From Gemmatimonadota bacterium (GTDB lineage Bacteria > Gemmatimonadota > Gemmatimonadetes > Palauibacterales > Palauibacteraceae), in NCBI GenBank assembly GCA_039588215.1, contig JBDHAD010000034.1, positions 1,230 to 65,229 on the forward strand: DNA of 64,000 nucleotides, in the 5' to 3' direction. The translations under genes were made by a program, and so were the position numbers. Positions 1 through 64,000 of this stretch are shown in pieces. A model generated the notes under the pieces. It did not search any database, was not told the DNA's origin, and saw nothing but the letters and a program-made list of their open reading frames with translations. Positions within the stretch are counted from its first letter, which is position 1; each line of letters begins with the position of its first letter.

Positions 1-2769
1 ACGGCTCGTCTCGCGGAGACCGCCGAGACCGAACCTGAGCTATATGAGCCCCTGCGGCGGTTGCTCGCGGCGAGCAACAGGACCGATGAGCTGCTGGGCC
101 GTCTCGAGGATCTGATCTCGCATCCTCCCGATCTTGCAGCAGCTCCGGCGACGCACCAGACCTCGCCCGTCCCGGACCCCCACGGACTCATCGGACGCAC
201 CATCTCTCACTACGAGGTGGTCGACCTCATGGGGGCCGGAGGGATGGGCGTGCTGTACAAGGCGGTCGATACGCGACTCTCCCGCACGGTGGCCCTGAAG
301 TTCCTCCCGCCGCAGTGGGGTCTCGATGAGACGTTCAAGAAGCGCTTCCTGAGAGAGGCGCGGGCGGCCGCGGCGCTCGACGACACCAACGTCTGCACGA
401 TTCACCAGATCGGCGAGACGGAAGACGGGCGGCTGTTCATCGCGATGCCGTTCTACGAAGGGGAAACCTTGCGGGACAAGATCGCCCGCGGTCCGCTCGA
501 GGTGGAAGAGGCTCTGGACCTCGCGCGGCAGGCAGCGCGAGGGCTAGCGGTGGCCCACGGTGAAGGATTGATCCACCGCGACATCAAGCCTGGAAACCTT
601 ATCGTCCCGGATGGAGGCGCGCTCAAGATCCTCGACTTCGGGGTGGCGAAGACGGACGAGACGGCGCTGACGGACGTCGGGGTGCGCCTTGGCACGCCAG
701 CTTACATGTCCCCTGAACAGACCCGCGGCGAGGACCTGGACGAGCAGACCGACTTCTGGTCCCTGGGCGTGGTCCTGTACGAGATGCTCACGGGTCGTCC
801 CCCCTTCCGCGGGGACAACCACAGTACCGTAATCCACGCCATCCGACACGACCAGCCAGAAGCGCCGGAGCGCTTGCGGGACGACATTCCAGCCGATGTC
901 ATCACGCTCGTTCGGGGGCTCCTCAGCAAGGACCCGGCGGGTCGGCGGGAGGCAGCGGCGCAGCTGACCGGTCAGCCGAGCCCGTCCCGCGAGGTCCGGG
1001 CGGACGGACCGTGGAGGCTCTTTCACGAGATCCACCAACGCTCTCTATGGCAGGTGCTGGGGGTCTACCTGGGCGGCGCCTGGCTGACGCTGTCGGCGGT
1101 GGACATGCTCGAAGGCGCCCTCAACCTGCCCGAATGGGCGTCCCCGCTGGCCCCCGTTATGCTTATCGCCGGCCTTCTGGTCGTCGTGGCAACCGCGTTC
1201 GTGCAGGGAGGGGTCGGCGCGGCGAGAGGGCACACACCGCAGCCGCCGGTTGTCCGCGGCTCTGCATCTCGGAGTGTCCTTACGTGGCGCAACACGCTCT
1301 TCGGTGGGATCACGGCCGCTCTCGTCTGGGCGGGAGTCGCGATCGGCTGGCTCCTGTTCGGCGGGCGACCCGGCCCGGGCGTGGGAGCGCCAACCGACAC
1401 CGACTCCGCGCTGCGATCGCGTCCGCCGTCACTGGCCGTGCTGCCGCTCAAGAACTACTCGGAGAGTCCGGGGCAGGATTACCTCGCCGATGGAATGACG
1501 GATGAGTTAATCACTACGTTGACGAAGATCGAGGCGCTGCGGGTGATCGCTCACCAGTCCGTACGACGCTTCAAAGACTCCGAGCTATCCGTGCGCGAGA
1601 TCGCGGACTCGTTGGGAGTGACACACGTGGTGGGCGGATCCGTGCTGCGGGACGGAGAGCAGGTGCGGATCACGGCCAGTCTGATCGATGCAGAGACCGA
1701 CACTCCGATATGGGAGGATCGCTTTCAGCGGGGACTGGGCGACGTGATGGCGCTGCAGCGCGAGGTGGCGCTGGCGATCGCGCGGGAGATCGAGATCACA
1801 CTTACGCCAGAGGATGAGGCACGCCTCGGGTACGCTTCGGAGGTCGATCCGGAAGCATTCGATTTCTACGTGAAGGGGACGCAGGCGCGGTACAAACTGA
1901 CCCCGGAGGCATTCGAAGAGGCGGCGGCCTACTTCGAGCAAGCCATCGCGCAGGACTCCAGCTATGCACCGGCCTGGGCCGGGTTGGCCTGGGTGCTCCC
2001 GTCCCGGGGAAAGGACGCGTATCGAGCGAGCGAGTACGCGGAAAGGGCGGTCGAGCTGGATCCGGGCTCGGCCGAGGCCCATGTCGCGCTCGGACTGATC
2101 CGAGAGTTCCACGACTGGGACTGGGTGGGCGCGGGAGAGGCCTTCCGGCAAGCAATCCGGCGGAATCCTGGGCATGCGGAGGCCCATCTCGAGTTGAGTA
2201 TGCTCCTGATGCGGCTGAAGCGGTTCGACGAGGCGCTGCGTGAGGCGCAGCAGGCGCTGTACCTGGCCCCCATGTCGGCGCGCTTCGAGATGGGCCTGGG
2301 GCAGGTCTATCATTTCAGTGGCCGCTACGACGAAGCGCTGGAAACGGCGGTGAGGGCCCGTGACCTGGATTCGGATTCGTATTTTCCTTACCTGCTCTCG
2401 GGATGGGCGTTTGCAGAGCTGGGACAGTATGAGACGGCGGTTGAGGCATTCAACAACGCCAGGGCACTCGGGTGCGACTGCCTTTCAGATCTCGGATACG
2501 TCCATGCCGTCTCGGGCAGGCGCGCGGAGGCCCTGACGCTTCTCGAAACGTTGGAAGCTAATATGAGAAGGGAGGAAGCATCTGCCCCCTATGACATTGC
2601 GGTCGTCTATGCGGGACTCGGAGACCGGGAACAAGCTCTCGACTGGCTGGAGCGGACGGTCGAGAGCGGGGCGCCGGGACTTGGGATCTACTTGGGCATC
2701 GACCTCCGACTCCGCTCCCTGCACGAGGAGCCGCGCTTTCAGGCCCTGCTCGAAGAGGTGGGACTCTAA
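1..2769 (+). CDS. Ser/Thr protein kinase with TM segments, a periplasmic LPL-N-type sensor module and C-terminal TPR repeats. The 5' end is probably outside the window.
   Basis: Frame 1 is open from base 1. Kinase motifs are present: GAGGMGVLYKA, HRDIKPGN, DFG, and APE-like YMSPEQ. Hydrophobic segments follow, then TPR-like repeats up to the stop at 2769. Confidence 0.85.
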   Translation, partial: TARLAETAETEPELYEPLRRLLAASNRTDELLGRLEDLISHPPDLAAAPATHQTSPVPDPHGLIGRTISHYEVVDLMGAGGMGVLYKAVDTRLSRTVALKFLPPQWGLDETFKKRFLREARAAAALDDTNVCTIHQIGETEDGRLFIAMPFYEGETLRDKIARGPLEVEEALDLARQAARGLAVAHGEGLIHRDIKPGNLIVPDGGALKILDFGVAKTDETALTDVGVRLGTPAYMSPEQTRGEDLDEQTDFWSLGVVLYEMLTGRPPFRGDNHSTVIHAIRHDQPEAPERLRDDIPADVITLVRGLLSKDPAGRREAAAQLTGQPSPSREVRADGPWRLFHEIHQRSLWQVLGVYLGGAWLTLSAVDMLEGALNLPEWASPLAPVMLIAGLLVVVATAFVQGGVGAARGHTPQPPVVRGSASRSVLTWRNTLFGGITAALVWAGVAIGWLLFGGRPGPGVGAPTDTDSALRSRPPSLAVLPLKNYSESPGQDYLADGMTDELITTLTKIEALRVIAHQSVRRFKDSELSVREIADSLGVTHVVGGSVLRDGEQVRITASLIDAETDTPIWEDRFQRGLGDVMALQREVALAIAREIEITLTPEDEARLGYASEVDPEAFDFYVKGTQARYKLTPEAFEEAAAYFEQAIAQDSSYAPAWAGLAWVLPSRGKDAYRASEYAERAVELDPGSAEAHVALGLIREFHDWDWVGAGEAFRQAIRRNPGHAEAHLELSMLLMRLKRFDEALREAQQALYLAPMSARFEMGLGQVYHFSGRYDEALETAVRARDLDSDSYFPYLLSGWAFAELGQYETAVEAFNNARALGCDCLSDLGYVHAVSGRRAEALTLLETLEANMRREEASAPYDIAVVYAGLGDREQALDWLERTVESGAPGLGIYLGIDLRLRSLHEEPRFQALLEEVGL

Positions 2770-2839
2770 GCAAACCCTTTCTAGCTACGTCGCAAGCGCT
2801 CGGGGTCGCTGTTCGCCTCTCTTCACGTCAAACATCTAG

Positions 2840-3117
2840 ATGCACGAAAGCCCGCATGGTTGCGGGCTTTCTCGTAATCGGGGCGGCGAGATGGCCTGCG
2901 ATCGCTCCGCGATCCGGCGATCTCCCGCCATGTACATCCAGGTCACACGGTGCAGCATATCAGGGCGGCGAGATTCAAACTCGCGACCTCCTGAACCCCA
3001 TTCAACCGGCGCAGCACGCATACACGTCGATACACTTCAGCACACACCGATTGGGCCGTTTTGACCTCCGTACACTTCCGTACAAACCTGCACACTCTGT
3101 GACAGCTAGCGTGACAG
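2840..3117 (-). repeat. Junction repeat J1: hairpin, a ~70-bp minihelix module, tRNA-Pro(GGG) 3'-half copy (2 substitutions), and an arm of 10-bp iterons ending in GTGACAG
   Basis: Aligns by eye with the repeats at 5018, 15014, 17961, 19234 and 23106, and with the tRNA-Pro 3' half at 26328. The GGGGCGGCGAGAT segment occurs twice (2880 and 2963). Confidence 0.85.
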
Positions 3118-3339
3118 TTCGATAGCTCTCGCTTCCCTGCTAGAGAGCCAAGCTCCAGGTTGCGTCACTCCCCCTGGCATACCGATACTACGGCCGGTGG
3201 CTCCTGAATCGCCGGGCGTTCTCTTCACGTAGCGTCCACGCTTCGGGGGTACCTCTCGAAGGAAAACCCCGTGGAGGTTGTCCTTCTCATCTCATCTGCT
3301 CGCATCTCGCGGTTGCAGATCATCATCAGGAGCGACGAC

Positions 3340-3951
3340 ATGACTGAATGGTGGTGGAAGGCCGATTACTACGAGACGTGCAACTGCGCCTACGGGTGCC
3401 CATGCAACCTGAGCTCGTTGCCCAGCGACGGCACCTGCAAGGCGATCGATGCGTGGCACATCCGCGAGGGCATGGCAGGCGATGTCCGCCTCGACGGCTT
3501 GAGCATCGCGCTCCTGTGTCACTGGCCCAATCCCATTCACGAGGGCAACGGCTCTATCGTCGTGTACATCGACGAACGCGCCGACGAGGCGCAGCGCGAG
3601 GCGCTCGCAGCCATCTGTGCGGGGGATGCCGGACCGGGGGGGCCATTCGAGATCTTCGCTGGCACGTGCACGGAGCCACCGAGGGTCGTCTACGGCCCCA
3701 TTACGCTCGAGCGCAATGGCAAGAGCGCGACCATGCGTTGTGGAGACCTGGGGCGAGCCGATCTCGGTCCGGTTATCTCGGCGATGGATGGCTCCGAGGC
3801 GGACATCCGCATGGTAATGCCCGGAGGGTTCATCTGGAGTGACGGCCATATGGTCAACACGGATGTGTGCGAGGTCGATACCGGCGACTTCAGCTTCCGA
3901 TTCGCCGACTCGAGTGCCTTTCTCTCCGAGGTCGAGTACAACCTTTCCTGA
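3340..3951 (+). CDS. DUF1326-family protein
   Basis: N-terminus MTEWWWKADYYETCNCAYGCPCN is typical of DUF1326. It is followed 4 nt later by a DUF2182-like partner, which is the usual pairing. Confidence 0.7.
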   Translation: MTEWWWKADYYETCNCAYGCPCNLSSLPSDGTCKAIDAWHIREGMAGDVRLDGLSIALLCHWPNPIHEGNGSIVVYIDERADEAQREALAAICAGDAGPGGPFEIFAGTCTEPPRVVYGPITLERNGKSATMRCGDLGRADLGPVISAMDGSEADIRMVMPGGFIWSDGHMVNTDVCEVDTGDFSFRFADSSAFLSEVEYNLS

Positions 3952-3955
3952 ACCC

Positions 3956-4750
3956 GTGGCACCGCTCCCGATCGAAGCCGTCCTGAGGCGCGATCGCGCG
4001 ATCATCCTGGCCGGTCTGGTCCTCATCTCGGTCTGGGCCTGGGCCTACACCGTGAACCAGGCCGCACGGATGGGCGACGGGGGGCTGACCACCGCTGCGG
4101 GTGCATCCATGGCGATGCCTGCCATGCAGGCGTGGACGGTGGGCGAAGCCCTGCTGGTCTTCGTCATGTGGGTCGTAATGATGGTGGCGATGATGGTCCC
4201 GTCCGCAACGCCCATGTTGCTGCTGTTCGCGACCACCAACCGAAAGCGGCGCCGGGAGGATAGGCCGTTCGTTCCAACCGGGCTCTTCCTGATCGGCTAC
4301 CTCGCCATCTGGGGTGGATTCAGCGCCCTGGCGACCACAGGACAGTGGGCTTTGCATTCGGCGGCTCTGCTGTCACCGATGATGGTGAGCACCAGCCCGC
4401 TCCTCGGCGGCAGCTTGCTGGTCGCGGCCGGAGTGTTTCAATGGACCCCGCTGAAGCACAGCTGCCTGCACCATTGCCGCTCGCCCATCAGTTTTCTGAC
4501 CACGCACTGGCGCGAGGGGCGGGCGGGGGCCTTCTACTTGGGTCTGCACCACGGCGCCTACTGCCTCACCTGTTGTTGGTTGCTGATGTGCCTGCTCTTT
4601 GTGACCGGGATCATGAACCTGCTGTGGGTCGCCATCATCGCCGGCCTCGTGCTCGCCGAGAAGGTCCTGCCCGCCGTCGTGGCGCCGTGGTTGGCACGAT
4701 GCGCCGGTGTGCTTCTCGTGGGGTGGGGCGCCTGGTTGATCCTGGTATAG
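3956..4750 (+). CDS. DUF2182-family integral membrane protein (putative metal-binding)
   Basis: GTG start just after the DUF1326 stop. Several hydrophobic helices. Contains HHCRSP and HHGAYCLTCCW motifs. Confidence 0.65.
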   Translation: MAPLPIEAVLRRDRAIILAGLVLISVWAWAYTVNQAARMGDGGLTTAAGASMAMPAMQAWTVGEALLVFVMWVVMMVAMMVPSATPMLLLFATTNRKRRREDRPFVPTGLFLIGYLAIWGGFSALATTGQWALHSAALLSPMMVSTSPLLGGSLLVAAGVFQWTPLKHSCLHHCRSPISFLTTHWREGRAGAFYLGLHHGAYCLTCCWLLMCLLFVTGIMNLLWVAIIAGLVLAEKVLPAVVAPWLARCAGVLLVGWGAWLILV

Positions 4751-5017
4751 GGACTCGCTGGCGAACCGCTGTTTCCGAATCAGGTGTCTCGCGCGCGCGC
4801 GAACGTCCAGCGGGAGGTGTTACGAGCCATCGCTGCCAGCCGCTCCCCCGTCTTCCCACACCGAGAGATCAGACGTGGGTGCACCTGACGGCGGCCTGCA
4901 TATCTTCAGTTGCCAGGTATGGGCGCGGCGATGGGTGGTTGAAGCGTTTGATATGGTGAAGCGGCTCGTCTCTGTGACAACGTAGTCAAGTTGGGAGGCT
5001 TACCGAGAGGTCCTTGC

Positions 5018-5215
5018 ATGCACGAAAGCCCACGATCCACGTGGGCTTTCGGCGCAATCGGGGCGGCGAGATTCGAACTCGCGACCTCCTGAACCCCATT
5101 CAAGCGGCGCAGCACCCGTACACTTCGATACACTTCCGTACACACCGATTTCGGCGTTTTGACTTCCGTACACTTCCGTACACTCCTGCTCACTCTGTGA
5201 CAGCTAGCGTGACAG
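5018..5215 (-). repeat. Junction repeat J2 (canonical form): hairpin, 46-nt tRNA-Pro 3' half, and 5 copies of the CGTACACTTC-type iteron ending in GTGACAG-N5-GTGACAG
   Basis: Positions 5057-5102 are identical to 26326-26371, which is the tRNA-Pro 3' part plus flank. The hairpin stem has compensatory changes relative to other copies. Confidence 0.9.
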
Positions 5216-5627
5216 TTTGCTGGCGGTGTGATCGGCTGGCACCGGCTGACGGGTCCGGTGCGTCCAGCACACGCTCACGCGGCGTGCGCTGAGCACTCTC
5301 CCCAGAGGTGGCCGTACTTGCACTGGGTGCGTCTGCGGCACGATCCCGACACGGTAGAACTCTAGGTTCCCGCCGTTCTGCTTTCCCTGCGACGCCTTGC
5401 AAAGGTCGTGTCCGGCACGTTATGGATATTCCGGGCGGCAACTCCCGATCACGCCAGGATTTTCCCGCAACGCATCCTCAGGCGACGAGCGGCACAACGC
5501 CGTTTGTCGATCCTTTTCTGAATAGGCCGACCACTTGATAGGCAAGTATTCGGCTTCGCTCGGTGGGTGGGCCACCGCTCGAGGGGTGGACGGGAAGACG
5601 AAAGCCCAAGCAGCCCTGGAGGTCCAA

Positions 5628-7397
5628 ATGCGCTGCGCTCGGTTACTCCTCTGTCTCTTGCTGGCGTGTCTCATCGTTCCCGAGGTGGCCGCCCCTCAGG
5701 AACAAGATCAGCCGACCAAGTTCCAGATCTCGCTTCCAGAGGGAGCCGAGATCTGGAACAACTGGTACTACGCGGAGCTGGCGATCTCACCAGACGGGCG
5801 GTACGTGGTCTTCACCAACCGGGGCGAGAGCCCGCCACGCCTATACCGGAGAGACTTGCGTGAAGGTACGACGATCGCGATCCCCGGTATCGATCGTGGA
5901 GCGGTGCCGTTCTTTTCTGCAGACGGGCGATGGGTCGCGTTCGTAGCGCAGGGCAAACTGAAGAAGATCCCGGTCGAAGGCGGGGAGCCTGTCGACCTCG
6001 CGGACATAGAGAACTTCTTTGGCGGCGCCTGGGGTCCGGACGGAACGATCGTGTATGCCCCGGAGCCCGGGGGTGGACTGTACAAAGTCGCGGCCACGGG
6101 AGGGCCGCGGGAGCGGCTGACCGAGCGGGGGTGGTATCCGTCCTTTCTCCCCGATGGCCGCTCCGTGCTCTTCAACACCTGGGAGCTGGGGCCCACCAGC
6201 ACGATTGCCGTCCTGGACCTACACACCGGACAGACCGATCACTTACCGATCGCCGGGCGCGCCCCACAGTACGTCGCCTCTGGTCACCTTCTCTTCGGGC
6301 GGGATCTCGATCTCTACGCTGCCGCCTTCGACCCCGCGACTCGAGAGGTCGGCGAAGCACGGCCCATCGTTCGCGGGGTCGGCACCGGCATCGAGCCACC
6401 GCGGCAATTCGCGGTTTCCGAGAACGGAACCCTCGTATACATCGCCGGCGGTAAGGCGCTCCCATCTGAGCCCGTGCGCGTGGATCTCGAAGGCTCGGTT
6501 ACGGCACTTGGGATGCCACCCGCGTACTATGTAATTCCCCGTCAATCACCCGACGGGTCTATGATCGCCCTCGACATTCGAGCCCCCGACAAACGTGACG
6601 TGTGGGTCGTGGACGCCACGGGTGGGGAGCCTCGCGCACTCACATCGGATGGCGATAGTTGGCTCGTCGACTGGCTGTCGGACGATGAAGTTCTCATCTG
6701 GAGGGGGCCGAACCCCGGCACCATCCAGGCCCTTCCAGTCACACCCGGGGGTACGCCGCGCGATCTTGTTTCTGCGGCGGAAAAGGGTCTCGACTGGATT
6801 ACCGTTGACGGCATAACCCCTGACGGGGGCAGCCTCGTGGGTCGCGTTCCTTCACAGGGTGAGGGCAATAGCGACATCGCCCTGTTTGACCTCGGGGGCG
6901 ACGGAGAGATCGAGGTGCTCGCCGGCTCGACCGAGCCTGGGGTCGAGCACCACACGGGGACTGTCTCGCCAGACGGGCGGTGGCTCGCCTACGTGACCGA
7001 CAAGTCCGGCAACCGCGAGGTTCACGTCATGCCTTTCTCGGGGCCCAGCCCCGATCGCATGGTGTCCGGTGCGGCGAGCGGGTGGGCCACCTACCCGCAC
7101 TGGTCCCCCGATAGTCGTGGCATCTACTACCGTCAGGGCGGCCGGATGTGGTTCGCCGAGATCGGGACCAACCCTGAGGAGCCCATTACCGAGCAGCGCT
7201 CACTCTTCGAGATCCCCGACGACATCTTCTCGGGAAGTGGCAACTACACCTTCTCCAACTTCGATCTGGCGCCGGACGGCCAGTCGTTCCTGATGCTCCG
7301 GGGTGTCGGTGAGTGGCAACCACCGAAGCACATCAGCGGCCTCACGAACTTGTTCGGCGCTATCGAGGCCGCATTCGTTGACGCAGCCCCGGACTGA
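5628..7397 (+). CDS. Secreted TolB-like beta-propeller (WD40-like) repeat protein
   Basis: Signal peptide MRCARLLLCLLLACLIV. Recurrent SPDGRxxxF, SADGRWVAF and PDG repeats, as in TolB-type propellers. Confidence 0.75.
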   Translation: MRCARLLLCLLLACLIVPEVAAPQEQDQPTKFQISLPEGAEIWNNWYYAELAISPDGRYVVFTNRGESPPRLYRRDLREGTTIAIPGIDRGAVPFFSADGRWVAFVAQGKLKKIPVEGGEPVDLADIENFFGGAWGPDGTIVYAPEPGGGLYKVAATGGPRERLTERGWYPSFLPDGRSVLFNTWELGPTSTIAVLDLHTGQTDHLPIAGRAPQYVASGHLLFGRDLDLYAAAFDPATREVGEARPIVRGVGTGIEPPRQFAVSENGTLVYIAGGKALPSEPVRVDLEGSVTALGMPPAYYVIPRQSPDGSMIALDIRAPDKRDVWVVDATGGEPRALTSDGDSWLVDWLSDDEVLIWRGPNPGTIQALPVTPGGTPRDLVSAAEKGLDWITVDGITPDGGSLVGRVPSQGEGNSDIALFDLGGDGEIEVLAGSTEPGVEHHTGTVSPDGRWLAYVTDKSGNREVHVMPFSGPSPDRMVSGAASGWATYPHWSPDSRGIYYRQGGRMWFAEIGTNPEEPITEQRSLFEIPDDIFSGSGNYTFSNFDLAPDGQSFLMLRGVGEWQPPKHISGLTNLFGAIEAAFVDAAPD

Positions 7398-7628
7398 GAG
7401 CTGCCGAGCAGCTGCGGACCCGGCATGGGGCCTTCAGCGCACGAGATGCTGCGTGGAGGAGCCCGTTACTATGGACCTGCCCTGTGGGCCCCCGGCCTGT
7501 CAGCCCACAGCCGTGGCGGGCTCGACGTCTCTCCATGCTCCCGTCTACACTGCGGAAAGGGAGACCCGAAACTCCGTTTTGCCCGCAGCCTACTGCCACG
7601 GCGTCCGACCGTGTGAAAGGAGCCCCCG

Positions 7629-8003
7629 ATGGATGACAGAGACGTCTCAGCGATTCATGGCATGATCGAACCGTGGACCCAGGCATGCCTGGACGGCGAC
7701 TGGGATGCACTCCTCGGCATGTGCAACGAGGATATCGTGTTCATGCCCCCCGGCGAGCCCTCCGTGAGCGGTGACGCGGTCCGCCCCTGGCTGGATGGGC
7801 TCTTGATCCGAAGCATGACGTGGAGCATCGATCAGATCGAGGTCCGCGGTGACCTGGCGTACCTGAAAGGTCCGGTCGAGGAGGTCCTCGAGATCGACGG
7901 ACAGGAAGAGCGCTTCAACGGGAAGTACAGCGATCTAATGCGAAGAGGGGCCGACGGCATGTGGCGCTTTTCGGTCATCATGTGGAACTCGGACGAGTCC
8001 TGA
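7629..8003 (+). CDS. SnoaL-like / DUF4440 (NTF2-fold) protein
   Basis: 124 aa. The pattern ...WTQACLDGDWDALLGMCNEDIVFMPPG... is typical of the NTF2-like fold. Confidence 0.6.
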   Translation: MDDRDVSAIHGMIEPWTQACLDGDWDALLGMCNEDIVFMPPGEPSVSGDAVRPWLDGLLIRSMTWSIDQIEVRGDLAYLKGPVEEVLEIDGQEERFNGKYSDLMRRGADGMWRFSVIMWNSDES

Positions 8004-8078
8004 AGTAGAGGGAGACGACGGACGAGCGCATCGACAGGCTAGATCGGTGGGTACGGTGGTGGGTCCGACCGAGGCTAC

Positions 8079-9122
8079 CTAGCTGTGCGTCGCAAGGACG
8101 TTGCTCACCCTGAGCTTGACGAGGCGCTGGAAAGGCGTCCGCCGTCCGATGCCGGCATGCTTTCGGGTGAGATTGTATTAGCGTAGCCAGGCCCGCAGCA
8201 TCTTCGTCCGTTCCCTCGAGTGGTGATAGGGCCGACCACAGGCCCACTCCTCCGCCGAGGTGCGGATGAAGCGCTCCACCTTGCCATTCGTTCGGGGCGT
8301 GTACGGCCGGGTAAACAGGTGACGGATCCCAAGCTCGCGCAGCGTCCGCCCGAAGAGCTTCGATCGATACCCCGGGCCATTGTCCGTCATGAGCTGTGCG
8401 ATCTTCACCCCCTGGCACTCGAAGAAGGCCACCACGCGAAGGAGGAACGCCGTCACGTCTTCCTTGCGCTCGCTCTCCAAGACCTCCCCATAGGCCACAC
8501 GGCTCGCGTCGTCGATCGCGGCGTGGTAAGACTCCCAGCCCACGCCCAGGCTTCGCTGACTTCGGTCGCCGTGGATCCGGTGTCCAATGCGCTCGATCCG
8601 CGCCAGCTTCTTAATATCCATGTGCACCAGCGAGCCGGGCCGGGACCGCTCGTATCGGACCACCGGAACCGGAGGGGCCAGTCTCGAGAGCCGGTTCAGC
8701 CCCAACCGCCTCACCTCCACCGTCACCGTTGAGACCGGCATCTTGAGGTGATCGGCGATCCGGGGGCTGCTCCACCGCTTCCGCCTGAGCCGCTCGATCT
8801 GCCGACGACGCGCTCGCGGGATCCGTCTCGGGTGTCGGTGTGGCCTCGAGCTCCGGTCCTCCAGCCCCACCTCTCCCTCCTCCCGGTAGCGCTTGAGCCA
8901 TTTGAACGCCGTCCGCCGGCTCACGCCCATCTCCCGGGCCACCACCTCCGCACGCTCCCCTGTCTCAATCCTCCTGACCAGCAGGGCTCGCCCCGCAGGC
9001 GTCAGCTTCGCATTCTTGTGCACGTTCACCGGATCCCCCGACGAGTAGGTTGTGAAGGCTTCGAACACCTCCAGCTTACTCGTCGGCTTCCGGTGAACAA
9101 CCATCCTGTGACTTAGACCTAG
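8079..9122 (-). mobile_element. IS481-family insertion sequence (~1.04 kb)
   Basis: Contains the transposase ORF. CTAG is present at both proposed ends (8079-8082 and 9119-9122). Weak terminal inverted repeats match at 12 of 19 positions including CTAG. The boundaries are tentative. Confidence 0.55.
8178..9029 (-). CDS. IS481-family DDE transposase (HTH plus integrase core)
   Basis: The N-terminus VNVHKNAKLTPAGRALLVRR, then SRRTAFKWLKRYREEG, RSSRPHRHPRR, and the catalytic core (HMDIKKL, TDNG, RPYTPRTNGKVERF) are classic IS481/IS3-like features. Confidence 0.9.
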   Translation of the reverse strand: MNVHKNAKLTPAGRALLVRRIETGERAEVVAREMGVSRRTAFKWLKRYREEGEVGLEDRSSRPHRHPRRIPRARRRQIERLRRKRWSSPRIADHLKMPVSTVTVEVRRLGLNRLSRLAPPVPVVRYERSRPGSLVHMDIKKLARIERIGHRIHGDRSQRSLGVGWESYHAAIDDASRVAYGEVLESERKEDVTAFLLRVVAFFECQGVKIAQLMTDNGPGYRSKLFGRTLRELGIRHLFTRPYTPRTNGKVERFIRTSAEEWACGRPYHHSRERTKMLRAWLR

Positions 9123-9267
9123 CCGTCTCGTGCGTCCCGGACCGGGCCGGGGAGGGCGTGGAAGGCGACCACCGACCTGCTCGCCTATCTGGTCGAGACG
9201 TACGGCGACAAGGAGGAGGGAGAGCCGTGAGCCCCACCCTCCTCGCCGTCACATACGGCTGGCTTCG

Positions 9268-9732
9268 TCAGGATTCCGGCGAGACCATCCCGCCGATCCA
9301 CGACCACCTATCGCCAATCCGCATCAAGATGTCGAGCCGTCTCTCTCGGAGTTCCCTCCTCTCGCCGTTCGTGTCCTCTTCGATGTACAGGACCCAGTTG
9401 TGCATGAGCGCCACGCCGTCGATCACGCTGATCTTGAGCGGCTGGACCTCGAAGTGAATCACATCCGTGCGAGGCCAGTAGACCTCGGTCAGCCAGGTCT
9501 TTCCGTGCTCTTCGAGCCAGCCAGTCCGCGGCGCTGCGGTGCTAGTGAACCAAAAGACCGCCTTGGGATGCTCGTTGCACGTCGCCTCGATGGCCGACAT
9601 GTCCTCCGCGGCCCAAGCCTCCCAGCATCGGTTGTTGACGTCGATCACCTCCTGTTCCTCTGCGGTCCACTGTTGGGCAAACGCGGGTGTGGCGACGAAG
9701 AGAGCCAGCGAAGCGAGGGCGAGAGCACGCAT
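9268..9732 (-). CDS. Secreted SnoaL-like / NTF2-fold protein
   Basis: Signal peptide MRALALASLALFVATPAFA. Size and pattern match DUF4440-like proteins. Confidence 0.55.
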   Translation of the reverse strand: MRALALASLALFVATPAFAQQWTAEEQEVIDVNNRCWEAWAAEDMSAIEATCNEHPKAVFWFTSTAAPRTGWLEEHGKTWLTEVYWPRTDVIHFEVQPLKISVIDGVALMHNWVLYIEEDTNGERRELRERRLDILMRIGDRWSWIGGMVSPES

Positions 9733-10077
9733 GGGGTACCTCCTGTGGCTGTCGATGAGGCTTCGACGATGGGCGAGAGAGAGAGAGGGACGCGCAAAGC
9801 TGGGAGGGGGCGTCGTGAGCCACGCGAACCCTGACCATCCTCGACGCGATGGCCGACCGTGTCACCGGCGGGAAGGGTTTACCGAGCACCCAGCCGTCTC
9901 GTGCGTCCCAGACGCAGCTGAGACCCCCCAATGGGACTCCTACCTGATTACTATTGTGAAGGCTTGTCAGTCATCGCGCCCCAACCCTCTGCCAAGCCTC
10001 TGCAGATGGTCGAGTGCGGTTCGATCAAACTTGTCAAATCCCCCTTCAGGAGTCCCATTCGTTCAAGCGTATGAAGC

Positions 10078-10545
10078 TCATTGACGGGAGCCGAGGGTCT
10101 CGAACCTATACAGAAGGGCCTTCCAGGTATCGTTCTCCCGTACCCACAACTCCGATAGCCGTACATCGTACGCGGTCGTATTGCCAGTGCTGTCAGTGAC
10201 CGTGTTCACCTGGGCACGTTCCAGGACGACGATGTCGGGGCCAAGCACGAGAGTGCGCGTTTCACCCGCCTCGGACGTTTGGGTGATGTTCGGCCAGTAG
10301 TCTTGCATCGTACCAGAACGGGTCATCTCAATTGAACGCCTGCCCACCGCAGAGGAGGTAAACCAATCGGCAAAGTAGCTGAAGTACTCAGGATTCTCGT
10401 TATCGAAGGCGCTCTGCATCTCTGCGCTCAACTGCACAACGCTCTCTCCGATGGTCGCCCTTTGCTCCTCAGTCAATTCGCTCGCTGCGGGCTGACAGGC
10501 AGCCAGCACAGCCGAAGCCAAGGCTACGAGAATGTGGCGTCTCAT
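10078..10545 (-). CDS. SnoaL-like / DUF4440 lipoprotein
   Basis: Lipobox LAAC at the N-terminus, and the C-terminal WVRENDTWKAL motif typical of DUF4440. G+C is visibly lower than in the neighbours. Confidence 0.55.
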   Translation of the reverse strand: MRRHILVALASAVLAACQPAASELTEEQRATIGESVVQLSAEMQSAFDNENPEYFSYFADWFTSSAVGRRSIEMTRSGTMQDYWPNITQTSEAGETRTLVLGPDIVVLERAQVNTVTDSTGNTTAYDVRLSELWVRENDTWKALLYRFETLGSRQ

Positions 10546-10568
10546 GATGACCTCCTGAGAAGTTGGCG

Positions 10569-11006
10569 CTAACTACACTGCTGTGCGGACAGGACCTTCT
10601 GTTCCGCCGCCAGCACCACAGCCGTGACCTCGCAAGGGACACCCGTGCGCCGTCGCGGGGCACCTAGAACCGTGATCTGAATGATCCGCGCCGAGCGCGG
10701 GACTTGGAGGTAGTTATTCAGGCAGATGCTGCGGGTGAGAGTCTGGTCGAATAGACAGACCATGACACCGCGATCCTCGATCCCGACTCGTGGCGCTCGC
10801 AGGAACGTTCTCCGCAAGGGTTCGGCCCAGCCAACTCGCCGGTGATCGCCGATACGGACCATGAACCGTTCGCCCCTGCGGTTGTCGATCACCACCTCGA
10901 GCGGCAGGTCCGAGCCTGTGCCCGACCCCGCCGCTGAGGGCGCGCAGGCCGTGCATAGCAAAGCGACAACCCACAGCAGGCCTGCCGTGGTTCTCAGGTA
11001 CCGCAT
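10569..11006 (-). CDS. Hypothetical lipoprotein
   Basis: Signal/lipobox LLCTAC. No recognisable domain. Confidence 0.45.
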   Translation of the reverse strand: MRYLRTTAGLLWVVALLCTACAPSAAGSGTGSDLPLEVVIDNRRGERFMVRIGDHRRVGWAEPLRRTFLRAPRVGIEDRGVMVCLFDQTLTRSICLNNYLQVPRSARIIQITVLGAPRRRTGVPCEVTAVVLAAEQKVLSAQQCS

Positions 11007-11183
11007 GAAGTGACCTCTGAGCGGGCGGATCCAACGTGCCCAACCCCACCCTGCATCTAACAGACATCACGACCGCGATATCCGCAATGCTCTCAGATCA
11101 GGCTCCCCCAATCGTTACCCCAGGCTGCCAGCGGGAGGGTTGCCGCACCCGATCCATCGTCAGGTGCAGCAGGAAGTTAGAAA

Positions 11184-11433
11184 AATCGGAGCGGCGAGAT
11201 TCGGGGAGCTTGCGACGAGCGAGGACCGCGTCAGCGGCTGCAGCTCTCACTCGCGACCTCCTGCCGTCGAGCCGAAGGCGAGACACTGAGCAGGCGTAGC
11301 CTACGAAGCCACCCCATTCAAGCGGCGCAGCACCCGTACACTTCGATACACTTCAGTACACACCGATTTGGCCGTCTTGACTTCCGTACACTTCAGTACA
11401 CTCCTGCACACTCTGTGACAGTAGGCGTGACAG
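11184..11433 (-). repeat. Junction repeat J3: no terminal hairpin, tRNA-Pro 3' half interrupted by two ~48-nt insertions, plus the iteron arm
   Basis: Near-identical to 23226-23473, including both insertions (11202-11249 and 11264-11311). Confidence 0.85.
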
Positions 11434-11550
11434 TGCGAAGCCATGCGGTCGGGCTTGGTCCCACCGACGATGGCGACCACTCTGGGCATTGTCCCCAGGT
11501 CCTTTCGATGCTATTGCCCGGCGCAATCCCCATCCTCATCGTCAGAATCC

Positions 11551-13569
11551 ATGAGCCTCGTCAACGAACTGAAACGACGGAAGGTCTTCCGGGTGGCAGC
11601 GGTGTATGCGGCTTCGGGCTTCGCGATCCTCGAAGGCGCCGACCTTCTCACCTCGGGCCTCGGTCTTCCGGACGCAGCCCTAAGACTCCTCACGATCCTC
11701 GTGGTGGTGGGGCTCCCGATTGCACTCGCGCTCGCCTGGTTCCTCGAGTGGACGCCCGAGGGGATCCGGACCACGGCCGCGGCCCACACACCGAAGGGTC
11801 GCGCAGAGCTGGTGGAGGCCGCAGACAATTCGCTCCTGGACGCTCGGACCCTCGTCATCGCAGGGGTGCTCGTGGTCTTCGGCGTAGGCCTCGGGACCGG
11901 CCTCTTTCTTAACTCGGGCGGAGCTGACCTGAGCGACGACAGCCCTTCTCTCGCCGTTCTCCAGGCTGGCGACATGGCGGATCGGATGCGTGCGCGCGTC
12001 CTCGTCATCCCTCTGCAGAATCAGACTGGTGAGCCCCACCTCGCGCCGTTGGGCAAGCTCTGCGCGGAGTGGATCGAGCAGGGGCTAGTCCGCGCCGCGA
12101 TCGCCCATGTGGTCCCCATGCGCCAGGTGCGGGGTGATGAGTCCGGCGGTGAGGGTCGCCCCGGCTGGCAGCCCCCGTTGGAGGAACTGATCGAGCGCGC
12201 CAGACCTACGGCTCTCGTCACGGGCGCCTACTATCTAGTCGGCGATGAGATCGAGGTCCATGTGGACATCCGGCTTGTATCCGACGATCGCCTGCTCTAC
12301 AAGCTCGATCCCGCCACGGGCCCGTCAACCGACCCGATGGTGGCGTTCGAGGGGGTGAGCAGCCGCGTGGCGGGCGCGCTCGCCGCGTATCTCGGCGTGG
12401 ATCTGGGAACCCCCGAGCTATTCACTCCTCCTCCCAGCCTGGAGGCGTTCCGCCAGATCAGTCTGGCGGACGACTACTTCGAGCGGCAGGAATATCGGCG
12501 CGCGATCGAGCACACCGACCGTGCGTACGCGCTGGACACGACCTTTATCGCTCCTCTGCTACAGGCCGTGGGCTCGTACGCGAATCTCGTTCGTCTGGCG
12601 GAGGCGGATTCGGTCCTCTCGTTTCTCCAGGCACGGCGCCAGCGGCTGACGCAGATCGAGCAGTTGAAGCTGGAGTGGTACGAAGCGAGCTTCCGCGGGG
12701 ATCTTGAGGGCCGCTACCGCGTCGCCCGAGCACTGTTCGAGATGGCCCCGGCGGATTGGGCGTATGGGGCGGCGTTCGCGGCGGTCCGGGCCAACTACCC
12801 GTCCGCAGCGTTGGATTACCTGGCGCTCCGCGATCTCACCACGTCATGGGGCCGAAACTGGGCGCCCTGGGACTATCAGCACACGAACGCGCTGTTCATG
12901 CTGAAGCGGGACGAAGAGGGACTCGACGCCATCAGAGCGGCCAAGACTCGATATCCCGGTGATCGGGTTCTACTCTACAGGGAGGCCTGGGCGTTGGCCG
13001 CCCTCGGGCGACTGGCTGAGGTCGAGCCTGTCGTCGAAGAAGCACGGGGCTTGGGAGCCGAATTCGTAACCGAAGTCATTATCGACGTGGCGGAGATGCT
13101 CCGCTCGCTGGGCCGCACGGACGAATCCAAGGGGTGGGCTCATCGGGCCTTGGCCGAAGCCGAGCGCGCAACCGGAGATACCCGCGAGCTCAGGGCTCTC
13201 GGACACTACTTCGCCGAGGAGTGGGAGGCAGCCCTGCTGCTGTTCGAGTCTCTATCCGACGAGGAGCCCGAGAACGTCGACCGCCTTGGCTGGCTCGGCA
13301 GCACTCTGGCCCGCCTGGGGCGTCGCCAGGAGGCCGAGGCCGTCATCGGACAGCTCGAAATGCCTGGGGTCCCCTATCTCCGCGGCTTCAACACCCGCCG
13401 CCAGGCGTACATTCGAGCGGTACTCGGGGATGAGCAGGAAGCGTTACGGTTGCTCGAGGAGTCGTACGCACGCGGGGTGTACCACAACCCGTGGGTGCGC
13501 TCGAACGTTGATCTCGAGTCGCTCCGTGCGAACCCGCGTTTCGATCGCGTTGTCACACCTCGAGGCTAG
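11551..13569 (+). CDS. Membrane-anchored TPR-repeat protein with a periplasmic LPL-N-type module
   Basis: N-terminus MSLVNELKRRKVFRVAAVYAASGFAILEGADLL is a common TM anchor of signalling/TPR proteins. Also has VLVIPLQNQTGEP and C-terminal TPR-like repeats. Confidence 0.7.
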   Translation: MSLVNELKRRKVFRVAAVYAASGFAILEGADLLTSGLGLPDAALRLLTILVVVGLPIALALAWFLEWTPEGIRTTAAAHTPKGRAELVEAADNSLLDARTLVIAGVLVVFGVGLGTGLFLNSGGADLSDDSPSLAVLQAGDMADRMRARVLVIPLQNQTGEPHLAPLGKLCAEWIEQGLVRAAIAHVVPMRQVRGDESGGEGRPGWQPPLEELIERARPTALVTGAYYLVGDEIEVHVDIRLVSDDRLLYKLDPATGPSTDPMVAFEGVSSRVAGALAAYLGVDLGTPELFTPPPSLEAFRQISLADDYFERQEYRRAIEHTDRAYALDTTFIAPLLQAVGSYANLVRLAEADSVLSFLQARRQRLTQIEQLKLEWYEASFRGDLEGRYRVARALFEMAPADWAYGAAFAAVRANYPSAALDYLALRDLTTSWGRNWAPWDYQHTNALFMLKRDEEGLDAIRAAKTRYPGDRVLLYREAWALAALGRLAEVEPVVEEARGLGAEFVTEVIIDVAEMLRSLGRTDESKGWAHRALAEAERATGDTRELRALGHYFAEEWEAALLLFESLSDEEPENVDRLGWLGSTLARLGRRQEAEAVIGQLEMPGVPYLRGFNTRRQAYIRAVLGDEQEALRLLEESYARGVYHNPWVRSNVDLESLRANPRFDRVVTPRG

Positions 13570-13612
13570 CGGACCCCACAGGGCCCCCGTCGGACCGCCG
13601 AGCGGATTCGGT

Positions 13613-14950
13613 ATGAAGCGCGTCGTCTGTAACAGTCTACTGCTATGCGGTTGTTTCGGTGCCGCGACCGGGAGCGTTGAAGCCCAGGGGTCGCCACCGT
13701 TCGAGGAATACCGCGCTTGGGCCGCCGAGCATGCGATCCGCGTAGACCACGCTGGCGTCGGTACCGACCTTTCCGACCTTGCGGCCCTGGCTCCGGTGAT
13801 CGGTTCCGCGCGAGTCGTCAGCTTCAGCGAACCGTTTCACGGTGCCCACGAACCGTTAGCACTGCGCAATCGGCTTCTCGAGTACCTCGTGACCGAGCAT
13901 GGCTTCACAGCGATCGCGTTGGAGACCGCTCTGTCGACCTCCAAGCTGCTCCACGATTACGTGCTTGGGGGTGAAGGGGAGGCCGGTGCGCTTGCCCGTG
14001 AGGCCTTCAGTGCCCGGTTCGGGCTCTTCCAGGAGAACGTGGATTTGTTGGAGTGGATCCGCGCGTACAATCAGAGCGTGCCATCCTCCCGCGCCGTCCG
14101 ACTCTATGGGGTCGACCTCACCGGGCACGAGATTTCCTGCGCCTGCCGTTCGCTAGAGGCGGTGATCGAGTTCCTCCGCGAGACAGGCCTGCCCGGTGCC
14201 GCGCCCGTGCGTGAGGCGGTTGAAGAAGTGATTCCACTGTTCCGCTTTGATGCGTACCCTGAGCTGACTTCGGTGCAGAAGGACCAGATCACGGTAACCA
14301 TCGATCGCGTGCTGGCCTTTCTCGATCACGACCGAGCTGATTTGGTCGAATTGGTGGGTGCCGACGACTACGCGTGGGTGCGTCGGCAAGCGGTGGCTGC
14401 CCATCAGGACAACGCTTTCTTGAGGTATTTGGAGGACCCATGGGCGCTCCGAGAAGCCGGGATGGCGGACAACCTCCGCTGGGTTCTGGATCGGGAGGGA
14501 CCCACTGGCAGAGTCATGTTCTTCGCCAACAACACCCATACCGGCTCGCACCGATTCAGCCTCGGGCGAGACTTACCCTCCGACTGGCCCACCAAGGGTC
14601 TCGCATCCGCCGGATTCCTTCTCCGGAGGGAGCTCGGGTCCGACCTGGTCACGATTGGCACGTACTTTGGAGAAGGAGTCGGGGACTTTTGGTTCATGGG
14701 TGGCGGGCAGCCGTTTCCCCGTGATGATGATGGTATCGATGCTCTCCTGGGCTCGGTCTCGGTCCCCACTTACCTGATCGATCTCCGAGCACTTCCCACG
14801 AGTGGCCGTCTCGGAACTTGGATGCGCATGGAACACGAGACCCGCCTGTTCAACCGATACCACCTCCGTTTTGCGCCCGTCGATGCCTTTGACGCGATTC
14901 TTTACATCAACTTGCTTACCCCCGCTACTCGCGTCGCGGAGGATCCATAG
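13613..14950 (+). CDS. Erythromycin esterase (Ere/ChaN-like) family protein, secreted
   Basis: Signal peptide present. The motif VVSFSEPFHGAHEPLALRNRLLEYLVTEHGFTAIALE resembles the GEATHGT.EF block of erythromycin esterases. Confidence 0.65.
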   Translation: MKRVVCNSLLLCGCFGAATGSVEAQGSPPFEEYRAWAAEHAIRVDHAGVGTDLSDLAALAPVIGSARVVSFSEPFHGAHEPLALRNRLLEYLVTEHGFTAIALETALSTSKLLHDYVLGGEGEAGALAREAFSARFGLFQENVDLLEWIRAYNQSVPSSRAVRLYGVDLTGHEISCACRSLEAVIEFLRETGLPGAAPVREAVEEVIPLFRFDAYPELTSVQKDQITVTIDRVLAFLDHDRADLVELVGADDYAWVRRQAVAAHQDNAFLRYLEDPWALREAGMADNLRWVLDREGPTGRVMFFANNTHTGSHRFSLGRDLPSDWPTKGLASAGFLLRRELGSDLVTIGTYFGEGVGDFWFMGGGQPFPRDDDGIDALLGSVSVPTYLIDLRALPTSGRLGTWMRMEHETRLFNRYHLRFAPVDAFDAILYINLLTPATRVAEDP

Positions 14951-15013
14951 CGCGGTGACCGTCCTCCGTGTGACAGTTGCGGTCAACTTGGGAGTGTTAC
15001 AGGCAGGTCCCAG

Positions 15014-15190
15014 ATGCACGAAAGCCCGCATGGTTGCGGGCTTTCTGCGTAATCGGGGCGGCGAGATTCGAACTCGCGACCTCCTGAACCCCATTCAAGC
15101 GGCGCAGCACCCGTACACTTCGATACACTTCTTTTGACTTCCGTACACTTCGATACAAACCTGCACACTCTGTGACAGTAGGCGTGACAG
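15014..15190 (-). repeat. Junction repeat J4: hairpin, tRNA-Pro 3' half, and a shortened iteron arm with a 20-nt deletion
   Basis: Its 47-nt tRNA-derived block (from AATCGGGG to CCATTCA) is identical to that of J2, J5, J6 and tRNA-Pro. The arm lacks CGTACACACCGATTTCGGCG. Confidence 0.9.
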
Positions 15191-15295
15191 GTCATTTCGG
15201 CAGTCCGCCGGAGCGTCGCTTGCCAGCCCCCTTTCCCATGATCAGCTTCAGATTGTGGAGATTCAGAGCTGACGCATTCACCCAGGCGGTTCTGC

Positions 15296-17908
15296 ATGGC
15301 TTCAAAGTTCGACAGGCTCGAAGCGGCGCTCGCTGACCGCTACCAGATCGAGCGTGAGCTGGGTCAGGGCGGCATGGCGACCGTCTACCTGGCCGAGGAC
15401 CTGAAGCACGAACGCCAGGTGGCGATCAAGGTCCTCAAGCCCGAGCTCGCCGCCGTGATCGGGGCCGATCGGTTCCTGACCGAGATCAAGACCACCGCCA
15501 ACCTCCAGCACCCCCACATCCTGCCGCTCTTCGACTCGGGAGAGGCAGGCGGCTTCCTCTTTTATGTGATGCCTTATGTGGACGGGGAGAGCCTCAAACA
15601 GCGGCTGACTCGAGAGAAGCAGCTCTCGATCGACGAAACCGTCCGCGTCGCCGCGGAGGTGGGCGACGCCCTCAACTACGCGCATCGCCGGGGCATCATC
15701 CACCGAGACGTCAAGCCGGAGAACGTGCTCCTCCAGGACGGACGGGTGCTCGTGGCCGACTTCGGCATCGCGCTCGCCGTGCATGCCGGGGGTGGAGCGC
15801 GGCTTACCGAGACGGGCTTGAGCCTCGGAACGCCCGCATACATGAGCCCGGAACAGGCGGCAGGGGACCGAGAGGTTGATGGCCGGACGGACGTCTACTC
15901 CCTGGGATGCCTCATCTACGAGATGCTCTCGGGAGAGCCACCGCACTCGGGTTCCACCGCGCAGGCCGTGCTGGCCAGCGTCCTTACCCAGCGTCCGCGG
16001 CCGGTGGTCGAGCTTCGGGAGACCGTGCCCGACTGGCTCGCGGCGCTGACCCACCGGGCGCTGGCCCGTCTCCCCGCCGACCGGTTCTCCACTGCCGGCG
16101 CACTGAGGGATCGGCTGCTCGATCCGGGCAAGGTCGCTCGAGACGTCGTACACGGTGCCGCGGGGCCCCGCGCGCCCCGAAGCTGGCACCTTCCGGCGGC
16201 ATTGGGTGTTGCCGGTTTGGTGGCGGGCCTGATCTTGGGCGCGCTCTTCTCGGGCGGCCGCAGCATGGAGCCGCGACCGACGTACATTCCCGTGTCGCTG
16301 CCGGACGGGGTTGGTCTCAGAACCGAGTTCTTTACGGCCTTGAATCGGAGCGTGACGATCTCACCCGACGGACGGACGGTGGTGTTCGTCGGTGAGCGTG
16401 GGGGGCAACGTCTGTATCGCTTGTCCCTCGACGCCCCGGGCGGGATCGAGCCGATCCCCGGGACCGAGGGAGCGCGTTCCCCCTTCTACTCCTCGACCGG
16501 AGTGTGGATCGGCTTCGTCTCCGGTTCCAGCCTGATGAAAGTGCCCGCCGGCGGGGGCACAGCGACGGAGCTGGCCGCCGTCAGCGGGTTTCGGGGTGGT
16601 GCCTGGGGGCCGGACGACGAGTTCATCTACTACGTCCCCGTGTTGTTCGGGGGCGTGTGGAGGATGGCCGCCGACGGAGGCGAGCCCCAGGAGCTCACCA
16701 GACCCGCCCACGACGGCATCGATGCCGCCCACATGTGGCCGACGATCCTGCCGAATGGGGATCTCCTGTTCACGAGCTGCTGCGGTGACGTAAGGACCTT
16801 CGTTCTGGAGGGCGCGGATCCGGAGCGGACGCCGCGATCGCTCATCCCGGGTGGTGACGCCCAGTACGTGCCGAGTGGGCACCTCGTCTTCATGCAGCGC
16901 GCGAACACGATGATCGCCGCCTACGATCTCGAAGCGCGCGAAGTCGGGCCACCGGAGCCCGTGCTCGACGCCGTGATCACGGGCCATGAAATGTTCGCCG
17001 AGATGGCGGTGTCGGCTTCGGGGACGGTCGCCTACCTCGCGGGGAGATCGGAGTTCGAGCGACCGCTGGTGCGCATCTACCCCGACGGGTCGGTGAATTC
17101 CATCCCCATACCACCGGCGTCGCACGCATTCCCCATCCGCTTCTCGCTGGACGGGAGGAGCCTCCTGTACGCCTCGTACGAGGAGAGCCAGGACATCTTC
17201 TCGTACGATCTCGTGGGGGGCCGCCAGCCGCGCCGACTCACCACCCATCCGTCCAACGACTACTCACCCATCTGGGGGCCCGGGCCGTCGAGGATCACCT
17301 TCACGTCGATCCGGGACGGCGGCCGTGATCTCTACACGCTGGAGGTCGACTCCGGGACAGGACCCCAGCCGTTGTTCGGGAACGATCTGTCCAAATGGCC
17401 CCAGTCCTGGACGGCGGATGGAGCCTGGCTGCTCTTCCATGTGACGGATCCGGACACCGGAGAGGATCTCTGGCTCTACTCCGCGGAGGCCGACTCGGCC
17501 TGGGCCTTCCTCGATGAGCCCTACAACGAAAACCAGGGTGCCTTCGCGCCCTCGGGCGACTGGCTCGCATACGCCCGCGACGATTTCGGCCAGAGGCCCG
17601 AAATCTGGGCGATGGCTTTCCCGGATGCCGTGCCGTGCCCGGTCTCGAGCGGAGGGGGCAACTTCCCGGTGTGGTCCAGGGACGGCGCCCGGCTGTACTA
17701 CCTGAAGGGGGACACGCTGATGTTGGCCGAAGCGGAAGGCGGAAGCGTCTGCGACGTGCGTCCCAGACCCTACGTCACCGGCATGAACACCGTCTGGGGA
17801 CTCCCACCCGACGAGAGTTATGTGGTGACCGTATCACCTCCCCCGCCTCCCGAGCTCAGGTTGGTGATCGATTGGGCGACCGAGTTGGAGGGGCGGGCGA
17901 GGGACTAG
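15296..17908 (+). CDS. Ser/Thr protein kinase fused to a TolB-like beta-propeller
   Basis: Kinase motifs GQGGMATVYLA, HRDVKPEN, DFG and YMSPEQ. One TM segment, then SPDGR/PDG propeller repeats. The N-terminal ~90 aa are very close to the 23580 paralog. Confidence 0.9.
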   Translation: MASKFDRLEAALADRYQIERELGQGGMATVYLAEDLKHERQVAIKVLKPELAAVIGADRFLTEIKTTANLQHPHILPLFDSGEAGGFLFYVMPYVDGESLKQRLTREKQLSIDETVRVAAEVGDALNYAHRRGIIHRDVKPENVLLQDGRVLVADFGIALAVHAGGGARLTETGLSLGTPAYMSPEQAAGDREVDGRTDVYSLGCLIYEMLSGEPPHSGSTAQAVLASVLTQRPRPVVELRETVPDWLAALTHRALARLPADRFSTAGALRDRLLDPGKVARDVVHGAAGPRAPRSWHLPAALGVAGLVAGLILGALFSGGRSMEPRPTYIPVSLPDGVGLRTEFFTALNRSVTISPDGRTVVFVGERGGQRLYRLSLDAPGGIEPIPGTEGARSPFYSSTGVWIGFVSGSSLMKVPAGGGTATELAAVSGFRGGAWGPDDEFIYYVPVLFGGVWRMAADGGEPQELTRPAHDGIDAAHMWPTILPNGDLLFTSCCGDVRTFVLEGADPERTPRSLIPGGDAQYVPSGHLVFMQRANTMIAAYDLEAREVGPPEPVLDAVITGHEMFAEMAVSASGTVAYLAGRSEFERPLVRIYPDGSVNSIPIPPASHAFPIRFSLDGRSLLYASYEESQDIFSYDLVGGRQPRRLTTHPSNDYSPIWGPGPSRITFTSIRDGGRDLYTLEVDSGTGPQPLFGNDLSKWPQSWTADGAWLLFHVTDPDTGEDLWLYSAEADSAWAFLDEPYNENQGAFAPSGDWLAYARDDFGQRPEIWAMAFPDAVPCPVSSGGGNFPVWSRDGARLYYLKGDTLMLAEAEGGSVCDVRPRPYVTGMNTVWGLPPDESYVVTVSPPPPPELRLVIDWATELEGRARD

Positions 17909-17960
17909 ACGAGGCTCGCCGGAGCAGGTGGTCGAGCGCTTCAGCGGGATACGACCGTAG

Positions 17961-18156
17961 ATGCTGAAAGCCCGCATGGTTGCGGGCTTTTCGCATAATC
18001 GGGGCGGCGAGATTCGAACTCGCGACCTCCTGAACCCCATTCAACCGGCGCAGCACGCGTACACCCGCGTACACTTGATCTCACGCTGATTTCGGTGGAA
18101 CGACGTGATCTCAGTCGATCTCAGACTTGCTCATTCTGTGACAGCTAGCGTGACAG
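17961..18156 (-). repeat. Junction repeat J5: hairpin, tRNA-Pro 3' half, and a divergent arm with GATCTCA x3 in place of most TACACTTC iterons
   Basis: The core is identical to the other copies. The arm (18057-18130) differs, but the terminal CTGTGACAGCTAGCGTGACAG is retained. Confidence 0.85.
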
Positions 18157-18291
18157 TCCGTGATGATCTCCTCAGACCCACTGACCAGCTTTCGGTTCTC
18201 TGGGTCTAACTCACCCGTACCGGGGCCCTCGGTCGCCGGATCTCAAAGGAGCCTGCGTGGCAGCCGTCGGAGATCATCCCCCGAAAGGAAG

Positions 18292-19050
18292 TTATGGAGC
18301 CGCACCTGCAACCATTTCCAGTATTTCATCTGGAGAAAACCTGCTCAACTCAAGAATGTTCTTCCCGGAATCAGCCATCGCCCTGTTTACGAGATACATG
18401 CCAGTTCGATAACCGATGGCAAACCGGCCATCCGGGTGTTGACTCATCCAATGCCCGTAATTGGCGTCGATGGGCAGAGCCAGGATTTCCTTCAACCACA
18501 GGTCCCCATTCTCAGGATTGGCGAGCTTTTCAAACGAACCGTCCGCGTACTGCTCGGAGAAAACTACCGCCAAGCCTTCGTTGACTGCGGCGATGGGGAT
18601 ACCTCGCCCAAACTTGTTGCCCGTCATGGTCCAGCCACGATCCTGATGATGAAACTCGTGAAAAACCAAACGAGATAGATTCTTGTTGACCGCCGCAGAA
18701 ATGCCACCGGGGAATCCAGCAGAAATATCGATGATGACTAGCCCCGGTGCATCGGAGCGACCATTAAGATCCATTGACGTCCCCCAGTAGTCGAACCTTT
18801 CGTCAACAAACGTCACTATTACACTGATGTCTTCCGGTAAGGAGGGCACTAGTGCTCGTACCCTTCTTTCCGCCTCTGCTATGATATTGGTGATGAGACG
18901 TTGTTCCTCAGGCTTGACTCCATATCTTTCGCTGTCTTTAAACTGTATGTCCAGTCCCGTTTGATCCATCGACGTTTCCGTGTCAATGGCTAACACGGTA
19001 TGAGTGCTGGTTAGAACACAGGTCAAGATAATTGTTGATGCTCTGGACAT
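18292..19050 (-). CDS. DUF2268-like putative Zn-dependent protease, secreted
   Basis: HEFHH (HExxH) motif, with downstream EGLAVVFSE and GYRTGMYLVNRAM blocks reminiscent of DUF2268. G+C is clearly lower than in the flanks. Confidence 0.6.
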   Translation of the reverse strand: MSRASTIILTCVLTSTHTVLAIDTETSMDQTGLDIQFKDSERYGVKPEEQRLITNIIAEAERRVRALVPSLPEDISVIVTFVDERFDYWGTSMDLNGRSDAPGLVIIDISAGFPGGISAAVNKNLSRLVFHEFHHQDRGWTMTGNKFGRGIPIAAVNEGLAVVFSEQYADGSFEKLANPENGDLWLKEILALPIDANYGHWMSQHPDGRFAIGYRTGMYLVNRAMADSGKNILELSRFSPDEILEMVAGAAP

Positions 19051-19233
19051 GTTCCATGTACTCCGTGCCTGTCTTGCTTCAATTCGGGTGTACCAAGATA
19101 GCTCACATTTGAAGCATAAGCGTTCACGTCGCGGCTTTGTCTTGGCAATAGGGGTTCAACGGTGTGGTTCTTCTTATTGCGTATTCCCGTGGTGCGCACC
19201 GACCTTGCACGCAGAGATGTCCTTGGGCCCAGA

Positions 19234-19429
19234 ATGCACGAAAGCCCGCATGTTCGCGGGCTTTCGACCAATCGGGGCGGCGAGATTCGAACTCGCGACC
19301 TCCTGAACCCCATTCAAGCGGCGCAGCACCCGCACACTTCGATACAATTCAGTATACACCGATTGGACCGTTTTGACTTCCGTACACTTCAGTACAAACC
19401 TGCACACCCTGTGACAGCTAGCGTGACAG
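19234..19429 (-). repeat. Junction repeat J6: hairpin, tRNA-Pro 3' half, and iteron arm
   Basis: Core identical to J2, J4, J5 and the tRNA. The arm is collinear with J1 and J2 with scattered substitutions. Confidence 0.9.
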
Positions 19430-19560
19430 TTCGGGATCCCAGCAGCCTCTCCCGCTCCGCCACGAGCTACTCAGTGCCGAAGGCGACGGTGGGCCTTGAA
19501 GAGGGGGCGCCCCGCGTGGGGCCGCCCCGGCCGCGTAGCCCGACGGATCGAGTTGAGAGC

Positions 19561-20265
19561 CTACGGCGTGATTGTGATGTTCAACTCGAGGGGACCGCTC
19601 CAGAGGATGGTCTGGAGATCGCCGAGCGTATACAGATGCGCTTGGTCGGCCGTCACCGTTCTCGAGCCATCCCCGTTGATCGTTACCAGCGCCTGCTGGA
19701 ACACGAAGTTGTAGTAGTCACCACCATAGAAGAAAAAGTGGGCAGTAGGGCCGAAGGCTCCCGTCGGCTTGACCTTGTTCCCTCTGATCACGTACGAGGG
19801 AATGTTATCGAATGGGGTGCAGCTGCTCGCGCTGCCACAAATGTCGTCTTCCAACAAATCAGGAAGCTGGATGAACAACCAACCTGCGCCCGGTACGTCC
19901 TCTCCGTTGCAGGTAGGGATGGTTACGCCTGCCAGCGCGGGAATGACCGGGAGGTCTTGAAGAAACATGTGGCGAGCAGGACACTGCGGCTCCAGCCGGA
20001 AGCGGGCCGTCACGTGATCCCCATCGTAGAACCCCAAGCCATCGGAGGAGACGCGAGCCCCCGATACCGGATCGTTGAGCTCGGCCATCAAGGTGAGTGG
20101 AGGTGGGGGTGGGGGACCTCCCTTGCCGCCGCTTTTCCCAAACCGTGGCGTCAACTCGTCAGAGGCCGCTTGAGTCGGGGCATCGGCGCAAGCGAACCCC
20201 AGGAGTGCGACCGCAACGACCAACGCGGCCGACAAGAGAGAGCTTCGGGTCCTCGGCATACTCAC
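19561..20265 (-). CDS. Hypothetical lipoprotein (Pro/Gly-rich linker, Cys-containing domain)
   Basis: Strong SD (GGAGGTG) 4 nt upstream of the ATG. Lipobox LLGFAC. The competing 399-aa plus-strand ORF runs through repeat J6 and is rejected. Confidence 0.6.
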   Translation of the reverse strand: MSMPRTRSSLLSAALVVAVALLGFACADAPTQAASDELTPRFGKSGGKGGPPPPPPLTLMAELNDPVSGARVSSDGLGFYDGDHVTARFRLEPQCPARHMFLQDLPVIPALAGVTIPTCNGEDVPGAGWLFIQLPDLLEDDICGSASSCTPFDNIPSYVIRGNKVKPTGAFGPTAHFFFYGGDYYNFVFQQALVTINGDGSRTVTADQAHLYTLGDLQTILWSGPLELNITITP

Positions 20266-20440
20266 CTCCGTGTTAGAACCACGCGCCTAATCTCGGGTCT
20301 CGCTCGTTTTGCCCGGGATTGTAGCGCTTCTGGATGGGCGCCATGCCATTGGTGTACATAGGCCCCCGCGCCTAGATTTATAGCCGCACCGGGTAAACGC
20401 TCGGTTCCGTTTCAATTAATCCAGGTGGCCGCTCACGGGC

Positions 20441-23095
20441 GTGATATCCCTCAAGCTGTTTGGCCGTCCGTTCTTAGAGGACGACGACGGTCTCCTCACC
20501 GGACGAGCCGTTCAGCGCCATCGCCTGGCCCTCCTGGCCCTCCTTGCCCTGGCCCCGGGCCGGTCCCTGAGTCGGGAGAAGCTCGTGGGCTATCTGTGGC
20601 CTGAGCGCAGAACTCACCGTGCACGCAACCTGCTCAACGTGTCCGTGCACATGCTCCGCAAGACACTCGGTGCTGACGCGTTGCTCTCCGAGGGCGATGA
20701 TCTGCGGCTGAACATAGACTTGGTGCGGGTGGACGTGGCGGAGTTCGAGGACGCGCTGGCGTCTGGTGCGTCCGAGCGTGCGGTTTCGCGTTATATCGCC
20801 CCGTTCCTCGACGGCTTTTACCTGGACGGCTCGCCGGAGTTCGAGCGCTGGGTGGATGGCGAGCAGGCCCGCTTGGCCGGTCTGTACGAGCGGGCGTTGG
20901 AGTCGCTGGCGAAAGAGGTCGGGACTCGTGGAGATCACGAAGCAGCGGTGGGGTGGTGGCGCCGGCTTTCGGCACACAACCCGTACAACGGACGTGTGGC
21001 GTTGGGGCTCATGAGGTCGCTTGAGACGGCGGGCGACCGGGGAGGGGCCATCCGCCACGCCCAAGCCCACGAGGCCCTGCTTCGCGAGGAGCTGGGAGCC
21101 AAGCCCGATTCGCAGGTAGCGGCCCTAGCCGAGCGTCTGAAGAAGAAGCCTGCCGGTGTGCCTTCCGTTAGGGAGGCAGAACCAGGCGAGCATACCCCAG
21201 CGGAAGTCCCAATGAGTCAGCCCGGCTCTCTTGAGCTTTCACACGGCGGGCATCTGGAGCCCTCTTTCGAGGCTGAATCTCCACCCAAGGGGTTGTCCGA
21301 GGCGGGCCGGCGCTGGCTGTTCTGGACTGCTCTGGCTACGGCCGTCGTCGTGGTTGCGCTCGTGGGCATCGGCGAGCTCCGGAGCTCGGACGCTGAGCGA
21401 TTAGAAAAGCCGGCGCGAGTAGATGCAGCGCTCAATCCTCGCCGCGTCCTGGTCCTACCCCTGGAGAACGAGACGGGCGACACAGAGCTCGACGCACTTG
21501 GCCGCGTAATCGCCGACTGGACGATTCAGGGGATCGCGCGGACGGGGCTTGTGGAAGTGGTGAGCTTTCCCGGAACCTTGGAATTGACCGAAGCCCTGAT
21601 CGGCAGTTCCGCACTGACGCTCGACCCTGGGCAGCGAGTACAGTGGTTCGCTCGAAACGCGGCCGCGGGAACGGTCGTGTGGGGCTCGCTCTCCCAGGAG
21701 GCGGGACATCTCACGATCCAGGCCCAGGTGTCGGACGTGGCGAACAACAAGTTGCTCGCCGTGATCCCGCCCGTCACGGCTTCACGCGGGTCTCCGCTCG
21801 TGGGCGCGGAACTCATCCGGCAACGTGTGATGGGGTTCTTGGCGGTTCGATTTGGCTCTGCGCTGAGCGGATGGGCGGAGACCGCGCCCCTCGCTCCACC
21901 GCCCATGTACGACGCCTACCTGGAGTACGTGGCCGGATTGGAGACGTGGAATTGGGAGGAAATCTACGCTCATTATTCTCGCGCGGTGGCGATCGACAGC
22001 ACCTTCGCGCACGCCCTGATCGGCTTGCTCAAGGCAGGCATGGTGTTGTATTCGAGGCTAGATCGCGACTCGGCCACAGTCGCTTTGGATTCTGTCATCG
22101 CCCTCATCGAACGGCGTCGGCACCTCCTGTCGCCAACCGACCGCTACCAGGTGCGCGCGCTCGAGGCCTCTTTCTTCCAGCACGATCAGTTGGCTGCGTA
22201 CGATGCCGAGCGGAAGGCGGCAGCCTTGTCCCCCGATCGGTTGAATGCGCTGTTGGGCGTCGCGTTCTCGATCGGACACTATCGGGAGACGGTCGAGATC
22301 CTGCGCCGCCCCGATTTCCCGCTGATGGGACGCCCCTATCGGTGGAAGATTCTCACCGCCTCGCTCCACTTCCTCGGTGAACACGAAGAGGAGCTGAAGC
22401 AGGCCCGTCAGGGGAAGGAGGAACGTCCGGGACGCCTCTCCCTCTTCGAACAAGAAGCGACAGCACTGGCGGCGCTCGGGCGCCTTGACGAGCTGGACGA
22501 CGCGATCGAGGAGGGACTCCGGCTCGGAACCGGTCAGTCCGACATGCCATCGGGTGTATTCCTCAAGGTTACTGGCAACGAGCTGCTGTGGCACGGACAC
22601 GAGGAGGCAGGGCGTGAGGTCCTGCGTCGCGCCCTGCCGGCCCTTCGGGAGCTGGCGAGCCGTTCAAGCAATGGGGGCTCAGATCTTTTCACGTTAGCGG
22701 AAGCTCTGTTCTTCCTGAACGAATGGGACGAGGTCCGTGAACTGACCGAGCCGCGCGTTACCGCTGCGACTGCTCTTGAAAGGGCACAGTGGTGGTACCC
22801 TCTGCTCGGCATGGCTGCGGCAAAATCGGGAGCCCCGACGGCGGCACGAAAATATGAGGAACGTCTGAAGGAGCTCGATGAAAGCGCTGAGTTCTCGATC
22901 GGGTTTGGCGCATCCCGGCCGAGATTCGCACGTGCCCAAATAGCAGCGGCACTGGGCGAGTGTGAGCGTGCGACCCAGCTGCTTGGCGATGCGTTGAGGA
23001 AGGGACACGGCCACCAGTACATTCATCGGCGACCCGGGTTCATCGACTGTAAAGACCATCCAGCATTTCAGGAGATTGCGCAGCCGCATGGGTAG
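20441..23095 (+). CDS. SARP/BTAD-family transcriptional regulator with TM segment, LPL-N-type module and TPR-like C-terminus
   Basis: N-terminal wHTH plus BTAD pattern (RHRLALLALLAL, LVGYLWPE, LRLNIDLVRVDVAEFE, ALGLMRSLETAGDRGGAI). Later has VLVLPLENETGD. Confidence 0.75.
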   Translation: MISLKLFGRPFLEDDDGLLTGRAVQRHRLALLALLALAPGRSLSREKLVGYLWPERRTHRARNLLNVSVHMLRKTLGADALLSEGDDLRLNIDLVRVDVAEFEDALASGASERAVSRYIAPFLDGFYLDGSPEFERWVDGEQARLAGLYERALESLAKEVGTRGDHEAAVGWWRRLSAHNPYNGRVALGLMRSLETAGDRGGAIRHAQAHEALLREELGAKPDSQVAALAERLKKKPAGVPSVREAEPGEHTPAEVPMSQPGSLELSHGGHLEPSFEAESPPKGLSEAGRRWLFWTALATAVVVVALVGIGELRSSDAERLEKPARVDAALNPRRVLVLPLENETGDTELDALGRVIADWTIQGIARTGLVEVVSFPGTLELTEALIGSSALTLDPGQRVQWFARNAAAGTVVWGSLSQEAGHLTIQAQVSDVANNKLLAVIPPVTASRGSPLVGAELIRQRVMGFLAVRFGSALSGWAETAPLAPPPMYDAYLEYVAGLETWNWEEIYAHYSRAVAIDSTFAHALIGLLKAGMVLYSRLDRDSATVALDSVIALIERRRHLLSPTDRYQVRALEASFFQHDQLAAYDAERKAAALSPDRLNALLGVAFSIGHYRETVEILRRPDFPLMGRPYRWKILTASLHFLGEHEEELKQARQGKEERPGRLSLFEQEATALAALGRLDELDDAIEEGLRLGTGQSDMPSGVFLKVTGNELLWHGHEEAGREVLRRALPALRELASRSSNGGSDLFTLAEALFFLNEWDEVRELTEPRVTAATALERAQWWYPLLGMAAAKSGAPTAARKYEERLKELDESAEFSIGFGASRPRFARAQIAAALGECERATQLLGDALRKGHGHQYIHRRPGFIDCKDHPAFQEIAQPHG

Positions 23096-23105
23096 CGCCT
23101 CCCAG

Positions 23106-23473
23106 ATGCACGAAAGCCCGCATGGTTGCAGGCTTTCTGCCAATCGGGGCGGCGAGATTAGCTACGATCGCTACGCGATCCGCTGATCTCCCGCCACATC
23201 CATCCCGGTAAGACAGTGCAGCATATCGGGGCGGCGAGATTCGGGGAGCTTGCGACGAGCGAGGACCGCGTCAGCGGCCGCAGCTCTCACTCGCGACCTC
23301 CTGCCGTCGAGCCGCAGGCGAGACACTGAGCAGGCGCAGCCTGCGAAGCCACCCCATTCAAGCGGCGCAGCACCCGCACACTTCGATACACTTCCGTACA
23401 CACTGATTTCGCCGTTTTGACCTCAGTACACTTCCGTACAAACCTGCACACTCTGTGACAGTAGGCGTGACAA
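23106..23473 (-). repeat. Junction repeat J7 (largest form): hairpin, minihelix module, tRNA-Pro 3' half with two ~48-nt insertions, and iteron arm
   Basis: Combines the extra module seen in J1 (23160-23226) with the two insertions seen in J3 (23242-23289 and 23304-23351). Confidence 0.85.
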
Positions 23474-23579
23474 GTCATTTTGGCAGTCTGTCGGGCCTTT
23501 GCTTGCCGCCCCCCTTCCCCATGATCAGCTTCAAGAGCGTGGAGGCTCTGAGCTGACACCCTGACCCAGGCGGTCCGCG

Positions 23580-26264
23580 ATGTCCCCCGGGTTCGACAAG
23601 CTCAAAATGGCGCTGGCCGACCGCTACCAGATCGAGCGCAAGCTCGGCGAGGGCGGCATGGCGACCGTCTACCTGGCCCGCGACCTCAAGCACAACCGGA
23701 GCGTCGCGGTCAAGGTTCTGAGACCGGATCTGGCGGCGGTCGTCGGGGCCGAGCGATTCCTCACCGAGATCGAAACCACGGCGAACCTGCAGCACCCACA
23801 TATCCTGCCGCTGTTCGACTCCGGGGAGGCCAACGGCTTCCTCTTCTACGTCATGCCCTACGTCGAGGGCGAGACGCTGCGAGACCGGTTGGAGCGGGAA
23901 GGCCAGCTCTCAATCGATGAGACCCTCAGGATCGCGAGAGAGGTCGCGGACGGCTTGAGCTGTGCCCACGCCGCCGGGGTTGTACACCGTGACATTAAAC
24001 CCGCGAACATCCTGCTGTCCCGGGGTCATGCGACGATCGCCGACTTCGGGATCGCCACCGCACTTAGCGAGGCCGGTGGCGACCGGCTGACGCAGACCGG
24101 GGTCAGCCTCGGCACGCCGATCTACATGAGCCCCGAGCAGGCCTCCGGAGAGGGACGAGCGGACGTCCGCAGCGACATCTACGCCCTCGGGTGTGTCGTG
24201 TACGAGATGCTGGCAGGGGATCCTCCATTCACCGGATCGAACCCGCAGGCGATCCTGGCGCGGAAAACTGTGGAAGCCCCCCCGGCGATCCGCACGGTGC
24301 GCGAGACCGTGCCCGGATCCGTCGAACAGGCGATCCTGCGGGCAGTCGCCAGGGTACCCGCCGACCGGTTTCGGAGCGCAGAGGAGTTCGCCGAGGCCCT
24401 GACGGCGACCGACCGTGAGCGGCCGCCCGTGACGCGGACCCGGTCCCGGGTTGGGGCTCGGGCGCGCCGGATCCTAGCGTACTCCGTTCCGTCCATCGGC
24501 GCCATCTTCTTGCTCCTATGGGCGGTTCGTTCGGCGAGCGAGCGTGGGACGGGTGTCGATCTGTCCGACATGACGCTGCGGCCACTGACCAACTTCGTCG
24601 GGTGGGAGCATTCTCCCAGCTGGTCGCCCGATGGGAGCATGATCACGTACAGCCACATCGTGGGAGGAGACGCAGACATCGCCACGCTTTCCGTCGGCGG
24701 TGGGGAGCCTCACATCCTGACGGGTCATAGTCCGGCCGATGAGTTCCTACCAAGGTGGTCTCCGGACGGGTCACGGATCGCTTACGTGTCGGATCGGGGG
24801 ACCGGCACGGACGTCTACCTGATCTCTCCGACCGGAGGGACGGAGCAGAAGCTAGTGGAGACCCACATCCCCTTCTTCGAGCGACTCAGCGCGTGGGCGG
24901 CCGTGCTGGGCACCAACGCCTGGTCGCCAGAAGGAGAGGAGCTGGCCTTTTCGAGGCTGCACGAATCGGGAGAGGTCGCGCTCTGGAAGGTGAACCTGGC
25001 GACGCGGCAGGAGACACGCCTCACGACCCCGCCGCCGGCCGTGGAGGACGGGTGGGGGTCCTGGTCGTGGGACGGAAGCTCGATCGTATTCGTTCGAAAC
25101 GAGACGGGATCTCGCACGCTCTGGCAGGTGCCGGCGGAGGGCGGCGAGGCCACACTGCTGTTCGGCGAGTTCGCGGTGCACCCGGCCTGGTTTCCCGATG
25201 GGCGGCGGATTGCTTTCGCGTCTGTGCGGAGTGGCGCGTCCAACCTGTGGGAGCTCGACGTCCGGGACGGCGCCCTGCGGCAGCTGACCCAAGGCGCCGG
25301 CATCGACTTGACTCCGGCGATCGCGAGTAATGGCGCGATCGCCTACCAGCAGTTCGGTCACGAGATCGAGCTCAGATGGGCGCGACTGGATGCCCCCGAC
25401 GAGGAGCATGAGCGCCTGACGTCATTTACCGGGGAGAACTTCGGGGCTCGAGTCTCACCCGACGGGTCCCGGGTCTTGTACTATTCCAACCGGTCCGGAA
25501 ACTACGACCTGTGGATCCTTGAGCGCGCCACGGGTCAGCACCGCCAGATCACGAACGATCCGGCGGCCGACCGACTCGCGGATTGGTCGCCGGATAGCGA
25601 CGAAATCGTGTTCATGTCGAACCGGGGAGGGGTGGTCCGGCTCTGGGTGGCCGAGACCGAGACTGGCGCGACGCGTCCGCTCACGAACCACGCCCTTCCC
25701 TGGGAGACCCACGAGGCGGAAGCGCAGGGGGGTCCCCGGTGGTCCCCGGACGGTCAGCTCGTCGGATATCTTGCGCCAGCGGACGGAGATGCCGCGATTT
25801 GGGTGGTCGCCCCAGACGGCGGAGCGCCACGGCCGACGGGGGTCCGGGGGGCCCTCAGTTTCGGCTGGTATCTGGACAGCGAGCGCGTCGTGTACACGAG
25901 GCGCGCTCTGGACGGCTCCGGGCTCGTGGAGCTGCGCGCCGCCCATCTCGGGTCCGGCGAGGACGTGCTGCTTCGGGCAGGGCCGTTGGCCGAAATGGCG
26001 ACCTCGCCGGATGGGAGTGCCGTCAGTTTCGTCCAGTCACCGAGCCACTTCACGATGGACCTCTTCGTTCTCCGGCTGACGCCGCCCGATCCCCGTGACG
26101 AACTTCCCCGGGGCGTGGGCGTCCCACAGCAGATCACCTTCGGAGGGGGCGCATGGCACGTCCACAACGGAGGCTGGGCCCCGGATGGCAGCGGAGTCGT
26201 CTACTCGCGGGACCGGGATTTCGGGGACGTGTTCGTCATCGAGCCGACCGCCGGAGACGGCTGA
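23580..26264 (+). CDS. Ser/Thr protein kinase fused to a TolB-like beta-propeller
   Basis: Kinase motifs GEGGMATVYLA, HRDIKPAN, DFG and YMSPEQ. Many SPDGS / WSPDG propeller repeats. Paralog of 15296-17908. Confidence 0.9.
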   Translation: MSPGFDKLKMALADRYQIERKLGEGGMATVYLARDLKHNRSVAVKVLRPDLAAVVGAERFLTEIETTANLQHPHILPLFDSGEANGFLFYVMPYVEGETLRDRLEREGQLSIDETLRIAREVADGLSCAHAAGVVHRDIKPANILLSRGHATIADFGIATALSEAGGDRLTQTGVSLGTPIYMSPEQASGEGRADVRSDIYALGCVVYEMLAGDPPFTGSNPQAILARKTVEAPPAIRTVRETVPGSVEQAILRAVARVPADRFRSAEEFAEALTATDRERPPVTRTRSRVGARARRILAYSVPSIGAIFLLLWAVRSASERGTGVDLSDMTLRPLTNFVGWEHSPSWSPDGSMITYSHIVGGDADIATLSVGGGEPHILTGHSPADEFLPRWSPDGSRIAYVSDRGTGTDVYLISPTGGTEQKLVETHIPFFERLSAWAAVLGTNAWSPEGEELAFSRLHESGEVALWKVNLATRQETRLTTPPPAVEDGWGSWSWDGSSIVFVRNETGSRTLWQVPAEGGEATLLFGEFAVHPAWFPDGRRIAFASVRSGASNLWELDVRDGALRQLTQGAGIDLTPAIASNGAIAYQQFGHEIELRWARLDAPDEEHERLTSFTGENFGARVSPDGSRVLYYSNRSGNYDLWILERATGQHRQITNDPAADRLADWSPDSDEIVFMSNRGGVVRLWVAETETGATRPLTNHALPWETHEAEAQGGPRWSPDGQLVGYLAPADGDAAIWVVAPDGGAPRPTGVRGALSFGWYLDSERVVYTRRALDGSGLVELRAAHLGSGEDVLLRAGPLAEMATSPDGSAVSFVQSPSHFTMDLFVLRLTPPDPRDELPRGVGVPQQITFGGGAWHVHNGGWAPDGSGVVYSRDRDFGDVFVIEPTAGDG

Positions 26265-26295
26265 GATCGGCTCCGGGTCATCCCATTGACGCAAG

Positions 26296-26320
26296 AAAGC
26301 CCGCATGGTTGCGGGCTTTC
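26296..26320. terminator. GC-rich hairpin between the kinase 3' end and the tRNA-Pro 3' end (putative bidirectional terminator)
   Basis: GAAAGCCCGCA-TGGT-TGCGGGCTTTC. The same hairpin opens most of the junction repeats (absent from J3). Confidence 0.6.
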
Positions 26321-26327
26321 GGCGCAA

Positions 26328-26401
26328 TCGGGGCGGCGAGATTCGAACTCGCGACCTCCTGAACCCCATTCAGGCGCGCTACCGGGCTGCGCCACGCCCC
26401 G
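26328..26401 (-). tRNA. tRNA-Pro (anticodon GGG)
   Basis: Manual cloverleaf, 74 nt: acceptor CGGGGCG/CGCCCCG, D stem GCGC/GCGC, anticodon stem CCTGA/TCAGG with loop AUGGGGU, T arm GCGAG-TTCGAAT-CTCGC. Confidence 0.9.
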
Positions 26402-26502
26402 ATGTGGATGGGAAGGGGAAGCTATGCCCTGGCGCACGCTGGTCAAGCAACCCGCGGGGGTTGATCTTGGCCCCGGTCTTGCGTATCTATATATTCGCAT
26501 TT

Positions 26503-27504
26503 ATGGATACAATAACTGAAGCGAGGGATCTCCTCGCACGACTCGAGGCCCTGGGCGACGAGAACCGCTTGCGGATACTCACGTTACTGGAGCGTAGCGA
26601 GCTCACGGTCTCCGAGCTCGTGTCCGTCGTCCAGCTCCCACAGTCCACCGTATCCCGCCACCTTAAGGTGCTGGCGGAGGACGGTTGGGTGAGCCGGCGG
26701 CAGGACGGGACGACGCGACACTACCGCATGGCACCCGATCTCGCGGACGACGCGGTCGAGTTGTGGCGCGTGGCGCGGGGCAGCTTGGCGAACGCCGCGT
26801 GGATCGCGAACGATGCGGAGAGGGCCGAGAGCGTGTTGACCGCTCGGCGTGAGCGGGCGCTGGCGTTCTTCTCCGAGTCGGCCGCGAACTGGGACTCGCT
26901 CCGGGACCAAATGTTCGGGCACGATGCCCGGCTCGCGGTACTGTTCGGTCTTCTCGATCCACGGTGGGTCGTCGGTGATCTGGGCGCGGGCACCGGCACG
27001 CTGACCGAGATGGTCGCGCCGTTCGTCCGCCGCGTCATCGCGGTCGATCGTTCGCCGGAGATGCTCTCGGCCGCAGGCGTTCGACTCGCCGAGCGCGACA
27101 ACGTGGACATCCGCGAGGGCGAGCTCGAGGCGCTTCCGATCGAAGACGACGAGCTCGATCTGGCCGTCCTGATGCTCGTGCTCCATTTCGCCGTCGAGCC
27201 GAGCAGGGTGCTCGCCGAAGCGGCTCGCACGCTCAAGCCGGGGGGCCGGCTCGTCGTGCTGGACATGCGCGCGCACGGGCACCTGGAGTACCGCGAGACC
27301 ATGGGTCATCTGTGGCCGGGTTTCACGGAAGAAGAGATGCGCGAGTGGGTGGAGGCTGCAGGACTCGAGACCTACCGCCACGTCCCTCTCGCTCCGGACC
27401 CTAGCGCTTCGGGTCCCATGTTGTTGGTCGGTACGGCGGTGAAGCCCGTCAGCCGGCGGTTGTCGAGAGCGGACGGCCCGCTGCTTGCTGGCGAGTCACG
27501 ATAA
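26503..27504 (+). CDS. ArsR-family HTH regulator fused to a class I SAM-dependent methyltransferase
   Basis: N-terminus [41 protein letters not shown] (ArsR). Then VGDLGAGTG...[11 protein letters not shown] (methyltransferase motifs I and post-I). Confidence 0.8.
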
Positions 27505-27514
27505 AAGGAGACGG

Positions 27515-29005
27515 ATGATGGAAAGCGCAGTGATGCCACGCGCGAACGAGGCGGTCACCGGTGCGGCCGAGCGGCCAGCGTTTAAGGTCGCCGACCTGAG
27601 CCTGGCCGAGTGGGGTCGGAACGAGATTCGGCTCGCCGAGCACGAGATGCCCGGTCTCATGTCGGTCCGCCGCGAGTACGCGGACGCGCAACCCCTGGCG
27701 GGCAAGAAGATCATGGGCTCACTCCACATGACGATTCAGACGGCGGTCCTGATCGAGACGCTGGCCGACCTCGGTGCCGACGTGCGCTGGGTCTCTTGCA
27801 ACATCTTCTCGACCCAGGACCATGCGGCGGCCGCCGTCGTGGTAGGCCCGGACGGGACGCCGGACGACCCCAAGGGCATCCCGGTATTCGCCTGGAAGGG
27901 CGAGACGCTCGCCGAGTACTGGTGGTGCACCGACCAGGCACTGATGTGGCCGGACGGGAGCGGGCCTGACCTCATCGTCGATGACGGCGGTGACGCGACC
28001 CTGCTCGTCCACAGGGGCCTCGAGTTCGAGACGGCCGGCGAGATCCCGGTCTTCGACGAGGAGAGCGAGCCCGAGGAGTGGGGCGTGATCCTCGAGACTC
28101 TCGGAGGTATCGCGGCTTCAGATCCTGAGCGGTGGCAGCGCACGGCCACGAAGATTCAGGGCGTTTCGGAGGAGACGACGACGGGCGTCCACCGCCTGTA
28201 CGAGATGGCCGAGGGCGGCACGCTCCTCTTCCCCGCCATCAACGTCAACGATTCGGTTACGAAGTCGAAGTTCGACAACATCTACGGCTGCCGTCACTCC
28301 GTGATCGACGGTCTGAACCGGGCCAGCGATGTCATGATCTCGGGCAAGACTGCGGTCGTGCTCGGGTACGGCGAAGTCGGGAAGGGGTGCGCACAGGCCC
28401 TCAAGGGTCAGGGCGCCCACGTGATCGTCACGGAGATCGATCCGATCTGCGCGCTCCAGGCAGCCATGGAGGGCTTCCCGGTGAGAACGCTCGAGGATGT
28501 CATCGAGACGGCCGACATCTTCATCACGGCAACCGGGAATCGCGATGTGATCACTTACGCGGACATGGCCCGGATGAAGGACAAGGCGATCGTCGGGAAC
28601 ATCGGTCACTTCGACAACGAGATCGACATGGCCGGGCTCAAGCGGCACGGGACCGAGCAAGTCACGATCAAACCGCAGTACGATGAGTTCGTGTTCCCCG
28701 ACGGCCACTCGATCCTGGTTCTCTCAGAGGGCCGCCTCTTGAACCTGGGCAATGCGAACGGCCACCCGAGCTTCGTGATGAGCGCGAGCTTCACGAACCA
28801 GGTGATCGCGCAGATCGAGCTCGCTCAGAACCGCGACGCGTACGGGAATCAGGTCTACATGCTGCCCAAGCACCTGGACGAGAAGGTGGCGCGACTGCAT
28901 CTGGACCACCTGGGCGCGCGGCTCACGGAGCTCACCGACGTGCAGGCCGACTACATCGGTGTGCCGAAGGATGGACCGTACAAGCCGGATCACTACCGGT
29001 ACTAA
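27515..29005 (+). CDS. ahcY: Adenosylhomocysteinase
   Basis: AAGGAG SD 5 nt upstream. The protein is collinear with AhcY: [34 protein letters not shown], the NAD-binding [10 protein letters not shown], and the C-terminal PYKPDHYRY. Confidence 0.95.
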
Positions 29006-29033
29006 CCAGCCACCGGCCGGAGATAGCGAACGC

Positions 29034-29066
29034 GAAAAGCCCGCGGGAATACCTCGCGGGCTTTTC
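29034..29066. terminator. Intrinsic terminator hairpin shared by convergent genes
   Basis: GAAAAGCCCGCG-GGAATACCT-CGCGGGCTTTTC lies between the ahcY stop and the stop of the minus-strand small gene. Confidence 0.7.
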
Positions 29067-29073
29067 GCATCTT

Positions 29074-29334
29074 CTAGGCGCCGCTACCCGCGAGCCTGTT
29101 GTACAGCCAGGCCAGAACGACGCCGCATATCACGCCGTCGACGACTCCGTACAGCGTCCCCACGATCACTGAGCCAAAGCCACCGACTTCGTACCCCGGG
29201 TACATGGACGCGGACATTTGGAGAACGGCCACGCCGTAGCCCGGCCAGATCAGGTTCGCCAGTCCGACAAGCAACATACACGCGCCCCACAGCAACCCCA
29301 CCGTCAATCCCATCGCCTTCACGTTCAGTTTCAC
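29074..29334 (-). CDS. Small hydrophobic membrane protein
   Basis: GTG start preceded by AAGGAGG. 86 aa with 2-3 predicted TM helices. The longer ORF upstream overlaps a tRNA and is rejected. Confidence 0.5.
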   Translation of the reverse strand: MKLNVKAMGLTVGLLWGACMLLVGLANLIWPGYGVAVLQMSASMYPGYEVGGFGSVIVGTLYGVVDGVICGVVLAWLYNRLAGSGA

Positions 29335-29384
29335 GGCGTCCTCCTTAGGTGCAGATGAACCTGCGCGAGTGAGTTGGAGGAGAG

Positions 29385-29458
29385 TCGGGGCGCCCGGATT
29401 TGAACCGGGGACCTCTGCGTCCCGAACGCAGCGCTCTACCGGACTGAGCCACGCCCCG
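29385..29458 (-). tRNA. tRNA-Pro (anticodon CGG)
   Basis: Manual cloverleaf, 74 nt, anticodon loop UUCGGGA. Confidence 0.9.
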
Positions 29459-29524
29459 AATTGTGAAGCCCACCGCAAGCCGCCCAGGCCCACAGCGAGC
29501 TTTCGAGCCCGAGCGAGTCGGGCA

Positions 29525-29597
29525 AGCGGGTGACCGGATTCGAACCGGCGACCTCAACCTTGGCAAGGTTGCGCTCTGCCAGCTGAGCTACACCCGC
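29525..29597 (-). tRNA. tRNA-Gly (anticodon GCC)
   Basis: Manual cloverleaf, 73 nt: GCGGGTG acceptor, anticodon loop UUGCCAA. Confidence 0.9.
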
Positions 29598-29646
29598 GTA
29601 TCTGACTGGGCGGCGACCCGCTATCCGCTGGCCGTCTACCCGCGAG

Positions 29647-29718
29647 AGCCACCGGTCGGATTTGAACCGACGACCGCTCGATTACGAATCGAGTGCTCTA
29701 CCCCTGAGCTACGGTGGC
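29647..29718 (-). tRNA. tRNA-Thr (anticodon CGU)
   Basis: Manual cloverleaf, 72 nt: GCCACCG acceptor, anticodon loop UUCGUAA. Confidence 0.9.
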
Positions 29719-29800
29719 GTTCTTCCCGTTCTTCTGTCCCCCCGTCAGGCTCGGCCCCAGGTCCCCGGGAAGGACGCGACTTATAGCTGACGGGGTGGAG

Positions 29801-29862
29801 TGGAGCCGGCGGGACTCGAACCCGCGACCTCTTGAGTGCGATTCAAGCGCTCTCCCAACCCC
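29801..29862 (-). pseudogene. Truncated tRNA-Ala(CGC)-like sequence lacking the 5' D-stem and most of the 5' acceptor strand
   Basis: Intact T arm (GCGGG-TTCGAGT-CCCGC), anticodon arm (CTTGA-AUCGCAC-TCAAG) and GGGAGAGCGC. Only GGGGTTG lies upstream, and there is no GCTC D-stem partner. Confidence 0.5.
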
Positions 29863-29891
29863 AACCTCGCGATCGGGGATCCTGCGTGGAA

Positions 29892-29966
29892 CGGGGCTGA
29901 CGGGACTCGAACCCGCGACCTCCGGTGTGACAGACCGGCACTCTAACCAAACTGAGCTACAGCCCC
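29892..29966 (-). tRNA. tRNA-Asp (anticodon GUC)
   Basis: Manual cloverleaf, 75 nt: GGGGCTG acceptor, anticodon loop CUGUCAC. Confidence 0.9.
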
Positions 29967-30026
29967 TTGCAAACAGCGTGCGACCGATCGGTCGCTTCGG
30001 GAGGGGGCGCCCAGGTCCCCTCCGAG

Positions 30027-30100
<74 letters not shown>

Positions 30101-30151
30101 CAGAGAATAAAACGCGAGCGAGCCCCCTTCGGCCCCGCTCGCGGCGCGCAT

Positions 30152-30180
30152 AACCTAGCCGAAGCGTCCGAAGGGGTCAA
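30152..30180 (-). promoter_or_regulatory. Candidate sigma70-type promoter for the tRNA cluster
   Basis: On the minus strand: TTGACC, 17 nt, then TAGGTT. It sits ~50 nt upstream of tRNA-Val. Confidence 0.4.
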
Positions 30181-30284
30181 GGTAATATAGCCCCGATCGG
30201 GCTCCCGGCGGTCCCCCTTGGGGCCACCTATCCCCGCGTACGCTCGAGCACCATCGAGTGGCCATCTCACTCCGGTCCACAAGC

Positions 30285-31421
30285 TCAGGAGAGCACCACC
30301 ACGACCCGGTCGCGTTCCGCCTCGCGCAGGTGCGCGAACACGGGCAGGCTCAGGGCTTCGCGCGCGGCCCGCTCCGCTTCCGGAAACGCTCCCTCCCCGT
30401 ATCCCAGGTGTGCCAGCGCGTCGAGCTGGTGAAGCGCGACCGGATAGTAGACGCCGAACGCGATCCGCGCGTCTCGCAGGCGCGTCTCGACCTCGTCCCG
30501 GTCCGCGCAACGCACCGTATACTGATGATAGATGTGTCGGTTCCCCTTCTTTTCCGGGGGCGGTGTGATCCCGTCCACCGGGGCGAGCGCTTCATCATAT
30601 GCCCTCGCGTTCGCGCGACGACGGTCGTTCCACTCGTCCAGCTTCCTGAGCTTGACCCCGAGTACCGCCGCCTGCACGGCGTCGAGCCGGCTGGTGTAGC
30701 CAATCGCCGTCTGCTCGGGTGAGCCCGTCCAATGGCCGGGCTGGCGCAGGGTGCGAATGCGCGACGCGATCTGAGCGTCGTTTGTCGTTATGAGCCCGCC
30801 GTCTCCGATCCCCGCCAGGTTTTTTGTGGGGTAGAAGGAGAAGCAGCCTGCGGCGCCCAGCGCTCCGGCCTTCACGGCGGGTAGAGGCGCTCCCGACGCG
30901 TCGACGGCCGACTGCGAGGCCCCCAGGGATTGGGCCGCGTCCTCGACGATCGCCAGGCCGTGACGGGCGGCGATCGTCTCAAGCGGGCCCATCTCGGCCG
31001 TCTGACCGAACAGGTGCACCGGTATGATGGCGACGGTGGCTGGAGTGATCGCCGCTTCGGCGGCCGCGGGGTCCAGGTTGAACGTCGCCGGATCGATGTC
31101 TGCGAAGACGGGCCTCGCGCCCACCTGGAGGATGGCTCCCGCGGTGGCTACGAAGGTGAACGCGGGGGCGATGACCTCGTCCCCGGGGCCGATGCCGAGT
31201 GCGTCGAGCGACAACCGCAGCGCGTCGGTTCCGCTCGCGACTCCCACCGCCTCGCTTGCACCGACGTACTCGGCCACGCCGGTCTCGAATCGTTCCACCG
31301 CTTCCCCGAGCACGAATCGCCCCGATTCGAGGACGGCGGCGAGCGCGGCATCGATCGCGTCACGCAGCTCGTCGTACTCGCGGACAGGGGCGATGAGCGG
31401 GACGCTGGACGGGGCGTTCAC
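30285..31421 (-). CDS. DegT/DnrJ/EryC1/StrS-family PLP-dependent sugar aminotransferase
   Basis: Family-typical blocks: GRFVLGEAVERFE, GTDALRLSL, VIAPAFTFVATA, and YPTKNL with the PLP-binding Lys. Confidence 0.85.
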   Translation of the reverse strand: MNAPSSVPLIAPVREYDELRDAIDAALAAVLESGRFVLGEAVERFETGVAEYVGASEAVGVASGTDALRLSLDALGIGPGDEVIAPAFTFVATAGAILQVGARPVFADIDPATFNLDPAAAEAAITPATVAIIPVHLFGQTAEMGPLETIAARHGLAIVEDAAQSLGASQSAVDASGAPLPAVKAGALGAAGCFSFYPTKNLAGIGDGGLITTNDAQIASRIRTLRQPGHWTGSPEQTAIGYTSRLDAVQAAVLGVKLRKLDEWNDRRRANARAYDEALAPVDGITPPPEKKGNRHIYHQYTVRCADRDEVETRLRDARIAFGVYYPVALHQLDALAHLGYGEGAFPEAERAAREALSLPVFAHLREAERDRVVVVLS

Positions 31422-31671
31422 ACCGACTTCTTCACCGGGCTCGTCGCGGTTGCTGGCAAAGCTCGCACGTCCTCCTTTGATCGCTGCTCACCGACCCATC
31501 GTAGATCACCGCGGCAGAGGTGCGAAAGTGGGCTCTTCCCCACACGGCCGTTGGCTTGCGTCGCGGGGGTGGCATGATAGCTTGTGGCCGATCCGACGCC
31601 CTTGGTCGTGCAGCGTGGACGCGTCGGCGATCGATCGTCCGGTGTCGGCTCTACCCTCCGAAGCGAGGCGG

Positions 31672-32496
31672 ATGAGACAACCCTACGGGTTCGCGGTAAC
31701 GTCAATCGCCAGGCTCGGCGCGCTCGCTACGACGCTCGCCCTGAGCGGTTGCGGTGGCTCGAGCCCAGCGCTCCCCGAGCCTGCCGAGGCCATTGCCGCG
31801 GAAGCCCCGGCGGAAGATGGCGCCCAGGAATCTCAAGAAGTCGGCGCCGGCGAAGGCCAGACGGCCGAGGCCGCGGCACAGTTCCAGGCGGAGGAGCTGA
31901 CGCAGCAGCAGGAGCCCCAGTGGCTCGCCATCGACGCCCACAACGACGCCACGCGCGGGCCCGTTCAGCCGATTCCGTTCAACCACCGGTTCCACTCCAC
32001 CGACCTCGAGATCGACTGCAACTACTGTCACATCGGGACCGAGAGCTCGGTCGCCGGTGTCATCCCTGCCCTGGAATTGTGCATGGGTTGTCACCGGATC
32101 GCAGGATCCGGGCTCCCTCCGGTCGAGCAGCTTCGAGGCTTCTACAGCCTCGGGCAGCCGATCCCGTGGGAGTGGGTCAACAAGGTCCCGGAGTTCGTGC
32201 AGTTCAGCCACCAACCGCATATCCGGAGCGCGATCGACTGTACCGAATGTCATGGCCCGGTCGAGGAGATGGACCGGCTGTACCAGTGGGCGTCGTTTAC
32301 CATGGGCTGGTGTCTCGAGTGTCACCGGCAGGAGCGAGCCGACACCGACGTGGCGACCGACAACCTCCTGGTCGAGCAGTATCCGCCACCGCAGCCCCCC
32401 GAGGAGCTGCAACCCCATAGCCTCTATCCGCGCGCGCTCGACTCGCAGTACGGCGCCACGCGAGGACCGACCGACTGTGCCGCGTGTCACTACTGA
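31672..32496 (+). CDS. actA: Alternative complex III subunit ActA (pentahaem cytochrome c lipoprotein)
   Basis: Lipobox LALSGC. Five CxxCH motifs (CNYCH, CMGCH, CTECH, CLECH, CAACH). Followed by actB-F. Confidence 0.8.
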   Translation: MRQPYGFAVTSIARLGALATTLALSGCGGSSPALPEPAEAIAAEAPAEDGAQESQEVGAGEGQTAEAAAQFQAEELTQQQEPQWLAIDAHNDATRGPVQPIPFNHRFHSTDLEIDCNYCHIGTESSVAGVIPALELCMGCHRIAGSGLPPVEQLRGFYSLGQPIPWEWVNKVPEFVQFSHQPHIRSAIDCTECHGPVEEMDRLYQWASFTMGWCLECHRQERADTDVATDNLLVEQYPPPQPPEELQPHSLYPRALDSQYGATRGPTDCAACHY

Positions 32497-32545
32497 GCCC
32501 GGCACCGGGTCCGAGGGACGCGATGCGTCCGAAGTCGCGAGAAGC

Positions 32546-35500
32546 GTGAAGCGTCCTGACGAGGTCCGCCTCGAGGCGGCCGGCCCCGGGGCGCCCGGCG
32601 CTGAGGCAGCCAACGGGAACGGGTGCGGCTGCGGAAGCGGAGGCTGCGGGAACGGTGCGAACGCGGGCCAGGCTGACGCCGGAGCAACGGCCAGGACGGA
32701 GGCCACCAACGGGGGCACGAACCGCCGCGACTTCCTGAAGGTACTGGGCGTGGGCGGGGTCGGCGCCGCGGCGGCGGCCTGCGGGCCACCACATTTCGCC
32801 GACAAGCTCCTCCCGCGGCTGGTGCACGAGCAGGAGATCATCCCGGGTGTCAGCGACACATACGCTACGGTGCTCGCCGATGCCGGTCCGGAACCGCTGG
32901 CCATCCACGCGAGCGTGCGCGATGGGCGCGTCCTCAAGCTGGAGGGCAATCCGGACTTTCCGACAAACGGCGGACGGCTCTCCGCCATAGGACAATCCGC
33001 TCTCCAGGACCTGTATGACCCGGATCGCGTGCCCAACCCGCAACGGCGTACCGCGGGTGGCGCAACGGCCGAGGCTGCCGAGGGCGAGGCCGACGAGGGG
33101 GCCGCGGCCGCTTTCCAGAACGCGACCTGGGACGACGCCGTAGCGGCGCTGGGTGCCGCCGTCCAGCAGGGCGGAACGGTCCTGGTGACCGGGGCCGTCA
33201 CGGGCACCGCGGCCGATTTCTACGCTCAATGGGCGGCCGCGACCGGCGCGGAGCACGTAGCGTTCGAGACCTTCGAGTACAGCGCGCTCCGGGGAGCGCA
33301 CCAGGCGGTCTTCGGCCAGGACGCGATCCCGCACTACGATCTGGCCGCCGCCGACCGGATCGTGAGCTTCGGAGCCGACTTCCTCGGCACGTGGCTCGCC
33401 CCCGTCGAGCTCTCGGCCGGATACAGCGCCGCGCGCGACGTGGAGGCGGGACGGCACGCGGAATTCACCTTCGTGGGGCCGCGTCTCTCTCTCACGGGGA
33501 CCAACGCGGACGACTGGATCCATGCGCGGGCCGGGACCGAGGCCGCCGTGGCACTCGCGGTGGCGGGGGTTGTGGCCGCCCAGCGCGGCGTCACGCCGCC
33601 CTCGGGTGTGGCGTCTTTCACCCCGGAGGCGGTCGCCGACGCGACGGGCGTGGACGCGGAGACGATCCGGACCCTGGGCGAAGAGCTGGCCGCGGCCTCC
33701 GCGCCGATCGCGTTGCCGCCCGGCTTCGAGGCACAGGGACCGGACGCGCTCGAGGCACATGCCGCGATCGCCACCCTCAACCAGGTGCTGGGCGCCGAGG
33801 GGCGCACGCTCCACCTCGACCGCGGCCCCAACCGCGGCGAGACGGCTTCGTTCGCCGACATGACGGCGCTCATAGGTCGGATGCGCAGCGGGCAGGTGCG
33901 CACGCTGATCGTGGCGGGCGCGAACCCCGTCTTCGGTCTCCCCGCCGCGGCCGGCTTCGGTGAGGCGCTCTCCAACGTGGCCAACGTGTTCGCCCTCTCG
34001 TCGCACATGGACGAGACGGTGGCGGCCGCTGGCTGGGTCCTTCCGACGCACCACGCGCTCGAGTCGTGGGGCGATGCGGAGCCGCGCCCGGGCGTGTACG
34101 CGCTCGGACAGCCGCTCATGAACCCGATCTTCGACACGCGCCAGCGGGAGGACATCCTGCTTCAGGTCGCCGCGATCGCCGGAGCGGGCGATGCGCTCGG
34201 CGCCGCCGATTACGCGATCTACCTCCGGAACGCCTGGAGTGCGCGTGTCGGCGACGGGGCCGGGTGGCTGGACGCGTTGCGCGCCGGTGGCGTGTACGAG
34301 ACCGCGGCGGGCGACGTGGCGTCAGGTGGTGACGCCACGGGGAGCGCCGCGACCGGTGCGGCCGCGCCGACCGCTGCCGCCGGGGCCGCCGGAGGCGCCG
34401 CGAGCGCCACCCCGGCCGGGACTCCATCGTTCTCCCAGCCCTCGGCGCAGAGCGGGACGCAGCTGGTCGTGTATCCGACCGTCCAGTTCTACGACGGACG
34501 TGGCGCGAACCGCTCGTGGATGCAGGAGCTTCCCGACCCGATCACGAGGGCCGTATGGAACTCCTGGGTCGAGATGCACCCCGACATGGCCGAGAGCCTC
34601 GGCGTGGAGCACGGGGATGTCGTCGAGGTTCGCTCGGACGCCGGCGCCGTGCAGGCCCCGGTCTTCGTGTACCGCGGGATCCGTCCGGACACCATCGCCA
34701 TCCCGATCGGACAGGGGCACACGGCCTACGGACGCAGCGCGGCCGGGGTCGGCGTGAACCCGCTCGACCTGCTCCCCGCGACGGCCGACCCGAGCTCCGG
34801 GGCCCTGGCCTTCGCCGGCACCACCGTCCAGGTCACCCCCACGGGAGAGCACACCCGCCTCATCCACACCCAGGGTAGCGACACCGACCTCGATCGCGAG
34901 ATCGCTCAGGTGCTCAACGTCGATCAGGCGATGACCGAGATCCAGGAGCACCGGGTCGACCTCACCGAGCTGGTCGAGAACGCGTGGGACTCCGATCCCA
35001 ACAGCCCGTACCGCTGGGGGATGACGATCGACCTCAACTCGTGCACCGGGTGCGGCGCGTGCGTGACCGCGTGCTACGCGGAGAACAACATCCCGACGGT
35101 GGGCGAGGAGATGGTGGCGCTGCGGCGCGAGATGTCGTGGATGCGCGTCTACCGCTTCTACGAGGAGAAGGCCGACGGCGGCTTCCACACGGTGCACCAG
35201 CCGCAGCTGTGCCAGCATTGCGGCGACGCCCCGTGCGAGCCCGTGTGCCCCGTGTACGCCACGTATCACAACCCCGAGGGGCTCAACGTCCAGGTCTACA
35301 ACCGCTGTGTCGGCACTCGCTACTGCTCGAACAACTGCCCGTACAAGGTACGGCGGTTCAACTGGTTCGAGTACGAGTTCCCGTACCCGCTGAACCTGCA
35401 GCTCAACCCCGATGTCACCGTCCGCAGCAAGGGCGTGATGGAGAAGTGCACCTTCTGCGTGCAGCGGATCAACCGCGCCAAGCTGGACGCCAAGGAGGAA

Positions 35501-35800
35501 GGCCGCCCGGTCACCGATGGCGAGGTCACGACCGCATGCCAGCAGGGGTGCCCGACCAACGCGATCGTGTTCGGGAATCTCAAGGACCCGAACAGCGAGG
35601 TGTCCCGGATCGCCAGAAGCGCCCGCGGCTACCACCAGCTGGATGAGCTCGGGACGAGGCCGGCGATCACCTACCTGCACGACGTGACGCACGCCGAGCT
35701 GGCCGAGACGGGACACGGCGAAGAGCACGCCGACGAGGAGCACAACGGCGGCGAAGACGACGCGGCCGAGGGCTCCGCCGGAGAGGGCGAGGAGCACTGA
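32546..35800 (+). CDS. actB: Alternative complex III subunit ActB (molybdopterin-oxidoreductase-like domain fused to a 4Fe-4S ferredoxin domain)
   Basis: Twin-arginine motif NRRDFLKVLGV. Large MopB-like body. C-terminal Cys clusters (CTGCGACVTAC, CQHCGDAPCEPVCP, CVGTRYCSNNCP, CTFC). The start codon is uncertain; GTG at 32546 is the first in-frame start after the actA stop. Confidence 0.8.
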   Translation: MKRPDEVRLEAAGPGAPGAEAANGNGCGCGSGGCGNGANAGQADAGATARTEATNGGTNRRDFLKVLGVGGVGAAAAACGPPHFADKLLPRLVHEQEIIPGVSDTYATVLADAGPEPLAIHASVRDGRVLKLEGNPDFPTNGGRLSAIGQSALQDLYDPDRVPNPQRRTAGGATAEAAEGEADEGAAAAFQNATWDDAVAALGAAVQQGGTVLVTGAVTGTAADFYAQWAAATGAEHVAFETFEYSALRGAHQAVFGQDAIPHYDLAAADRIVSFGADFLGTWLAPVELSAGYSAARDVEAGRHAEFTFVGPRLSLTGTNADDWIHARAGTEAAVALAVAGVVAAQRGVTPPSGVASFTPEAVADATGVDAETIRTLGEELAAASAPIALPPGFEAQGPDALEAHAAIATLNQVLGAEGRTLHLDRGPNRGETASFADMTALIGRMRSGQVRTLIVAGANPVFGLPAAAGFGEALSNVANVFALSSHMDETVAAAGWVLPTHHALESWGDAEPRPGVYALGQPLMNPIFDTRQREDILLQVAAIAGAGDALGAADYAIYLRNAWSARVGDGAGWLDALRAGGVYETAAGDVASGGDATGSAATGAAAPTAAAGAAGGAASATPAGTPSFSQPSAQSGTQLVVYPTVQFYDGRGANRSWMQELPDPITRAVWNSWVEMHPDMAESLGVEHGDVVEVRSDAGAVQAPVFVYRGIRPDTIAIPIGQGHTAYGRSAAGVGVNPLDLLPATADPSSGALAFAGTTVQVTPTGEHTRLIHTQGSDTDLDREIAQVLNVDQAMTEIQEHRVDLTELVENAWDSDPNSPYRWGMTIDLNSCTGCGACVTACYAENNIPTVGEEMVALRREMSWMRVYRFYEEKADGGFHTVHQPQLCQHCGDAPCEPVCPVYATYHNPEGLNVQVYNRCVGTRYCSNNCPYKVRRFNWFEYEFPYPLNLQLNPDVTVRSKGVMEKCTFCVQRINRAKLDAKEEGRPVTDGEVTTACQQGCPTNAIVFGNLKDPNSEVSRIARSARGYHQLDELGTRPAITYLHDVTHAELAETGHGEEHADEEHNGGEDDAAEGSAGEGEEH

Positions 35801-37593
35801 TGGCGACTGCCGAGCTCGAGGCGCGCACGGTGCACCTCACGATGGCGGATGCCAACGAGGACATCTCGCGTCCGATCTCCAAGCCGGCGCTCCGCTGGTG
35901 GCTGCTCCTCGGTGTGACCGTCCTGTTGATCGGGGTCGGCGCGGCCGCCTGGTTCTACCAGATCGGCGTGGGCCTCGGAGTGGCGGGCATCACCCACCCG
36001 GTGATGTGGGGCGTCTACATCACGAACTTCGTCTTCTGGGTCGGGATCGCGCACAGCGGCACGCTCATCTCGGCGATCCTGTACCTGTTCCGCTCGGGGT
36101 GGCGCACGACCATCAACCGCGCGGCCGAGGCGATGACGATCTTCGCCGTGATGACGGCGGGCTTGTTCCCGCTCATCCACCTAGGGCGTGTGTGGTACTT
36201 CTATTGGCTCATGCCGTACCCGTCGCAGCGTCAGATCTGGCCCGACTTCCGGTCGCCGCTGGTGCTCGACGTGTTCGCGGTGGGCACCTACTTCACGATC
36301 AGCCTGATCTTCTGGTACACAGGCCTCATCCCTGACCTGGCGGCGCTCAGGGACAAGTTCAGCGGGATGAAGAGCAAGGTGTACGGCGCCCTATCGCTCG
36401 GGTGGACCGGCACGGTCAACGAGTGGCGGCACTACCGGCGCGCGTATCTCTACATGGCGGGGATCGCGACACCGCTCGTGCTCTCCGTGCACAGCGTCGT
36501 GTCGTGGGACTTCGCGATGAGCATCGTCCCCGGATGGCACTCTACCATCTTCGCCCCCTACTTCGTGGCGGGTGCCATCTTCTCGGGGATTGCGATGGTG
36601 ATCACCTTGATGGTCCCCCTCCGATGGGCGTTCGGGTTGGAGGACTACATCACGGAGTACCACTTCGAGAACATGGCGAAGCTGTTGCTCCTGACCTCCC
36701 TCATCGTGGGCTACGCCTACGGGGCGGAGTATTTCCTCGCCTGGTACTCGGCCGACCCGATCGAGCAGGAGAGCTTCCTGTGGCGGGCGCGCGGCCACTA
36801 CGCGCTCCCGTTCTGGATCATGGTGTTCTGTAACGTTGTGGTCCCGATGTCCTGCTGGTTCAGACGGATCCGCCGCAGCATCAAGGCGCTGTTCGTGATC
36901 TCGATCTTCGTGAACATCGGGATGTGGTACGAGCGCTTCGTGATCATCGCCTCGTCGCTGGCGCACGAGTTCGATCCGGGCGGCTGGGGGATCTACACGC
37001 CGAGCTGGGTGGAGATCGCGATCCTGGTCGGGAGCTTCGCCTGGTTCTTCTTCTGGTTCCTGATCTTCACGAGGACGCTCCCGACGATCAGCATCGCCGA
37101 GGTGATGGCGCAGTACACGAGCCTCGGCGACACGGAGGGGGCGATCCGGAGACTCCGCGACGCGGGGCATGTGGACCTTCAGGTGTGGTCGCCCGTCCCG
37201 TCCGAGGCGCTCGAGGAGGCGATGGACATCCACGGCTCACCCGTGGGACGGTGGGCGCTCATCGGCGGCGTGACCGGGTGTGTCACCGGGCTGCTGCTCA
37301 CGGCCGGGACGTCGCTCGGCTACCCGCTCGTGACGCAGGGTAAGCCGATCGTCTCGATCCCGCCGTTCATCGTGGTGATGTTCGAGCTGACGATCCTGCT
37401 CACCGGGATCTTCGCGCTCATGGCCATGCTCGTGCACGCACGCCGCCCGAAGCGGGATCTGTCGCCTCATTACCGTCCCGAGTTCTCGGTCGACCGCTTT
37501 GGCGTGTACGTCCCCGCCGGCCAGTGGGATCTCTCCGAGATCGAGGAGCTGGTCCGGGACACGGGCGCGGTAGACGTGGAGACCGACTCGTGA
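35800..37593 (+). CDS. actC: Alternative complex III ActC (NrfD-like) continuous with an ActD-like (DUF3341) C-terminal region
   Basis: ATGA overlap with the actB stop. ~10 TM helices of the NrfD/PsrC type. From about residue 435 the sequence (EGAIRRLRDAGHVDLQVWSPVPSEALEEAMD, then 2 TM) matches ActD, with no intervening stop. Confidence 0.75.
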   Translation: MATAELEARTVHLTMADANEDISRPISKPALRWWLLLGVTVLLIGVGAAAWFYQIGVGLGVAGITHPVMWGVYITNFVFWVGIAHSGTLISAILYLFRSGWRTTINRAAEAMTIFAVMTAGLFPLIHLGRVWYFYWLMPYPSQRQIWPDFRSPLVLDVFAVGTYFTISLIFWYTGLIPDLAALRDKFSGMKSKVYGALSLGWTGTVNEWRHYRRAYLYMAGIATPLVLSVHSVVSWDFAMSIVPGWHSTIFAPYFVAGAIFSGIAMVITLMVPLRWAFGLEDYITEYHFENMAKLLLLTSLIVGYAYGAEYFLAWYSADPIEQESFLWRARGHYALPFWIMVFCNVVVPMSCWFRRIRRSIKALFVISIFVNIGMWYERFVIIASSLAHEFDPGGWGIYTPSWVEIAILVGSFAWFFFWFLIFTRTLPTISIAEVMAQYTSLGDTEGAIRRLRDAGHVDLQVWSPVPSEALEEAMDIHGSPVGRWALIGGVTGCVTGLLLTAGTSLGYPLVTQGKPIVSIPPFIVVMFELTILLTGIFALMAMLVHARRPKRDLSPHYRPEFSVDRFGVYVPAGQWDLSEIEELVRDTGAVDVETDS

Positions 37594-37649
37594 GCCGCGG
37601 TCGCTGGTCGGCGACGACCCCGGGGCGCGGCCGGCTTTCGCCGAAAGCC

Positions 37650-38261
37650 ATGAGCCGCGGCCGGCCATCGCGGACGGGCAGGCACCGCAGCCGCCCGCTG
37701 GCGACGTTCGCGGCGGTCGCCCTGGGCGGGCTCATCTCGATGGGCTGTGACGACCAGATCAAGTACATCAGCCTCTTCTCGACGATGTCGGAGCAGGTCT
37801 CGCTGGAGCCGGGTGAAGAGGTGCCTCGCACCTCGGTGCCGGGCACGATGCCCATCGACGGAGAACGCGTTTACGGGCTGCTGGAGGCCGACACGGCGTT
37901 GGTCAGCCCGATCGTCGTGGATTCGGCCGCGCTCGCGCTGGGGCAAGAACGGTTCGAGCAGTTTTGCATGCCGTGTCACGGATACGAGGGGCGGGGCGAT
38001 GGCCCGGTCGTGGGGCCGAACCGGATCCCGCCCATCCCCACGCTCGATCTCACCACGGATCGGGCCAACGGGCGCGGGTTGATGCCGTCATATCACCGCA
38101 TCCCGCTGGACGAACGGTGGCCGATCGTCGCGTATGTCCGGCAGCTCCAGCAACAGGCCGCGGAGGGCAGTGCTTCCGCGGGTGGAGCCGCCGCCGCTCC
38201 GACGGTTGCGGGTGATGCCGCCGGCGACACCGAGGACACGATGGCGGGAGGTCAGCCGTGA
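37650..38261 (+). CDS. actE: Alternative complex III subunit ActE (monohaem cytochrome c lipoprotein)
   Basis: Lipobox LISMGC. Single CMPCH haem motif. Positioned between actCD and actF. Confidence 0.7.
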   Translation: MSRGRPSRTGRHRSRPLATFAAVALGGLISMGCDDQIKYISLFSTMSEQVSLEPGEEVPRTSVPGTMPIDGERVYGLLEADTALVSPIVVDSAALALGQERFEQFCMPCHGYEGRGDGPVVGPNRIPPIPTLDLTTDRANGRGLMPSYHRIPLDERWPIVAYVRQLQQQAAEGSASAGGAAAAPTVAGDAAGDTEDTMAGGQP

Positions 38262-39532
38262 GCCACGCTCGGAAGACCGTGTCTCAGGAGCAGGCACTCG
38301 GCACCGTGACGGGGCGCATCCCGGGTAGCTGGTTGCTGATCTGGCTGGCGGCGATCGCGCTGGGTGCCGTCGGCTTTTTCCTCGCGGTGGGGTCCACGCC
38401 CCAGCGGGCCTGGATGACCGTGTGGTTCAATTTCCTGTTCTGGACCTCACTCGCGATGGGTGGAGTGGTGTTCAGTGCGATCCTGCAGGCGGCGAAGGGA
38501 CACTGGGGCAAGCCGTTCCGGAGACTGGCGGAAGGAGCCGCCGCCTTTCTTCCGTTCTCGCTCGTCCTGTTCGTGCTTTTGTATTTCGGCTCCGAGTACG
38601 TGCTCGTGTGGCTCGGGCCGGTCGAGACCCTGCACCTGAACCGCACCTGGCTCACGCAGGATGGCGTGTTCATCCGCAACGGCATCCTGCTCGCGATCCT
38701 CTACCTCGCCTCGTTCGTCTTCCTGTGGTACTCGCTACGGGCGGATGCCCCGCTGGTGGCCCCGCGACTGAGAGGGTGGCGTAAGGCGCTCGTCGGCCGC
38801 CTGTCGAACAAGTGGCGCGGTGACGAGGTCGAGGTCGAGCGCTGCACCCGGCGAATCGCGCGGCTCGGGCCGTTCATCATTCTGGCGTGGGTGGGCGTGC
38901 TCTCGATGCTCTCCTACGACCTTATCATGTCGCTAGTCCCCGGCTTCGTCAGCATCGTGTGGGGGCCGTACTACTTCGTGGGCGGGTGGCTGTGCCTGCT
39001 CGCGCTCGTCGCGCTGATGGCGAATCACTACAACCACCGCTTCGGGGGCGAGCCGTTGTGGGGCCAGTGGGATTTCCACGACCTCGGCAAACTGATGTTC
39101 GCGTTCGTGGTCTTCTGGACCTACCTGTGGTTCGCGCAGTTCCTTGTCGTCTGGTACGGCAACCTCCCGCGCGAGGCCAACTTCTTCCTTGAACGCGCCG
39201 TGGGCCCCTTCTCGGGAATCTACTGGCTCCAGATGGTCCTCATCTTCGCGTTGCCGTTCGTGTTCCTGCTGGGGCGTAAGCCGAAGATGCGATCCCGCTG
39301 GCTGGCTTTCGTCGCACTCATCATCCTGACGGGATTCTGGGTCGAGCGTTTCAACCTGGTCGTGCCATCGGTGTGGGAGGGGAGCGGCGTGCCGCTGGGG
39401 TGGCAGGAGATCCTGATCTCGGTCGGCTTCATCGGGCTCTTCGGTCTGTGCTACGCCATGTTCGCGAGCACCTTCCCGAAGGTGCCGATCCGCGACACGA
39501 TCGCGGCAGGCAGCGCCGGCCAGGGTCCGTAA
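38258..39532 (+). CDS. actF: Alternative complex III subunit ActF (NrfD-like membrane protein)
   Basis: GTG start overlapping the actE stop. Polytopic membrane protein in the position expected for ActF. Confidence 0.7.
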   Translation: MSHARKTVSQEQALGTVTGRIPGSWLLIWLAAIALGAVGFFLAVGSTPQRAWMTVWFNFLFWTSLAMGGVVFSAILQAAKGHWGKPFRRLAEGAAAFLPFSLVLFVLLYFGSEYVLVWLGPVETLHLNRTWLTQDGVFIRNGILLAILYLASFVFLWYSLRADAPLVAPRLRGWRKALVGRLSNKWRGDEVEVERCTRRIARLGPFIILAWVGVLSMLSYDLIMSLVPGFVSIVWGPYYFVGGWLCLLALVALMANHYNHRFGGEPLWGQWDFHDLGKLMFAFVVFWTYLWFAQFLVVWYGNLPREANFFLERAVGPFSGIYWLQMVLIFALPFVFLLGRKPKMRSRWLAFVALIILTGFWVERFNLVVPSVWEGSGVPLGWQEILISVGFIGLFGLCYAMFASTFPKVPIRDTIAAGSAGQGP

Positions 39533-39596
39533 GCTATGGCGACATAACCAGTTAACTGCACCTTCAGACTCACCCTCCTACCGCGCTGCCGAGCCA

Positions 39597-39618
39597 CCGC
39601 ACGCGTTCGTGCGGTTTT
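39597..39618 (+). terminator. Rho-independent terminator after actF
   Basis: CCGCACG-CGTT-CGTGCGG followed by TTTT. Confidence 0.7.
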
Positions 39619-39924
39619 GCGTCTCGGTCCACGATGCGCTTGGGATGAAATGTCCCACGCGCCTGTAGCCCACCCCGTTCGCGCCGCCACGAATCAAGCC
39701 ACCTGGCCTGTATTTCTGCGTTTCCGATGGCATCGAAGCGGGTGGCCCGCATCTGGCTCACGGATGTCCCAAATCACTCCCCACTGACGCGGAGGGCGAG
39801 GCCCGGTGATGACCCGTACGCAGGGGCAGGCGAACGTGTGGACGATCCCGATGGCACCGCTGGGGCCTGCTGACCGCCGAATTCCTCCTCGCTCGCCTTC
39901 CCGGCCGAAGGGCTAGGTAGGAAG

Positions 39925-40443
39925 ATGGCCCTGCCTCGCATTCGTCGTGCGCTCGTGCGCGTGGTCCTGCCGATCCTGCTGGTCGTGCTCGCCATCCGAC
40001 TCGCGGTCGGGCATGAGCCCGCGGTGCCCCAGCCCGTGCAATTCAACCACCTGAAGCACACGCAGGAGCTGCAGCTGACGTGCGACTTCTGCCACAAGTA
40101 CGTGCGTCAGGGCGCGCACGCCGGTCTGCCCGGCGCCGAGACTTGCTCGATGTGCCATTCCGCCCCGCAGGGGACATCCGAGGAAGCCGCGAGGGTGACC
40201 GAGCTCCTCTCTGAGGGCGACCCGTTGCGGTTTGCCAAGCTGTTCCGGCTGCCGGACCACGTGTTCTACACGCACCGACGACATGTCGGGATCGGCGAGC
40301 TGGAATGCGCCAACTGTCACGGCGCGATCGCCGAGACCGAGCGCCCGCCGGAGCGGCCTTTGATCCGCATGACCATGGAGTTCTGCATGGACTGCCACCG
40401 CGAGCGGGAGCAGACCCTCGACTGCAACGCCTGCCACCGCTGA
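39925..40443 (+). CDS. Membrane-anchored pentahaem cytochrome c (ActA/NrfB-like)
   Basis: N-terminal TM segment. Five CxxCH motifs (CDFCH, CSMCH, CANCH, CMDCH, CNACH). Confidence 0.8.
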   Translation: MALPRIRRALVRVVLPILLVVLAIRLAVGHEPAVPQPVQFNHLKHTQELQLTCDFCHKYVRQGAHAGLPGAETCSMCHSAPQGTSEEAARVTELLSEGDPLRFAKLFRLPDHVFYTHRRHVGIGELECANCHGAIAETERPPERPLIRMTMEFCMDCHREREQTLDCNACHR

Positions 40444-40458
40444 TGCGAGGCCGGTGAG

Positions 40459-42822
40459 ATGAGCGTAGACCGACGAGAGTTTTTGTGGGCGATGGGCGCC
40501 GCCGGCGCCGGACTGGCCATGCAGGGATTGCCGAGCGTCTTTTGGACGACCGATCAGACGCCCGATCCCGGCTGGGCGCCCGGCCTCGAGGACCACCTCA
40601 ACTCCTCGTGTCTGGTCTGCCCCGCGCGCTGCGGGATCCGGGGCCGCGTGGTGGACGGGCGGCTCGTCAGGATTTCCGGTAACCCTCTGCACCCGATGAG
40701 CCGCGGAGGTGTGTGTCCACGTGGGATCGCTGGCGTGCAAATGCTTTATCACCCGGAGCGACTCGCCTCGCCGATCGCGCGCGTGGGCGCGCGCGGGGGC
40801 GACGAGTGGCGGGCGATCACCCAAGAAGAAGCGATCGCGCTCATCGTCGAGCGCTTGGGAGCTCTCCGGACGGAAGGTCGGCCGGAAGGGCTGGCGCTCC
40901 TCGCCGGCTACTGCGCGGGCAGCGTGCAGGATTCGTGGAGCCATTTCCTGCAAGCGTTCGGGTCGCCGAACTACGTGCCGGATGATTATCCCGACGCGAC
41001 GGACTCGCTCATGGGGCTCGTGCACGGGATCGCACAGCGACCCAGCTACGACCTCGCGAGGGCGTCGCTGGTGCTCTCGTTCGGAACTCCGTTGTTCGAA
41101 TCGTGGTGGTCGCCGCTGCAGGCGTTCACGGCGTTCTCCGACCCACAAGAACCGGAGGGGCCGCGACCGCGATTCGTCCAGGTCGATACGCGCTTCTCGC
41201 GCACTGCCGCCCGATCCCAAGAATGGGTCGGGATCCGTCCCGGCACACATGCGGTCCTAGCGCTCGGCATCGCGTACGTGCTGATCCGAGATCAGCTGTT
41301 CGACGTCGACTTCGTCTCGGAGCGGGTGACGGGATTCGAGGACTACACGGGTCGAGACGGGCAGGTTCGAGAGGGATACCGCTCGATCGTCTCGCGCAAT
41401 TACCGAACCGAAGAAGTCTCGGCGATCACCGGCGTGCCCGTGGAGCGGATCGCCGCTCTGGCTCGGGCGATCGCGGAGAACACGCCGGCGATCGCGGTGT
41501 GTGGCGCGGACGTGACCCTGGCGCCCAACGGATTGTTGGCCGGCCTGGCGGTTCACAGCTTGAACGTCCTCGTCGGGAGTCTCAACCGCCCCGGCGGGGT
41601 TCTCTTCCGCGAGGACACGCCGCTGGCGCCGCTGGCGCCGCTCGTGCGGGACGAAACGTCCCGCGTAGGTCTGGAATCCGAGCCCGTCGGACAGGCGAGG
41701 CCGGCATTCGGACGGGGCGATCCGGCTCGGGACTTCGCCACGGCCGTCGCGGAGAGCGAGAGCACGGCGATAGAGGCCCTGCTCCTCTACTACGCCAACC
41801 CGTTGGCTTCGTCGACGCATCCCGAAGTCTGGTCGGCGGCCCTCGAGAAGATCCCCTTCGTGGTCAGCTTCTCGCCGTTCCTGGACGAAACGGCGCGGCA
41901 TGCCGACCTCGTGCTTCCCGATCTGCTTCCGTACGAGCGCTGGCAGGATGCTCCGACGCCCTCGTCGTATCCATACCCCGTTTGGGGCGTCTCACGGCCC
42001 CTGGTCGAGCCACACGGGGGAGGGCTCCATACCGGTGAAGCGGTCCTGGCGGTTTCCAGGGGCCTGGGCGGCGGCGTCGCCGAGAGCCTCCCGTACGAGA
42101 ACTTCGAGACACTTCTCAAGGCGCGGGCGCGCGGGCTGTTCGAGGCCCAGCACGGCATGCTTCTCGGAAGCGACTTCGAGCAGCGTCATCACCGCCAGAT
42201 GGAGGAGCGTGGCTGGTGGCTGGCCGAGCACGCGGAGTTCGACCCGTTTTGGAGCGATCTCGTCGAGCGGGGCGGGTGGATGGATCCGCACTACGACCAC
42301 ACCGACCCGGCCCGGTTCTCCGAAACGACCAGTGGCCGCATCGAGCTCTTGCCCCCCGCGTTGCTCGAAGCGCTCGACTCGGAGGGCCGCGGCCGGAGAC
42401 CCTACCTCGAGACCACGATCGGCTACGAGGGCGATGAGGAGGAGTTCCCGCTTCGTCTCGTCCCGTATCGTGTGTCGACGCTCGCTTCGGGCACGCTCGG
42501 CCTCGAGCGCTGGATGGCGGAGGTACCGGGACTGTTCCCGGAAATCCACTGGGATCCATGGATCGAGATCAACCCGGAGACCGCACACTCGTTGGGGCTC
42601 GGCGACCGCACGATGGTGTGGGTGGTGTCCTCGCGCGCCAGGTATCGTGCCCGCCTGAGGGTGTTCCCCGGCACCGCGCCCGACAACGTGGGCGCGCCGT
42701 ACGGGTTGCGACACCCCGACGGGGAACTCGCGAGCCCCCTCCAGATACTCGTAGGCTCGGCTGACCCGCTGACGGGGTTGCCGAGCTGGCATTCCACCCG
42801 AGTCCGCCTCGAACGGGCGTAG
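40459..42822 (+). CDS. Tat-exported molybdopterin (bis-MGD) oxidoreductase catalytic subunit, PsrA/TtrA-like
   Basis: Tat motif DRREFLWAMGAAGAG. FS0 cluster motif CLVCPARCGIRG...VCPRG. ~787 aa MopB-type body. Confidence 0.8.
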   Translation: MSVDRREFLWAMGAAGAGLAMQGLPSVFWTTDQTPDPGWAPGLEDHLNSSCLVCPARCGIRGRVVDGRLVRISGNPLHPMSRGGVCPRGIAGVQMLYHPERLASPIARVGARGGDEWRAITQEEAIALIVERLGALRTEGRPEGLALLAGYCAGSVQDSWSHFLQAFGSPNYVPDDYPDATDSLMGLVHGIAQRPSYDLARASLVLSFGTPLFESWWSPLQAFTAFSDPQEPEGPRPRFVQVDTRFSRTAARSQEWVGIRPGTHAVLALGIAYVLIRDQLFDVDFVSERVTGFEDYTGRDGQVREGYRSIVSRNYRTEEVSAITGVPVERIAALARAIAENTPAIAVCGADVTLAPNGLLAGLAVHSLNVLVGSLNRPGGVLFREDTPLAPLAPLVRDETSRVGLESEPVGQARPAFGRGDPARDFATAVAESESTAIEALLLYYANPLASSTHPEVWSAALEKIPFVVSFSPFLDETARHADLVLPDLLPYERWQDAPTPSSYPYPVWGVSRPLVEPHGGGLHTGEAVLAVSRGLGGGVAESLPYENFETLLKARARGLFEAQHGMLLGSDFEQRHHRQMEERGWWLAEHAEFDPFWSDLVERGGWMDPHYDHTDPARFSETTSGRIELLPPALLEALDSEGRGRRPYLETTIGYEGDEEEFPLRLVPYRVSTLASGTLGLERWMAEVPGLFPEIHWDPWIEINPETAHSLGLGDRTMVWVVSSRARYRARLRVFPGTAPDNVGAPYGLRHPDGELASPLQILVGSADPLTGLPSWHSTRVRLERA

Positions 42823-42834
42823 GGGGCGCGCACG

Positions 42835-43518
42835 ATGCCACGCTGGGGGATGGTGATCGACCTCGATCGTTGCACGGGGTGCGCCGCGTGCGAGCTGGCG
42901 TGCAAGAGCGAGAACAACATCCCCACCGTCAGCCCCGAAGAGGCCGAGGCGGGGCGCGCCATGGCCTGGATGAAGGTCCAGGTGGAGATCGAGGGGGAGT
43001 TCCCCGACACCTCCATGAACTTCTTCCCCCGCCCCTGCATGCATTGCGACAACCCGCCGTGCATCCGGGTGTGCCCGGTCGTGGCGACCTACATCGATGA
43101 CGAGGGAATCGTGGGACAGATCTACCCGCGCTGCATCGGTTGTCGCTACTGCGCCAACGCCTGCCCCTACACGGTGAAGTACTTCAACTGGTACGGACCG
43201 GAATGGAGCGAGTCGGAGCGGCGGCACCTGAATCCTGACGTCTCCGAGCGACCCAAAGGGGTCATCGAAAAGTGCACCTTCTGCCACCACCGACTGCAGA
43301 AGGCGAGGGAGGATGCGCAGGCGGAGGGACGGGATCTCAGGGAGGAGGACTATCAACCGGCGTGCGCCGAGGTGTGCCCCACCGGCGCCATCCTGTTCGG
43401 CGACCTCGAGAACCCGAACCACCGAGTGGCGGAGCTCAAGGAAGATCCACGAGCGACCCGATTGCTGGAGGACCTGGGGACGGAGCCGAAGGTCTACTAC
43501 CTGAGGACGAGAGAGTAG
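42835..43518 (+). CDS. 4Fe-4S ferredoxin-type subunit (PsrB/DmsB-like)
   Basis: Four Cys clusters: CTGCAACELAC, CMHCDNPPCIRVCP, CIGCRYCANACP, CTFC...CAEVCP. Confidence 0.85.
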   Translation: MPRWGMVIDLDRCTGCAACELACKSENNIPTVSPEEAEAGRAMAWMKVQVEIEGEFPDTSMNFFPRPCMHCDNPPCIRVCPVVATYIDDEGIVGQIYPRCIGCRYCANACPYTVKYFNWYGPEWSESERRHLNPDVSERPKGVIEKCTFCHHRLQKAREDAQAEGRDLREEDYQPACAEVCPTGAILFGDLENPNHRVAELKEDPRATRLLEDLGTEPKVYYLRTRE

Positions 43519-43519
43519 C

Positions 43520-45217
43520 ATGTCGCCCGAAGCGCGGGCCAAGCTGGCGACGATGAGCGAAGACGAGCGCGCGCTCCTCAAACCGCTCCTCGAGACGTCG
43601 CGGACCTTTTACGTGGTGGCGTCGTTCCTGGGCTTTATCGTGCTTTGGGGGCTCTTCGCCTACTATCTGCAGGTCCGGCACGGGCTCGGCCGCACGGGGC
43701 TGAATCGGCCCGAGTATTGGGGCATCTACATCATCTGCTTCGTCTTCTTCATCGGGATCAGCCACGCGGGGACCCTCATCTCGGCGATCCTTCGAGTCAG
43801 CAAGGCGGAGTGGCGGCGGTCGATCACGCGCTCGGCCGAGCTGATCACGGTTCTGGTCATCGGATTCGGCGCCATCCAGCCGATCGTCGACCTCGGGCGA
43901 CCCGACCGGGCGTTGAACATCATTTTCAACGCGCAGCTGCGCTCGCCACTCCTGTGGGACGTCATCAGCATCGGGCTGTACTTCACCGCCTGCACGATCT
44001 ATCTGTATGTCCCGATGCTGCCGGATCTGGCGCGCATCCGTGACCTCAAGATCAAGGCGCCGCGCTTCTACGGATTCCTCGCCGGCGGGTACCAGCACAC
44101 ACCCTCACAGCGAGCCACCCTGGAGCGGGTCATCGGTATCCTGTCGATCGTAGTGATCCCGATAGCCATCTCCGTGCATACCGTCATCGGGTGGATCTTC
44201 GCCATGACGCTGCGGCCGATGTGGCACAGCACGATCTTCGGCCCGTACTTCGTCATGGGAGCGATCTACTCCGGGATCGCCGCGATCCTGGTCGCGATGG
44301 TGATACTGAGGCGGGTGTACCATCTGCAGGACTACTTCAAGCCCGTACACTTCGACTATCTGGGGCGTCTGCTCCTCGTGTTCAGCCTGTTGTGGTTCTA
44401 CTTCACGTTCGCCGAGTATCTCACCGTCTTCTACGGCGCGGAGCCGGCGGAGATGCGGACTTTCTGGGCCAAGGTCACCGGGCCCTTCGCGTTGCCGTTC
44501 TGGACCATGGTGATGGGGTGTTTCTTCGTCCCGCTGTTCCTCATGTCACGGCGATCGACACGCACGCCGAAAGGTACGATGATCGCGGGTATCGCCGTAC
44601 TGATCGGCATGTGGCTCGAGCGGTTCAACATCGTCGTACCGACATCCGTGAATCCGATCTGGGAGTTCGAGTCACTGGGACGCTACCTCCCGTCCTGGAT
44701 CGAGATCTCGATCATGTCCGCGACCTTCGCCGGGTTCGTGCTGCTGTACATGATCGCGACTAAGTTCGTCCCGATCGTCTCCATATGGGAGATGGAGGAG
44801 GGGCGGAAGGAGTCGGTGACCTCGACCTCCGAGCGCGTCTGGACCTACTTGCCTCAGCCAAAGGGCGCCGAGCAGATCCTCCGCATTCTCGGTCATCTCG
44901 CGACCGTCGATTTGGCGGTCCAGGAGCAGGAGATCGAGCTGATCCACGGGTTCGCCCGTAGGTGGAATATCCCAGCTCCGGAGCTGAGCCCGGGAGCCGT
45001 CACCGGAGAGAACAGCCTGCCGAAGCTGCGCGAGGCGGTGCAGGATTACTTGGAGTACGAGCCGTCACCCAACCAGGCGACTCAGCTTCTCGAGGTCCTC
45101 AAGATGCTCGTCCGGGCGGACGAGCAGGTGACCCGCGAGGAGGAGAAGGTACTGCTAGAGATCACGCACCTCATCGGCGAGTACCTGAAGACCGCTCCGT
45201 CTGGTGCAGCCGCTTAG
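43520..45217 (+). CDS. NrfD/PsrC-like polytopic membrane subunit with a ~145-aa soluble C-terminal TerB-like extension
   Basis: Membrane part resembles ActC (WGIYI.CFVFFIGISHAGTLISAILR). The tail has two ...xD(L/E)xVxxxExxL... repeats, like the TerB fold. Confidence 0.7.
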   Translation: MSPEARAKLATMSEDERALLKPLLETSRTFYVVASFLGFIVLWGLFAYYLQVRHGLGRTGLNRPEYWGIYIICFVFFIGISHAGTLISAILRVSKAEWRRSITRSAELITVLVIGFGAIQPIVDLGRPDRALNIIFNAQLRSPLLWDVISIGLYFTACTIYLYVPMLPDLARIRDLKIKAPRFYGFLAGGYQHTPSQRATLERVIGILSIVVIPIAISVHTVIGWIFAMTLRPMWHSTIFGPYFVMGAIYSGIAAILVAMVILRRVYHLQDYFKPVHFDYLGRLLLVFSLLWFYFTFAEYLTVFYGAEPAEMRTFWAKVTGPFALPFWTMVMGCFFVPLFLMSRRSTRTPKGTMIAGIAVLIGMWLERFNIVVPTSVNPIWEFESLGRYLPSWIEISIMSATFAGFVLLYMIATKFVPIVSIWEMEEGRKESVTSTSERVWTYLPQPKGAEQILRILGHLATVDLAVQEQEIELIHGFARRWNIPAPELSPGAVTGENSLPKLREAVQDYLEYEPSPNQATQLLEVLKMLVRADEQVTREEEKVLLEITHLIGEYLKTAPSGAAA

Positions 45218-45248
45218 AATCCTCCGTAATGACCGCGGGACGGGAGCC

Positions 45249-46508
45249 ATGATGTCACACCGACGGTACACGTACCTGAAGCTGATTTGGGTGACGGCGG
45301 CGGTCACGACCTCGGCGCTTATCGTCGCGCCCGACACCCAGGCCCAAACGGATAACGCCATCCCCGGTGACCCCGTCGCCGGCCGACGATTCTTCGTGGA
45401 GCACGACTGCGTGCGGTGCCACTCGATCTGGGGAAACGGCGGCACTTTGGGTCCCGATTTCGCCACCCTCGGTACGGGACGGAGCCTCCAGCAGCTCGCC
45501 GGGCTGTTCTGGAACCACACGCCGCGAATGATCGAGACCGTCCGGGGGCGCGGCTTCGAGTGGCCCCAGTTCAGCGAAGAGGAGTTGGCCGATATCATCA
45601 GCTATGTCTACTACGTGAAGCTGTTCGACGAACCGGGCGACTTCGATCTCGGCGAGCGGTGGTTCCAGGAGAAACGTTGTTCAGCGTGTCACTCGGTCGG
45701 GGGCGTAGGTGGTCGCTCGGGCGGTGCGCTCGATCAGTACGCGCGTTACATCGCACCGGTCGCGCTGGCGCAAGGGATGTGGAACCACGGTCCCGCCATG
45801 CAATCGCTGCAGATGACGAGCGGGATTGCGATGCCGACGTTTCTTGGGCGAGAGATCGCGGACCTGCAGGCGTATATCCGCGGAGCTTCGACGCTGCGGG
45901 ATCGAGAAGTAGCTCTCCTCCCGCCCCCCAATCCGAATCAGGGACGGCAGCTGTTCTCGACCAAGGGCTGCAGCGCCTGTCACGGGCGCCGCGGCAACGG
46001 CACCTCGTTTGGCCCCGATCTGCGCGAGGCCACCCAGCACATGCGGGTATCGGAAATCGCAGGCCGTCTGTGGAACCACTCGGCACGGATGGTGTCTGCC
46101 GTGCGCAGCCGGGGCATCGAATTCCCCCGTTTCGAAGGAACGGAAATGGCGGACATCATCGCCTTCCTGTACTACCTCCGGTTCTACGATACGGAGGGGG
46201 ACTCGCGAAGGGGTGCTGAGGTGTTCGTGCAGAAGGGCTGCGCGGTATGCCACGCCCGTGACGGAGAAGCGACGGTCGGACCCGACCTGGCTGGCACACA
46301 GTCGGTCCTCACGCCGCTCGGTCTCGCCACGGCCATGTGGAATCACGCACCAGCCATGTACGACCTCGCGCAGGTTCAGCATACGGAGTGGCCCGTATTC
46401 GAGGGGAATGAGATGCGGGACCTTTCCGCCTACCTGCACGATGTGGCAACCGCACGGGTAGCAGGCACGGGGAGCGAGCCCGAGCCGGACGACGGGAGCG
46501 ACCGCTAG
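45249..46508 (+). CDS. Secreted tetra-domain class I cytochrome c (4 monohaem repeats)
   Basis: Signal peptide. Four CxxCH motifs (CVRCH, CSACH, CSACH, CAVCH), each followed ~35 aa later by a WNH(x)xxM motif. Confidence 0.8.
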   Translation: MMSHRRYTYLKLIWVTAAVTTSALIVAPDTQAQTDNAIPGDPVAGRRFFVEHDCVRCHSIWGNGGTLGPDFATLGTGRSLQQLAGLFWNHTPRMIETVRGRGFEWPQFSEEELADIISYVYYVKLFDEPGDFDLGERWFQEKRCSACHSVGGVGGRSGGALDQYARYIAPVALAQGMWNHGPAMQSLQMTSGIAMPTFLGREIADLQAYIRGASTLRDREVALLPPPNPNQGRQLFSTKGCSACHGRRGNGTSFGPDLREATQHMRVSEIAGRLWNHSARMVSAVRSRGIEFPRFEGTEMADIIAFLYYLRFYDTEGDSRRGAEVFVQKGCAVCHARDGEATVGPDLAGTQSVLTPLGLATAMWNHAPAMYDLAQVQHTEWPVFEGNEMRDLSAYLHDVATARVAGTGSEPEPDDGSDR

Positions 46509-47332
46509 CGTCCGCTGGCCGTCGCCCCGGCAGCCCGCGCTTGCAGATACTCGATGATCGCGTCCGCCTCCTCGGTCGTGAGGGGCGTCACATCCATCAG
46601 GGGCATGTTCGCCTGCATCCGTCGGACGAGGTCGGCCCAGCCCGCGGCCGTATGCGCGGTCGCGGAAGGGAGCTCGTGGCAGGTCGAGCACTTCTGGACC
46701 ACGAGCTCGGAACCCGGGCCCGTGTACTGACCCGGTTCCGCGGCCGGCATTGCGTTGCGTTCCAGATAGGCGATCAACGAGTCGACGTCCGAGGGCTGCG
46801 GGAGCGCGGCCGTGCCCAGCCCGGCGATCAGGATCTCACCCAGGAGACCCTCGGTCACGGGCCCGCCCAGCCGGTCAGCGAGCGTCTCCGCCCGCATCAA
46901 CATCCGACGCGTCAGGAGGGGCCACTCGGCCGCGGTGTGCATCTGGGGATCCGGAAGCCAGTGACATTGAGTGCAATACGCCTGCAGGAGCGCCGGGCCG
47001 CGCGTGTTCGGCTCGGGGAGATTCTCCCGCTGGAAGCTCGTCAGAGGCAGCCCGGCACCCACCGAGCTGATCATCCGCCACCTCTGCGAACGCGTCATGG
47101 CCGCGGTCGGGATACCCCCGAGCTCGGAGAAGACGCTGTCCAGCATGGCGACCGTGTGCTCGGCATCGGTGACTGGCTGGCCATCCACACAACCCACGGC
47201 GAAAACGCCGAGGGTGGCGCAAACCAGGGCTGACCGACCGCCGCTCAACCAGCGGCCGCCGCTCGTGGGTGTTCTAGTCGCAGACGAGTTCATCGCTCTC
47301 CCTTCCGTAGCCTCACCCGGCCGGGACCCCAA
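46505..47332 (-). CDS. Dihaem cytochrome c lipoprotein
   Basis: Lipobox FAVGC. CTQCH and CSTCH motifs. The exact start is uncertain. Confidence 0.65.
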   Translation of the reverse strand: MGSRPGEATEGRAMNSSATRTPTSGGRWLSGGRSALVCATLGVFAVGCVDGQPVTDAEHTVAMLDSVFSELGGIPTAAMTRSQRWRMISSVGAGLPLTSFQRENLPEPNTRGPALLQAYCTQCHWLPDPQMHTAAEWPLLTRRMLMRAETLADRLGGPVTEGLLGEILIAGLGTAALPQPSDVDSLIAYLERNAMPAAEPGQYTGPGSELVVQKCSTCHELPSATAHTAAGWADLVRRMQANMPLMDVTPLTTEEADAIIEYLQARAAGATASGR

Positions 47333-47580
47333 TTTACAGGCACGCGGCGCGGTAAAATCCGTCTCGCAGAACGGACGATGAGGAATCTCTCAGGATCCCG
47401 CAAATGCCCCGGCGCGGAATCGGCACGTGCGGATCGGCGGACGGGGGCTTGCACCGGTGCTCAACTTCGGTCTAGTGTACAATCGATGTACTCATTCGTG
47501 CAGTTCTCCATCCATCGTTTCATCCACGCCGCCCGCGTCCGCGAGTGGCTTCCGGCATCACCCGCCGGCATGAGGGCCTC

Positions 47581-47877
47581 ATGACCACTGATATTACCGA
47601 AGACTACCAGCATCTCATCGAGCGCACCGAAGCTACGGTCGAGAAGTTTCGCGAACACGCGGGAGAGCTGAAGGAAATGCTCGGACAGGCGCGCGCCGGG
47701 CGGAAGGTTCAGATCCTCGCGATGATCGACCGGCTGGAGAAGAAGTATGACGGCGCCAAGGAGCGCCTCGCCGCCTTGACGCCGGACAGTCCGCTGGAAG
47801 AAATCGGGCAGATGCACCAGCAGATCGTCTCGGAGCTGTCAGACATGAAACGGACGATCGAACACCGGATTCGCTAG
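47581..47877 (+). CDS. Small coiled-coil hypothetical protein
   Basis: 98-aa ORF, charged and helical. No recognisable domain. Confidence 0.35.
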   Translation: MTTDITEDYQHLIERTEATVEKFREHAGELKEMLGQARAGRKVQILAMIDRLEKKYDGAKERLAALTPDSPLEEIGQMHQQIVSELSDMKRTIEHRIR

Positions 47878-47969
47878 CCGGAAGAGCCCCTCAATCCGTT
47901 CGATCTCGTCCCCGGTGTCGCGGGTACCGGGGACCCGCCGGTCCGCTCGGTCGCCGGCCGCCTAACATC

Positions 47970-50768
47970 TCAATCCTCGAATAGCGCCTTACCGACGATC
48001 TGATTCTGACGCTGGGCGTGCTTCCCGGCATACCCTTCCGCCGGGCTCGCTTTCTCGGGCCGGCCCACGTAGACGGGCGAGCGGGCAAGCAGGGTCTCCA
48101 GACGCAACCGAATGAAGCTCCACGCTCCCATGTTGGCCGGCTCCTCCTGCACCCATTTGAGCTCGGCGCTGCCCGGGAAGGCGCCCACAGCCGCCCGCAG
48201 ACGTTCCGCCGGGAACGGATACAGACGCTCGACGCGGATGATCGCCGTTCGCTCGCGCTCAGGCCGGCCCGCGGCCGCAGCCAGCAGGTCATAATAGACC
48301 TTGCCAGAGCAAAGCAGTATGCGATCGACCCCAGCGGCCCGCGCGAGCGCTTCTTCGTCCTGGAGCACGGGCTCGAACGAGCCCTCCGACAAAGTCACGA
48401 TCGAAGAGCGGGCGCTCGGGTGCCGCAGGAGGCTCTTCGGGGTCATGATCACGAGCGGCCGCCTGGTCGGATGCTTCGCCTGAAGCCGCAGGAGATGGAA
48501 GTACTGCGCCGGCGTCGTGCAGTTCGCGACCCGGATGTTGCCCTCGGCCGCGAGTTGAAGGAATCGCTCCAGCCGGGCGCTGGAGTGCTCCGGTCCTTGC
48601 CCCTCGTACCCGTGCGGGAGCAAGAGCACGAGTCGCGACTCCTGACCCCACTTCGAGCGGCCCGCGACGATGAACTGGTCGACGATCGGCTGTCCCACGT
48701 TCACGAAATCGCCGAACTGGGCTTCCCACAGGACCAGTGCATCGCGTGCGATGGTGCTGAATCCGTACTCGAATCCCAACGTGGCGATCTCGGAGAGCGG
48801 GCTGTTGGCGATCATGAACGGCGCTTGGTCGGCGTCCAGCTCCGCCAGCGGTACGTGCGACCGACCGCTCGCGGCCCCGTGCAGGACGAGGTGTCTGTGG
48901 CTGAAGGTGCCGCGCTCCGTGTCCTCACCCGTAAACCGGATCGGGACGCTCTCCATCAGCAGGCTTCCGAACGCCAGCGACTCCGCGTGGGCCCAGTCGA
49001 TGGCCGTATCGAGCAGACCGCGCCGCCTTTCCAGCTGGCGGCCGAGCTTGTGGAACAGCTGGAAGTCCTCGGGCCAGCTGTGTAGCGCACCATTCAACCA
49101 GCGCAGGTGATCCGCATCGACCCGGGTCTCGATGACGGCATCCTCTCGGGGCTCGGCCAGCCATGCGGTCGCTTCGGGTGGATCCGCGACGGGCGCAGCT
49201 TCTTCCGCTTGAGCGGCCTGGATGGACTCGCGCGCCAGCGTCAGCCGCGTGTCCACCTCGGTCACGAACGCCCGTGCATCCTCCTCGCTGACCACACCAG
49301 CCCCGACCAGCCGCTCGGCGAACAGCTGGCGCACCGTCGGGTGACCACGGATCTTCTCGTACATTATGGGCTGTGTGTAGCCCGGCTCGTCTCCCTCGTT
49401 GTGACCGTACCGGCGGTATCCCACCAGATCGATCACGATGTCCTCGCCGAATTCGAACCGATACTCGACCGCGAGCCGCGCCGCGGCCAGACAAGCTTCC
49501 GGATCGTCCGCGTTCACGTGCACGACGGGCAGGCGGAAGCCGAGAGCCAGGTCGCTGGCGTAGCGGGTCGAGCGACTTTCCTCGGGAAGCGTTGTGAACC
49601 CGAGCTGATTGTTCGCGATGATGTGGATCGTGCCACTCGTTTCGTACGCCTCGAGCCGGCACAGGTTGAGCGTCTCGGCGACGATGCCCTGCCCGGCGAA
49701 AGACGCATCGCCGTGGATCAGAATCGAGAGCATACAGAGCGGGTTGCCGGTCTCGTCGTTGAACCGCGCCCCGCGCGCCATGCCGAGGACGACCGGATTG
49801 ACGTGCTCCAGGTGGCTGGGGTTGGGGGCTAGGTGCACTTCGAGGTCGATTTCGTCCTCACTGACCCGCCCCCGGCCCCCGACGTGGTACTTGACGTCAC
49901 CGGTACCGAGCTCGGGGAGCACCGGTTGTATGCCGCGCGAGATCTGCTCCTCGAACTCCGCTACGATCGATTCGTACGAGAGTCCGAGGATGTGGGCGAG
50001 GACGTTGAGCCGTCCGCGGTGAGCCATCCCCAGGAATACCTGACGGGTGCAGTTCTGGCCCGCGATTCTGAGGATCTCGGTCAGCATCGGGAGCATCATG
50101 TCGAGCCCCTCGATGGAGAACCGCTTTTTCCCCAGATAGGAGCGGTGTAGGAAGTTCTCGAGCCCCTCGACGCGGGTCAGCCGCCGCAGAAGTCGGCGGG
50201 CCCGCTCCGCAGGCAGTGGTTGCCGGTGCCGGCCCGCCTCGATGTAATCGACCAGCCAATCCCGCTGCGCGGGATTCTCCATCTGATCCAGCTCGTAGCC
50301 GATGCTCCCGCAATAGATCTCCTCGAGCCGATCGAGGACGTCCGCGGCGCTCTCTCCGAGGTGTTCGAGCTGGAGGGCGGTGGCCGGGATGTGGGCGAGC
50401 TCCTCGCGCCTCACGCCATGGAACTCCGACGAGAGCAGTGGGTGACGCGGTGGCGGAGACCCGAGTGGGTCGAGCTCGGCTGCCAGGTGGCCGTATGCCC
50501 GGTAGTCTTCGACAAGCGCACCGGCGATCGCCGCGAGTCGAAGGTCTTCCGCGACCACCACCTCCGCCACGGTGCCAGTGATTTGGGGCGGTGGCCCGTC
50601 CTGGGTAGGCGCTCCCGCCGGGTCCGGTGGTCCCCAGTCCGCCAGGGAGGGAGGAATCAGCCCGCGATCTCGCAGGACTCGTTCGTAGAGCCTCTCGGCG
50701 TACCCGGCATTATACCCGTCGGCCGCCTCCTCGTGATCCCGTCCGTCGTCTCGGGCTCTGTCGCTCAC
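47970..50768 (-). CDS. sucA: 2-oxoglutarate dehydrogenase E1 component
   Basis: 932 aa. Has YRAYGHL.A.LDPL, KRFS.EG and the ThDP-binding blocks characteristic of SucA. Confidence 0.92.
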   Translation of the reverse strand: MSDRARDDGRDHEEAADGYNAGYAERLYERVLRDRGLIPPSLADWGPPDPAGAPTQDGPPPQITGTVAEVVVAEDLRLAAIAGALVEDYRAYGHLAAELDPLGSPPPRHPLLSSEFHGVRREELAHIPATALQLEHLGESAADVLDRLEEIYCGSIGYELDQMENPAQRDWLVDYIEAGRHRQPLPAERARRLLRRLTRVEGLENFLHRSYLGKKRFSIEGLDMMLPMLTEILRIAGQNCTRQVFLGMAHRGRLNVLAHILGLSYESIVAEFEEQISRGIQPVLPELGTGDVKYHVGGRGRVSEDEIDLEVHLAPNPSHLEHVNPVVLGMARGARFNDETGNPLCMLSILIHGDASFAGQGIVAETLNLCRLEAYETSGTIHIIANNQLGFTTLPEESRSTRYASDLALGFRLPVVHVNADDPEACLAAARLAVEYRFEFGEDIVIDLVGYRRYGHNEGDEPGYTQPIMYEKIRGHPTVRQLFAERLVGAGVVSEEDARAFVTEVDTRLTLARESIQAAQAEEAAPVADPPEATAWLAEPREDAVIETRVDADHLRWLNGALHSWPEDFQLFHKLGRQLERRRGLLDTAIDWAHAESLAFGSLLMESVPIRFTGEDTERGTFSHRHLVLHGAASGRSHVPLAELDADQAPFMIANSPLSEIATLGFEYGFSTIARDALVLWEAQFGDFVNVGQPIVDQFIVAGRSKWGQESRLVLLLPHGYEGQGPEHSSARLERFLQLAAEGNIRVANCTTPAQYFHLLRLQAKHPTRRPLVIMTPKSLLRHPSARSSIVTLSEGSFEPVLQDEEALARAAGVDRILLCSGKVYYDLLAAAAGRPERERTAIIRVERLYPFPAERLRAAVGAFPGSAELKWVQEEPANMGAWSFIRLRLETLLARSPVYVGRPEKASPAEGYAGKHAQRQNQIVGKALFED

Positions 50769-50840
50769 GTCGTTTGGCTTTCCGCTTCGTGTTTCAGTGC
50801 ATGGCGCTCGCCCCGATGCCGTTCGCGCGAGCGGTCCGAT

Positions 50841-51869
50841 TCAATGGTCGTGATCGTGGTCCGAACCGCCCCGGTGACCGTAGTTGCCCCCGTGTGAGGC
50901 GTCCATCGCGTGACGCGCCTGATCCACCGCGTCGGAGGCGTTCGCCTGCCCGCCACCGGCTCCGCCTGTCAGACTCTGGTACACGGTTCCCAGCCACCGT
51001 TCCGTGTTTATGAAGCCCGTGCCCCACGCAGCCCATTCCTCCGGGAGACCCGCCGTCGTCACCTCTTCGAGGCTGTGACCGGCCGCGATCCGCTGCTCCA
51101 CGATGGCTACGGTTTCCTCCAGCATGCGTTCGTAGTCACGCAGGTCATCGACCGTCGAGAGAGGGCCGTGGCCTGGAATCAACAGCGCGTCCGAGGGGAC
51201 CTCGCTCAAGATCCTGCCGATCGCGCTGGTAAGCCCCTGGACACTCCCGCCGGCGGCCAGGTCCACGAACGGGAAGCGACCCGCGAAGAAGTTATCCCCG
51301 AGATGGACCACATTCGAACCGGTGAAGAAGATCACCGCGTCCCCATCGGTGTGGCCGTGGGGGAAGTGGATCGCGCGGATCTCCTCCCCGTTGAAGTGGA
51401 TCGACACGGAATCACCGAAGGTCACGACCGGCAGCGCCTCGGGCGGCTGCGGCTCCTGCATGCGCCCGCCACCCAGATCCTCGCGGGTGGAGAGACGTCT
51501 GCGAACGTTGGCGTGCGCGACGATCGTCGCTTCGGGGCCGAACTCCACGTTGCCACCCGTGTGATCGCCATGCCAATGGGTGTTCAGGACGAACTTGAGA
51601 TCCGCTTCCGGACCGCCCTGGCCGAGCCCGCGTAACGCTTCGCGGATCTTGTCGGCGAGGGGAGAAAACTGGTCATCGACCATCACCGCGCCGTCCGGGC
51701 CCGTCGATACGCCGATGTTGCCTCCGCTACCGGTCAACATGTACACGGTCCCCGCGACATGTCGGGCTTCGATCTGCACAGCGTCGAAGTCCTGTTGCGC
51801 ATCGGCCGGCGGAACGCCCACGAGGGCAGCGGTCACGGCCAACAGACATCCGAGGGTTCTCTCACTCAT
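50841..51869 (-). CDS. Secreted metallo-beta-lactamase-fold hydrolase with a His-rich C-terminal tail
   Basis: Signal peptide. HWHGDH motif. C-terminus HGGNYGHRGGSDHDHDH. Confidence 0.75.
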   Translation of the reverse strand: MSERTLGCLLAVTAALVGVPPADAQQDFDAVQIEARHVAGTVYMLTGSGGNIGVSTGPDGAVMVDDQFSPLADKIREALRGLGQGGPEADLKFVLNTHWHGDHTGGNVEFGPEATIVAHANVRRRLSTREDLGGGRMQEPQPPEALPVVTFGDSVSIHFNGEEIRAIHFPHGHTDGDAVIFFTGSNVVHLGDNFFAGRFPFVDLAAGGSVQGLTSAIGRILSEVPSDALLIPGHGPLSTVDDLRDYERMLEETVAIVEQRIAAGHSLEEVTTAGLPEEWAAWGTGFINTERWLGTVYQSLTGGAGGGQANASDAVDQARHAMDASHGGNYGHRGGSDHDHDH

Positions 51870-52097
51870 GCTGTCTTACCTCCATCCAACGGCGGTTTCT
51901 CTTGGCGCTGCGTCATCCTCGCGGCGCGGACCACGGCGCGGCATGGCATCGTTCGGGTGCTCGTCGGCCTGATGGTGTTGATATCGGTGGTGCCGGCACT
52001 CCTGCGAGCCGGCCGTGAGAGGCCCCGCGGTGAGAATGCGACGTAGGCCGCCGGACCGAGACCGCTGCCCACGGCTCCGGGTGGGGTCTGCTCTCTG

Positions 52098-52427
52098 CTA
52101 CTGCTCGCTCTCCCCCGATTTCAACTGCCGGTCGAAGGCGGCTACATCTTCGATCTTGCGGATATCTGTCTCGAGGTTCGAGAGCTGCTGCTCCAGCAGC
52201 GCCACCCGCTGCTCCATTACCGCCAACTCTTGGCTCGCCCCCTGACCCGAGCGCATCCGGGCGACCGCTTCCGCGATCGGCTTGAGCGCGAAGCGAGCCG
52301 TGAGGCCGGCGATCGGTATCAGGACCACCATCAGGCCCATCACGACGGCGACGACCGCCGTCACATCGATCGGCATCACGGGCGGCGCCTGCAGCCCAGC
52401 CGTCGTCACCAACCAGAACGATACCAT
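52098..52427 (-). CDS. Small membrane-anchored coiled-coil protein (PspB-like architecture)
   Basis: One or two TM helices, then the heptad-like LEQQLSNLETDIRKIE. Confidence 0.4.
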   Translation of the reverse strand: MVSFWLVTTAGLQAPPVMPIDVTAVVAVVMGLMVVLIPIAGLTARFALKPIAEAVARMRSGQGASQELAVMEQRVALLEQQLSNLETDIRKIEDVAAFDRQLKSGESEQ

Positions 52428-52663
52428 TTGCGGGACTTCCCTCCAGGAGTGAATACGCTACCGGACGCCGGCACAACCGTGTCTCTCGTTCCGGGCTGGC
52501 CGGGCCGCTCTGGAATGCGAGAAGATGCGGCGAGCGCGACAAGCGCGCCACCGAGGGGTGCCGTCCCTCGCGTACCGCCGCAAGGTGCCCGCACACACGA
52601 AGGGTGCCGGGCGTGGGCTACCGTCTTGACCGCGATCGCCTCCAATCGTCAGACTGATGGGAG

Positions 52664-53368
52664 ATGCGTAGCTACGCCGTCTTTCTGCTACTCCTTCTCG
52701 TCAAGTACGCGAGCCGCGTTCTGTATCGCGCGCGACTCGAGTGGGTAGGTACGCCTCACGCAGATCCCTGGGCGGATCTGCAGATTCTGGCGATGCTGCA
52801 CCATACCAGTCTGTTCGAGCCCATCTACGCGGCGCTCGCCCCGAATCGACTGCTCTGGCAGATCGCGGCTCACGGCGTGGTGCCCGTGGCGCAGAAGACC
52901 ACCGACCGGCGTCTCGTGGGACGATTCTTCGGCTTCGTCGCTCACCAGGTCGTGCCGATCACGCGAGAGCGCGATCACACGTGGTCAGACCTGATGGCAC
53001 GCGTTCAGGACCCGAAGGCCTTGATCGTGATCCTGCCCGAGGGAAGGATGATGCGCCGCACGGGTCTGGACTCGAATGGGCAGCCCATGACTGTACGCGG
53101 CGGGATCGCCGATATCATTCGAGCGGTACCAGGCGGGCGAATGCTGCTCGCCTACAGCGGAGGCTTGCACCACGTCCACGCGCCTGGGGACAGGTTCCCG
53201 CGATTCTTCAGGCGAGTCCGCCTGTGTGTCGAGGTCGTCGATATCGAGGAGTATCGCCGCACGCTGCTCGCGACCGCCGGAGAAGAGGGCTTCAAGGGGG
53301 TGGTGATCGAGGATCTGACCCGGCGGCGGGATGAGTCCTGTCCCGTCGCGGTGGGCGTGGCGGTCTAA
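52664..53368 (+). CDS. PlsC-like lysophospholipid acyltransferase family protein
   Basis: An HHTSLFE block (an H-x4-D/E variant) and an ILPEGR block at typical spacing. Confidence 0.5.
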   Translation: MRSYAVFLLLLLVKYASRVLYRARLEWVGTPHADPWADLQILAMLHHTSLFEPIYAALAPNRLLWQIAAHGVVPVAQKTTDRRLVGRFFGFVAHQVVPITRERDHTWSDLMARVQDPKALIVILPEGRMMRRTGLDSNGQPMTVRGGIADIIRAVPGGRMLLAYSGGLHHVHAPGDRFPRFFRRVRLCVEVVDIEEYRRTLLATAGEEGFKGVVIEDLTRRRDESCPVAVGVAV

Positions 53369-53384
53369 CACGCGCCAGGGGCGC

Positions 53385-54764
53385 TCAACGGAAGCGGATT
53401 CTGCCCAGCTCGTCTTCCTCGGTGCGTCCCCAGACCCTTCCGTCGAATACCATGAACTCGACCGCACGCGCGTTGCGGATGTCGGCCAGGGGGTCGGACC
53501 GCAGAACGGCGAAGTCCGCGCGCTTGCCGGCTTCGATGGTGCCCCGCTCGTGGAGCACGCCGAGCGCCACGGCGGCGTTCCGTGTCGCCATGCTGATCAC
53601 CTCCAGCGGGGGGATGCCCACTTGAGCCAGTAGCTCCAGCTCGCGGTGGAAGCCGATACCGGGTCGCGTGACGGGAGACCCGGATCCGACGACCAAACGG
53701 ACCCCCTCATCATGTAGCAGCCGGACCAGCTCGAGAGCCTTCGGCCACGCCTCGCTGGCGAGCATGCGGACCGAATCCGGCCAGCTCGCGCATTCTTCGG
53801 GGGTCGCGGGCTCTTCGGCCAGGCACTGCCGTGACTCCCCGGCGGCGAGAAGCGGCGCCACGACGACATCGGCTGCCAGCAGCGCCCCGATCATTCGGTC
53901 TACCTCGGCACCCTCAGGGTCGAGGGCGTCGAGCCAAGTCGCGATCGCGGCCGAGGGCGATTCATCGCGCGCCCGCTCATAGCGCTCGCGCTGTTCCGCA
54001 TCGAGCAGGTCGGGATCGCCCGAGAGGACCCTACTGAGCCCGTCTACCCCGGCTCGCGCCGAGGTGACCCAACCGGCGTCTCCCGGATCGGCCCACACGG
54101 ACCGCCGCTCCCGGCGCGCCGCGGCGACCGCCGCGACGGTCAGCGGGACGGGGAATCGCGGCGAGAGCGCGATCAGCTCGGCACCCTCCTCGGCCAGTCG
54201 GTGGACCGCTTCCGCCGTCTCCGCCTCGTTCGATACCAAGAGGCCGGCCGTCGAGCCGGTACCACCCGCATCGAGCCTCGGTCCACCGGTGAATAGGTTG
54301 GGGAAGGGGTCGCCGTCGTAAGGCTGTAGTCCCTCGGCCTCGTAGGCCACGCGGCTCACCCCGGGGCTGCGAATCGCGCTGATTCCCACGAGCATCATCT
54401 CGATGACCGCAGCGGAGTCCGACGGTAGGGCATGTGCGTCGATGAAGCCCGGCACGATGAAGTAGCCCTCGACGCTGATCACCTGTACGCCCTCGACGAT
54501 CGGGATGTCGCTCGCGGGGCCGACAGCCTGGATTTTCCCGTCCCAGATCAGCACGGAGGTGTTCGGGCGGGCGGGTCCGCCGCGCCCATCGATCAGCGTT
54601 CCGCCCGTGAAAAGCAACGCCGTCTGGCCCAGGAACCGATCGCGTTGCTGGGACTCTAGTGTCGCGGGCCAAAGCGCCACGGTCCACAGGGCGACCAGCC
54701 AAAGGCCCGCGAGCCCCAGGCTGCGCGCCCTCGAGCGCGACGGGGCGGACGATAGCATCCGCAT
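53385..54764 (-). CDS. Secreted amidohydrolase-family metallo-hydrolase
   Basis: Signal peptide. PGFIDAHA metal-binding motif. C-terminal GTIEAGKRADFAVL block. Confidence 0.75.
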   Translation of the reverse strand: MRMLSSAPSRSRARSLGLAGLWLVALWTVALWPATLESQQRDRFLGQTALLFTGGTLIDGRGGPARPNTSVLIWDGKIQAVGPASDIPIVEGVQVISVEGYFIVPGFIDAHALPSDSAAVIEMMLVGISAIRSPGVSRVAYEAEGLQPYDGDPFPNLFTGGPRLDAGGTGSTAGLLVSNEAETAEAVHRLAEEGAELIALSPRFPVPLTVAAVAAARRERRSVWADPGDAGWVTSARAGVDGLSRVLSGDPDLLDAEQRERYERARDESPSAAIATWLDALDPEGAEVDRMIGALLAADVVVAPLLAAGESRQCLAEEPATPEECASWPDSVRMLASEAWPKALELVRLLHDEGVRLVVGSGSPVTRPGIGFHRELELLAQVGIPPLEVISMATRNAAVALGVLHERGTIEAGKRADFAVLRSDPLADIRNARAVEFMVFDGRVWGRTEEDELGRIRFR

Positions 54765-54768
54765 CGGC

Positions 54769-55134
54769 TCAGTCGGCCCCTTCCGTCCGGGCGTAGGATT
54801 CGGCCCCCAACAGGTGGAGCGAGGTGTAGGGCTCATCCCCGATCACCCAACTATCGTGCCCGGGTGGAATCGCAAACGCGTCACCGGCGCGGAGCTCGAT
54901 CTCGGTTCCATCGTCCATCGCCACCATCGCGCGTCCGGCCACGACGATGCCAATGTGCTCGACCTGGCAGCTGCTCTCACCCGTCTCGCGACCGACATGC
55001 TCGGACCACTTCCACCCGGGTTGGTACATCGCCCGTCCAAGTGTCATACCGCCCACGGTGATCAGATCGAAACGCCCCGCCTCGAAGGTCCGTGCCTCGT
55101 CGGCAGACCCGAAACGCTTGATTTCCAGTTCCAC
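54769..55134 (-). CDS. Cupin-domain protein
   Basis: 121 aa. The H.G and GD..IPPGH pattern is typical of small cupins. Confidence 0.6.
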   Translation of the reverse strand: MELEIKRFGSADEARTFEAGRFDLITVGGMTLGRAMYQPGWKWSEHVGRETGESSCQVEHIGIVVAGRAMVAMDDGTEIELRAGDAFAIPPGHDSWVIGDEPYTSLHLLGAESYARTEGAD

Positions 55135-55360
55135 TCGATCCCTCTCCTGCCCGAAGGCCGGCGCGAGCGGGTGCCCGTTCGGGTGCTCGGTCCGACCATT
55201 GCTCGTCAGACATCTACGTCGGCAGAGCCTCTATGTCGATTCGGAAACCCGTACCCCACATGCACACTTCGGTACCCGATACCACGGCCACGTCGTATCT
55301 TGATCCACTGTGGAGTGGGTGTGTGGGCTATAGTCGGCCATTCCCTATCCAGGAGAAAGC

Positions 55361-55885
55361 ATGCGAGGAAACGTGTCAAACCGACGATCCGTCCCGATGA
55401 CTCTGTTGCTCGGCGGGGTTTTGGCCGCGTGTGGCGGTGCGGACGGATCCCAGGCGGCGGCAAACGGGGCCGCGCCCGAGCCCATGCTGCAGGAGGGTAA
55501 TGCACAGCTCGCGAACGCCACGATCCACGTGTACAAGGCCCCCGACTGAGGGTGCTGCGAAAAGTGGGTGGTGCACCTACGAGCGATGGGGTTCAACGTA
55601 GAGGTGGAAGAGACGGATCAGTTGCTGGACGTCAAGGCGGAGCACGGGGTTCCCAAACATCTGGAAGCCTGTCATACGGCGACCGTCGACGGCTACGTGA
55701 TCGAGGGACACGTTCCCGGAGACGTCGTGGCGCGGCTTCTCGAGGAGCGACCTGCGGTCGCGGGGCTGGCGGTACCTGGCATGCCGATCGGGTCGCCCGG
55801 GATGGAGATGGGTGATCGAGTCGATCCGTACGACATCTTCACGTTCGACGAAGCAGGCGCGACGACGGTGTTCGAGAGCCGCTAG
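55361..55885 (+). CDS. DUF411 / CopG-family periplasmic copper-binding lipoprotein interrupted by an in-frame TGA (55547-55549) at the first Cys of the CxCC motif
   Basis: Lipobox LAAC. The two track ORFs (55361-55549 and 55568-55885) are in the same frame. The combined reading is ...VYKAPD-TGA-GCCEKWVVHLRAMGF...CHTA..GY.IEGHVP...GLAVPGMPIGSPGME, which is collinear with DUF411. Confidence 0.6.
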
Positions 55886-55937
55886 AGACACGGCCGAAAG
55901 CAGAATGTGTGCCCGGGGCGGGGACGGGTAGCGCTCG

Positions 55938-56447
55938 CTACCCTCTCTCGGCCCCGGCGCTCGCCTCCACGGAGTCCGGCTCGACCGGGCTCTCAGCGTC
56001 ATCACCCCCGGCTTCGTCGCCTCCCGCGCCCTCGCCGGTCGAGTCCGCTTTCCTGACGCCCTCGAAGGTCGGGTTCTCCACGAAGGGCTGGTAGCGTGAT
56101 ACGCCGAGTGTCACCGTGTCGCCGACACCCACCAGAAGGTCGATTTCGGCCACGCGCTCGGTGAACGTCGCCAGCATCGCGCCTTGCTCCGCCTGGACCG
56201 TAAGCAACAGCCGGTCAGCCTCCCGCTGCTCGGCGAGCACCGGACCGATGGCCAACTCCTGCGACCCCCGTAACGAGTCGGGGAGGTACGGTCGCAGGAG
56301 CGGAGGCAGAAACAGGGTTCCGGCTATCCCGATGAGAAGACCCGCCAAGAGCCAGGGAGCGCGCCGCCCTCCCCTGGCCTTCTTCAGATCCTTCTCGAGC
56401 TCACCCATTTCATAGACATCATCTGTCGGTGACGTCGTATCGTTCAT
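55938..56447 (-). CDS. Hypothetical single-pass membrane protein with an acidic C-terminus
   Basis: ORF with one TM helix (WLLAGLLIGIAGTLFL). No known domain recognised. Confidence 0.4.
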   Translation of the reverse strand: MNDTTSPTDDVYEMGELEKDLKKARGGRRAPWLLAGLLIGIAGTLFLPPLLRPYLPDSLRGSQELAIGPVLAEQREADRLLLTVQAEQGAMLATFTERVAEIDLLVGVGDTVTLGVSRYQPFVENPTFEGVRKADSTGEGAGGDEAGGDDAESPVEPDSVEASAGAERG

Positions 56448-56590
56448 GGCTCCGTCCGCATATAGGCGCCTTGCGCCGTCACAACATGAGGGCCACCAAC
56501 TGGGCCCACGGTTGCCGTGGGAAGCTGGACATCAGCCCGAGGGGCCGCAAGGATGCGGGCGCGACCGGCCTTTAGATCTGGAGGTGATCA

Positions 56591-57067
56591 TTGATGCGCG
56601 TAATCTCGACCGTCCCGCGGCCCCTGGCCCTCATCATCCTCCTACTGCTGATACCCCGCACGGGTTTCGGACAGTCCCAGACCGACGCCGACGCCGCAAG
56701 CGAGGTTAGGGAAACGCTGATCGCCATGTGGGACGCGATCGAGAAAGGCGATCTCGACCGTTACGCAAGCTATATCCACCCTGACTTCACGGCCTTCGGC
56801 GAGAGCGACGTATACCTCGCCCGCGGGAAAGAGCTGGAGATCCGGGGCATCGCGGCTTATTTGCAGCGCGCCCGCGACGTACACACCGAGATGCACCAGC
56901 CCCAGGTTACGATACGTGGGGACGTGGCGTGGATCGTCTATTACTGGACGGACTCGGGGTGGGTGGATGGGGAGCGAATGACGAGCCGAGGGAAGTCCAC
57001 CCGCATCTTCGTGCGGGAAGGTGGGCGTTGGCTCTGCACCCACGGGCACTACACCGCCGTCCCGTAG
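56591..57067 (+). CDS. Secreted SnoaL-like / DUF4440 protein
   Basis: Signal peptide. EVRETLIAMWDAIEKGDLDRYASYIHPDF and the C-terminal REGGRWLCTHGH are typical of DUF4440. Confidence 0.6.
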   Translation: MMRVISTVPRPLALIILLLLIPRTGFGQSQTDADAASEVRETLIAMWDAIEKGDLDRYASYIHPDFTAFGESDVYLARGKELEIRGIAAYLQRARDVHTEMHQPQVTIRGDVAWIVYYWTDSGWVDGERMTSRGKSTRIFVREGGRWLCTHGHYTAVP

Positions 57068-57159
57068 GACCCCGATGAGAGAAAGGGTGCGGCCGTGAGG
57101 CCGCACCCTTTAGCGAGGAGTTGCTCCGCTACGCGCTAAGCGATGGCACCCGACTTTGG

Positions 57160-57342
57160 TCAGGAACCAGCCGGGAGGCCGTTCAGCGTGCTGCTAGCGT
57201 TGCCGAACGCGCCATTGATCCCCGTGGCCAGCGCGGTCATGCCGGCCGTGATCGCCAGGGCGATCAACACGACGAGCAGGACGTACTCTGTGGCGTCCTG
57301 ACCAGACTCGTCGCTCCAAAGGTTACGTAGGAACTGTTGCAT
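57160..57342 (-). CDS. flp: Flp/Fap-family type IVb pilin
   Basis: GGAGGG SD. The sequence MQQFLRNLWSDESGQDATEYVLLVVLIAL contains the G/xxxxEY Flp processing motif. Confidence 0.8.
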   Translation of the reverse strand: MQQFLRNLWSDESGQDATEYVLLVVLIALAITAGMTALATGINGAFGNASSTLNGLPAGS

Positions 57343-57730
57343 TTTCACCCTCCGTCGATCGACTTGTGAATCCACTTAGCTGCTCGAGCGTTTGCAGGCA
57401 GGGGGTCCTATTGAAGGAACCGTACCTCCGTCGGGCCTCGTAAGGCCCACCGCGTGCCAGAACATGTAATCCATTGTAGGAAAGCGCCTTGCGGGTCATT
57501 CCGTCCCGTTTGGGACGGAAGCCCGAGCGTCGATTGTGTGGGGCGAATCCAACGGTTCCATACTACACCTGTTGACTAGATCCTCCGGATGCGCCGTTCT
57601 GGACCGGGAGCCGGCTTGCGAGGCTCATCCTGCGGGACCCGTGCACCACTCGCCGGCTGGACCGGCCCGGCGGCCTGTTCGAACCTCCGTCTGGAGATCG
57701 ATTGGCCGCTGATGGTCCCGGTTGGGCCGT

Positions 57731-57868
57731 TCAAGCCTCGTTGATGCCACTCGAAACTAGCACCACGCCGCCCGAGATAGCCAGGGCGATCAGTACCAGG
57801 AGCAACACGTATTCGGTCGCGTCCTGCCCCGCGGTGTACCGCCAGGCCGTTCTCATGAGATCCCGCAT
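57731..57868 (-). CDS. flp: Flp/Fap-family type IVb pilin (second copy)
   Basis: AGGAG SD. Sequence MRDLMRTAWRYTAGQDATEYVLLLVLIAL. Confidence 0.75.
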   Translation of the reverse strand: MRDLMRTAWRYTAGQDATEYVLLLVLIALAISGGVVLVSSGINEA

Positions 57869-58194
57869 CTCTGCTCCTGCTCCCAGTCCCGGACGGCGCC
57901 CGTCGAAACGGCGCGCCCGCCTCGTCTCGATCCTCGAGGCGCGTTTTCCGGGGGCGTGTGGATGCTGGAGGAGTGCCATTGCGGACCAGGACGCCGCAGC
58001 TCACGGCCAGCACTGATAATGAATTGCCATTGCCTCAGTTACGCGGCCCGGCCACCAGCTCCATCGTACGCGTCGGAATCCATGTCTAGAACGCGCTGTG
58101 GCTATTCCCCAACAGAGGGCTGCTGTTTGTTGCTCGCGGCCAACGCCGGGACGAGCCCACGTTCGAGGGCACGAGCCTCCGATCAAGTCCGCCG

Positions 58195-58767
58195 CTACTT
58201 TGCCCGCGAGTAGGTCCCATCAAACACCGTGTTCCAGCTTTCCCCACCGTCGCCGGAGACCTGCCACGTCTGCCGGACCGTTCCGTCCTCGTTGGGCGCC
58301 CATGTGATTCGGTCGAGGACCGGCTTCCCTTCCTGGCCGATCCTCTCTCCGCTGAGCACCATGCGACCGTCCTCGAGCCCGCCGCGAAGCTGAAGTAGCA
58401 GTCCCTGATTGTCGACCCAGCTCTGGTGCCACTCACCGGCGGAACGGTCGTAGGTGTTGAAGCTCTTGCCTTCATAACCGCCGTTGGTCGCCGTGTACTC
58501 TTCGAGCAGCACGCACCCGCTCAGGATGGAGGTGATGCGGTTACGACCCGCGGAACGGTCGTCCGCCGTCACGTCCCACTCGCCGATCCAGAAGTCGAAC
58601 TGACGGAACTCGTCGCCCGAGCACGGCGTCTCCTGGGCGGTCGCGTTCGAGGCAGGCGAGGCAGAGCTCGGACCTGCGGGCCACCAGATCAGGGCGAGCG
58701 CCAGGACCACCGAGGTCACGGCCAGGGATCGTCCGATGAGAGGCAATCTCATGTCGGGCTCCTTCAT
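58195..58767 (-). CDS. Secreted hypothetical protein (beta-rich; FDFWIGEWDV motif)
   Basis: Signal peptide and a good ORF. The family was not confidently recognised. Confidence 0.45.
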   Translation of the reverse strand: MKEPDMRLPLIGRSLAVTSVVLALALIWWPAGPSSASPASNATAQETPCSGDEFRQFDFWIGEWDVTADDRSAGRNRITSILSGCVLLEEYTATNGGYEGKSFNTYDRSAGEWHQSWVDNQGLLLQLRGGLEDGRMVLSGERIGQEGKPVLDRITWAPNEDGTVRQTWQVSGDGGESWNTVFDGTYSRAK

Positions 58768-58972
58768 TCATCGAGGTTAGCCGAGCACCCGGTTCGATCC
58801 GGTTGCTCTCACCGCGCGAGCGCTTCCGCCGCGCCCAAGAATACCTCACCTGGGGCCGCGAAAGAAAACCGAGACGATGAAGGGAACTTCTGTGAGGCCG
58901 AACGAGATGACCGAAGCGGTGAACGGTTGTTGTTGCTCGGGTGACCGGGAGTGGATGGCCCGGCGATATGCC

Positions 58973-61441
58973 TCAGCGCGGGTTGTCGCCATGCAGGATC
59001 TTCACGCCCTCCCGCTCCAGCTCTCTCAGCCGTGACCGAAGCCAACGCGCCGCCTCCCGACCCAGGCGATCCGACTCCACCCGAATCCGGCGGTCCCACC
59101 AGCGGCGCGTGTTCCACCGGTCGCCACAGCCTTCCTCGGGAACGGTACCGGCGAGGAAGATCTCGGGCTCTCCGTAACACCCCCACCCTGCGCGAAGCCC
59201 GGTAGCCGGATCCACGTGGACAACCTCTACCCCGCTCGGAACCTGAAAATCGGCGCCGCCCTCCGGACCCAGCGCAGTGCGCAAGAACCGAGCGAACACC
59301 GGGAGCGCCGCGCGCGAGCCCGGCAGCCCGATCCGGCCGCCGTCATCGAACCCGACCCACACCCCGACCGTCAACTCGGGCGTGTACCCGACGAACCAGG
59401 CATCCCGATACCCGTTGGTCGTGCCTGACTTGGCGGCAACGGGTCCGTCGTATCCATAGGCCCGAACGCCGCGCCCGGTCCCTCGCTCGACGGCACCCAG
59501 GAGCGCCGAGGTGACGAGATACGTCTCGGCCGGTGTGAAGGCGCGCTCCGGGGTGCCCGTCTCGAGATCCTCCAGACGACGACCCTCGGAGTCGAGCACG
59601 GCTCGCACCGCGCGGGGCGGGACCCTGAGTCCCTCGGCCGCAAGCACGCCGTATGCCCCTGTCATCTCGAGCAAAGAGACCTCCGAGGCCCCGAGCGCCA
59701 AGCTCGGCACGGCCGTGAGGTGGCTCGTGATCCCCAGCGCACGCGCCGTCTCGATGATGCGTTCGGGGCCGACCTCCAGACCGAGGCGCGCAAAGGGGAC
59801 GTTTCGCGATCCCTCGAGCGCCTCGCGAAGGCTCAGGTCGCCATAGAACTCGCCGTCGTAGTTGGAGGGGGTCCAAAGCCCCTGGCGCGTCTCCACCGAC
59901 AGCGGCACATCTTCGAGCGTAGATGCGAGCGTGAACGGGTCTCGTCGCTCCACCGCGCGCGCGAGCGCCGTCAATGCGACGACCGGTTTGAAGACGCTCC
60001 CTGGCTGCCGGCGCGCGCGCGAGGCGCGGTTGAATTGGGACGAACCGTACGATCGCCCGCCTACCATGGCGAGGATCTCGCCGCTCGACGGGTCCAGGGC
60101 GACGAGGGCCGCCTGGAGTGGCCGCCCATCTCGCTTCAAGTGCGCGAATTGGCTCTCGAGCGCCTCCAGACCCCGTCGCACGGCGTCCTCGGCCGCGCGC
60201 TGGAGCGAGGGCTCGAGCGAGGCGATGACCGCGAAGCCACCCGTTTGCAGCTCGCTCTCAGTGAAAGACTCGCGCAGCTCTGCAGCGAGGTGGTCCAGGT
60301 AATACCGCGGGGAGAGCCGGGCCGAGCGCCGATCGCGGAGCTCCAGCGGATGGTCAGTCGCCTGCTCGAGCGTCCGCGCGCCGAGCTCGCCTCGCTCGTG
60401 CATCATCGCCAGGACGAGATCCCGCCTGGCCCTTGCGGCGGCCGGGTTCCTGAACGGGGCGTACAGGCTGGGGCCCCGGATCACACCGGCGAGAAGAGCA
60501 GATTCCTCCACCGACAGGTCGCTGACATCGTGACCGAAGTAGAATTGCGCCGCGCGACCCACGCCATGGATCGCCGCCGCTCCGTTCTGACCCAGGTAGA
60601 TGTGGTTCAGATACGCCTCCAGAAGCCGCTCCTTGGAGACCCGGCGCTCCAGAGCGAAGGCGATGGCCGTTTCGCGCAGCTTCCGGAAGAGGGTCCGGTC
60701 GGGGGAGAGGAAGAGTGTTCGCGCGAGCTGCTGCGTCAGCGTGCTCCCGCCCTGTGTGATTCGTCGAGCCCGGAGGTTGGCGACCATCGCTCCAGCGATC
60801 CGCCGAAGGTCGACGCCGCCGTGGTCGAAGAAACGCCGGTCCTCGACAGTGAGGATCGCCTGGACGAGGTGGTCCGGGACCTCGTCCAGGCGTACGGGCA
60901 CGCGATCGCGGCGAGTCTCGCCCCACAGCGTGCCGATCAGCTCCGGCTCGAGAACGACACCCGGGAGCTCGCCGCCCTCGGCGCTGCGAATCGCTCGGAT
61001 CCGACCACGCCGTTCGAGCCGCACCCGTACCACGCCCCCCGGGTCCCACACCCCGGCGATCCGCATGGGGTGTCTTCCGATGCGCCATTCGCTCGAATCC
61101 AGCCGATACTCCCCGGATCCGACCTGCCCCCGCACGCGGCGATAGCCGGTCCGGCGCAGGTGGGCATCCACCCGCTCGCGATCCGGACGCTCTCCGGTCT
61201 GCAGGATGAGCGGTCTCGCGTAGATCCTCGTGGGGAGTGCCGCCGTCGCCGCCTCGAAGCTCGACGCCACGCGCCGCTCGAACAGGGCGTAGGAGGCCAG
61301 CAGCGTGGCCGTTACGGCGAGATGGAGGATGAGCCTCCGGCCGGTGAGCTGCCTGCGGATAAAGCGGAGCGTACGTCTCACGGAAGTCGTCGTCTCACGG
61401 GCCCGCGGAGTTCTCAGTGAGTCGTTTCGACCACACGTCAC
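58973..61441 (-). CDS. Bifunctional class A penicillin-binding protein (glycosyltransferase GT51 plus transpeptidase)
   Basis: GT51 motifs: EDRRFFDHGG, GGSTLTQQL, RKLRE. Transpeptidase motifs: SVFK (SxxK), SRN, KSGT. Confidence 0.88.
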   Translation of the reverse strand: MTCGRNDSLRTPRARETTTSVRRTLRFIRRQLTGRRLILHLAVTATLLASYALFERRVASSFEAATAALPTRIYARPLILQTGERPDRERVDAHLRRTGYRRVRGQVGSGEYRLDSSEWRIGRHPMRIAGVWDPGGVVRVRLERRGRIRAIRSAEGGELPGVVLEPELIGTLWGETRRDRVPVRLDEVPDHLVQAILTVEDRRFFDHGGVDLRRIAGAMVANLRARRITQGGSTLTQQLARTLFLSPDRTLFRKLRETAIAFALERRVSKERLLEAYLNHIYLGQNGAAAIHGVGRAAQFYFGHDVSDLSVEESALLAGVIRGPSLYAPFRNPAAARARRDLVLAMMHERGELGARTLEQATDHPLELRDRRSARLSPRYYLDHLAAELRESFTESELQTGGFAVIASLEPSLQRAAEDAVRRGLEALESQFAHLKRDGRPLQAALVALDPSSGEILAMVGGRSYGSSQFNRASRARRQPGSVFKPVVALTALARAVERRDPFTLASTLEDVPLSVETRQGLWTPSNYDGEFYGDLSLREALEGSRNVPFARLGLEVGPERIIETARALGITSHLTAVPSLALGASEVSLLEMTGAYGVLAAEGLRVPPRAVRAVLDSEGRRLEDLETGTPERAFTPAETYLVTSALLGAVERGTGRGVRAYGYDGPVAAKSGTTNGYRDAWFVGYTPELTVGVWVGFDDGGRIGLPGSRAALPVFARFLRTALGPEGGADFQVPSGVEVVHVDPATGLRAGWGCYGEPEIFLAGTVPEEGCGDRWNTRRWWDRRIRVESDRLGREAARWLRSRLRELEREGVKILHGDNPR

Positions 61442-61599
61442 CTTGTCTTGGACGCGTCGGGTGCAAAAAAGGTTTCCCGTCGGGCCGGAGACGAGATTGC
61501 ATTCGACCGAGACGACTTGCCGCGGACTACGCTGGCGGACTTATGTGAGGAGGTTTGGGGTAAGAGTTCGGAAACGGTGATGAGCCTCGGGGGCCATTC

Positions 61600-62022
61600 A
61601 TGATCTGCCACAGTCACACGATCGAACGCGAGACGGCGGGCAACGATCACATCCTGGATCTGACCGACGATATCCGGGATCTGGTGCGTACAAGCGGCGT
61701 CGGAACCGGACAGCTCACGGCCATGGTCACCGGCTCGACCGGTGCGCTCTCGACGCTCGAGTTCGAGCCGGGCCTCGTGCACCACGACATCGCTGCGGCA
61801 CTCGAGAAGATCGCACCGCGCGACGGCCGTTACGAGCACGAGGAAACGTGGCACGACGACAACGGGCACAGCCACGTGCGCGCCACGCTGGTGGGACCCG
61901 CGCTCACGCTGCCGATCGTGGATGGCGCGATCCCGCTGGGGACCTGGCAGCAGGTGGTCCTGCTCGACTTCGATACGCGAGCGCGTCACCGCCGCGTCGC
62001 GGTAACGATCATCGGCGAGTAG
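61600..62022 (+). CDS. yjbQ: YjbQ/UPF0047-family protein (secondary thiamine-phosphate synthase family)
   Basis: 140 aa. Blocks: LEFEPGLVHD, HSHVRATLVGP, GTWQQVVLLDFD. Confidence 0.8.
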   Translation: MICHSHTIERETAGNDHILDLTDDIRDLVRTSGVGTGQLTAMVTGSTGALSTLEFEPGLVHHDIAAALEKIAPRDGRYEHEETWHDDNGHSHVRATLVGPALTLPIVDGAIPLGTWQQVVLLDFDTRARHRRVAVTIIGE

Positions 62023-62078
62023 TCGGCGGGCACCCTCCGCGTGCGATGCGCTCCGCCCGGAGGATAAGGCCGTTTGCG

Positions 62079-63710
62079 TCAGGCCTCGTCCGCTTCGCTC
62101 TCGGGCGCGTGCAGCCGCCACCACGCCTCCGCCTGGGACGGCCCCCACTCACCCACCGCGGCGCAGGCGGCGAGCGCCTCGTCGAGGACCCACGCATCTC
62201 CGGGACGCTCGGCGGGCTCCTTTTCCAGACACTGAAGGACGAGATCCTCAAGATCGACTGGAATCTCGAGCTCGGTACGTTCCGAGGGACGGACCGGGGG
62301 AGTCTTGAGGTGCTCCACGACCAGGCCCATCGCGGTCGTGGCGTCGAACACGCGCGTACCGGTCAATAGCCAATACGCGACGCAGCCGAGCGCGTACAGA
62401 TCCGCACGTCCGTCCACCACTCCGTCTCCCAGCGCGATCTCGGGCGCGATAAACGCCGGTGTGCCCGCGAACCCACCCTCGGCCGTGAGCTCCAACTCCT
62501 CGGGGGCAGCGGAGGAGGTGGCGCGCGGGTGTATCTTCACGAGCCCGAAATCGAGCACCTTGACGAAGTCGTGGTCGGGCCCCAGACGACAGGTGAAGAT
62601 GTTCGCGGGCTTGATGTCTCTATGGACCATCCCTCGCTCGTGCGCCTCGCCGAGCGAACGACATACCTGGCGCATCAGGTGAATCGTGCGCCCTGGAGGG
62701 ACGGCTCCATAGCGTTTCACCAACCGCTCGAGGTTCAGGCCGTTCAGGAGCTCCATCACGTAGTAGAACACCCCCTCGTCGGTCAGCCCGAAATCGTACA
62801 GCTCCACGGTGTGGACAGAGCGAAGGCTCGAGGTCGCCTGGGCTTCCCGTTCGAAGCGCTTTACCGCGCTCTCGCGAGTTCCGGGGTCCGTCCCCAGCAC
62901 CTCTCCACGAATGAGCTTCACGGCCGCCGGCCGCACCAGCATCCGGTGCTCGGCCCGCCACACCTCCCCCATCCCACCGGCACCGAGAGGCTCGACGAGC
63001 CGGTAGCTGCCCACCTCGCGCGCCTCGCGGAGCCGAACGCCGAACCGGTGCACGATCCGAGCGACGACGTATGCGATCCCGGCGCACAGATAGGTGGTGA
63101 ACAGGAAGTAGGTGGCGAAGAAGTAGAGCGGCGTCTCCGAGCTCGTCGCGCCGGCAGCCATCGACAGGAGGACGACGAGCGGTGGCATCGACGCGGCGGC
63201 GAGTGAGGCGGTGAGGATCTTCCAGGGAGTGTTGGGCGCGAGGATCGGGAATATCAGGATCCAGATCCCGACCCAGGAAACTCCGACGTACGAGCCAATC
63301 ACTTCATCCGGCCGCCACTCCGGGAAGACTCCCCATAACTCGGCGAACGCGATCCCGAACGCCCCGACAACCGCGAAGGCCAAACCGACGTCCAGCAGCC
63401 GCTGCGGCTTCATCCAACCGCGACGGGATGTCCAGAACATGCCCAACCCGAGCAGGATCGAGATGACTGCCACCCCGAGGTGCAGGGGTCGATCGAACAG
63501 CGGAGGAACCATCCCGCTGCCAAGGGCGACGAGGTGCGCGCCGAAGAATGCGAGGAAGTAGGTGACGGAATAGACCAGTGCCGCCCATCCCAACCGCCGC
63601 GATGATTCCCGCAGCACGTCGGTGGGCACGGACCCGGACGAGGAGCGGCCAAGCGCCGCCTTGGCGCCGCCCACACCGATCTGTGTCTGAAGCCGCAGGT
63701 CGTCGCTCAT
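62079..63710 (-). CDS. Polytopic-membrane N-terminal domain fused to a C-terminal Ser/Thr protein kinase
   Basis: ~6-7 TM helices, then GAGGMGEVWRA, HRDIKPAN, DFG and APE motifs. The start is taken at MSDDLRL. Confidence 0.8.
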   Translation of the reverse strand: MSDDLRLQTQIGVGGAKAALGRSSSGSVPTDVLRESSRRLGWAALVYSVTYFLAFFGAHLVALGSGMVPPLFDRPLHLGVAVISILLGLGMFWTSRRGWMKPQRLLDVGLAFAVVGAFGIAFAELWGVFPEWRPDEVIGSYVGVSWVGIWILIFPILAPNTPWKILTASLAAASMPPLVVLLSMAAGATSSETPLYFFATYFLFTTYLCAGIAYVVARIVHRFGVRLREAREVGSYRLVEPLGAGGMGEVWRAEHRMLVRPAAVKLIRGEVLGTDPGTRESAVKRFEREAQATSSLRSVHTVELYDFGLTDEGVFYYVMELLNGLNLERLVKRYGAVPPGRTIHLMRQVCRSLGEAHERGMVHRDIKPANIFTCRLGPDHDFVKVLDFGLVKIHPRATSSAAPEELELTAEGGFAGTPAFIAPEIALGDGVVDGRADLYALGCVAYWLLTGTRVFDATTAMGLVVEHLKTPPVRPSERTELEIPVDLEDLVLQCLEKEPAERPGDAWVLDEALAACAAVGEWGPSQAEAWWRLHAPESEADEA

Positions 63711-63920
63711 CGACACTCTCACGGTTCGGGACTCCCCCACGGTACAGGGAAGCGTCGGGGGTTCCAAGGGCCGGCGATGGATGCCATGAGGGGACCGACC
63801 CTTGAGGATCCGGGCGTCACGGCGCACTCTAGGGGCTCCGCAGCATGGGCCTGCGTCGGGGAATGACCCCTGACAGCTCGCTGCAGGACTGCTCTGACCC
63901 GCTGCGCAGGAGTGTCGTCA

Positions 63921-64000
63921 ATGAACCGACTCACACTCGGAACCCGGCTCGGCCTGGTTCTCGGGCTCATCCTCCCGGCATCGGCCGCGGCCCAATTCAC
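63921..64000 (+). CDS. 5' fragment of a secreted protein (runs off the window)
   Basis: ATG followed by the signal-peptide-like MNRLTLGTRLGLVLGLILPASAAAQF. Only 26 codons are visible. Confidence 0.3.
   Translation, partial: MNRLTLGTRLGLVLGLILPASAAAQF

Follow-up and report, generated by a model that had tools for sequence, protein, structure and literature searches.

How did at least seven small gene cassettes come to lie head to tail beside a single tRNA gene, and are they shuffled by an enzyme encoded elsewhere or are they unusually well-kept relics? This question is raised by a Gemmatimonadota contig of which 64 kb (the window, that is, the whole stretch of DNA analysed) were examined together with related loci from other genomes.

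Anatomy of the array beside tRNA-Pro(GGG)

The intact tRNA-Pro(GGG) gene, already proposed in a first-pass annotation of this DNA, is real, with ARAGORN and Rfam agreeing on 26327-26402 of the minus strand, and it is both the anchor of the array and its attL-like end. The repeated core corresponds to the 3' 47 nt of this gene (26326-26372). Exact copies start at 5056, 15051, 17997 and 19270, besides the one in the tRNA at 26326, and shuffled sequence is expected to give no match at all. The identical blocks annotated earlier at J2, J4, J5 and J6 are therefore exact matches, and these four internal cores agree with the live tRNA at 47/47 positions. A further core starting at 2958 differs from the block at three positions, and the variant copies reported at 2840, 11184 and 23106 are likewise real. 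All seven core copies are co-oriented and confined to the 3' side of the tRNA gene.

The copies belong to junction modules of about 210 bp, each made of an extended hairpin, the tRNA 3' half and an arm of 113-125 bp with eight phased GTACAC-like repeats (hexamers at a 10-12-bp phase). Seven junctions occur in one orientation within 2.8-23.5 kb of the window, and no core or module copy was found in the remaining 37.6 kb. The core-to-arm joint CCCCATTCAASCGGCGCAGCAC was found at 2996, 5094, 11312, 15089, 18035, 19308 and 23352, all on the plus strand, as the claim of a single orientation had implied, and nowhere else in the 64 kb, with none expected from shuffles. The arm end CTGTGACAG-N5-GTGACAG also has seven copies on the plus strand, and the hairpin GAAAGCCCGC-N6-GCGGGCTTTC has six, with a variant form at J2 and none at J3. 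The features of the array, in which cassettes (C) were assigned by Pfam and C6 with its regulator additionally by frame and G+C analysis, are as follows.

1-2769, plus strand: C0, Ser/Thr kinase with TPR repeats, reading frame open at base 1
2838-3119, plus strand: J1, with hairpin 2846-2871, 17-nt partial core, 65-nt unit to 2957, three-mismatch core 2958-3004 and arm 3005-3117
3120-5017, plus strand: C1, DUF1326 (about 3340-3951) and DUF2182/PpoB2 (to 4750)
5018-5217, plus strand: J2, with variant hairpin at about 5025-5051, exact core 5056-5102 and arm 5103-5215
5218-11184, unstranded: C2, six open reading frames
5535-7397, plus strand: PD40 propeller of C2
7629-8003, plus strand: SnoaL/DUF4440 protein of C2
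8178-9104, minus strand: IS481-family transposase of C2
9268-9861 and 10078-10545, both minus strand: two DUF4440-like reading frames of C2
10569-11006, minus strand: reading frame of C2 unknown by Pfam search
11185-11435, plus strand: J3 (type B), with split core (ins1 11204-11248, ins2 11264-11310) and arm 11321-11433, no hairpin
11436-15012, plus strand: C3, TPR protein (11443-13569) and erythromycin-esterase-like protein (to 14950)
15013-15192, plus strand: J4, with hairpin 15020-15045, exact core 15051-15097 and arm 15098-15190
15193-17958, plus strand: C4, Ser/Thr kinase with PD40 propeller (15296-17908)
17959-18158, plus strand: J5, with hairpin 17966-17991, exact core 17997-18043 and divergent arm 18044-18156
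18159-19231, minus strand: C5, single DUF2268 gene (18292-19050)
19232-19431, plus strand: J6, with hairpin 19240-19265, exact core 19270-19316 and arm 19317-19429
19432-23103, unstranded: C6
19561-20286, minus strand: lipoprotein of C6
20441-23095, plus strand: BTAD/OmpR-type winged-helix regulator (BTAD/Trans_reg_C) of C6
23104-23475, plus strand: J7 (type B), with hairpin 23112-23137, 17-nt partial core, 65-nt unit 23159-23224, split core (ins1 23244-23288, ins2 23304-23350) and arm 23361-23473
23476-26287, plus strand: C7, closest to the tRNA, Ser/Thr kinase with PD40 propeller (23580-26264)
26288-26325, unstranded: extended hairpin just downstream of tRNA-Pro (pattern match and fold)
26327-26402, minus strand: intact tRNA-Pro(GGG) (ARAGORN; Rfam tRNA, 63 bits; core match)

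Identity between core and tRNA runs from the discriminator base to TGA/ATGGGGT/TCAGG and stops within the 5' strand of the anticodon stem. This endpoint in the anticodon stem-loop is the classic crossover position of tyrosine integrases that target tRNA genes, and it bears out the earlier idea that the displaced tRNA-Pro 3' halves derive from tRNA integration. The anticodon loop was reportedly given by Williams in 2002 as the sublocation used by such enzymes. In the manner of Islander-type islands, an intact tRNA forms one border with co-oriented displaced 3' fragments on the other side, and the block of identity extends from a canonical sublocation, the anticodon loop, to the tRNA 3' end. The sublocation classes of tRNA integration are cited in PMC3146451. 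A 92-nt "tRNA-Thr" called by ARAGORN over J2 is a false call, as Rfam has no match there.

Not all junctions are alike. The core is interrupted by two insertions of about 45 nt in J3 and J7, which are 94% identical over 248 nt with identical insertions, while J1 and J7 have the additional 17-nt partial core and 65-nt unit. Such type-B junctions, whose insertion pair is shared by J3, J7 and locus L007 (L008 has one of the two), cannot have originated by independent integration into a working tRNA. The J4 arm has a 20-nt deletion at its centre, and in the J5 arm three repeats have changed together from GTACAC to GATCTCA, a pattern typical of protein-binding repeats. The hairpin at 26288-26325 folds at -24 to -27 kcal/mol with a z-score of about -6 on both strands; it is element-derived, since it has no match downstream of the tRNA in relatives (L022/L023), and it could possibly serve as a two-way terminator.

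The cassettes span 1.1-6 kb and hold 1-6 genes, often a single one, in mixed orientation. As C0 is still open at base 1, the array extends to the left of the window, as had been supposed. Pfam upheld the cargo identities given earlier; the cargo is not all co-oriented with the arm, with the DUF2268 and lipoprotein genes on the minus strand. Three of the eight cassettes are paralogous kinases, and a leader of about 105 nt in C4 is conserved with C7 and locus L004 (repeat D4 joins the C4 and C7 leaders). In the array G+C ranges over 0.55-0.67, compared with 0.65-0.73 for most core DNA on its flanks, and C5 sits in the low-G+C stretch of the array (0.55-0.60 in overlapping 2-kb windows). The closest homologues of the C7 kinase (72-75% amino acid identity) and of the DUF2268 protein (81-89%) are found in ordinary chromosomal contexts without full modules.

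The locus in relatives and related arrays

In four relatives (L022, L023, L039 and L040) tRNA-Pro(GGG) adjoins genes for an ArsR-methyltransferase and AdoHcyase, with the gene order of L039/L040 syntenic with L023. Neither module, hairpin nor arm was detected downstream of tRNA-Pro in L022/L023 by BLAST and nhmmer. As the same locus exists in relatives without modules, the array is an insertion, and the comparison of this locus that had been suggested earlier thus yields an empty site. The ArsR-methyltransferase genes of the closest relatives lie on contigs of only 1.4-3.3 kb, and short-read assemblies are probably interrupted here by the 200-bp repeats.

The module itself, 85-95% conserved, recurs with different cargo each time in five further MAG species of Gemmatimonadota and in a metagenome. 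Copies in other genomes are clustered and co-oriented, and the array of L013 likewise begins at an intact tRNA-Pro(GGG). Between the arrays of different genomes no common cassette and no presence/absence variant was seen. Homologous units of arm, leader and kinase (those of J4 and J7 in the window, L004a and L003) are joined to four different left-hand structures, namely an intact core, a split core, a 65-nt unit with core, and a core with a T-loop insertion. As the switch between these structures falls at the same nucleotides, the left and right sides assort independently at the joint. The core of L008 has compensatory changes in the T-stem and therefore comes from a different tRNA-Pro allele, which points to transfer between lineages.

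A dispersed MITE, REP or terminator family is not supported by the DNA examined, since the 37.6 kb of core DNA that make up the rest of the window have zero copies and those in other genomes are clustered and co-oriented. A few solo half-arms occur at non-tRNA loci (L011, L014/L016 and L032/L033).

Arm conservation and recombinase searches

The arm is 93.5-94.6% identical between units whose leaders are 76-78% identical, and in the same units the third codon positions of the kinase genes are only 43-52% identical, that is, saturated. Conservation of the arm next to saturated third positions demonstrates that it is under strong constraint, and across species it has diverged far less than the kinase catalytic domain. 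Arms next to the four 47/47 cores differ by 8-35%, and identical cores with differing arms fit diverged elements entering one site.

A breakpoint hot spot lies at the arm centre, and solo right half-arms occur 40-130 nt upstream of divergently transcribed csp, DUF2268 and STK-FGE genes (the last encoding a kinase with an FGE-sulfatase domain). These two observations suggest that the arm or part of it may also, or instead, work as a regulatory or promoter module. A tally of gene orientations puts a co-directional gene behind about 13 of 21 arms, and about a third of the arms face the 3' end of a convergent gene; kinases always come after an arm, with a conserved leader. Neither a sigma-70-like promoter consensus nor a conserved RNA structure was found in the arm. 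Its extreme conservation, its eight phased repeats and the hot spot at its centre had been overlooked in the first-pass annotation.

Searches for a recombinase covered open reading frames from about 100 kb of array-bearing DNA, including about 74 kb of related arrays. Among the main reading frames of the window array, L001-L008 and L013, Pfam revealed neither a tyrosine nor a serine recombinase, nor even a faint trace of one; Phage_integrase, Recombinase and Resolvase had no match in the tested array reading frames, with E<=1 used for those otherwise unassigned. The array was thus rightly described as integrase-less, and the integrase expected inside an Islander-type island is missing from all tested array reading frames. 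The IS481 transposase within C2 is the sole recombination-type gene of the array; as in CIMEs, modules flank each cassette, and apart from this transposase no genes for recombination or transfer are present. Neither a cognate integrase nor an integrase-bearing parent with the same arm was encountered in the roughly 100 kb of arrays. Pattern scans found no arm copies in viral contigs, and BLAST of the module against plasmids and phages matched the tRNA part only. No cassette encodes a domain of a primase/helicase replication module, a trait of tycheposons, and the head of the array shows no intI, attI or Pc but the tRNA gene followed by the ArsR-methyltransferase and AdoHcyase genes.

Explanations and known systems

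The array is best explained by site-specific accretion of integrase-less, CIME-like mini-elements with a recombinase acting in trans, to which we assign a probability of roughly 0.55. Small circular elements, each composed of a P-arm of about 120 bp, 1-6 kb of cargo, a strong hairpin and its own tRNA 3' half, would integrate repeatedly at the anticodon-loop region of tRNA-Pro(GGG) and so build a tandem array. With each integration the copy brought by the element would restore the tRNA and push the previous 3' half inwards, so that every internal junction would be a rebuilt attP-like site, combining the arm of one element with the core and hairpin of the next. Since the elements encode no recombinase, the integrase would have to be supplied in trans, either by another part of the genome or by a helper element. 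Most likely it would be a tyrosine recombinase with an arm-binding domain, possibly aided by an excision factor, with the eight GTACAC-like repeats as its likely, putative binding sites. Because both arms are present at every junction, recombination between any pair of junctions could in principle release a cassette circle, which could re-enter at the tRNA. In favour of this account are the crossover position, the empty site in relatives, the independent assortment at the joint, the constraint on the arm and the G+C of the array; the type-B junctions, the chromosomal homologues of two cargo genes and the arm-centre breakpoints with their solo half-arms weigh against it. Of the overall reading first proposed for this DNA, the integration-type tRNA repeats, the insertion and the lack of a recombinase stand. 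Its mobile cassettes moved in trans are not borne out, as neither a cognate integrase, an autonomous parent, presence/absence variation nor shuffling between genomes was found.

Alternatively, the array could be a static fossil, in which integrase-bearing islands stacked at tRNA-Pro, integrase and excisionase modules were later deleted and the arm was taken over for another role, such as that of a promoter or operator. Precedents exist for tandem islands that include degenerate members and stray partial tRNAs, as in tycheposon islands (bioRxiv 10.1101/2020.12.28.424599), and some Dehalococcoides ssrA islands lack an integration module (PMC3146451). Decay is visible in a kinase cassette of L001 that is truncated, in cores and arms that are split or have lost parts, and in the IS481 insertion; neither an integrase nor cassette polymorphism was seen. 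However, the tested reading frames of the seven or more cassettes here and of about 74 kb of related arrays hold zero integrase fragments, although comparable decayed islands do show fragmented integrases (bioRxiv 10.1101/2020.12.28.424599). Every deletion would moreover need to end at the same boundaries of about 210 bp, and an arm conserved so much better than the kinase catalytic domain and four internal cores still identical to the tRNA speak against a relic, which makes this history unlikely. In-situ segmental duplication of an ancestral unit of tRNA fragment, arm and kinase, with later replacement of contents, would make the repeats paralogous, in line with the three kinase paralogues, the similarity of J3 and J7 and the shared leader repeat D4. 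Yet arms are no more alike within the window (66% between J4 and J5) than between species (95% between J4 and L004a), so there is no sign of local amplification; with the remaining cargo unrelated, diverged arms beside identical cores and one arm family attached to different core types, such an origin appears very improbable.

Perhaps the 210-bp unit is instead a portable regulatory or insulator module, a shared cis-regulatory cassette whose cargo forms one regulon and which spread by homologous or illegitimate recombination without a dedicated integrase. Hexamers at a 10-12-bp phase have the geometry of OmpR/SARP-type boxes, and the eight arm hexamers follow this spacing. The candidate regulator would be a direct-repeat binder such as the SARP/AfsR-like BTAD protein of C6, acting together with Ser/Thr kinases; the cargo indeed includes this BTAD/Trans_reg_C regulator and many kinases. 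The preponderance of arms before co-directional genes, the constant position of kinases behind arm and leader, and the solo half-arms upstream of divergent genes agree with such a role, but the arms facing convergent genes and the lack of a promoter consensus or RNA structure do not. It also leaves unexplained why each complete arm meets a tRNA-Pro half precisely at the anticodon loop and why the array occurs only at tRNA-Pro, with an empty site in relatives. As a replacement for accretion this reading is rather doubtful, although the two are compatible and not mutually exclusive, because attP arms often overlap promoters.

Several known systems come close to the array. The integrative element pSAM2 resides at tRNA-Pro in Streptomyces. 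Tandem tyrosine-integrase islands of this kind (Islander/TIGER-type) share with the array the intact tRNA end with co-oriented displaced 3' fragments, the identity block from anticodon loop to 3' end, the 3' half and terminator supplied by the element, and the empty site in relatives; they differ in that here no integrase is present, units are tiny (1.1-6 kb) and one conserved arm of about 120 bp is common to all. The parallel with Islander draws partly on PMC4383910. CIMEs and accretion arrays (Streptococcus ICE/CIME and Dehalococcoides ssrA islands) resemble it in functional-looking att flanks without recombination or transfer genes and in tandem stacking at one RNA gene, and movement of ssrA islands by the recombinase of a neighbour or helper has been proposed (PMC3146451). 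Those arrays include integrase-bearing relatives, with 16 Dehalococcoides islands carrying an integration module (PMC3146451), whereas none were seen across the six genomes or metagenomes examined here. In addition, a serine recombinase acts in the tmRNA T-loop in Dehalococcoides, and the joint here lies in the tRNA anticodon loop. Prochlorococcus tycheposons are comparable in tRNA integration, in older elements being pushed inwards and in scattered partial tRNAs, but by definition they encode a tyrosine or serine recombinase of their own together with a replication module, and their remnants retain broken integrase genes (bioRxiv 10.1101/2020.12.28.424599). Here neither a recombinase or its remnant nor a replication module is seen, and phylum and arm sequence differ.

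With integron arrays the locus shares small units of one to few genes at a single anchor, one conserved site-like sequence per unit, the lack of a recombinase of their own and a single postulated trans enzyme. The analogy was nevertheless overstated at first: there is no intI, attI, Pc or attC, a tRNA gene serves as anchor, the site has the look of a double-stranded attP bearing arm repeats, and cassettes hold up to six genes in either orientation. From attC the repeated unit is set apart by its architecture of hairpin, tRNA half and direct-repeat arm. The dif/pdif modules are also integrase-less, with short recombination sites, and are moved by host XerCD encoded elsewhere. The array would be alike in relying on a recombinase from outside, but its site consists of a tRNA anticodon stem-loop and a long arm with repeats and is not dif-like, features that would point to a heterobivalent integrase rather than XerCD.

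More tentatively, Gemmatimonadota may possess a tRNA-anchored cassette platform, in which one off-array recombinase captures, excises and reshuffles circles of one to a few genes at tRNA-Pro(GGG) through the attP-like module of about 210 bp and the arm doubles as a regulatory region. Through such a platform, sensor kinases and accessory enzymes could multiply and be exchanged across this poorly studied but abundant phylum of soil, sediment and marine settings. If a trans recombinase moves the cassettes, modular gene capture would have evolved independently a second time, with integron-like logic but a tRNA gene as dock and a classical arm-bearing att site as cassette tag, and genome engineering would gain a portable att site in this compact module. 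Were the array no more than a fossil, att-site arms that are more constrained than a kinase catalytic domain would still need an explanation, such as regulatory co-option. Besides the anticodon-loop fragments, a second class of tRNA-fragment repeats, comprising the T-loop and 3' end, is present and had been overlooked at first.

Layout of the array and anatomy of the junction module

The seven junctions of the array (J1 to J7) share a module of ~210 bp that reads, in + strand order, as a hairpin, a core and an arm. The core corresponds, in reverse complement, to the stretch of the tRNA between discriminator base and anticodon loop. ARAGORN and Rfam both placed the intact tRNA-Pro(GGG) recognised by the first-pass annotation at 26327-26402 (-), and the 47-nt block that was said to recur is found exactly at 5056, 15051, 17997, 19270 and 26326 (0 in shuffled sequence), with the variant copy reported near 2840 lying at 2958 and carrying three mismatches. 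CCCCATTCAASCGGCGCAGCAC, the joint at which this block meets the sequence replacing the tRNA 5' half, occurs seven times, all on the + strand, in agreement with the single orientation proposed for the copies; all seven fall within 2996-23373 and 0 in the other 37.6 kb of the window. A dispersed repeat family was rejected on this distribution. The distal end of the arm, CTGTGACAG-N5-GTGACAG, likewise gave seven copies on one strand in a pattern search of the window. The recurring hairpin stood for six copies, with J2 as a variant, but not for J3, which has none. The extended hairpin reaches -24 to -27 kcal/mol on either strand (z about -6).

Pfam bore out the cargo list of the first-pass annotation. 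The DUF2268 and lipoprotein genes lie on the minus strand, so cargo orientation relative to the arm is not uniform; a 399-aa + strand ORF following J6 was discarded, the real gene being the minus-strand lipoprotein. At the left edge a kinase ORF is still open at base 1, and the array therefore runs beyond the window, as had been supposed.

The arm measures 113-125 bp and consists of three GTACAC-type hexamers in 10-bp phase, a centre of ~20 nt that includes TTGAC, and five further phased hexamers (GTACAC, GTACAC, GCACAC, TGACAG, TGACAG). Its similarity between species equals that within the window, J4 and J7 being 95% and 94% identical, respectively, to the arm of unit L004a from another genome. 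Homologous kinase units show the following identities.

Identity between homologous kinase units, by part of the unit
Arm: 93.5-94.6%
Leader: 76-78%
Kinase, codon positions 1+2: 73-75%
Kinase, codon position 3: 43-52%

Judged by these identities, the arm is strongly constrained. Three repeats of the divergent J5 arm are jointly altered from GTACAC to GATCTCA, which is the manner in which protein-binding repeats co-evolve with their protein. Both a structured RNA and a chimeric tRNA were rejected for the arm: outside the tRNA part RNAalifold reported 0 compensatory pairs, and Rfam matched true tRNAs only. Matches to sigma-70 promoter and canonical terminator consensus sequences in the modules were not above shuffles, and thus neither RNA structure nor a sigma-70 consensus explains the conservation of the arm. 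ARAGORN also called a 92-nt 'tRNA-Thr(GGT)' across the core and arm junction, at these positions:

Window 5057-5148 (-): false tRNA-Thr(GGT)
L002 517-608: the same call in another genome
L004 403-494: the same call in another genome

This candidate was dismissed for want of an Rfam tRNA-model match and of covariation in the alignment; the call arises from the ability of CACCGAT in the arm to pair with the acceptor 3' strand and may be reproduced by annotation pipelines.

The tRNA-Pro(GGG) locus in relatives and the recombination joint

Through homologues of the ArsR-methyltransferase encoded beside the tRNA, the same locus was traced in a relative (L022, 82% identical) and in Candidatus Palauibacter-like genomes (L023, L039, L040). 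In L022 and L023 no match to the hairpin or arm was found downstream of tRNA-Pro(GGG), which adjoins the ArsR-methyltransferase and AdoHcyase genes; L039 and L040 have the same gene order, and amidohydrolase, peptidase S15 and hydantoinase genes are conserved as downstream neighbours in the Palauibacter group. The 26 kb present here is thus extra DNA, and the hairpin beside the live tRNA was also brought by an element. The proposed accretion at tRNA-Pro is upheld by these sites empty of hairpin and arm, but not by cassette sharing: blastn and blastp against all loci found no cassette common to the window and other loci beyond kinase-family and module matches. The closest ArsR-methyltransferase homologues (P0001 and P0003-P0005, 80-92% identity) are without exception on contigs of 1.4-3.3 kb, while the contigs that hold more distant homologues measure 38 kb to 3.8 Mb; the short contigs are consistent with short-read assemblies being broken by the repeats of ~200 bp in relatives that carry arrays.

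When one genome per species was scanned, five Gemmatimonadota MAGs in GTDB proved to carry the joint (JAJCZV01, JBDHAC01, JBDHIO01, JBDHHV01 and JBGMQU01; loci L001-L008). A metagenome scan added three true matches, all from one sample, with 8 of its 13 matches being chance matches to the short arm-end pattern. The 13.8-kb metagenome contig L013 begins with an intact tRNA-Pro(GGG) and continues into an array. Cargo elsewhere includes further Ser/Thr kinases, a TonB receptor, sigma factor, ATP-grasp, BNR, tannase, SASA esterase, beta-lactamase-fold, multicopper oxidase, LPG synthase and response-regulator genes.

Identity between junction and tRNA, in tRNA orientation, starts at TGA|ATGGGGT|TCAGG, within the 5' strand of the anticodon stem, which forms a perfect inverted repeat flanking the 7-nt loop. 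The anticodon stem-loop is the usual core site of tRNA-targeting tyrosine integrases (as Williams reportedly described in 2002). Four homologous units made of arm, ~105-nt leader and kinase (at J4, J7, L004a and L003) carry four different structures left of the arm: the core may be intact, interrupted by two insertions, intact but accompanied by a 65-nt unit, or altered by an insertion in the T-loop. The left and right sides thus assort independently at the same nucleotides. In the solo arm of L011 the core is reduced to ATTCA and joined there to unrelated DNA, and compensatory T-stem changes in the L008 core indicate derivation from another tRNA-Pro allele.

Irregular junctions and half-arms

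J3 and J7 share 94% identity over 248 nt, and the junction in L007 is of the same type. In all three the tRNA-Pro core is split at G^AAC positions by two insertions of ~45 nt each (ins1 and ins2), the first of which also occurs in L008; within the data examined they were seen only at these junctions. A working tRNA could not carry them, and this split type of junction was therefore propagated as a unit. A mini-unit of 82 nt, composed of the last 17 nt of the tRNA (acceptor/T-stem) and a 65-nt sequence and flanked again by the same 17 nt, is found at J1, J7 and two other loci.

Window 11204-11248 and 11264-11310: ins1 and ins2 in J3
Window 23244-23288 and 23304-23350: ins1 and ins2 in J7
L007 1672-1774: ins1 and ins2 in another MAG
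L008 2229-2273: first insertion in another MAG
Window 2876-2957: mini-unit in J1
Window 23142-23224: mini-unit in J7
L010 2080-2283: mini-unit in 2.5 tandem copies
L013 2145-2248: mini-unit immediately after the live tRNA

T-loop insertions are seen in other cores. Taken with the mini-unit, they suggest that events of a second class took place at the T-loop/3' end, and the mini-unit itself resembles a scar left by another element family, one that would use this sublocation.

The arm centre, between the first three and the last five repeats, is a recurrent breakpoint, and arms or right half-arms also stand alone at loci without a tRNA.

Window 15131/15132 (J4): arm-centre break with a 20-nt deletion
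L005 1367-1430 and 4483-4570: right half, then 3 kb, then left half
L013 10414-10483 and 11978-12043: right half inverted
L002 3790-3901: solo right half
L014 1746-1833 and L016 6182-6269: decayed half-arm, no tRNA
L032 9882-9964 and L033 7182-7264: solo arm or right half-arm, no tRNA
L011 3243-3366: solo arm, no tRNA

The swapped halves in L005 are arranged as if a circle had opened within the arm. L011 and L014 are syntenic, one retaining a well-preserved arm and the other a decayed one. Solo right half-arms are found 40-130 nt upstream of csp, DUF2268 and STK-FGE genes in divergent orientation, a position that hints at a promoter or operator role for the right half.

No module was found near the closest homologues of the C7 cassette kinase (72-75% identity); the kinase homologues P0122, P0123 and P0124 have module-free contexts that are ordinary, stable and chromosomal. 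Homologues of the DUF2268 gene of the low-G+C cassette C5 (81-89% amino acid identity) have at most a half-arm nearby. This gene occupies three different neighbourhoods in three genomes with homology limited to the gene and about 60 nt upstream, and thus behaves as a single-gene mobile unit.

Window 18292-19050 (-): DUF2268 gene of C5
L032 10001-10759: homologue
L034 794-1552: homologue

Candidate enzymes, origin of the array and neighbouring genes

Pfam searches of the main ORFs of the 64-kb window, L001-L008 and L013 returned no match to tyrosine or serine recombinase families, and the leftover ORFs returned none even at E<=1, in line with the integrase-less cassettes of the first-pass annotation. 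The sole DNA-breaking enzyme found among the ORFs searched is a transposase.

Window 8178-9104 (-): IS481-family transposase (LZ_Tnp_IS481, rve), inserted within cassette C2

Junction, arm-end, arm-start and core patterns gave 0 matches in IMG/VR, and the module, compared by BLAST with plasmids and phages, matched in its tRNA part alone. The 65% G+C viral contig UViG 3300032257_000017 carries three GTACACTTC-type repeats in 10-bp phase (L029 1173-1207 / L030 9962-9998), directly upstream of an HTH_17 gene and with the same motif as the arm. Their surroundings are phage DNA that includes T5orf172 and a Mu-like portal, without integrase or tRNA. As about three matches to a pattern of this length could, by rough estimate, be due to chance, the contig was dropped as a related element, and the likeness is probably a coincidence.

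Tandem islands at tRNA and tmRNA genes, some without integration modules, are already known, and tRNA-sublocation classes have been used to describe them (PMC3146451). Among the ssrA islands of Dehalococcoides, 16 have an integrase module and the rest were proposed to be cis-mobilizable (PMC3146451), while tycheposon islands contain scattered partial tRNAs and fragmented integrases (bioRxiv 10.1101/2020.12.28.424599). In contrast to both, no recombinase was found here in any unit seen across six genomes or metagenomes, the units hold one to few genes, and all share one ~210-bp module whose arm is more conserved than protein-coding sequence. The likeness to integrons that had been suggested was overstated, and integron identity was rejected, as intI, attI and attC are all missing.

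The reading we favour, at a probability of roughly 0.55, is serial integration of circles at tRNA-Pro(GGG) by an enzyme encoded elsewhere. Small circles made of arm, cargo, hairpin and tRNA 3' half would enter successively at the anticodon loop, likely through a tyrosine-type integrase with arm-binding sites whose gene would lie outside the array, and internal junctions would be rebuilt attP-like sites. Direct evidence stands behind the layout of the array, its status as an insertion, the place of the crossover, the lack of recombinase genes in the ORFs searched and the constraint on the arm; we infer the class of this enzyme, its action in trans and the present mobility of the units. At four internal junctions the core matches the working tRNA at 47/47 positions while the arms differ by 8-35%, as expected if already-diverged elements entered one site, each giving a tRNA-compatible 3' half. 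Set beside this, duplication of the units in situ seems very improbable.

A fossil array whose arm has been co-opted is an unlikely rival of serial integration. Doubtful to a greater degree is a mainly regulatory module, read by a regulator that binds direct repeats, for example the BTAD protein of cassette C6; the half-arms upstream of genes could be seen in this light, yet such a role is compatible with serial integration as well.

Beyond the array, two successive respiratory-type operons at 31901-46508 (+) encode molybdopterin oxidoreductase, 4Fe-4S, NrfD and ActD proteins (alternative complex III-like) together with multihaem and c-type cytochromes; they are ordinary core metabolism with no relation to the array. 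A cluster of six tRNAs at 29384-30100 (-) comprises Pro-CGG, Gly-GCC, Thr-CGT, Ala-CGC, Asp-GTC and Val-GAC. Its tRNA-Ala(CGC) is short at 69 nt (ARAGORN), reaches only 33.9 bits in Rfam where the window's remaining tRNAs score 63-72, and may thus be atypical or degenerate.

Follow-up and report, generated by a model that had tools for sequence, protein, structure and literature searches.

Repeat-bearing arms beside tRNA-Pro copies in a Gemmatimonadota genome: probable lambda-type attachment sites between recombinase-less cassettes

The ICESt1/ICESt3 CIMEs of Streptococcus thermophilus are described as att-flanked and as growing by tandem accretion (Pavlovic 2004; Bellanger 2011; both cited in PMC5812530). 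The islands at the ssrA gene of Dehalococcoides rely on a serine recombinase, and their 20-bp repeat has no arms (PMC3146451). In Prochlorococcus, tycheposons carry an integrase of their own, and the partial tRNAs of the islands in which they reside are remnants (bioRxiv 10.1101/2020.12.28.424599). As to the accessory proteins of such systems, winged-helix RDFs and their relatives (lambda Xis, Pukovnik Xis, P2 Cox, BldC) polymerize head to tail into filaments in which each DNA turn accommodates one protomer, and the sites of RdfS and BldC show little sequence consensus (PMC11963761).

The locus described here consists of cassettes lined up at a tRNA-Pro(GGG) gene, with a repeat-bearing, non-tRNA arm and a partial copy of that tRNA at each joint. 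We consider it probable that the arm constitutes the P arm in a lambda-type two-armed attachment module of about 300 bp by which recombinase-less cassettes are joined at tRNA-Pro(GGG). The window, that is the whole stretch of 64,000 nucleotides that was analysed, lies on contig C34 (JBDHAD010000034.1) of a 3.75-Mb metagenome-assembled genome (MAG) that is 85% complete. It contains seven copies, J1 to J7, of a 163-nt repeat family (starts at 2957, 5055, 11273, 15050, 17996, 19269 and 23313). The coordinates of the features are collected in Table 1.

Table 1. Positions, in the window, of the arms, of the elements recognized at J2 and of the tRNA gene that anchors the array.
Feature	Position	Strand	Description
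J2 arm (proposed P arm)	5103..5217	-	115 nt: doublet, seven 10-bp slots and linker to the core
J2 doublet	5197..5215	-	CTGTCAC-GCTAG-CTGTCAC, 12-bp period; copies at 5209-5215 and 5197-5203 with GCTAG between them; proposed integrase arm-type sites
J2 decamer slots 1-2	5167..5186	-	GGAGTGTACG (5177-5186) and GAAGTGTACG (5167-5176)
J2 slots 3-4	5147..5166	-	A-rich spacer GAAGTCAAAACGCCGAAATC, conserved and in register with the decamers; may be a bending site
J2 decamer slots 5-7	5117..5146	-	GGTGTGTACG (5137-5146), GAAGTGTATC (5127-5136) and GAAGTGTACG (5117-5126)
J2 core	5058..5102	-	tRNA-Pro(GGG) copy, anticodon stem to 3' end
J2, start of proposed P' arm	5018..5050	-	terminator hairpin (5024-5050) and GTGCAT
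J2, single TGTCAC	4974..4979	-	remnant where relatives have the P' doublet or triplet
J1 arm	3007..3119	-	
J3 arm	11321..11435	-	followed by a long core with inserts
J4 arm	15098..15190	-	20-nt deletion variant, four decamers
J5 arm	18044..18158	-	TGAGATC-type repeats in slots 1, 2 and 5
J6 arm	19317..19431	-	
J7 arm	23361..23475	-	followed by a long core with inserts
Genuine tRNA-Pro(GGG)	26327..26402	-	array anchor (attB-derived end)

When the minus strand is read directly, all the elements that the initial annotation had described in the non-tRNA arm of J2 are visible, i.e. five GAAGTGTACG-like decamers, an A-rich spacer and a CTGTCAC-N5-CTGTCAC doublet; a linker of 14 nt separates the last decamer from the tRNA-Pro(GGG) copy. 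The common layout that had been ascribed to J1, J3, J4, J6 and J7 was confirmed for J1, J3, J6 and J7, but J4 lacks 20 nt corresponding to one decamer and part of the spacer. The initial annotation had also counted eight junctions. Its eighth is the genuine tRNA-Pro(GGG), which carries no arm, and arms are present at seven. Allowing one mismatch at most, GAAGTGTACG matches the window 15 times versus 2.07 times expected (none of 100 shuffles reaches 15), and all but one of these matches fall inside junctions. Genome-wide, about 18 arm copies exist (on C34, C38, C89, C91, C60, C53 and C16), to which the clusters of AGTGTAY and all 18 TGTCAC-N5/6-TGTCAC doublets of the genome are confined. A search for the decamer elsewhere in the genome, which had been proposed at the outset, therefore recovers motif clusters only in arm copies, and the concern that the decamers might not be conserved in further copies of the repeat is removed by a layout that recurs about 18 times in the genome and across genera.

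The arm was detected in eight of 61 related genomes, which belong to five genera of one family and one of which holds 14 copies. Altogether, the lineages known to carry it number at least 14 among Gemmatimonadota MAGs, and some 20 metagenome contigs have it too. When 185,579 species genomes were scanned for the pattern, the matches came from marine-sediment Gemmatimonadota MAGs and three small contigs binned elsewhere. No arm was recognized among IMG/VR viral contigs; a single match had the 20-nt spacing typical of the arm and is attributable to chance, and three others had different spacings. The arrays of three relatives (G029, G004 and G015) begin at the same tRNA-Pro(GGG).

Every arm adjoins a copy of tRNA-Pro that starts at the anticodon stem. 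This core reproduces the part of the host tRNA-Pro that extends from the anticodon stem to the 3' end; its T arm tracks the tRNA of the respective genome. The two halves of the anticodon stem, CTTGA and TCAGG, are located on either side of a 7-nt loop, the left half-site having diverged in G015. The core thereby combines the two properties of an att-type core, identity with its target and inverted core-type sites around an overlap of 6-8 bp. The anticodon loop of J2, ATGGGGT (5093-5099), is the likely crossover region. In other lineages (G042, G012), displaced tRNA-Pro fragments start at the same tRNA position and adjoin unrelated arms. A 'tRNA-Thr(ggt)' reported by ARAGORN at 5057-5148 was rejected as spurious, i.e. 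as an artefact of the tRNA-derived core, and the Rfam tRNA model finds no match there.

In five junction copies of the genome, J3 and J7 among them, hairpin inserts separate the anticodon loop from the 3' half of the stem, and these cores should be inactive. Short hairpin modules interrupt tRNA-derived cores after the anticodon loop or in the T loop (window 23242-23351 and 11200-11310; metagenome locus L178:1525-1800), and further copies are found on contigs C99, C46, C39 and C44 of the same genome. At least six sequences that differ by compensatory changes preserve the stem of the first hairpin, and wobble is seen on both strands; the T-loop module occurs also in the T loops of fragments of other tRNAs and in reversed orientation in the metagenome copy L178. 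These observations suggest small mobile palindromic inserts acting at the DNA level and not parts of an RNA. A third kind of T-loop insert, 34 nt in length, is present in metatranscriptome contigs of relatives. At 2893-2961 and 23160-23226 of the window, duplicates of the last ~16 nt of the tRNA (ATCTCGCCGCCCCGAT) enclose an additional module of about 70 nt, which looks like the scar of a second element class with its core at the extreme 3' end of the tRNA. The tRNA cluster of the window furthermore includes a tRNA-Ala(CGC) at 29801-29862 (33.9 bits with Rfam, 62-69 nt), probably a remnant from which the D arm has been deleted.

On the 3' side of the core, the units have a terminator followed by GTGCATCT. 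Fifty downstream flanks together contain 47 TGTMAC motifs versus 2.7 expected; 43 of the 47 are oriented as the doublet of the P arm, and most lie at +62, +74 or +86 from the tRNA 3' end. In 24 of these 50 units they form two or three copies of CTGTMAC with a 12-bp period at +62 to +92, and the P arm has two copies of CTGTMAC at -114 to -96. The P' repeats are seen in G015, G029, G004 and many metagenome copies, and the lineage to which G013 and G014 belong has an inverted version of them. Judged by sequence, putative arm-type repeats that are unrelated to the core sites are thus carried by both P and P'. In the genus of the genome studied here, most of the P' CTGTMAC repeats have disappeared and remnants persist at J2 and J4; such a loss would cripple a lambda-like reaction.

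The surroundings of the genuine tRNA-Pro are informative in this respect. In the arm-bearing genomes G001, G004 and G015 it is followed by the terminator of the module and GTGCATCT, in G004 and G015 also by a CTGTMAC doublet or triplet. G014 has the P' type of its own lineage at this place, including an inverted CTGTMAC doublet or triplet, and the genome studied here (G000) has the same hairpin with a variant trailer. Unrelated trailers follow tRNA-Pro in 11 arm-free relatives. The DNA 3' of tRNA-Pro is therefore element-borne. This in turn fits integration at the anticodon loop, with the resulting order tRNA 5' part, core, P', cargo, P, core, P'.

The arm itself is under constraint. Of the 45 arms that extend as far as the anticodon loop, 40 show a distance of exactly 114 nt from the first C of the doublet to that loop. 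The 40 full-length arms stem from at least 14 lineages, between which mean identity is only 72%. Lineage-weighted information peaks at AACTGTMAC, at CTGTMAC and at an AAGTG that returns every 10 nt across seven slots, and slots 3 and 4, initially described as spacer, are conserved as strongly as the decamers in terms of information content. A period of 10 is the spectral maximum of arm conservation (permutation p = 0.009). Period-3 power is nil, and the arm is accordingly non-coding; a coding reading was also ruled out by interrupted frames. Ongoing selection on the arm is indicated because motif positions and exact length have been kept across lineages that are 72% identical. Deletion variants with two to four decamers differ in length by multiples of 10 nt, and truncated arms are present as well.

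The cargo between the arms is diverse. It comprises Ser/Thr kinases with PD40 or TPR domains, TPR/BTAD proteins including a BTAD regulator, DUF1326 together with PpoB2, an erythromycin-esterase-like protein, a DUF2268 protein and an IS481 copy; sulfatases, MMPL, a Na/H exchanger and an amidohydrolase are found in relatives. Transporters are thus also represented among the cassettes. The cassettes measure 1-12 kb, and their functions are unrelated to each other. No integrase, relaxase or T4SS genes occur among the scanned cassettes, which as att-flanked units free of recombination and transfer genes correspond to CIMEs. An IS481-family transposase in the J2-J3 cassette (window 8178-9104) is the sole transposase- or recombinase-like gene of the array. 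The kinase-PD40 cassette next to the tRNA (23542-26303) and the third cassette of G029 (L060:4313-7070), a genome of a different genus, are 88% identical over 2.8 kb. In G029 this cassette occupies another array position, while the flanking tRNA cluster shows only 72% identity in the same comparison. This points to recent horizontal transfer of the cassette. The DUF2268 cassette is restricted to this genome among 37 and absent in 36 relatives, and the first cassette of the array is not the one found in G001, a member of the same genus.

We propose that each module runs from the P arm via the anticodon-loop core of tRNA-Pro(GGG) to a P' arm made up of the terminator hairpin and GTGCATCT and, in related genera, the CTGTMAC repeats, and that its copies would represent joints between cassettes inserted successively into the tRNA gene. 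The CTGTMAC doublets would most likely be bound by a heterobivalent tyrosine integrase, encoded elsewhere, through its arm-binding domain, because they are present on both arms and because elements with an integrase in the same lineage carry tandem doublets. The AAGTG(T/A)A repeats would most likely nucleate a head-to-tail track of an accessory protein of RDF type that bends the arm and sets directionality. A protein of the Xis/RDF/BldC kind is suggested because the decamers are limited to the P arm, follow each other at one per helical turn and extend over about 70 bp. While this allocation of the two repeat types is derived from their placement, we infer more generally that the repeats are bound by protein and that the cassettes are still mobile.

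No integrase was found in or next to an array in the window, about 10 other contigs of this genome, seven related MAGs and about 20 metagenome contigs; as the MAGs are incomplete, this search, which yielded no cognate heterobivalent tyrosine integrase, leaves its absence unproven. There are 12 PF00589 matches in the genome, none of them on C34 and none linked to decamer arms. No serine recombinase was found, and tblastn and a home-made integrase HMM applied to the 6090 ORFs of all fetched loci revealed no integrase beside an arm. The integrases of seven arm-bearing relatives likewise do not adjoin a unit, and the integrase adjoining tRNA-Pro in the arm-free genome G017 has no close homologue in this genome. 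In G001 an integrase and an HTH_17 protein form a pair 2.2 kb from a truncated arm (L113), and no tie to the arm was established; HTH_17 proteins show no correlation with arms.

Integrase-bearing analogues do exist in these genomes. On C38, the integrase int38, which has the Pfam domain Arm-DNA-bind_3, sits inside a module core. It belongs to a 5.4-kb element with a P4-type integrase (G000:C38:3389-8961; L016, L029) that is flanked on the left by two decamers and a core and on the right by a core with T-loop insert and a terminator. The arms of this element carry TTGGGCACA twice on both P and P', unlike the decamer arms, and no other arm-bearing genome has an int38-like protein, so that such proteins do not co-occur with arms. 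The integrase int64 (C64) has two copies of ATGGTACATGT immediately after its stop codon, and for an integrase of G015 (C40) TGGGGCATGTT is present twice in the arm. All three cases feature tandem doublets with a period of 11-12 bp that resemble CTGTCAC-N5-CTGTCAC. A further arm family, with TAGGGTCC-type tandem doublets of 11-bp period, is found directly 3' of some cores (L009, G000:C89:10246-10300; L113:6905-6960; L053:2943-3000). It follows that the tRNA-Pro cores are shared by three element families or more.

The decamers themselves had been interpreted in the initial annotation as arm-type sites of an integrase, in which case the CTGTCAC doublets would serve another factor or mark the element end. 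Placement of the arm as a P arm, its non-coding and unstructured nature, the 10-bp phase and the confinement of the decamers to junctions are all in agreement with that proposal; the doublets, however, fit the role of arm-type sites better. The decamers are conserved direct repeats beside a core, and integrases using many arm sites are known with L5 and CTnDOT, which provide a precedent. On the other hand, decamers occur on the P arm only, while doublets are found on both arms, and the integrase-linked elements of these genomes employ doublets with a period of 11-12 bp and not runs of five to seven repeats. We therefore regard decamers as integrase sites as unlikely.

Alternatively, the unit could be a transcribed small RNA in which a 5' region with the repeats is joined to a 3' domain resembling a tRNA and to a terminator, the decamers acting as a protein-binding sponge. 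All units are indeed in tRNA-sense orientation, and the terminator is kept with compensatory changes. Sequences of the arm and of long cores are moreover present in contigs of DNase-treated metatranscriptomes: contigs of runs X23 and X39 cover window 5055-5217 and 23225-23349, the latter stretch being matched by a single 188-nt contig without mismatches and with two gaps. The arm may thus be transcribed. These are, however, Logan contigs of relatives that carry neither strand nor end information, and DNA may have been carried over. No RNA structure signal is seen in the arm. RNAalifold gave -22.9 compared to -24.4 +/- 3.3 for column-shuffled alignments, the single-sequence MFE of the J2 arm has a z-score of about 0, and a search of Rfam matched no family to the arm. 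Covariation at odds with protein-binding repeats, which had been named initially as a finding that would speak against them, is thus not apparent, the alifold energy being no better than that of the column shuffles. Neither a sigma-70-like promoter nor promoter hexamers were found at the arm, the terminator is symmetric and serves cargo genes too, the T-loop insert is found in both orientations (L178), and the P' doublets lie beyond the terminator. A small RNA accordingly appears improbable.

The arms might also be functionless relics of integration in arrays shaped by homologous recombination or gene conversion between repeats of about 200 bp, or else replication iterons of excised circles, and we judge this quite improbable too. 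No recombinase was found, the P' repeats have decayed in this genus, arms exist in truncated form, and length variation in multiples of 10 nt is what slippage predicts. Against this stand the motif positions retained across lineages of 72% identity and the exact length common to 40 of the 45 arms. If the arms were relics, the array would be an ordinary scar of past integrations. As for iterons, iteron-like protein-binding sites having been offered as an alternative in the initial annotation, no Rep-like gene is present in the scanned cassettes and the spacer is an A-rich stretch of just 20 nt, so that they find little footing here. That the arm is a promoter/operator module for the adjacent cargo gene is very improbable, since five of the seven window arms do face the 5' end of a divergent cargo gene but the other two, like about four of ten in G015, face a gene 3' end, promoter-like hexamers are missing at the arm and the cargo functions are unrelated.

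Starting from the preferred reading of the arm as the P arm of a two-armed attachment module, a more far-reaching one can be put forward, though only tentatively. Marine-sediment Gemmatimonadota might possess an integron-like capture platform of lambda-type att sites that depends on one unlinked recombinase and on an accessory protein polymerizing along the decamers. Each cassette would bring a complete portable P-core-P' module, the recombinase would reside on the chromosome or on a helper element and would insert, excise and shuffle cassettes at tRNA-Pro, and the decamer track could serve as a common directionality switch. If this were true, a tRNA gene would be a dock for dozens of recombinase-less cassettes sharing one conserved two-armed site, and the build-up of a large, fast-changing part of the genome, probably more than 100 kb with genes for kinases, sulfatases, transporters and the like, would be explained for an uncultured phylum. 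Arms that are live protein-binding sites would set the system apart from integrons with their folded attC and linked integrase as well as from classical islands, each of which has an integrase of its own. The CTGTMAC doublets and the phased AAGTGTA track also offer a sharply defined DNA bait for the missing recombinase or accessory protein.

Compared with integrons (attC, attI, IntI), the analogy is purely functional and consists in recombinase-less cassettes with sites of their own at one anchor. The site described here is double-stranded, two-armed and tRNA-derived and not a folded single-stranded attC, and neither an adjacent integrase gene nor a Pc promoter is present. The islands that house tycheposons share with the arrays partial tRNA copies between integrations, newer elements that push older ones inward and adaptive cargo exchanged between cells, but a conserved 115-nt arm with phased repeats is not described there (bioRxiv 10.1101/2020.12.28.424599). 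With the filaments of RDFs and other winged-helix proteins (lambda Xis on X1-X1.5-X2 and others) the decamer track shares helical-turn phasing and a location on the P arm between arm-type sites and core; the track exceeds those of RdfS and BldC in length and in how sharply its motif is conserved.

A close resemblance exists to attP sites of lambda type (lambda, P4, L5, HP1), in which a core is placed between two arms and lies in a tRNA anticodon stem-loop. The short direct repeats, present twice on P and two or three times on P', recall P1/P2 and P'1-3 of lambda, and accessory sites exclusive to the P arm as well as an A-rich segment between arm sites and core are further common traits. The differences are that neither integrase nor xis is linked, that an accessory track of seven 10-bp slots is exceptional in length and regularity, and that the module recurs many times per chromosome and joins integrase-less cassettes. 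CIMEs and ssrA islands are likewise att-flanked, devoid of integration and transfer genes and arranged head-to-tail at one tRNA or tmRNA gene. Compared with CIMEs, at least seven, and probably more than 15, integrase-less units are present per genome here, and no array includes an intact parent element. What is of a known kind is thus the combination of a lambda-type att site with CIME-like accretion; what is new is the number of units, the lack of a parent element and the long decamer track.

What the first reader, a model, noticed from the sequence alone, without database searches (positions are those of the whole stretch)
55361..55885. In-frame TGA at the first cysteine position of the CxCC copper-cluster motif of a DUF411/CopG-like protein: candidate selenocysteine
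The ORFs at 55361-55549 and 55568-55885 are in the same frame, separated only by the TGA at 55547-55549.

Read through, the protein is a lipoprotein with ...IHVYKAPD-[TGA]-GCCEKWVVHLRAMGF....

DUF411/CopG proteins have a conserved C-x-C-C motif at exactly this place (typically ...YKSP.CGCCxKW...). The motif ligates a tetranuclear copper cluster. The stop therefore replaces a redox and metal-binding Cys, which is the classic signature of Sec/Cys pairs.

Immediately after the TGA, a stem GGGUGC...GCACCU (6 bp, ~17-nt loop rich in G/U) could be a bacterial SECIS.

Alternatives are a recent nonsense pseudogene or an assembly error.
Basis: partly seen in the sequence, partly recalled or inferred. 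Interest (0 to 1): 0.7.

Follow-up and report, generated by a model that had tools for sequence, protein, structure and literature searches.

The report
Selenocysteine codon in a copper-cluster protein
The "stop" codon inside this small exported copper-binding protein (CopG/DUF411) is almost certainly read as selenocysteine, and the same recoded form occurs in over a hundred bacterial species, so this looks like a selenoprotein family missing from current catalogues.

Summary
One TGA (55547-55549) splits a 174-codon DUF411/CopG lipoprotein gene at the first Cys of the CxCC copper-cluster motif.

It is not an error or a pseudogene.
- Four diverged relatives from independent assemblies keep the TGA at dS 0.35-0.74. 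Both halves are under purifying selection (dN/dS 0.14-0.33 upstream, 0.07-0.17 downstream).
- In a protein-similarity sample of metagenome contigs, 15 of 80 loci have TGA at this codon. The rest have TGC or TGT.
- A Sec-specific DNA pattern hit at least 119 species genomes across about nine phyla.

The conserved element is GUGGGUG-GUG-CACCUAC (55564-55580), which meets all four published bacterial SECIS criteria. Its G[G/U]N loop codon occurs in 15 of 17 TGA forms and 0 of 63 Cys forms.

TGA is otherwise the commonest stop in the window.

SelA, SelB, SelD and tRNA-Sec are absent from the window, and the rest of the source genome could not be searched. SelA is common in Gemmatimonadota, the window's phylum.

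DUF411 is absent from a 2026 catalogue of 119 selenoprotein families and from NCBIfam. Verdict: a new selenoprotein family using the ordinary bacterial mechanism.

The parts
55351..55355 (+). Shine-Dalgarno AGGAG, 5 nt before the start codon
   Evidence: Conserved in all five members of the window's clade. The internal ATG at 55586, used by gene callers for the truncated 99-aa product, has no such site.
55361..55885 (+). Full coding sequence of the DUF411/CopG-family selenoprotein: 174 codons including Sec63, terminal stop TAG
   Evidence: Both halves are under purifying selection.
55361..55432 (+). Lipoprotein signal peptide MRGNVSNRRSVPMTLLLGGVLAA|C with lipobox L-A-A-C (Cys24 at 55430-55432)
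   Evidence: Read from the sequence and conserved in the clade. No signal-peptide predictor was available, so this is inference from the motif.
55547..55549 (+). In-frame TGA, proposed Sec63, at the first Cys position of the CxCC motif
   Evidence: TGA is conserved at the same codon in L001, L002/L003, L084, L085-L089, in 15 of 80 metagenome loci and in at least 119 species genomes.
55547..55558 (+). U-G-C-C motif (TGA GGG TGC TGC), the counterpart of the C-x-C-C copper-cluster motif of CopG
   Evidence: Alignment to 6WIS. The role of the Cys residues in the cluster is taken from PMC8456105, which cites Hausrath 2020.
55564..55580 (+). Candidate bacterial SECIS hairpin GUGGGUG-GUG-CACCUAC: 7 bp, apical loop GUG (G-GUG-C), 21 nt between the UGA and the loop. 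It overlaps codons K-W-V-V-H-L-R.
   Evidence: Model criteria are from PMC13188914.
55661..55804 (+). Stretch matched by the Pfam DUF411 model (residues 101-148: ...CHTATVDGYVIEGHVP...GLAVPGMPIGSPGME)

Best explanation
The gene at 55361-55885 encodes one exported lipoprotein of the CopG/DUF411 family. UGA at codon 63 is translated as selenocysteine, which replaces the first cysteine of the CxCC motif that holds CopG's tetranuclear copper cluster. Decoding would follow the ordinary bacterial route. A small hairpin 14 nt downstream of the UGA (55564-55580, apical G-GUG-C) recruits SelB carrying Sec-tRNA(Sec) to the ribosome, which outcompetes release factor 2. The product is UxCC-CopG, a periplasmic copper-handling protein (by homology a Cu(I)/Cu(II) oxidoreductase or copper-transfer protein) with a selenolate in place of a thiolate. 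Shown here: the TGA, its conservation, selection on both halves, the Cys/TGA alternation, and the hairpin with its Sec-specific features. Inferred: that SelB reads the hairpin, that the residue inserted is Sec, and that it ligates copper.
For: (1) TGA sits at the identical codon in independent assemblies from different samples, at 92-95% protein identity over the downstream half and dS 0.35-0.74. dN/dS is 0.14-0.33 upstream and 0.07-0.17 downstream.
(2) All 11 members of the 90%-identity cluster of the downstream fragment are 99 aa, so all are truncated at the same place.
(3) In a sample chosen by protein similarity only, 15 of 80 metagenome loci (43-61% identity to the query) have TGA at this codon and 65 have TGC or TGT. 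A rough NJ tree places the TGA forms in at least five positions.
(4) Every TGA form keeps an in-frame upstream signal peptide, either a lipobox or a TAT-like SRRQFL/ARRSLL motif. There is no conserved restart codon or Shine-Dalgarno site after the TGA.
(5) The hairpin at +18..+34 has a G[G/U]N loop codon in 15/17 TGA forms and 0/63 Cys forms (Fisher p=2e-14). It has at least 6 contiguous bp in 15/17 versus 11/63 (p=1e-7). Mean dG is -8.0 versus -4.2 kcal/mol (p=3.6e-6).
(6) TGA forms use only CTA or CTG for Leu, a preceding codon ending in G, and a following codon starting with C. Column 24, which was unconstrained in the genome search pattern, pairs G:C in 89/94 sequences.
(7) The window's hairpin meets all four published bSECIS criteria. 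RNAalifold independently picks the same helix.
(8) A Sec-specific pattern hits at least 119 species genomes. All 80 listed show the DUF411 context.
(9) TGA is the commonest ordinary stop in the window (25 of 44 long ORFs). It also terminates 45 of 78 TGA-form DUF411 genes, so the genetic code is standard.
(10) The window is Gemmatimonadota, and SelA is widespread in that phylum.
Against: No selA, selB, selD or tRNA-Sec lies in the 64-kb window or in about 1 Mb of related loci. The rest of the source genome could not be searched, so the machinery is shown only at phylum level. The hairpin is short, and its bare energy (-7.5 kcal/mol) sits exactly on the model's threshold. Folding of 74-nt stretches is no better than shuffled sequence (z = -0.2 to +1.2). 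The stem lies on the conserved W-V-x-H-L peptide, so true covariation is minimal, and a weaker version forms in some Cys forms (11/63). Two TGA forms lack this hairpin: L027 has a different, shifted one and L028 has none obvious. There is no experimental evidence of selenium incorporation.
Confidence: 0.85

Rival explanations
1. UGA is read through or recoded, but not as selenocysteine. Examples are Cys delivered by a tRNA(Sec)-like tRNA(Cys) with a SelB-type factor, or near-cognate Trp or Cys insertion stimulated by the downstream hairpin.
For: Nothing done here identifies the inserted residue. The same-genome Sec machinery is unverified. The hairpin is small.
Against: The position is a metal-binding Cys, which is the classic site of Sec/Cys pairs. 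The hairpin matches the SelB-type SECIS model, including the G[G/U] loop. SelA is common in the phylum. TGA is an ordinary stop elsewhere in the window, including at the ends of many TGA-form DUF411 genes.
Confidence: 0.07
2. The gene is functionally split or truncated. Translation stops at the TGA, and either the 62-aa lipopeptide or an internally initiated C-terminal fragment is the real product.
For: Gene callers annotate it this way (50-62 aa plus 99-100 aa). An ATG exists at 55586.
Against: The internal ATG has no Shine-Dalgarno site and is not conserved: most TGA forms have N, H or S there. A restarted fragment would lack both the export signal and the first cluster ligand. The 12 codons between the TGA and that ATG, including the CC of the motif, are conserved as coding sequence.
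Confidence: 0.04
3. It is a recent nonsense pseudogene.
For: A single in-frame stop lies in an otherwise intact gene.
Against: The TGA persists across dS 0.35-0.74 with dN/dS well below 1 on both sides and no frameshifts or second stops. The same codon is TGA in lineages 45-60% identical and in at least 119 species.
Confidence: 0.02
4. It is a sequencing or assembly error for TGC or TGT.
For: TGA differs from TGC or TGT by one base.
Against: The identical TGA occurs in independent assemblies from Logan, ENA and JGI samples built from different runs and in long-read complete chromosomes.
Confidence: 0.01

Closest known systems
CopG (PA2807-type) of Pseudomonas aeruginosa, PDB 6WIS/6WJE; CutG of Rhodobacter capsulatus (DUF411, PF04214)
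   Same: Same family (E=8.5e-31 to 6WIS), same size and same exported location. The motifs C-x-C-C, CHT, GHVP and MPxGSPGME are conserved. By homology it is a copper-cluster protein with proposed Cu(I)/Cu(II) oxidoreductase or copper-transfer activity (PMC8456105).
   Different: The first Cys of CxCC is encoded by UGA. This copy is lipid-anchored rather than soluble. The window's locus is not in a copper-resistance cluster: its neighbours are an amidohydrolase, a cupin, a SnoaL-like protein, Flp pilin and PBP1A.
Predicted metal-binding bacterial selenoproteins: UxxC cation-transporting P-type ATPase, CopZ-family selenoproteins, YHS-domain selenoprotein, SO_0444 Cu/Zn efflux selenoprotein (UxC), MerT-like and mercuric-reductase-like selenoproteins (Table 1 of PMC13188914)
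   Same: Sec replaces a metal-ligating Cys in a heavy-metal-handling protein. All were identified by Sec/Cys pairing plus a downstream bSECIS.
   Different: A different fold and family. The motif here is UxCC, which belongs to a multinuclear copper cluster. The taxa are mainly aerobic soil and sediment phyla (Gemmatimonadota, Vicinamibacterales, Rokubacteria) rather than Desulfobacterota or Clostridia.
E. coli fdhF-type bacterial SECIS (minimal 17-nt upper hairpin with a GGU-containing apical loop)
   Same: An in-frame hairpin shortly after the UGA, of similar size (17 nt), with a G followed by G or U at the start of a small apical loop. Spacing is within the 16-37 nt range. The comparison with the fdhF sequence itself is from my own knowledge, not a tool result.
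   Different: No bulged U. The spacer before the hairpin is 14 nt, against 11 nt as I recall it for E. coli fdhF (also from my own knowledge). No extended lower stem is conserved. SelB binding has not been tested.

Membership tests
DUF411 / CopG (PF04214) | Match to the Pfam model above its gathering score | tested here: met
   88.7 bits against a cut-off of 27, E=2e-25, full model length 1-48.
DUF411 / CopG (PF04214) | Sequence homology to the solved CopG structure across the whole mature domain | tested here: met
   6wis_A at E=8.5e-31; query residues 55-171 align to chain residues 5-120.
DUF411 / CopG (PF04214) | C-x-C-C cluster motif plus conserved His and Met motifs | tested here: met
   CC, CHT, GHVP and MPIGSPGME are present. 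The first Cys position is TGA, so the motif reads UxCC and is met only if the codon is read as Sec or Cys.
DUF411 / CopG (PF04214) | Export to the periplasm | tested here: met
   An N-terminal signal with lipobox LAAC, read from the sequence. Other TGA forms carry Sec or TAT signals. No predictor was run.
DUF411 / CopG (PF04214) | Binds a tetranuclear copper cluster and has copper oxidoreductase activity | not testable with these tools
   Known only for P. aeruginosa CopG, through PMC8456105.
Bacterial selenoprotein gene | In-frame UGA aligned with Cys in homologs (Sec/Cys pair) | tested here: met
   15 TGA versus 65 TGC/TGT among 80 loci chosen by protein similarity.
Bacterial selenoprotein gene | UGA conserved among orthologs, with coding constraint on both sides | tested here: met
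   dN/dS 0.14-0.33 upstream and 0.07-0.17 downstream at dS 0.35-0.74. At least 119 species.
Bacterial selenoprotein gene | bSECIS: 3-9 nt apical loop, 4-16 bp upper stem, G in the first two loop positions, 16-37 nt from the UGA, MFE no higher than -7.5 kcal/mol | tested here: met
   Loop GUG (G-GUG-C), 7 bp, 21 nt spacing, -7.5 kcal/mol bare and -8.9 to -10.9 in context. The features are Sec-specific compared with Cys forms. The energy is at the threshold and covariation is weak.
Bacterial selenoprotein gene | selA, selB, selD and tRNA-Sec in the same genome | not testable with these tools
   Absent from the window and from all fetched loci. SelA is present in many Gemmatimonadota MAGs.
Bacterial selenoprotein gene | Selenium actually incorporated at the UGA | not testable with these tools
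   Needs 75Se labelling or mass spectrometry.
Pseudogene | Relaxed selection, a lineage-restricted lesion and further disabling mutations | tested here: not met

The most novel reading that the evidence does not exclude
DUF411/CopG with UxCC would be a natural selenolate-bridged multinuclear copper cluster, a Se-Cu site not described in biology as far as I could find. It would also be one of the more widespread selenoproteins of aerobic soil and sediment phyla (Gemmatimonadota, Vicinamibacterales, Rokubacteria and others). The Sec form, together with its in-frame SECIS, appears to have spread or arisen repeatedly across about nine phyla.
Probability: 0.5. Interest if true: 0.75.

Novelty: new member of a known kind. 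Interest (0 to 1): 0.62.

Why it matters
Automatic annotation splits these genes into two "hypothetical" fragments in every record I saw, so a whole selenoprotein family is invisible in databases. The 2026 catalogue of 119 prokaryotic selenoprotein families does not list DUF411, PF04214, CopG or a UxCC motif, and NCBIfam has no model for it. If confirmed, three things follow.
- It adds a copper-cluster protein to the short list of metal-ligating selenoproteins.
- It offers a natural Cys/Sec pair for studying how selenium tunes a Cu(I)/Cu(II) redox site.
- It shows substantial selenium use in Gemmatimonadota, Acidobacteriota and Methylomirabilota, which are abundant in soils.

It also provides a compact, well-sampled bacterial SECIS whose constraints visibly override protein sequence: the residue encoded by the loop codon is Val or Gly in Sec forms and Asp, Glu, Lys or Ala in Cys forms.

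Tried and rejected
It is present but not conserved, and its 17-nt loop lies outside the model.
- **Whole-region folding.** Folding 74 nt after the TGA gave z-scores near zero and inconsistent MFE structures. Only the compact hairpin recurs.
- **Rfam.** No SECIS or other relevant family at gathering or permissive thresholds.
- **Sec machinery in held DNA.** tblastn with E. coli SelA, SelB and SelD, plus ARAGORN for tRNA-Sec, on the window and about 1 Mb of loci found nothing.
- **SelB-like hit beside DUF411 in Vicinamibacterales.** It is LepA/EF4 (TIGR01393, E=2e-295).
- **Reaching SelA of the target phyla.** The Aquifex SelA query was swamped by Aquificota. A profile search of 50%-identity representatives, followed by picking proteins with high-GC amino-acid composition, found a Gemmatimonadota SelA and then more than 100 relatives.
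- **HesB-like gene near selA in Gemmatimonadota.** It is an ordinary Cys form, not a selenoprotein.
- **Window's source record.** Three exact look-ups failed. Only the contig length (70,963 bp), the sources (NCBI and JGI) and the phylum were recovered.
- **Other in-frame TGA candidates in the window.** None is convincing. The TGA at 40441 merely separates two adjacent same-frame genes.
- **First GC3 filter for TGA candidates.** It was too strict, missing the DUF411 TGA itself, so it was replaced by a codon-usage model.
- **Primary CopG paper (PMC7415965).** Not held.
- **Supplements of BSepDB and the 2026 review.** Not held.

Full report
**What is there.** On the + strand an ATG at 55361 is preceded by AGGAG at 55351-55355. 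It opens a frame that runs 62 codons to TGA at 55547-55549, then continues in the same frame for 111 codons to TAG at 55883-55885. Read through, the product is a 174-residue protein. It begins with a lipoprotein-type signal (MRGNVSNRRSVPMTLLLGGVLAA|C), followed by a short linker and a DUF411 domain. The Pfam match is PF04214, E=2e-25, 88.7 bits against a cut-off of 27. The only solved relative is P. aeruginosa CopG (6WIS/6WJE, E=8.5e-31). In that alignment the window's D-[TGA]-G-C-C lies on N-C-G-C-C. Full-length homologs read YK[SA]PTCGCC at this place.

**Not an error, not a pseudogene.** The two closest database relatives of the read-through protein were only 99-100 aa long. Their contigs come from Logan SRR27875393, ENA ERZ6007643 and Logan SRR2915416, and they carry TGA at the same codon with an open, homologous upstream frame. 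All 11 members of the 90%-identity cluster of the downstream fragment are 99 aa. More syntenic contigs come from five JGI metagenomes.

Within this clade (window, L001, L002, L084, L085) synonymous divergence is 0.35-0.74. dN/dS is 0.14-0.33 for the 62 upstream codons and 0.07-0.17 for the 111 downstream codons, with no frameshift or second stop. Among 477 in-frame TGAs in the window with at least 25 open codons on both sides, this one ranks first for coding potential on both sides.

**A family-wide Sec/Cys pair.** A scan of metagenome contigs with the protein as query, so selected by protein similarity only, returned 80 loci at 43-61% identity. At the codon aligned with the first Cys of CxCC, 15 loci have TGA and 65 have TGC or TGT. 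A rough NJ tree places the TGA forms in at least five positions. Each TGA form has an in-frame upstream signal peptide: a lipobox in some lineages, a TAT-like SRRQFL or ARRSLL motif in others. The Met that gene callers use as a restart in the window's clade is not conserved elsewhere and has no Shine-Dalgarno site. This argues against a split gene.

**The RNA element.** Its 17-nt loop also lies outside the published bacterial SECIS model.

What recurs is a compact hairpin, GUGGGUG-GUG-CACCUAC, at 55564-55580. It overlaps the conserved peptide W-V-x-H-L, so the peptide alone could in principle produce it. I therefore compared 17 unique TGA forms with 63 unique Cys forms:

| Feature | TGA forms | Cys forms | p |
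|---|---|---|---|
| Loop codon x is G[G/U]N | 15/17 | 0/63 | 2e-14 |
| At least 6 contiguous pairs | 15/17 | 11/63 | 1e-7 |
| Mean hairpin energy (kcal/mol) | -8.0 | -4.2 | 3.6e-6 |

In Cys forms the loop codon encodes Asp, Glu, Lys, Ala and others. TGA forms use only CTA or CTG for Leu, a preceding codon ending in G, and a following codon starting with C. Cys forms vary freely at these positions. In other words, the RNA constraint has overridden the protein's preferred residue.

Against the published bSECIS criteria (PMC13188914), the window's element has:
- a 3-nt loop GUG, which fits the N1-G[G/U]N-N2 pattern as G-GUG-C;
- a 7-bp stem;
- 21 nt between the UGA and the loop;
- an energy of -7.5 kcal/mol bare, and -8.9 to -10.9 with flanks.

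RNAalifold on 94 unique TGA forms returns this helix as the only consensus structure.

There are caveats. The stem is short and sits on the energy threshold. Covariation is minimal because the arms are also codons. Longer stretches do not fold better than shuffles. L027 has a different, shifted hairpin (GGUGAUUG-GGU-CAAUCACU) and L028 has none obvious.

**Distribution.** I scanned one genome per GTDB species with TGANNNTGYTGYNNNNNNTGGGTNGKNCAYCTRC. All 80 listed loci show a signal peptide, then xPT-U-GCC..WV[V/G]HL, then about 112 residues. By record title they are:

| Group (from record titles) | Loci |
|---|---|
| Gemmatimonadota | 31 |
| Acidobacteriota (mostly Vicinamibacterales) | 12 |
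| Methylomirabilota / Rokubacteria | 12 |
| "Deltaproteobacteria", Myxococcota, Binatia, Desulfobacterota | 10 |
| Chloroflexota | 5 |
| Actinomycetota (Acidimicrobiales; includes one labelled Bifidobacterium, probably mis-binned) | 3 |
| Nitrospinota | 2 |
| Verrucomicrobiota | 2 |
| Unclassified | 2 |
| Tectomicrobia | 1 |

Because the pattern contained most of the hairpin, these loci cannot test the hairpin, except at the unconstrained columns. Column 24 pairs G:C with column 40 in 89 of 94 sequences, against 24 of 63 for the equivalent pair in Cys forms.

**Genetic code.** TGA ends 25 of 44 long ORFs in the window and 45 of 78 TGA-form DUF411 genes. The code is standard, and the meaning of the internal TGA depends on context.

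**Sec machinery.** The window has eight tRNA calls, none of them tRNA-Sec. tblastn with E. coli SelA, SelB and SelD found nothing real in the window or in about 1 Mb of related loci. A SelB-like hit beside DUF411 in Vicinamibacterales is LepA.

The window is Gemmatimonadota. One of its proteins clusters at 90% identity or more with MFQ5690013.1, which NCBI assigns to a Gemmatimonadota bacterium. The contig is 70,963 bp and is held by NCBI and JGI.

I reached a Gemmatimonadota SelA (MEJ2186936.1) through a profile search. It has more than 100 close relatives, many named Longimicrobiales or Gemmatimonadetes. SelA was also seen in Tectomicrobia and Deltaproteobacteria.

I could not tie any SelA to a genome that carries the TGA form, and I could not retrieve the window's source record.

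[quoted passage not shown] It has copper oxidoreductase activity and contributes to copper resistance under anaerobic conditions. Its conserved Cys and Met residues are copper ligands. By homology, Sec63 would be a cluster ligand or redox residue. This is inference. The window's locus has no copper genes nearby, and only a minority of TGA or Cys forms lie near P-type ATPases or multicopper oxidases, judged by a crude motif scan.

**Novelty.** No held paper contains both "DUF411" and "selenocysteine". The 2026 review that tabulates 119 prokaryotic selenoprotein families, with Pfam and NCBIfam identifiers and Sec motifs, contains no PF04214, DUF411, CopG or UxCC entry. The deep-Sep and BSepDB main texts do not mention the family. 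NCBIfam release 20 has no model that matches the protein. Supplementary tables were not available, so a listing there cannot be excluded. The mechanism is the ordinary bacterial one. What is new is the family and the chemistry of the site.

**Verdict.** The in-frame TGA is real and is very probably a selenocysteine codon (0.85). This is a new member of a known kind, of moderate to high interest.

Noticed in passing
window 39913-47332 (also 35800-37593): A respiratory gene cluster that looks like alternative complex III. A multihaem cytochrome c ORF with CxxCH motifs ends at TGA 40441. Directly after it, in the same frame, comes a 787-aa TAT-signal molybdopterin-oxidoreductase-like protein (40459-42822), plus NrfD/PsrC-type membrane subunits. 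JGI names the 787-aa protein 'anaerobic selenocysteine-containing dehydrogenase'. That is only the generic COG0243 label, and no in-frame TGA was found in it.
   Followed up: partly
window 35800-37593: The 597-aa ORF clusters at 90% identity or more with proteins of 448-449 aa and of 166 aa from related contigs. The window's long ORF may be a fusion or an over-extended call of two genes that are separate elsewhere.
   Followed up: no
window 29384-30100 (- strand), 26327-26402, 5057-5148: A cluster of six tRNA genes (Pro, Gly, Thr, Ala, Asp, Val) and a separate tRNA-Pro. ARAGORN also calls a 92-nt 'tRNA-Thr' at 5057-5148 that Rfam does not support, and the tRNA-Ala scores only 33.9 bits in Rfam.
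   Followed up: no
L027 3055-3108; L028 2915-2968: Two TGA-form DUF411 genes (GCCGDW...) lack the common hairpin. L027 has a different one shifted about 5 nt upstream (GGUGAUUG-GGU-CAAUCACU, again with a GGU loop). L028 has none that meets the model. This may be an independent Cys-to-Sec switch with its own SECIS.
   Followed up: partly
L116 965-3900; L155; L164: In Vicinamibacterales the TGA-form DUF411 gene lies next to lepA (EF4), followed by signal peptidase I. It first looked like selB by tblastn.
   Followed up: yes
L211-L219: In Gemmatimonadota, selA sits in a conserved neighbourhood: valS, a CarboxypepD_reg-domain protein, selA, a HAD-type hydrolase, and nearby an IscA/HesB-like gene. 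The HesB-like gene is a normal Cys form with its own Shine-Dalgarno site.
   Followed up: yes
L160 (CAZWCU010000299.1): A MAG labelled 'uncultured Bifidobacterium sp.' carries a TGA-form DUF411 whose context is almost identical to those of the Acidimicrobiales and Ilumatobacteraceae MAGs (L149, L154). The contig is probably mis-binned or mislabelled.
   Followed up: no
L069/L070, L018, L030, L125, L143, L167: Several TGA forms carry twin-arginine-type signals (SRRQFL, ARRSLL), while the window's clade has a lipobox. The selenoprotein would therefore be exported by different routes in different lineages. TAT export would imply folding, and perhaps copper loading, before export.
   Followed up: no
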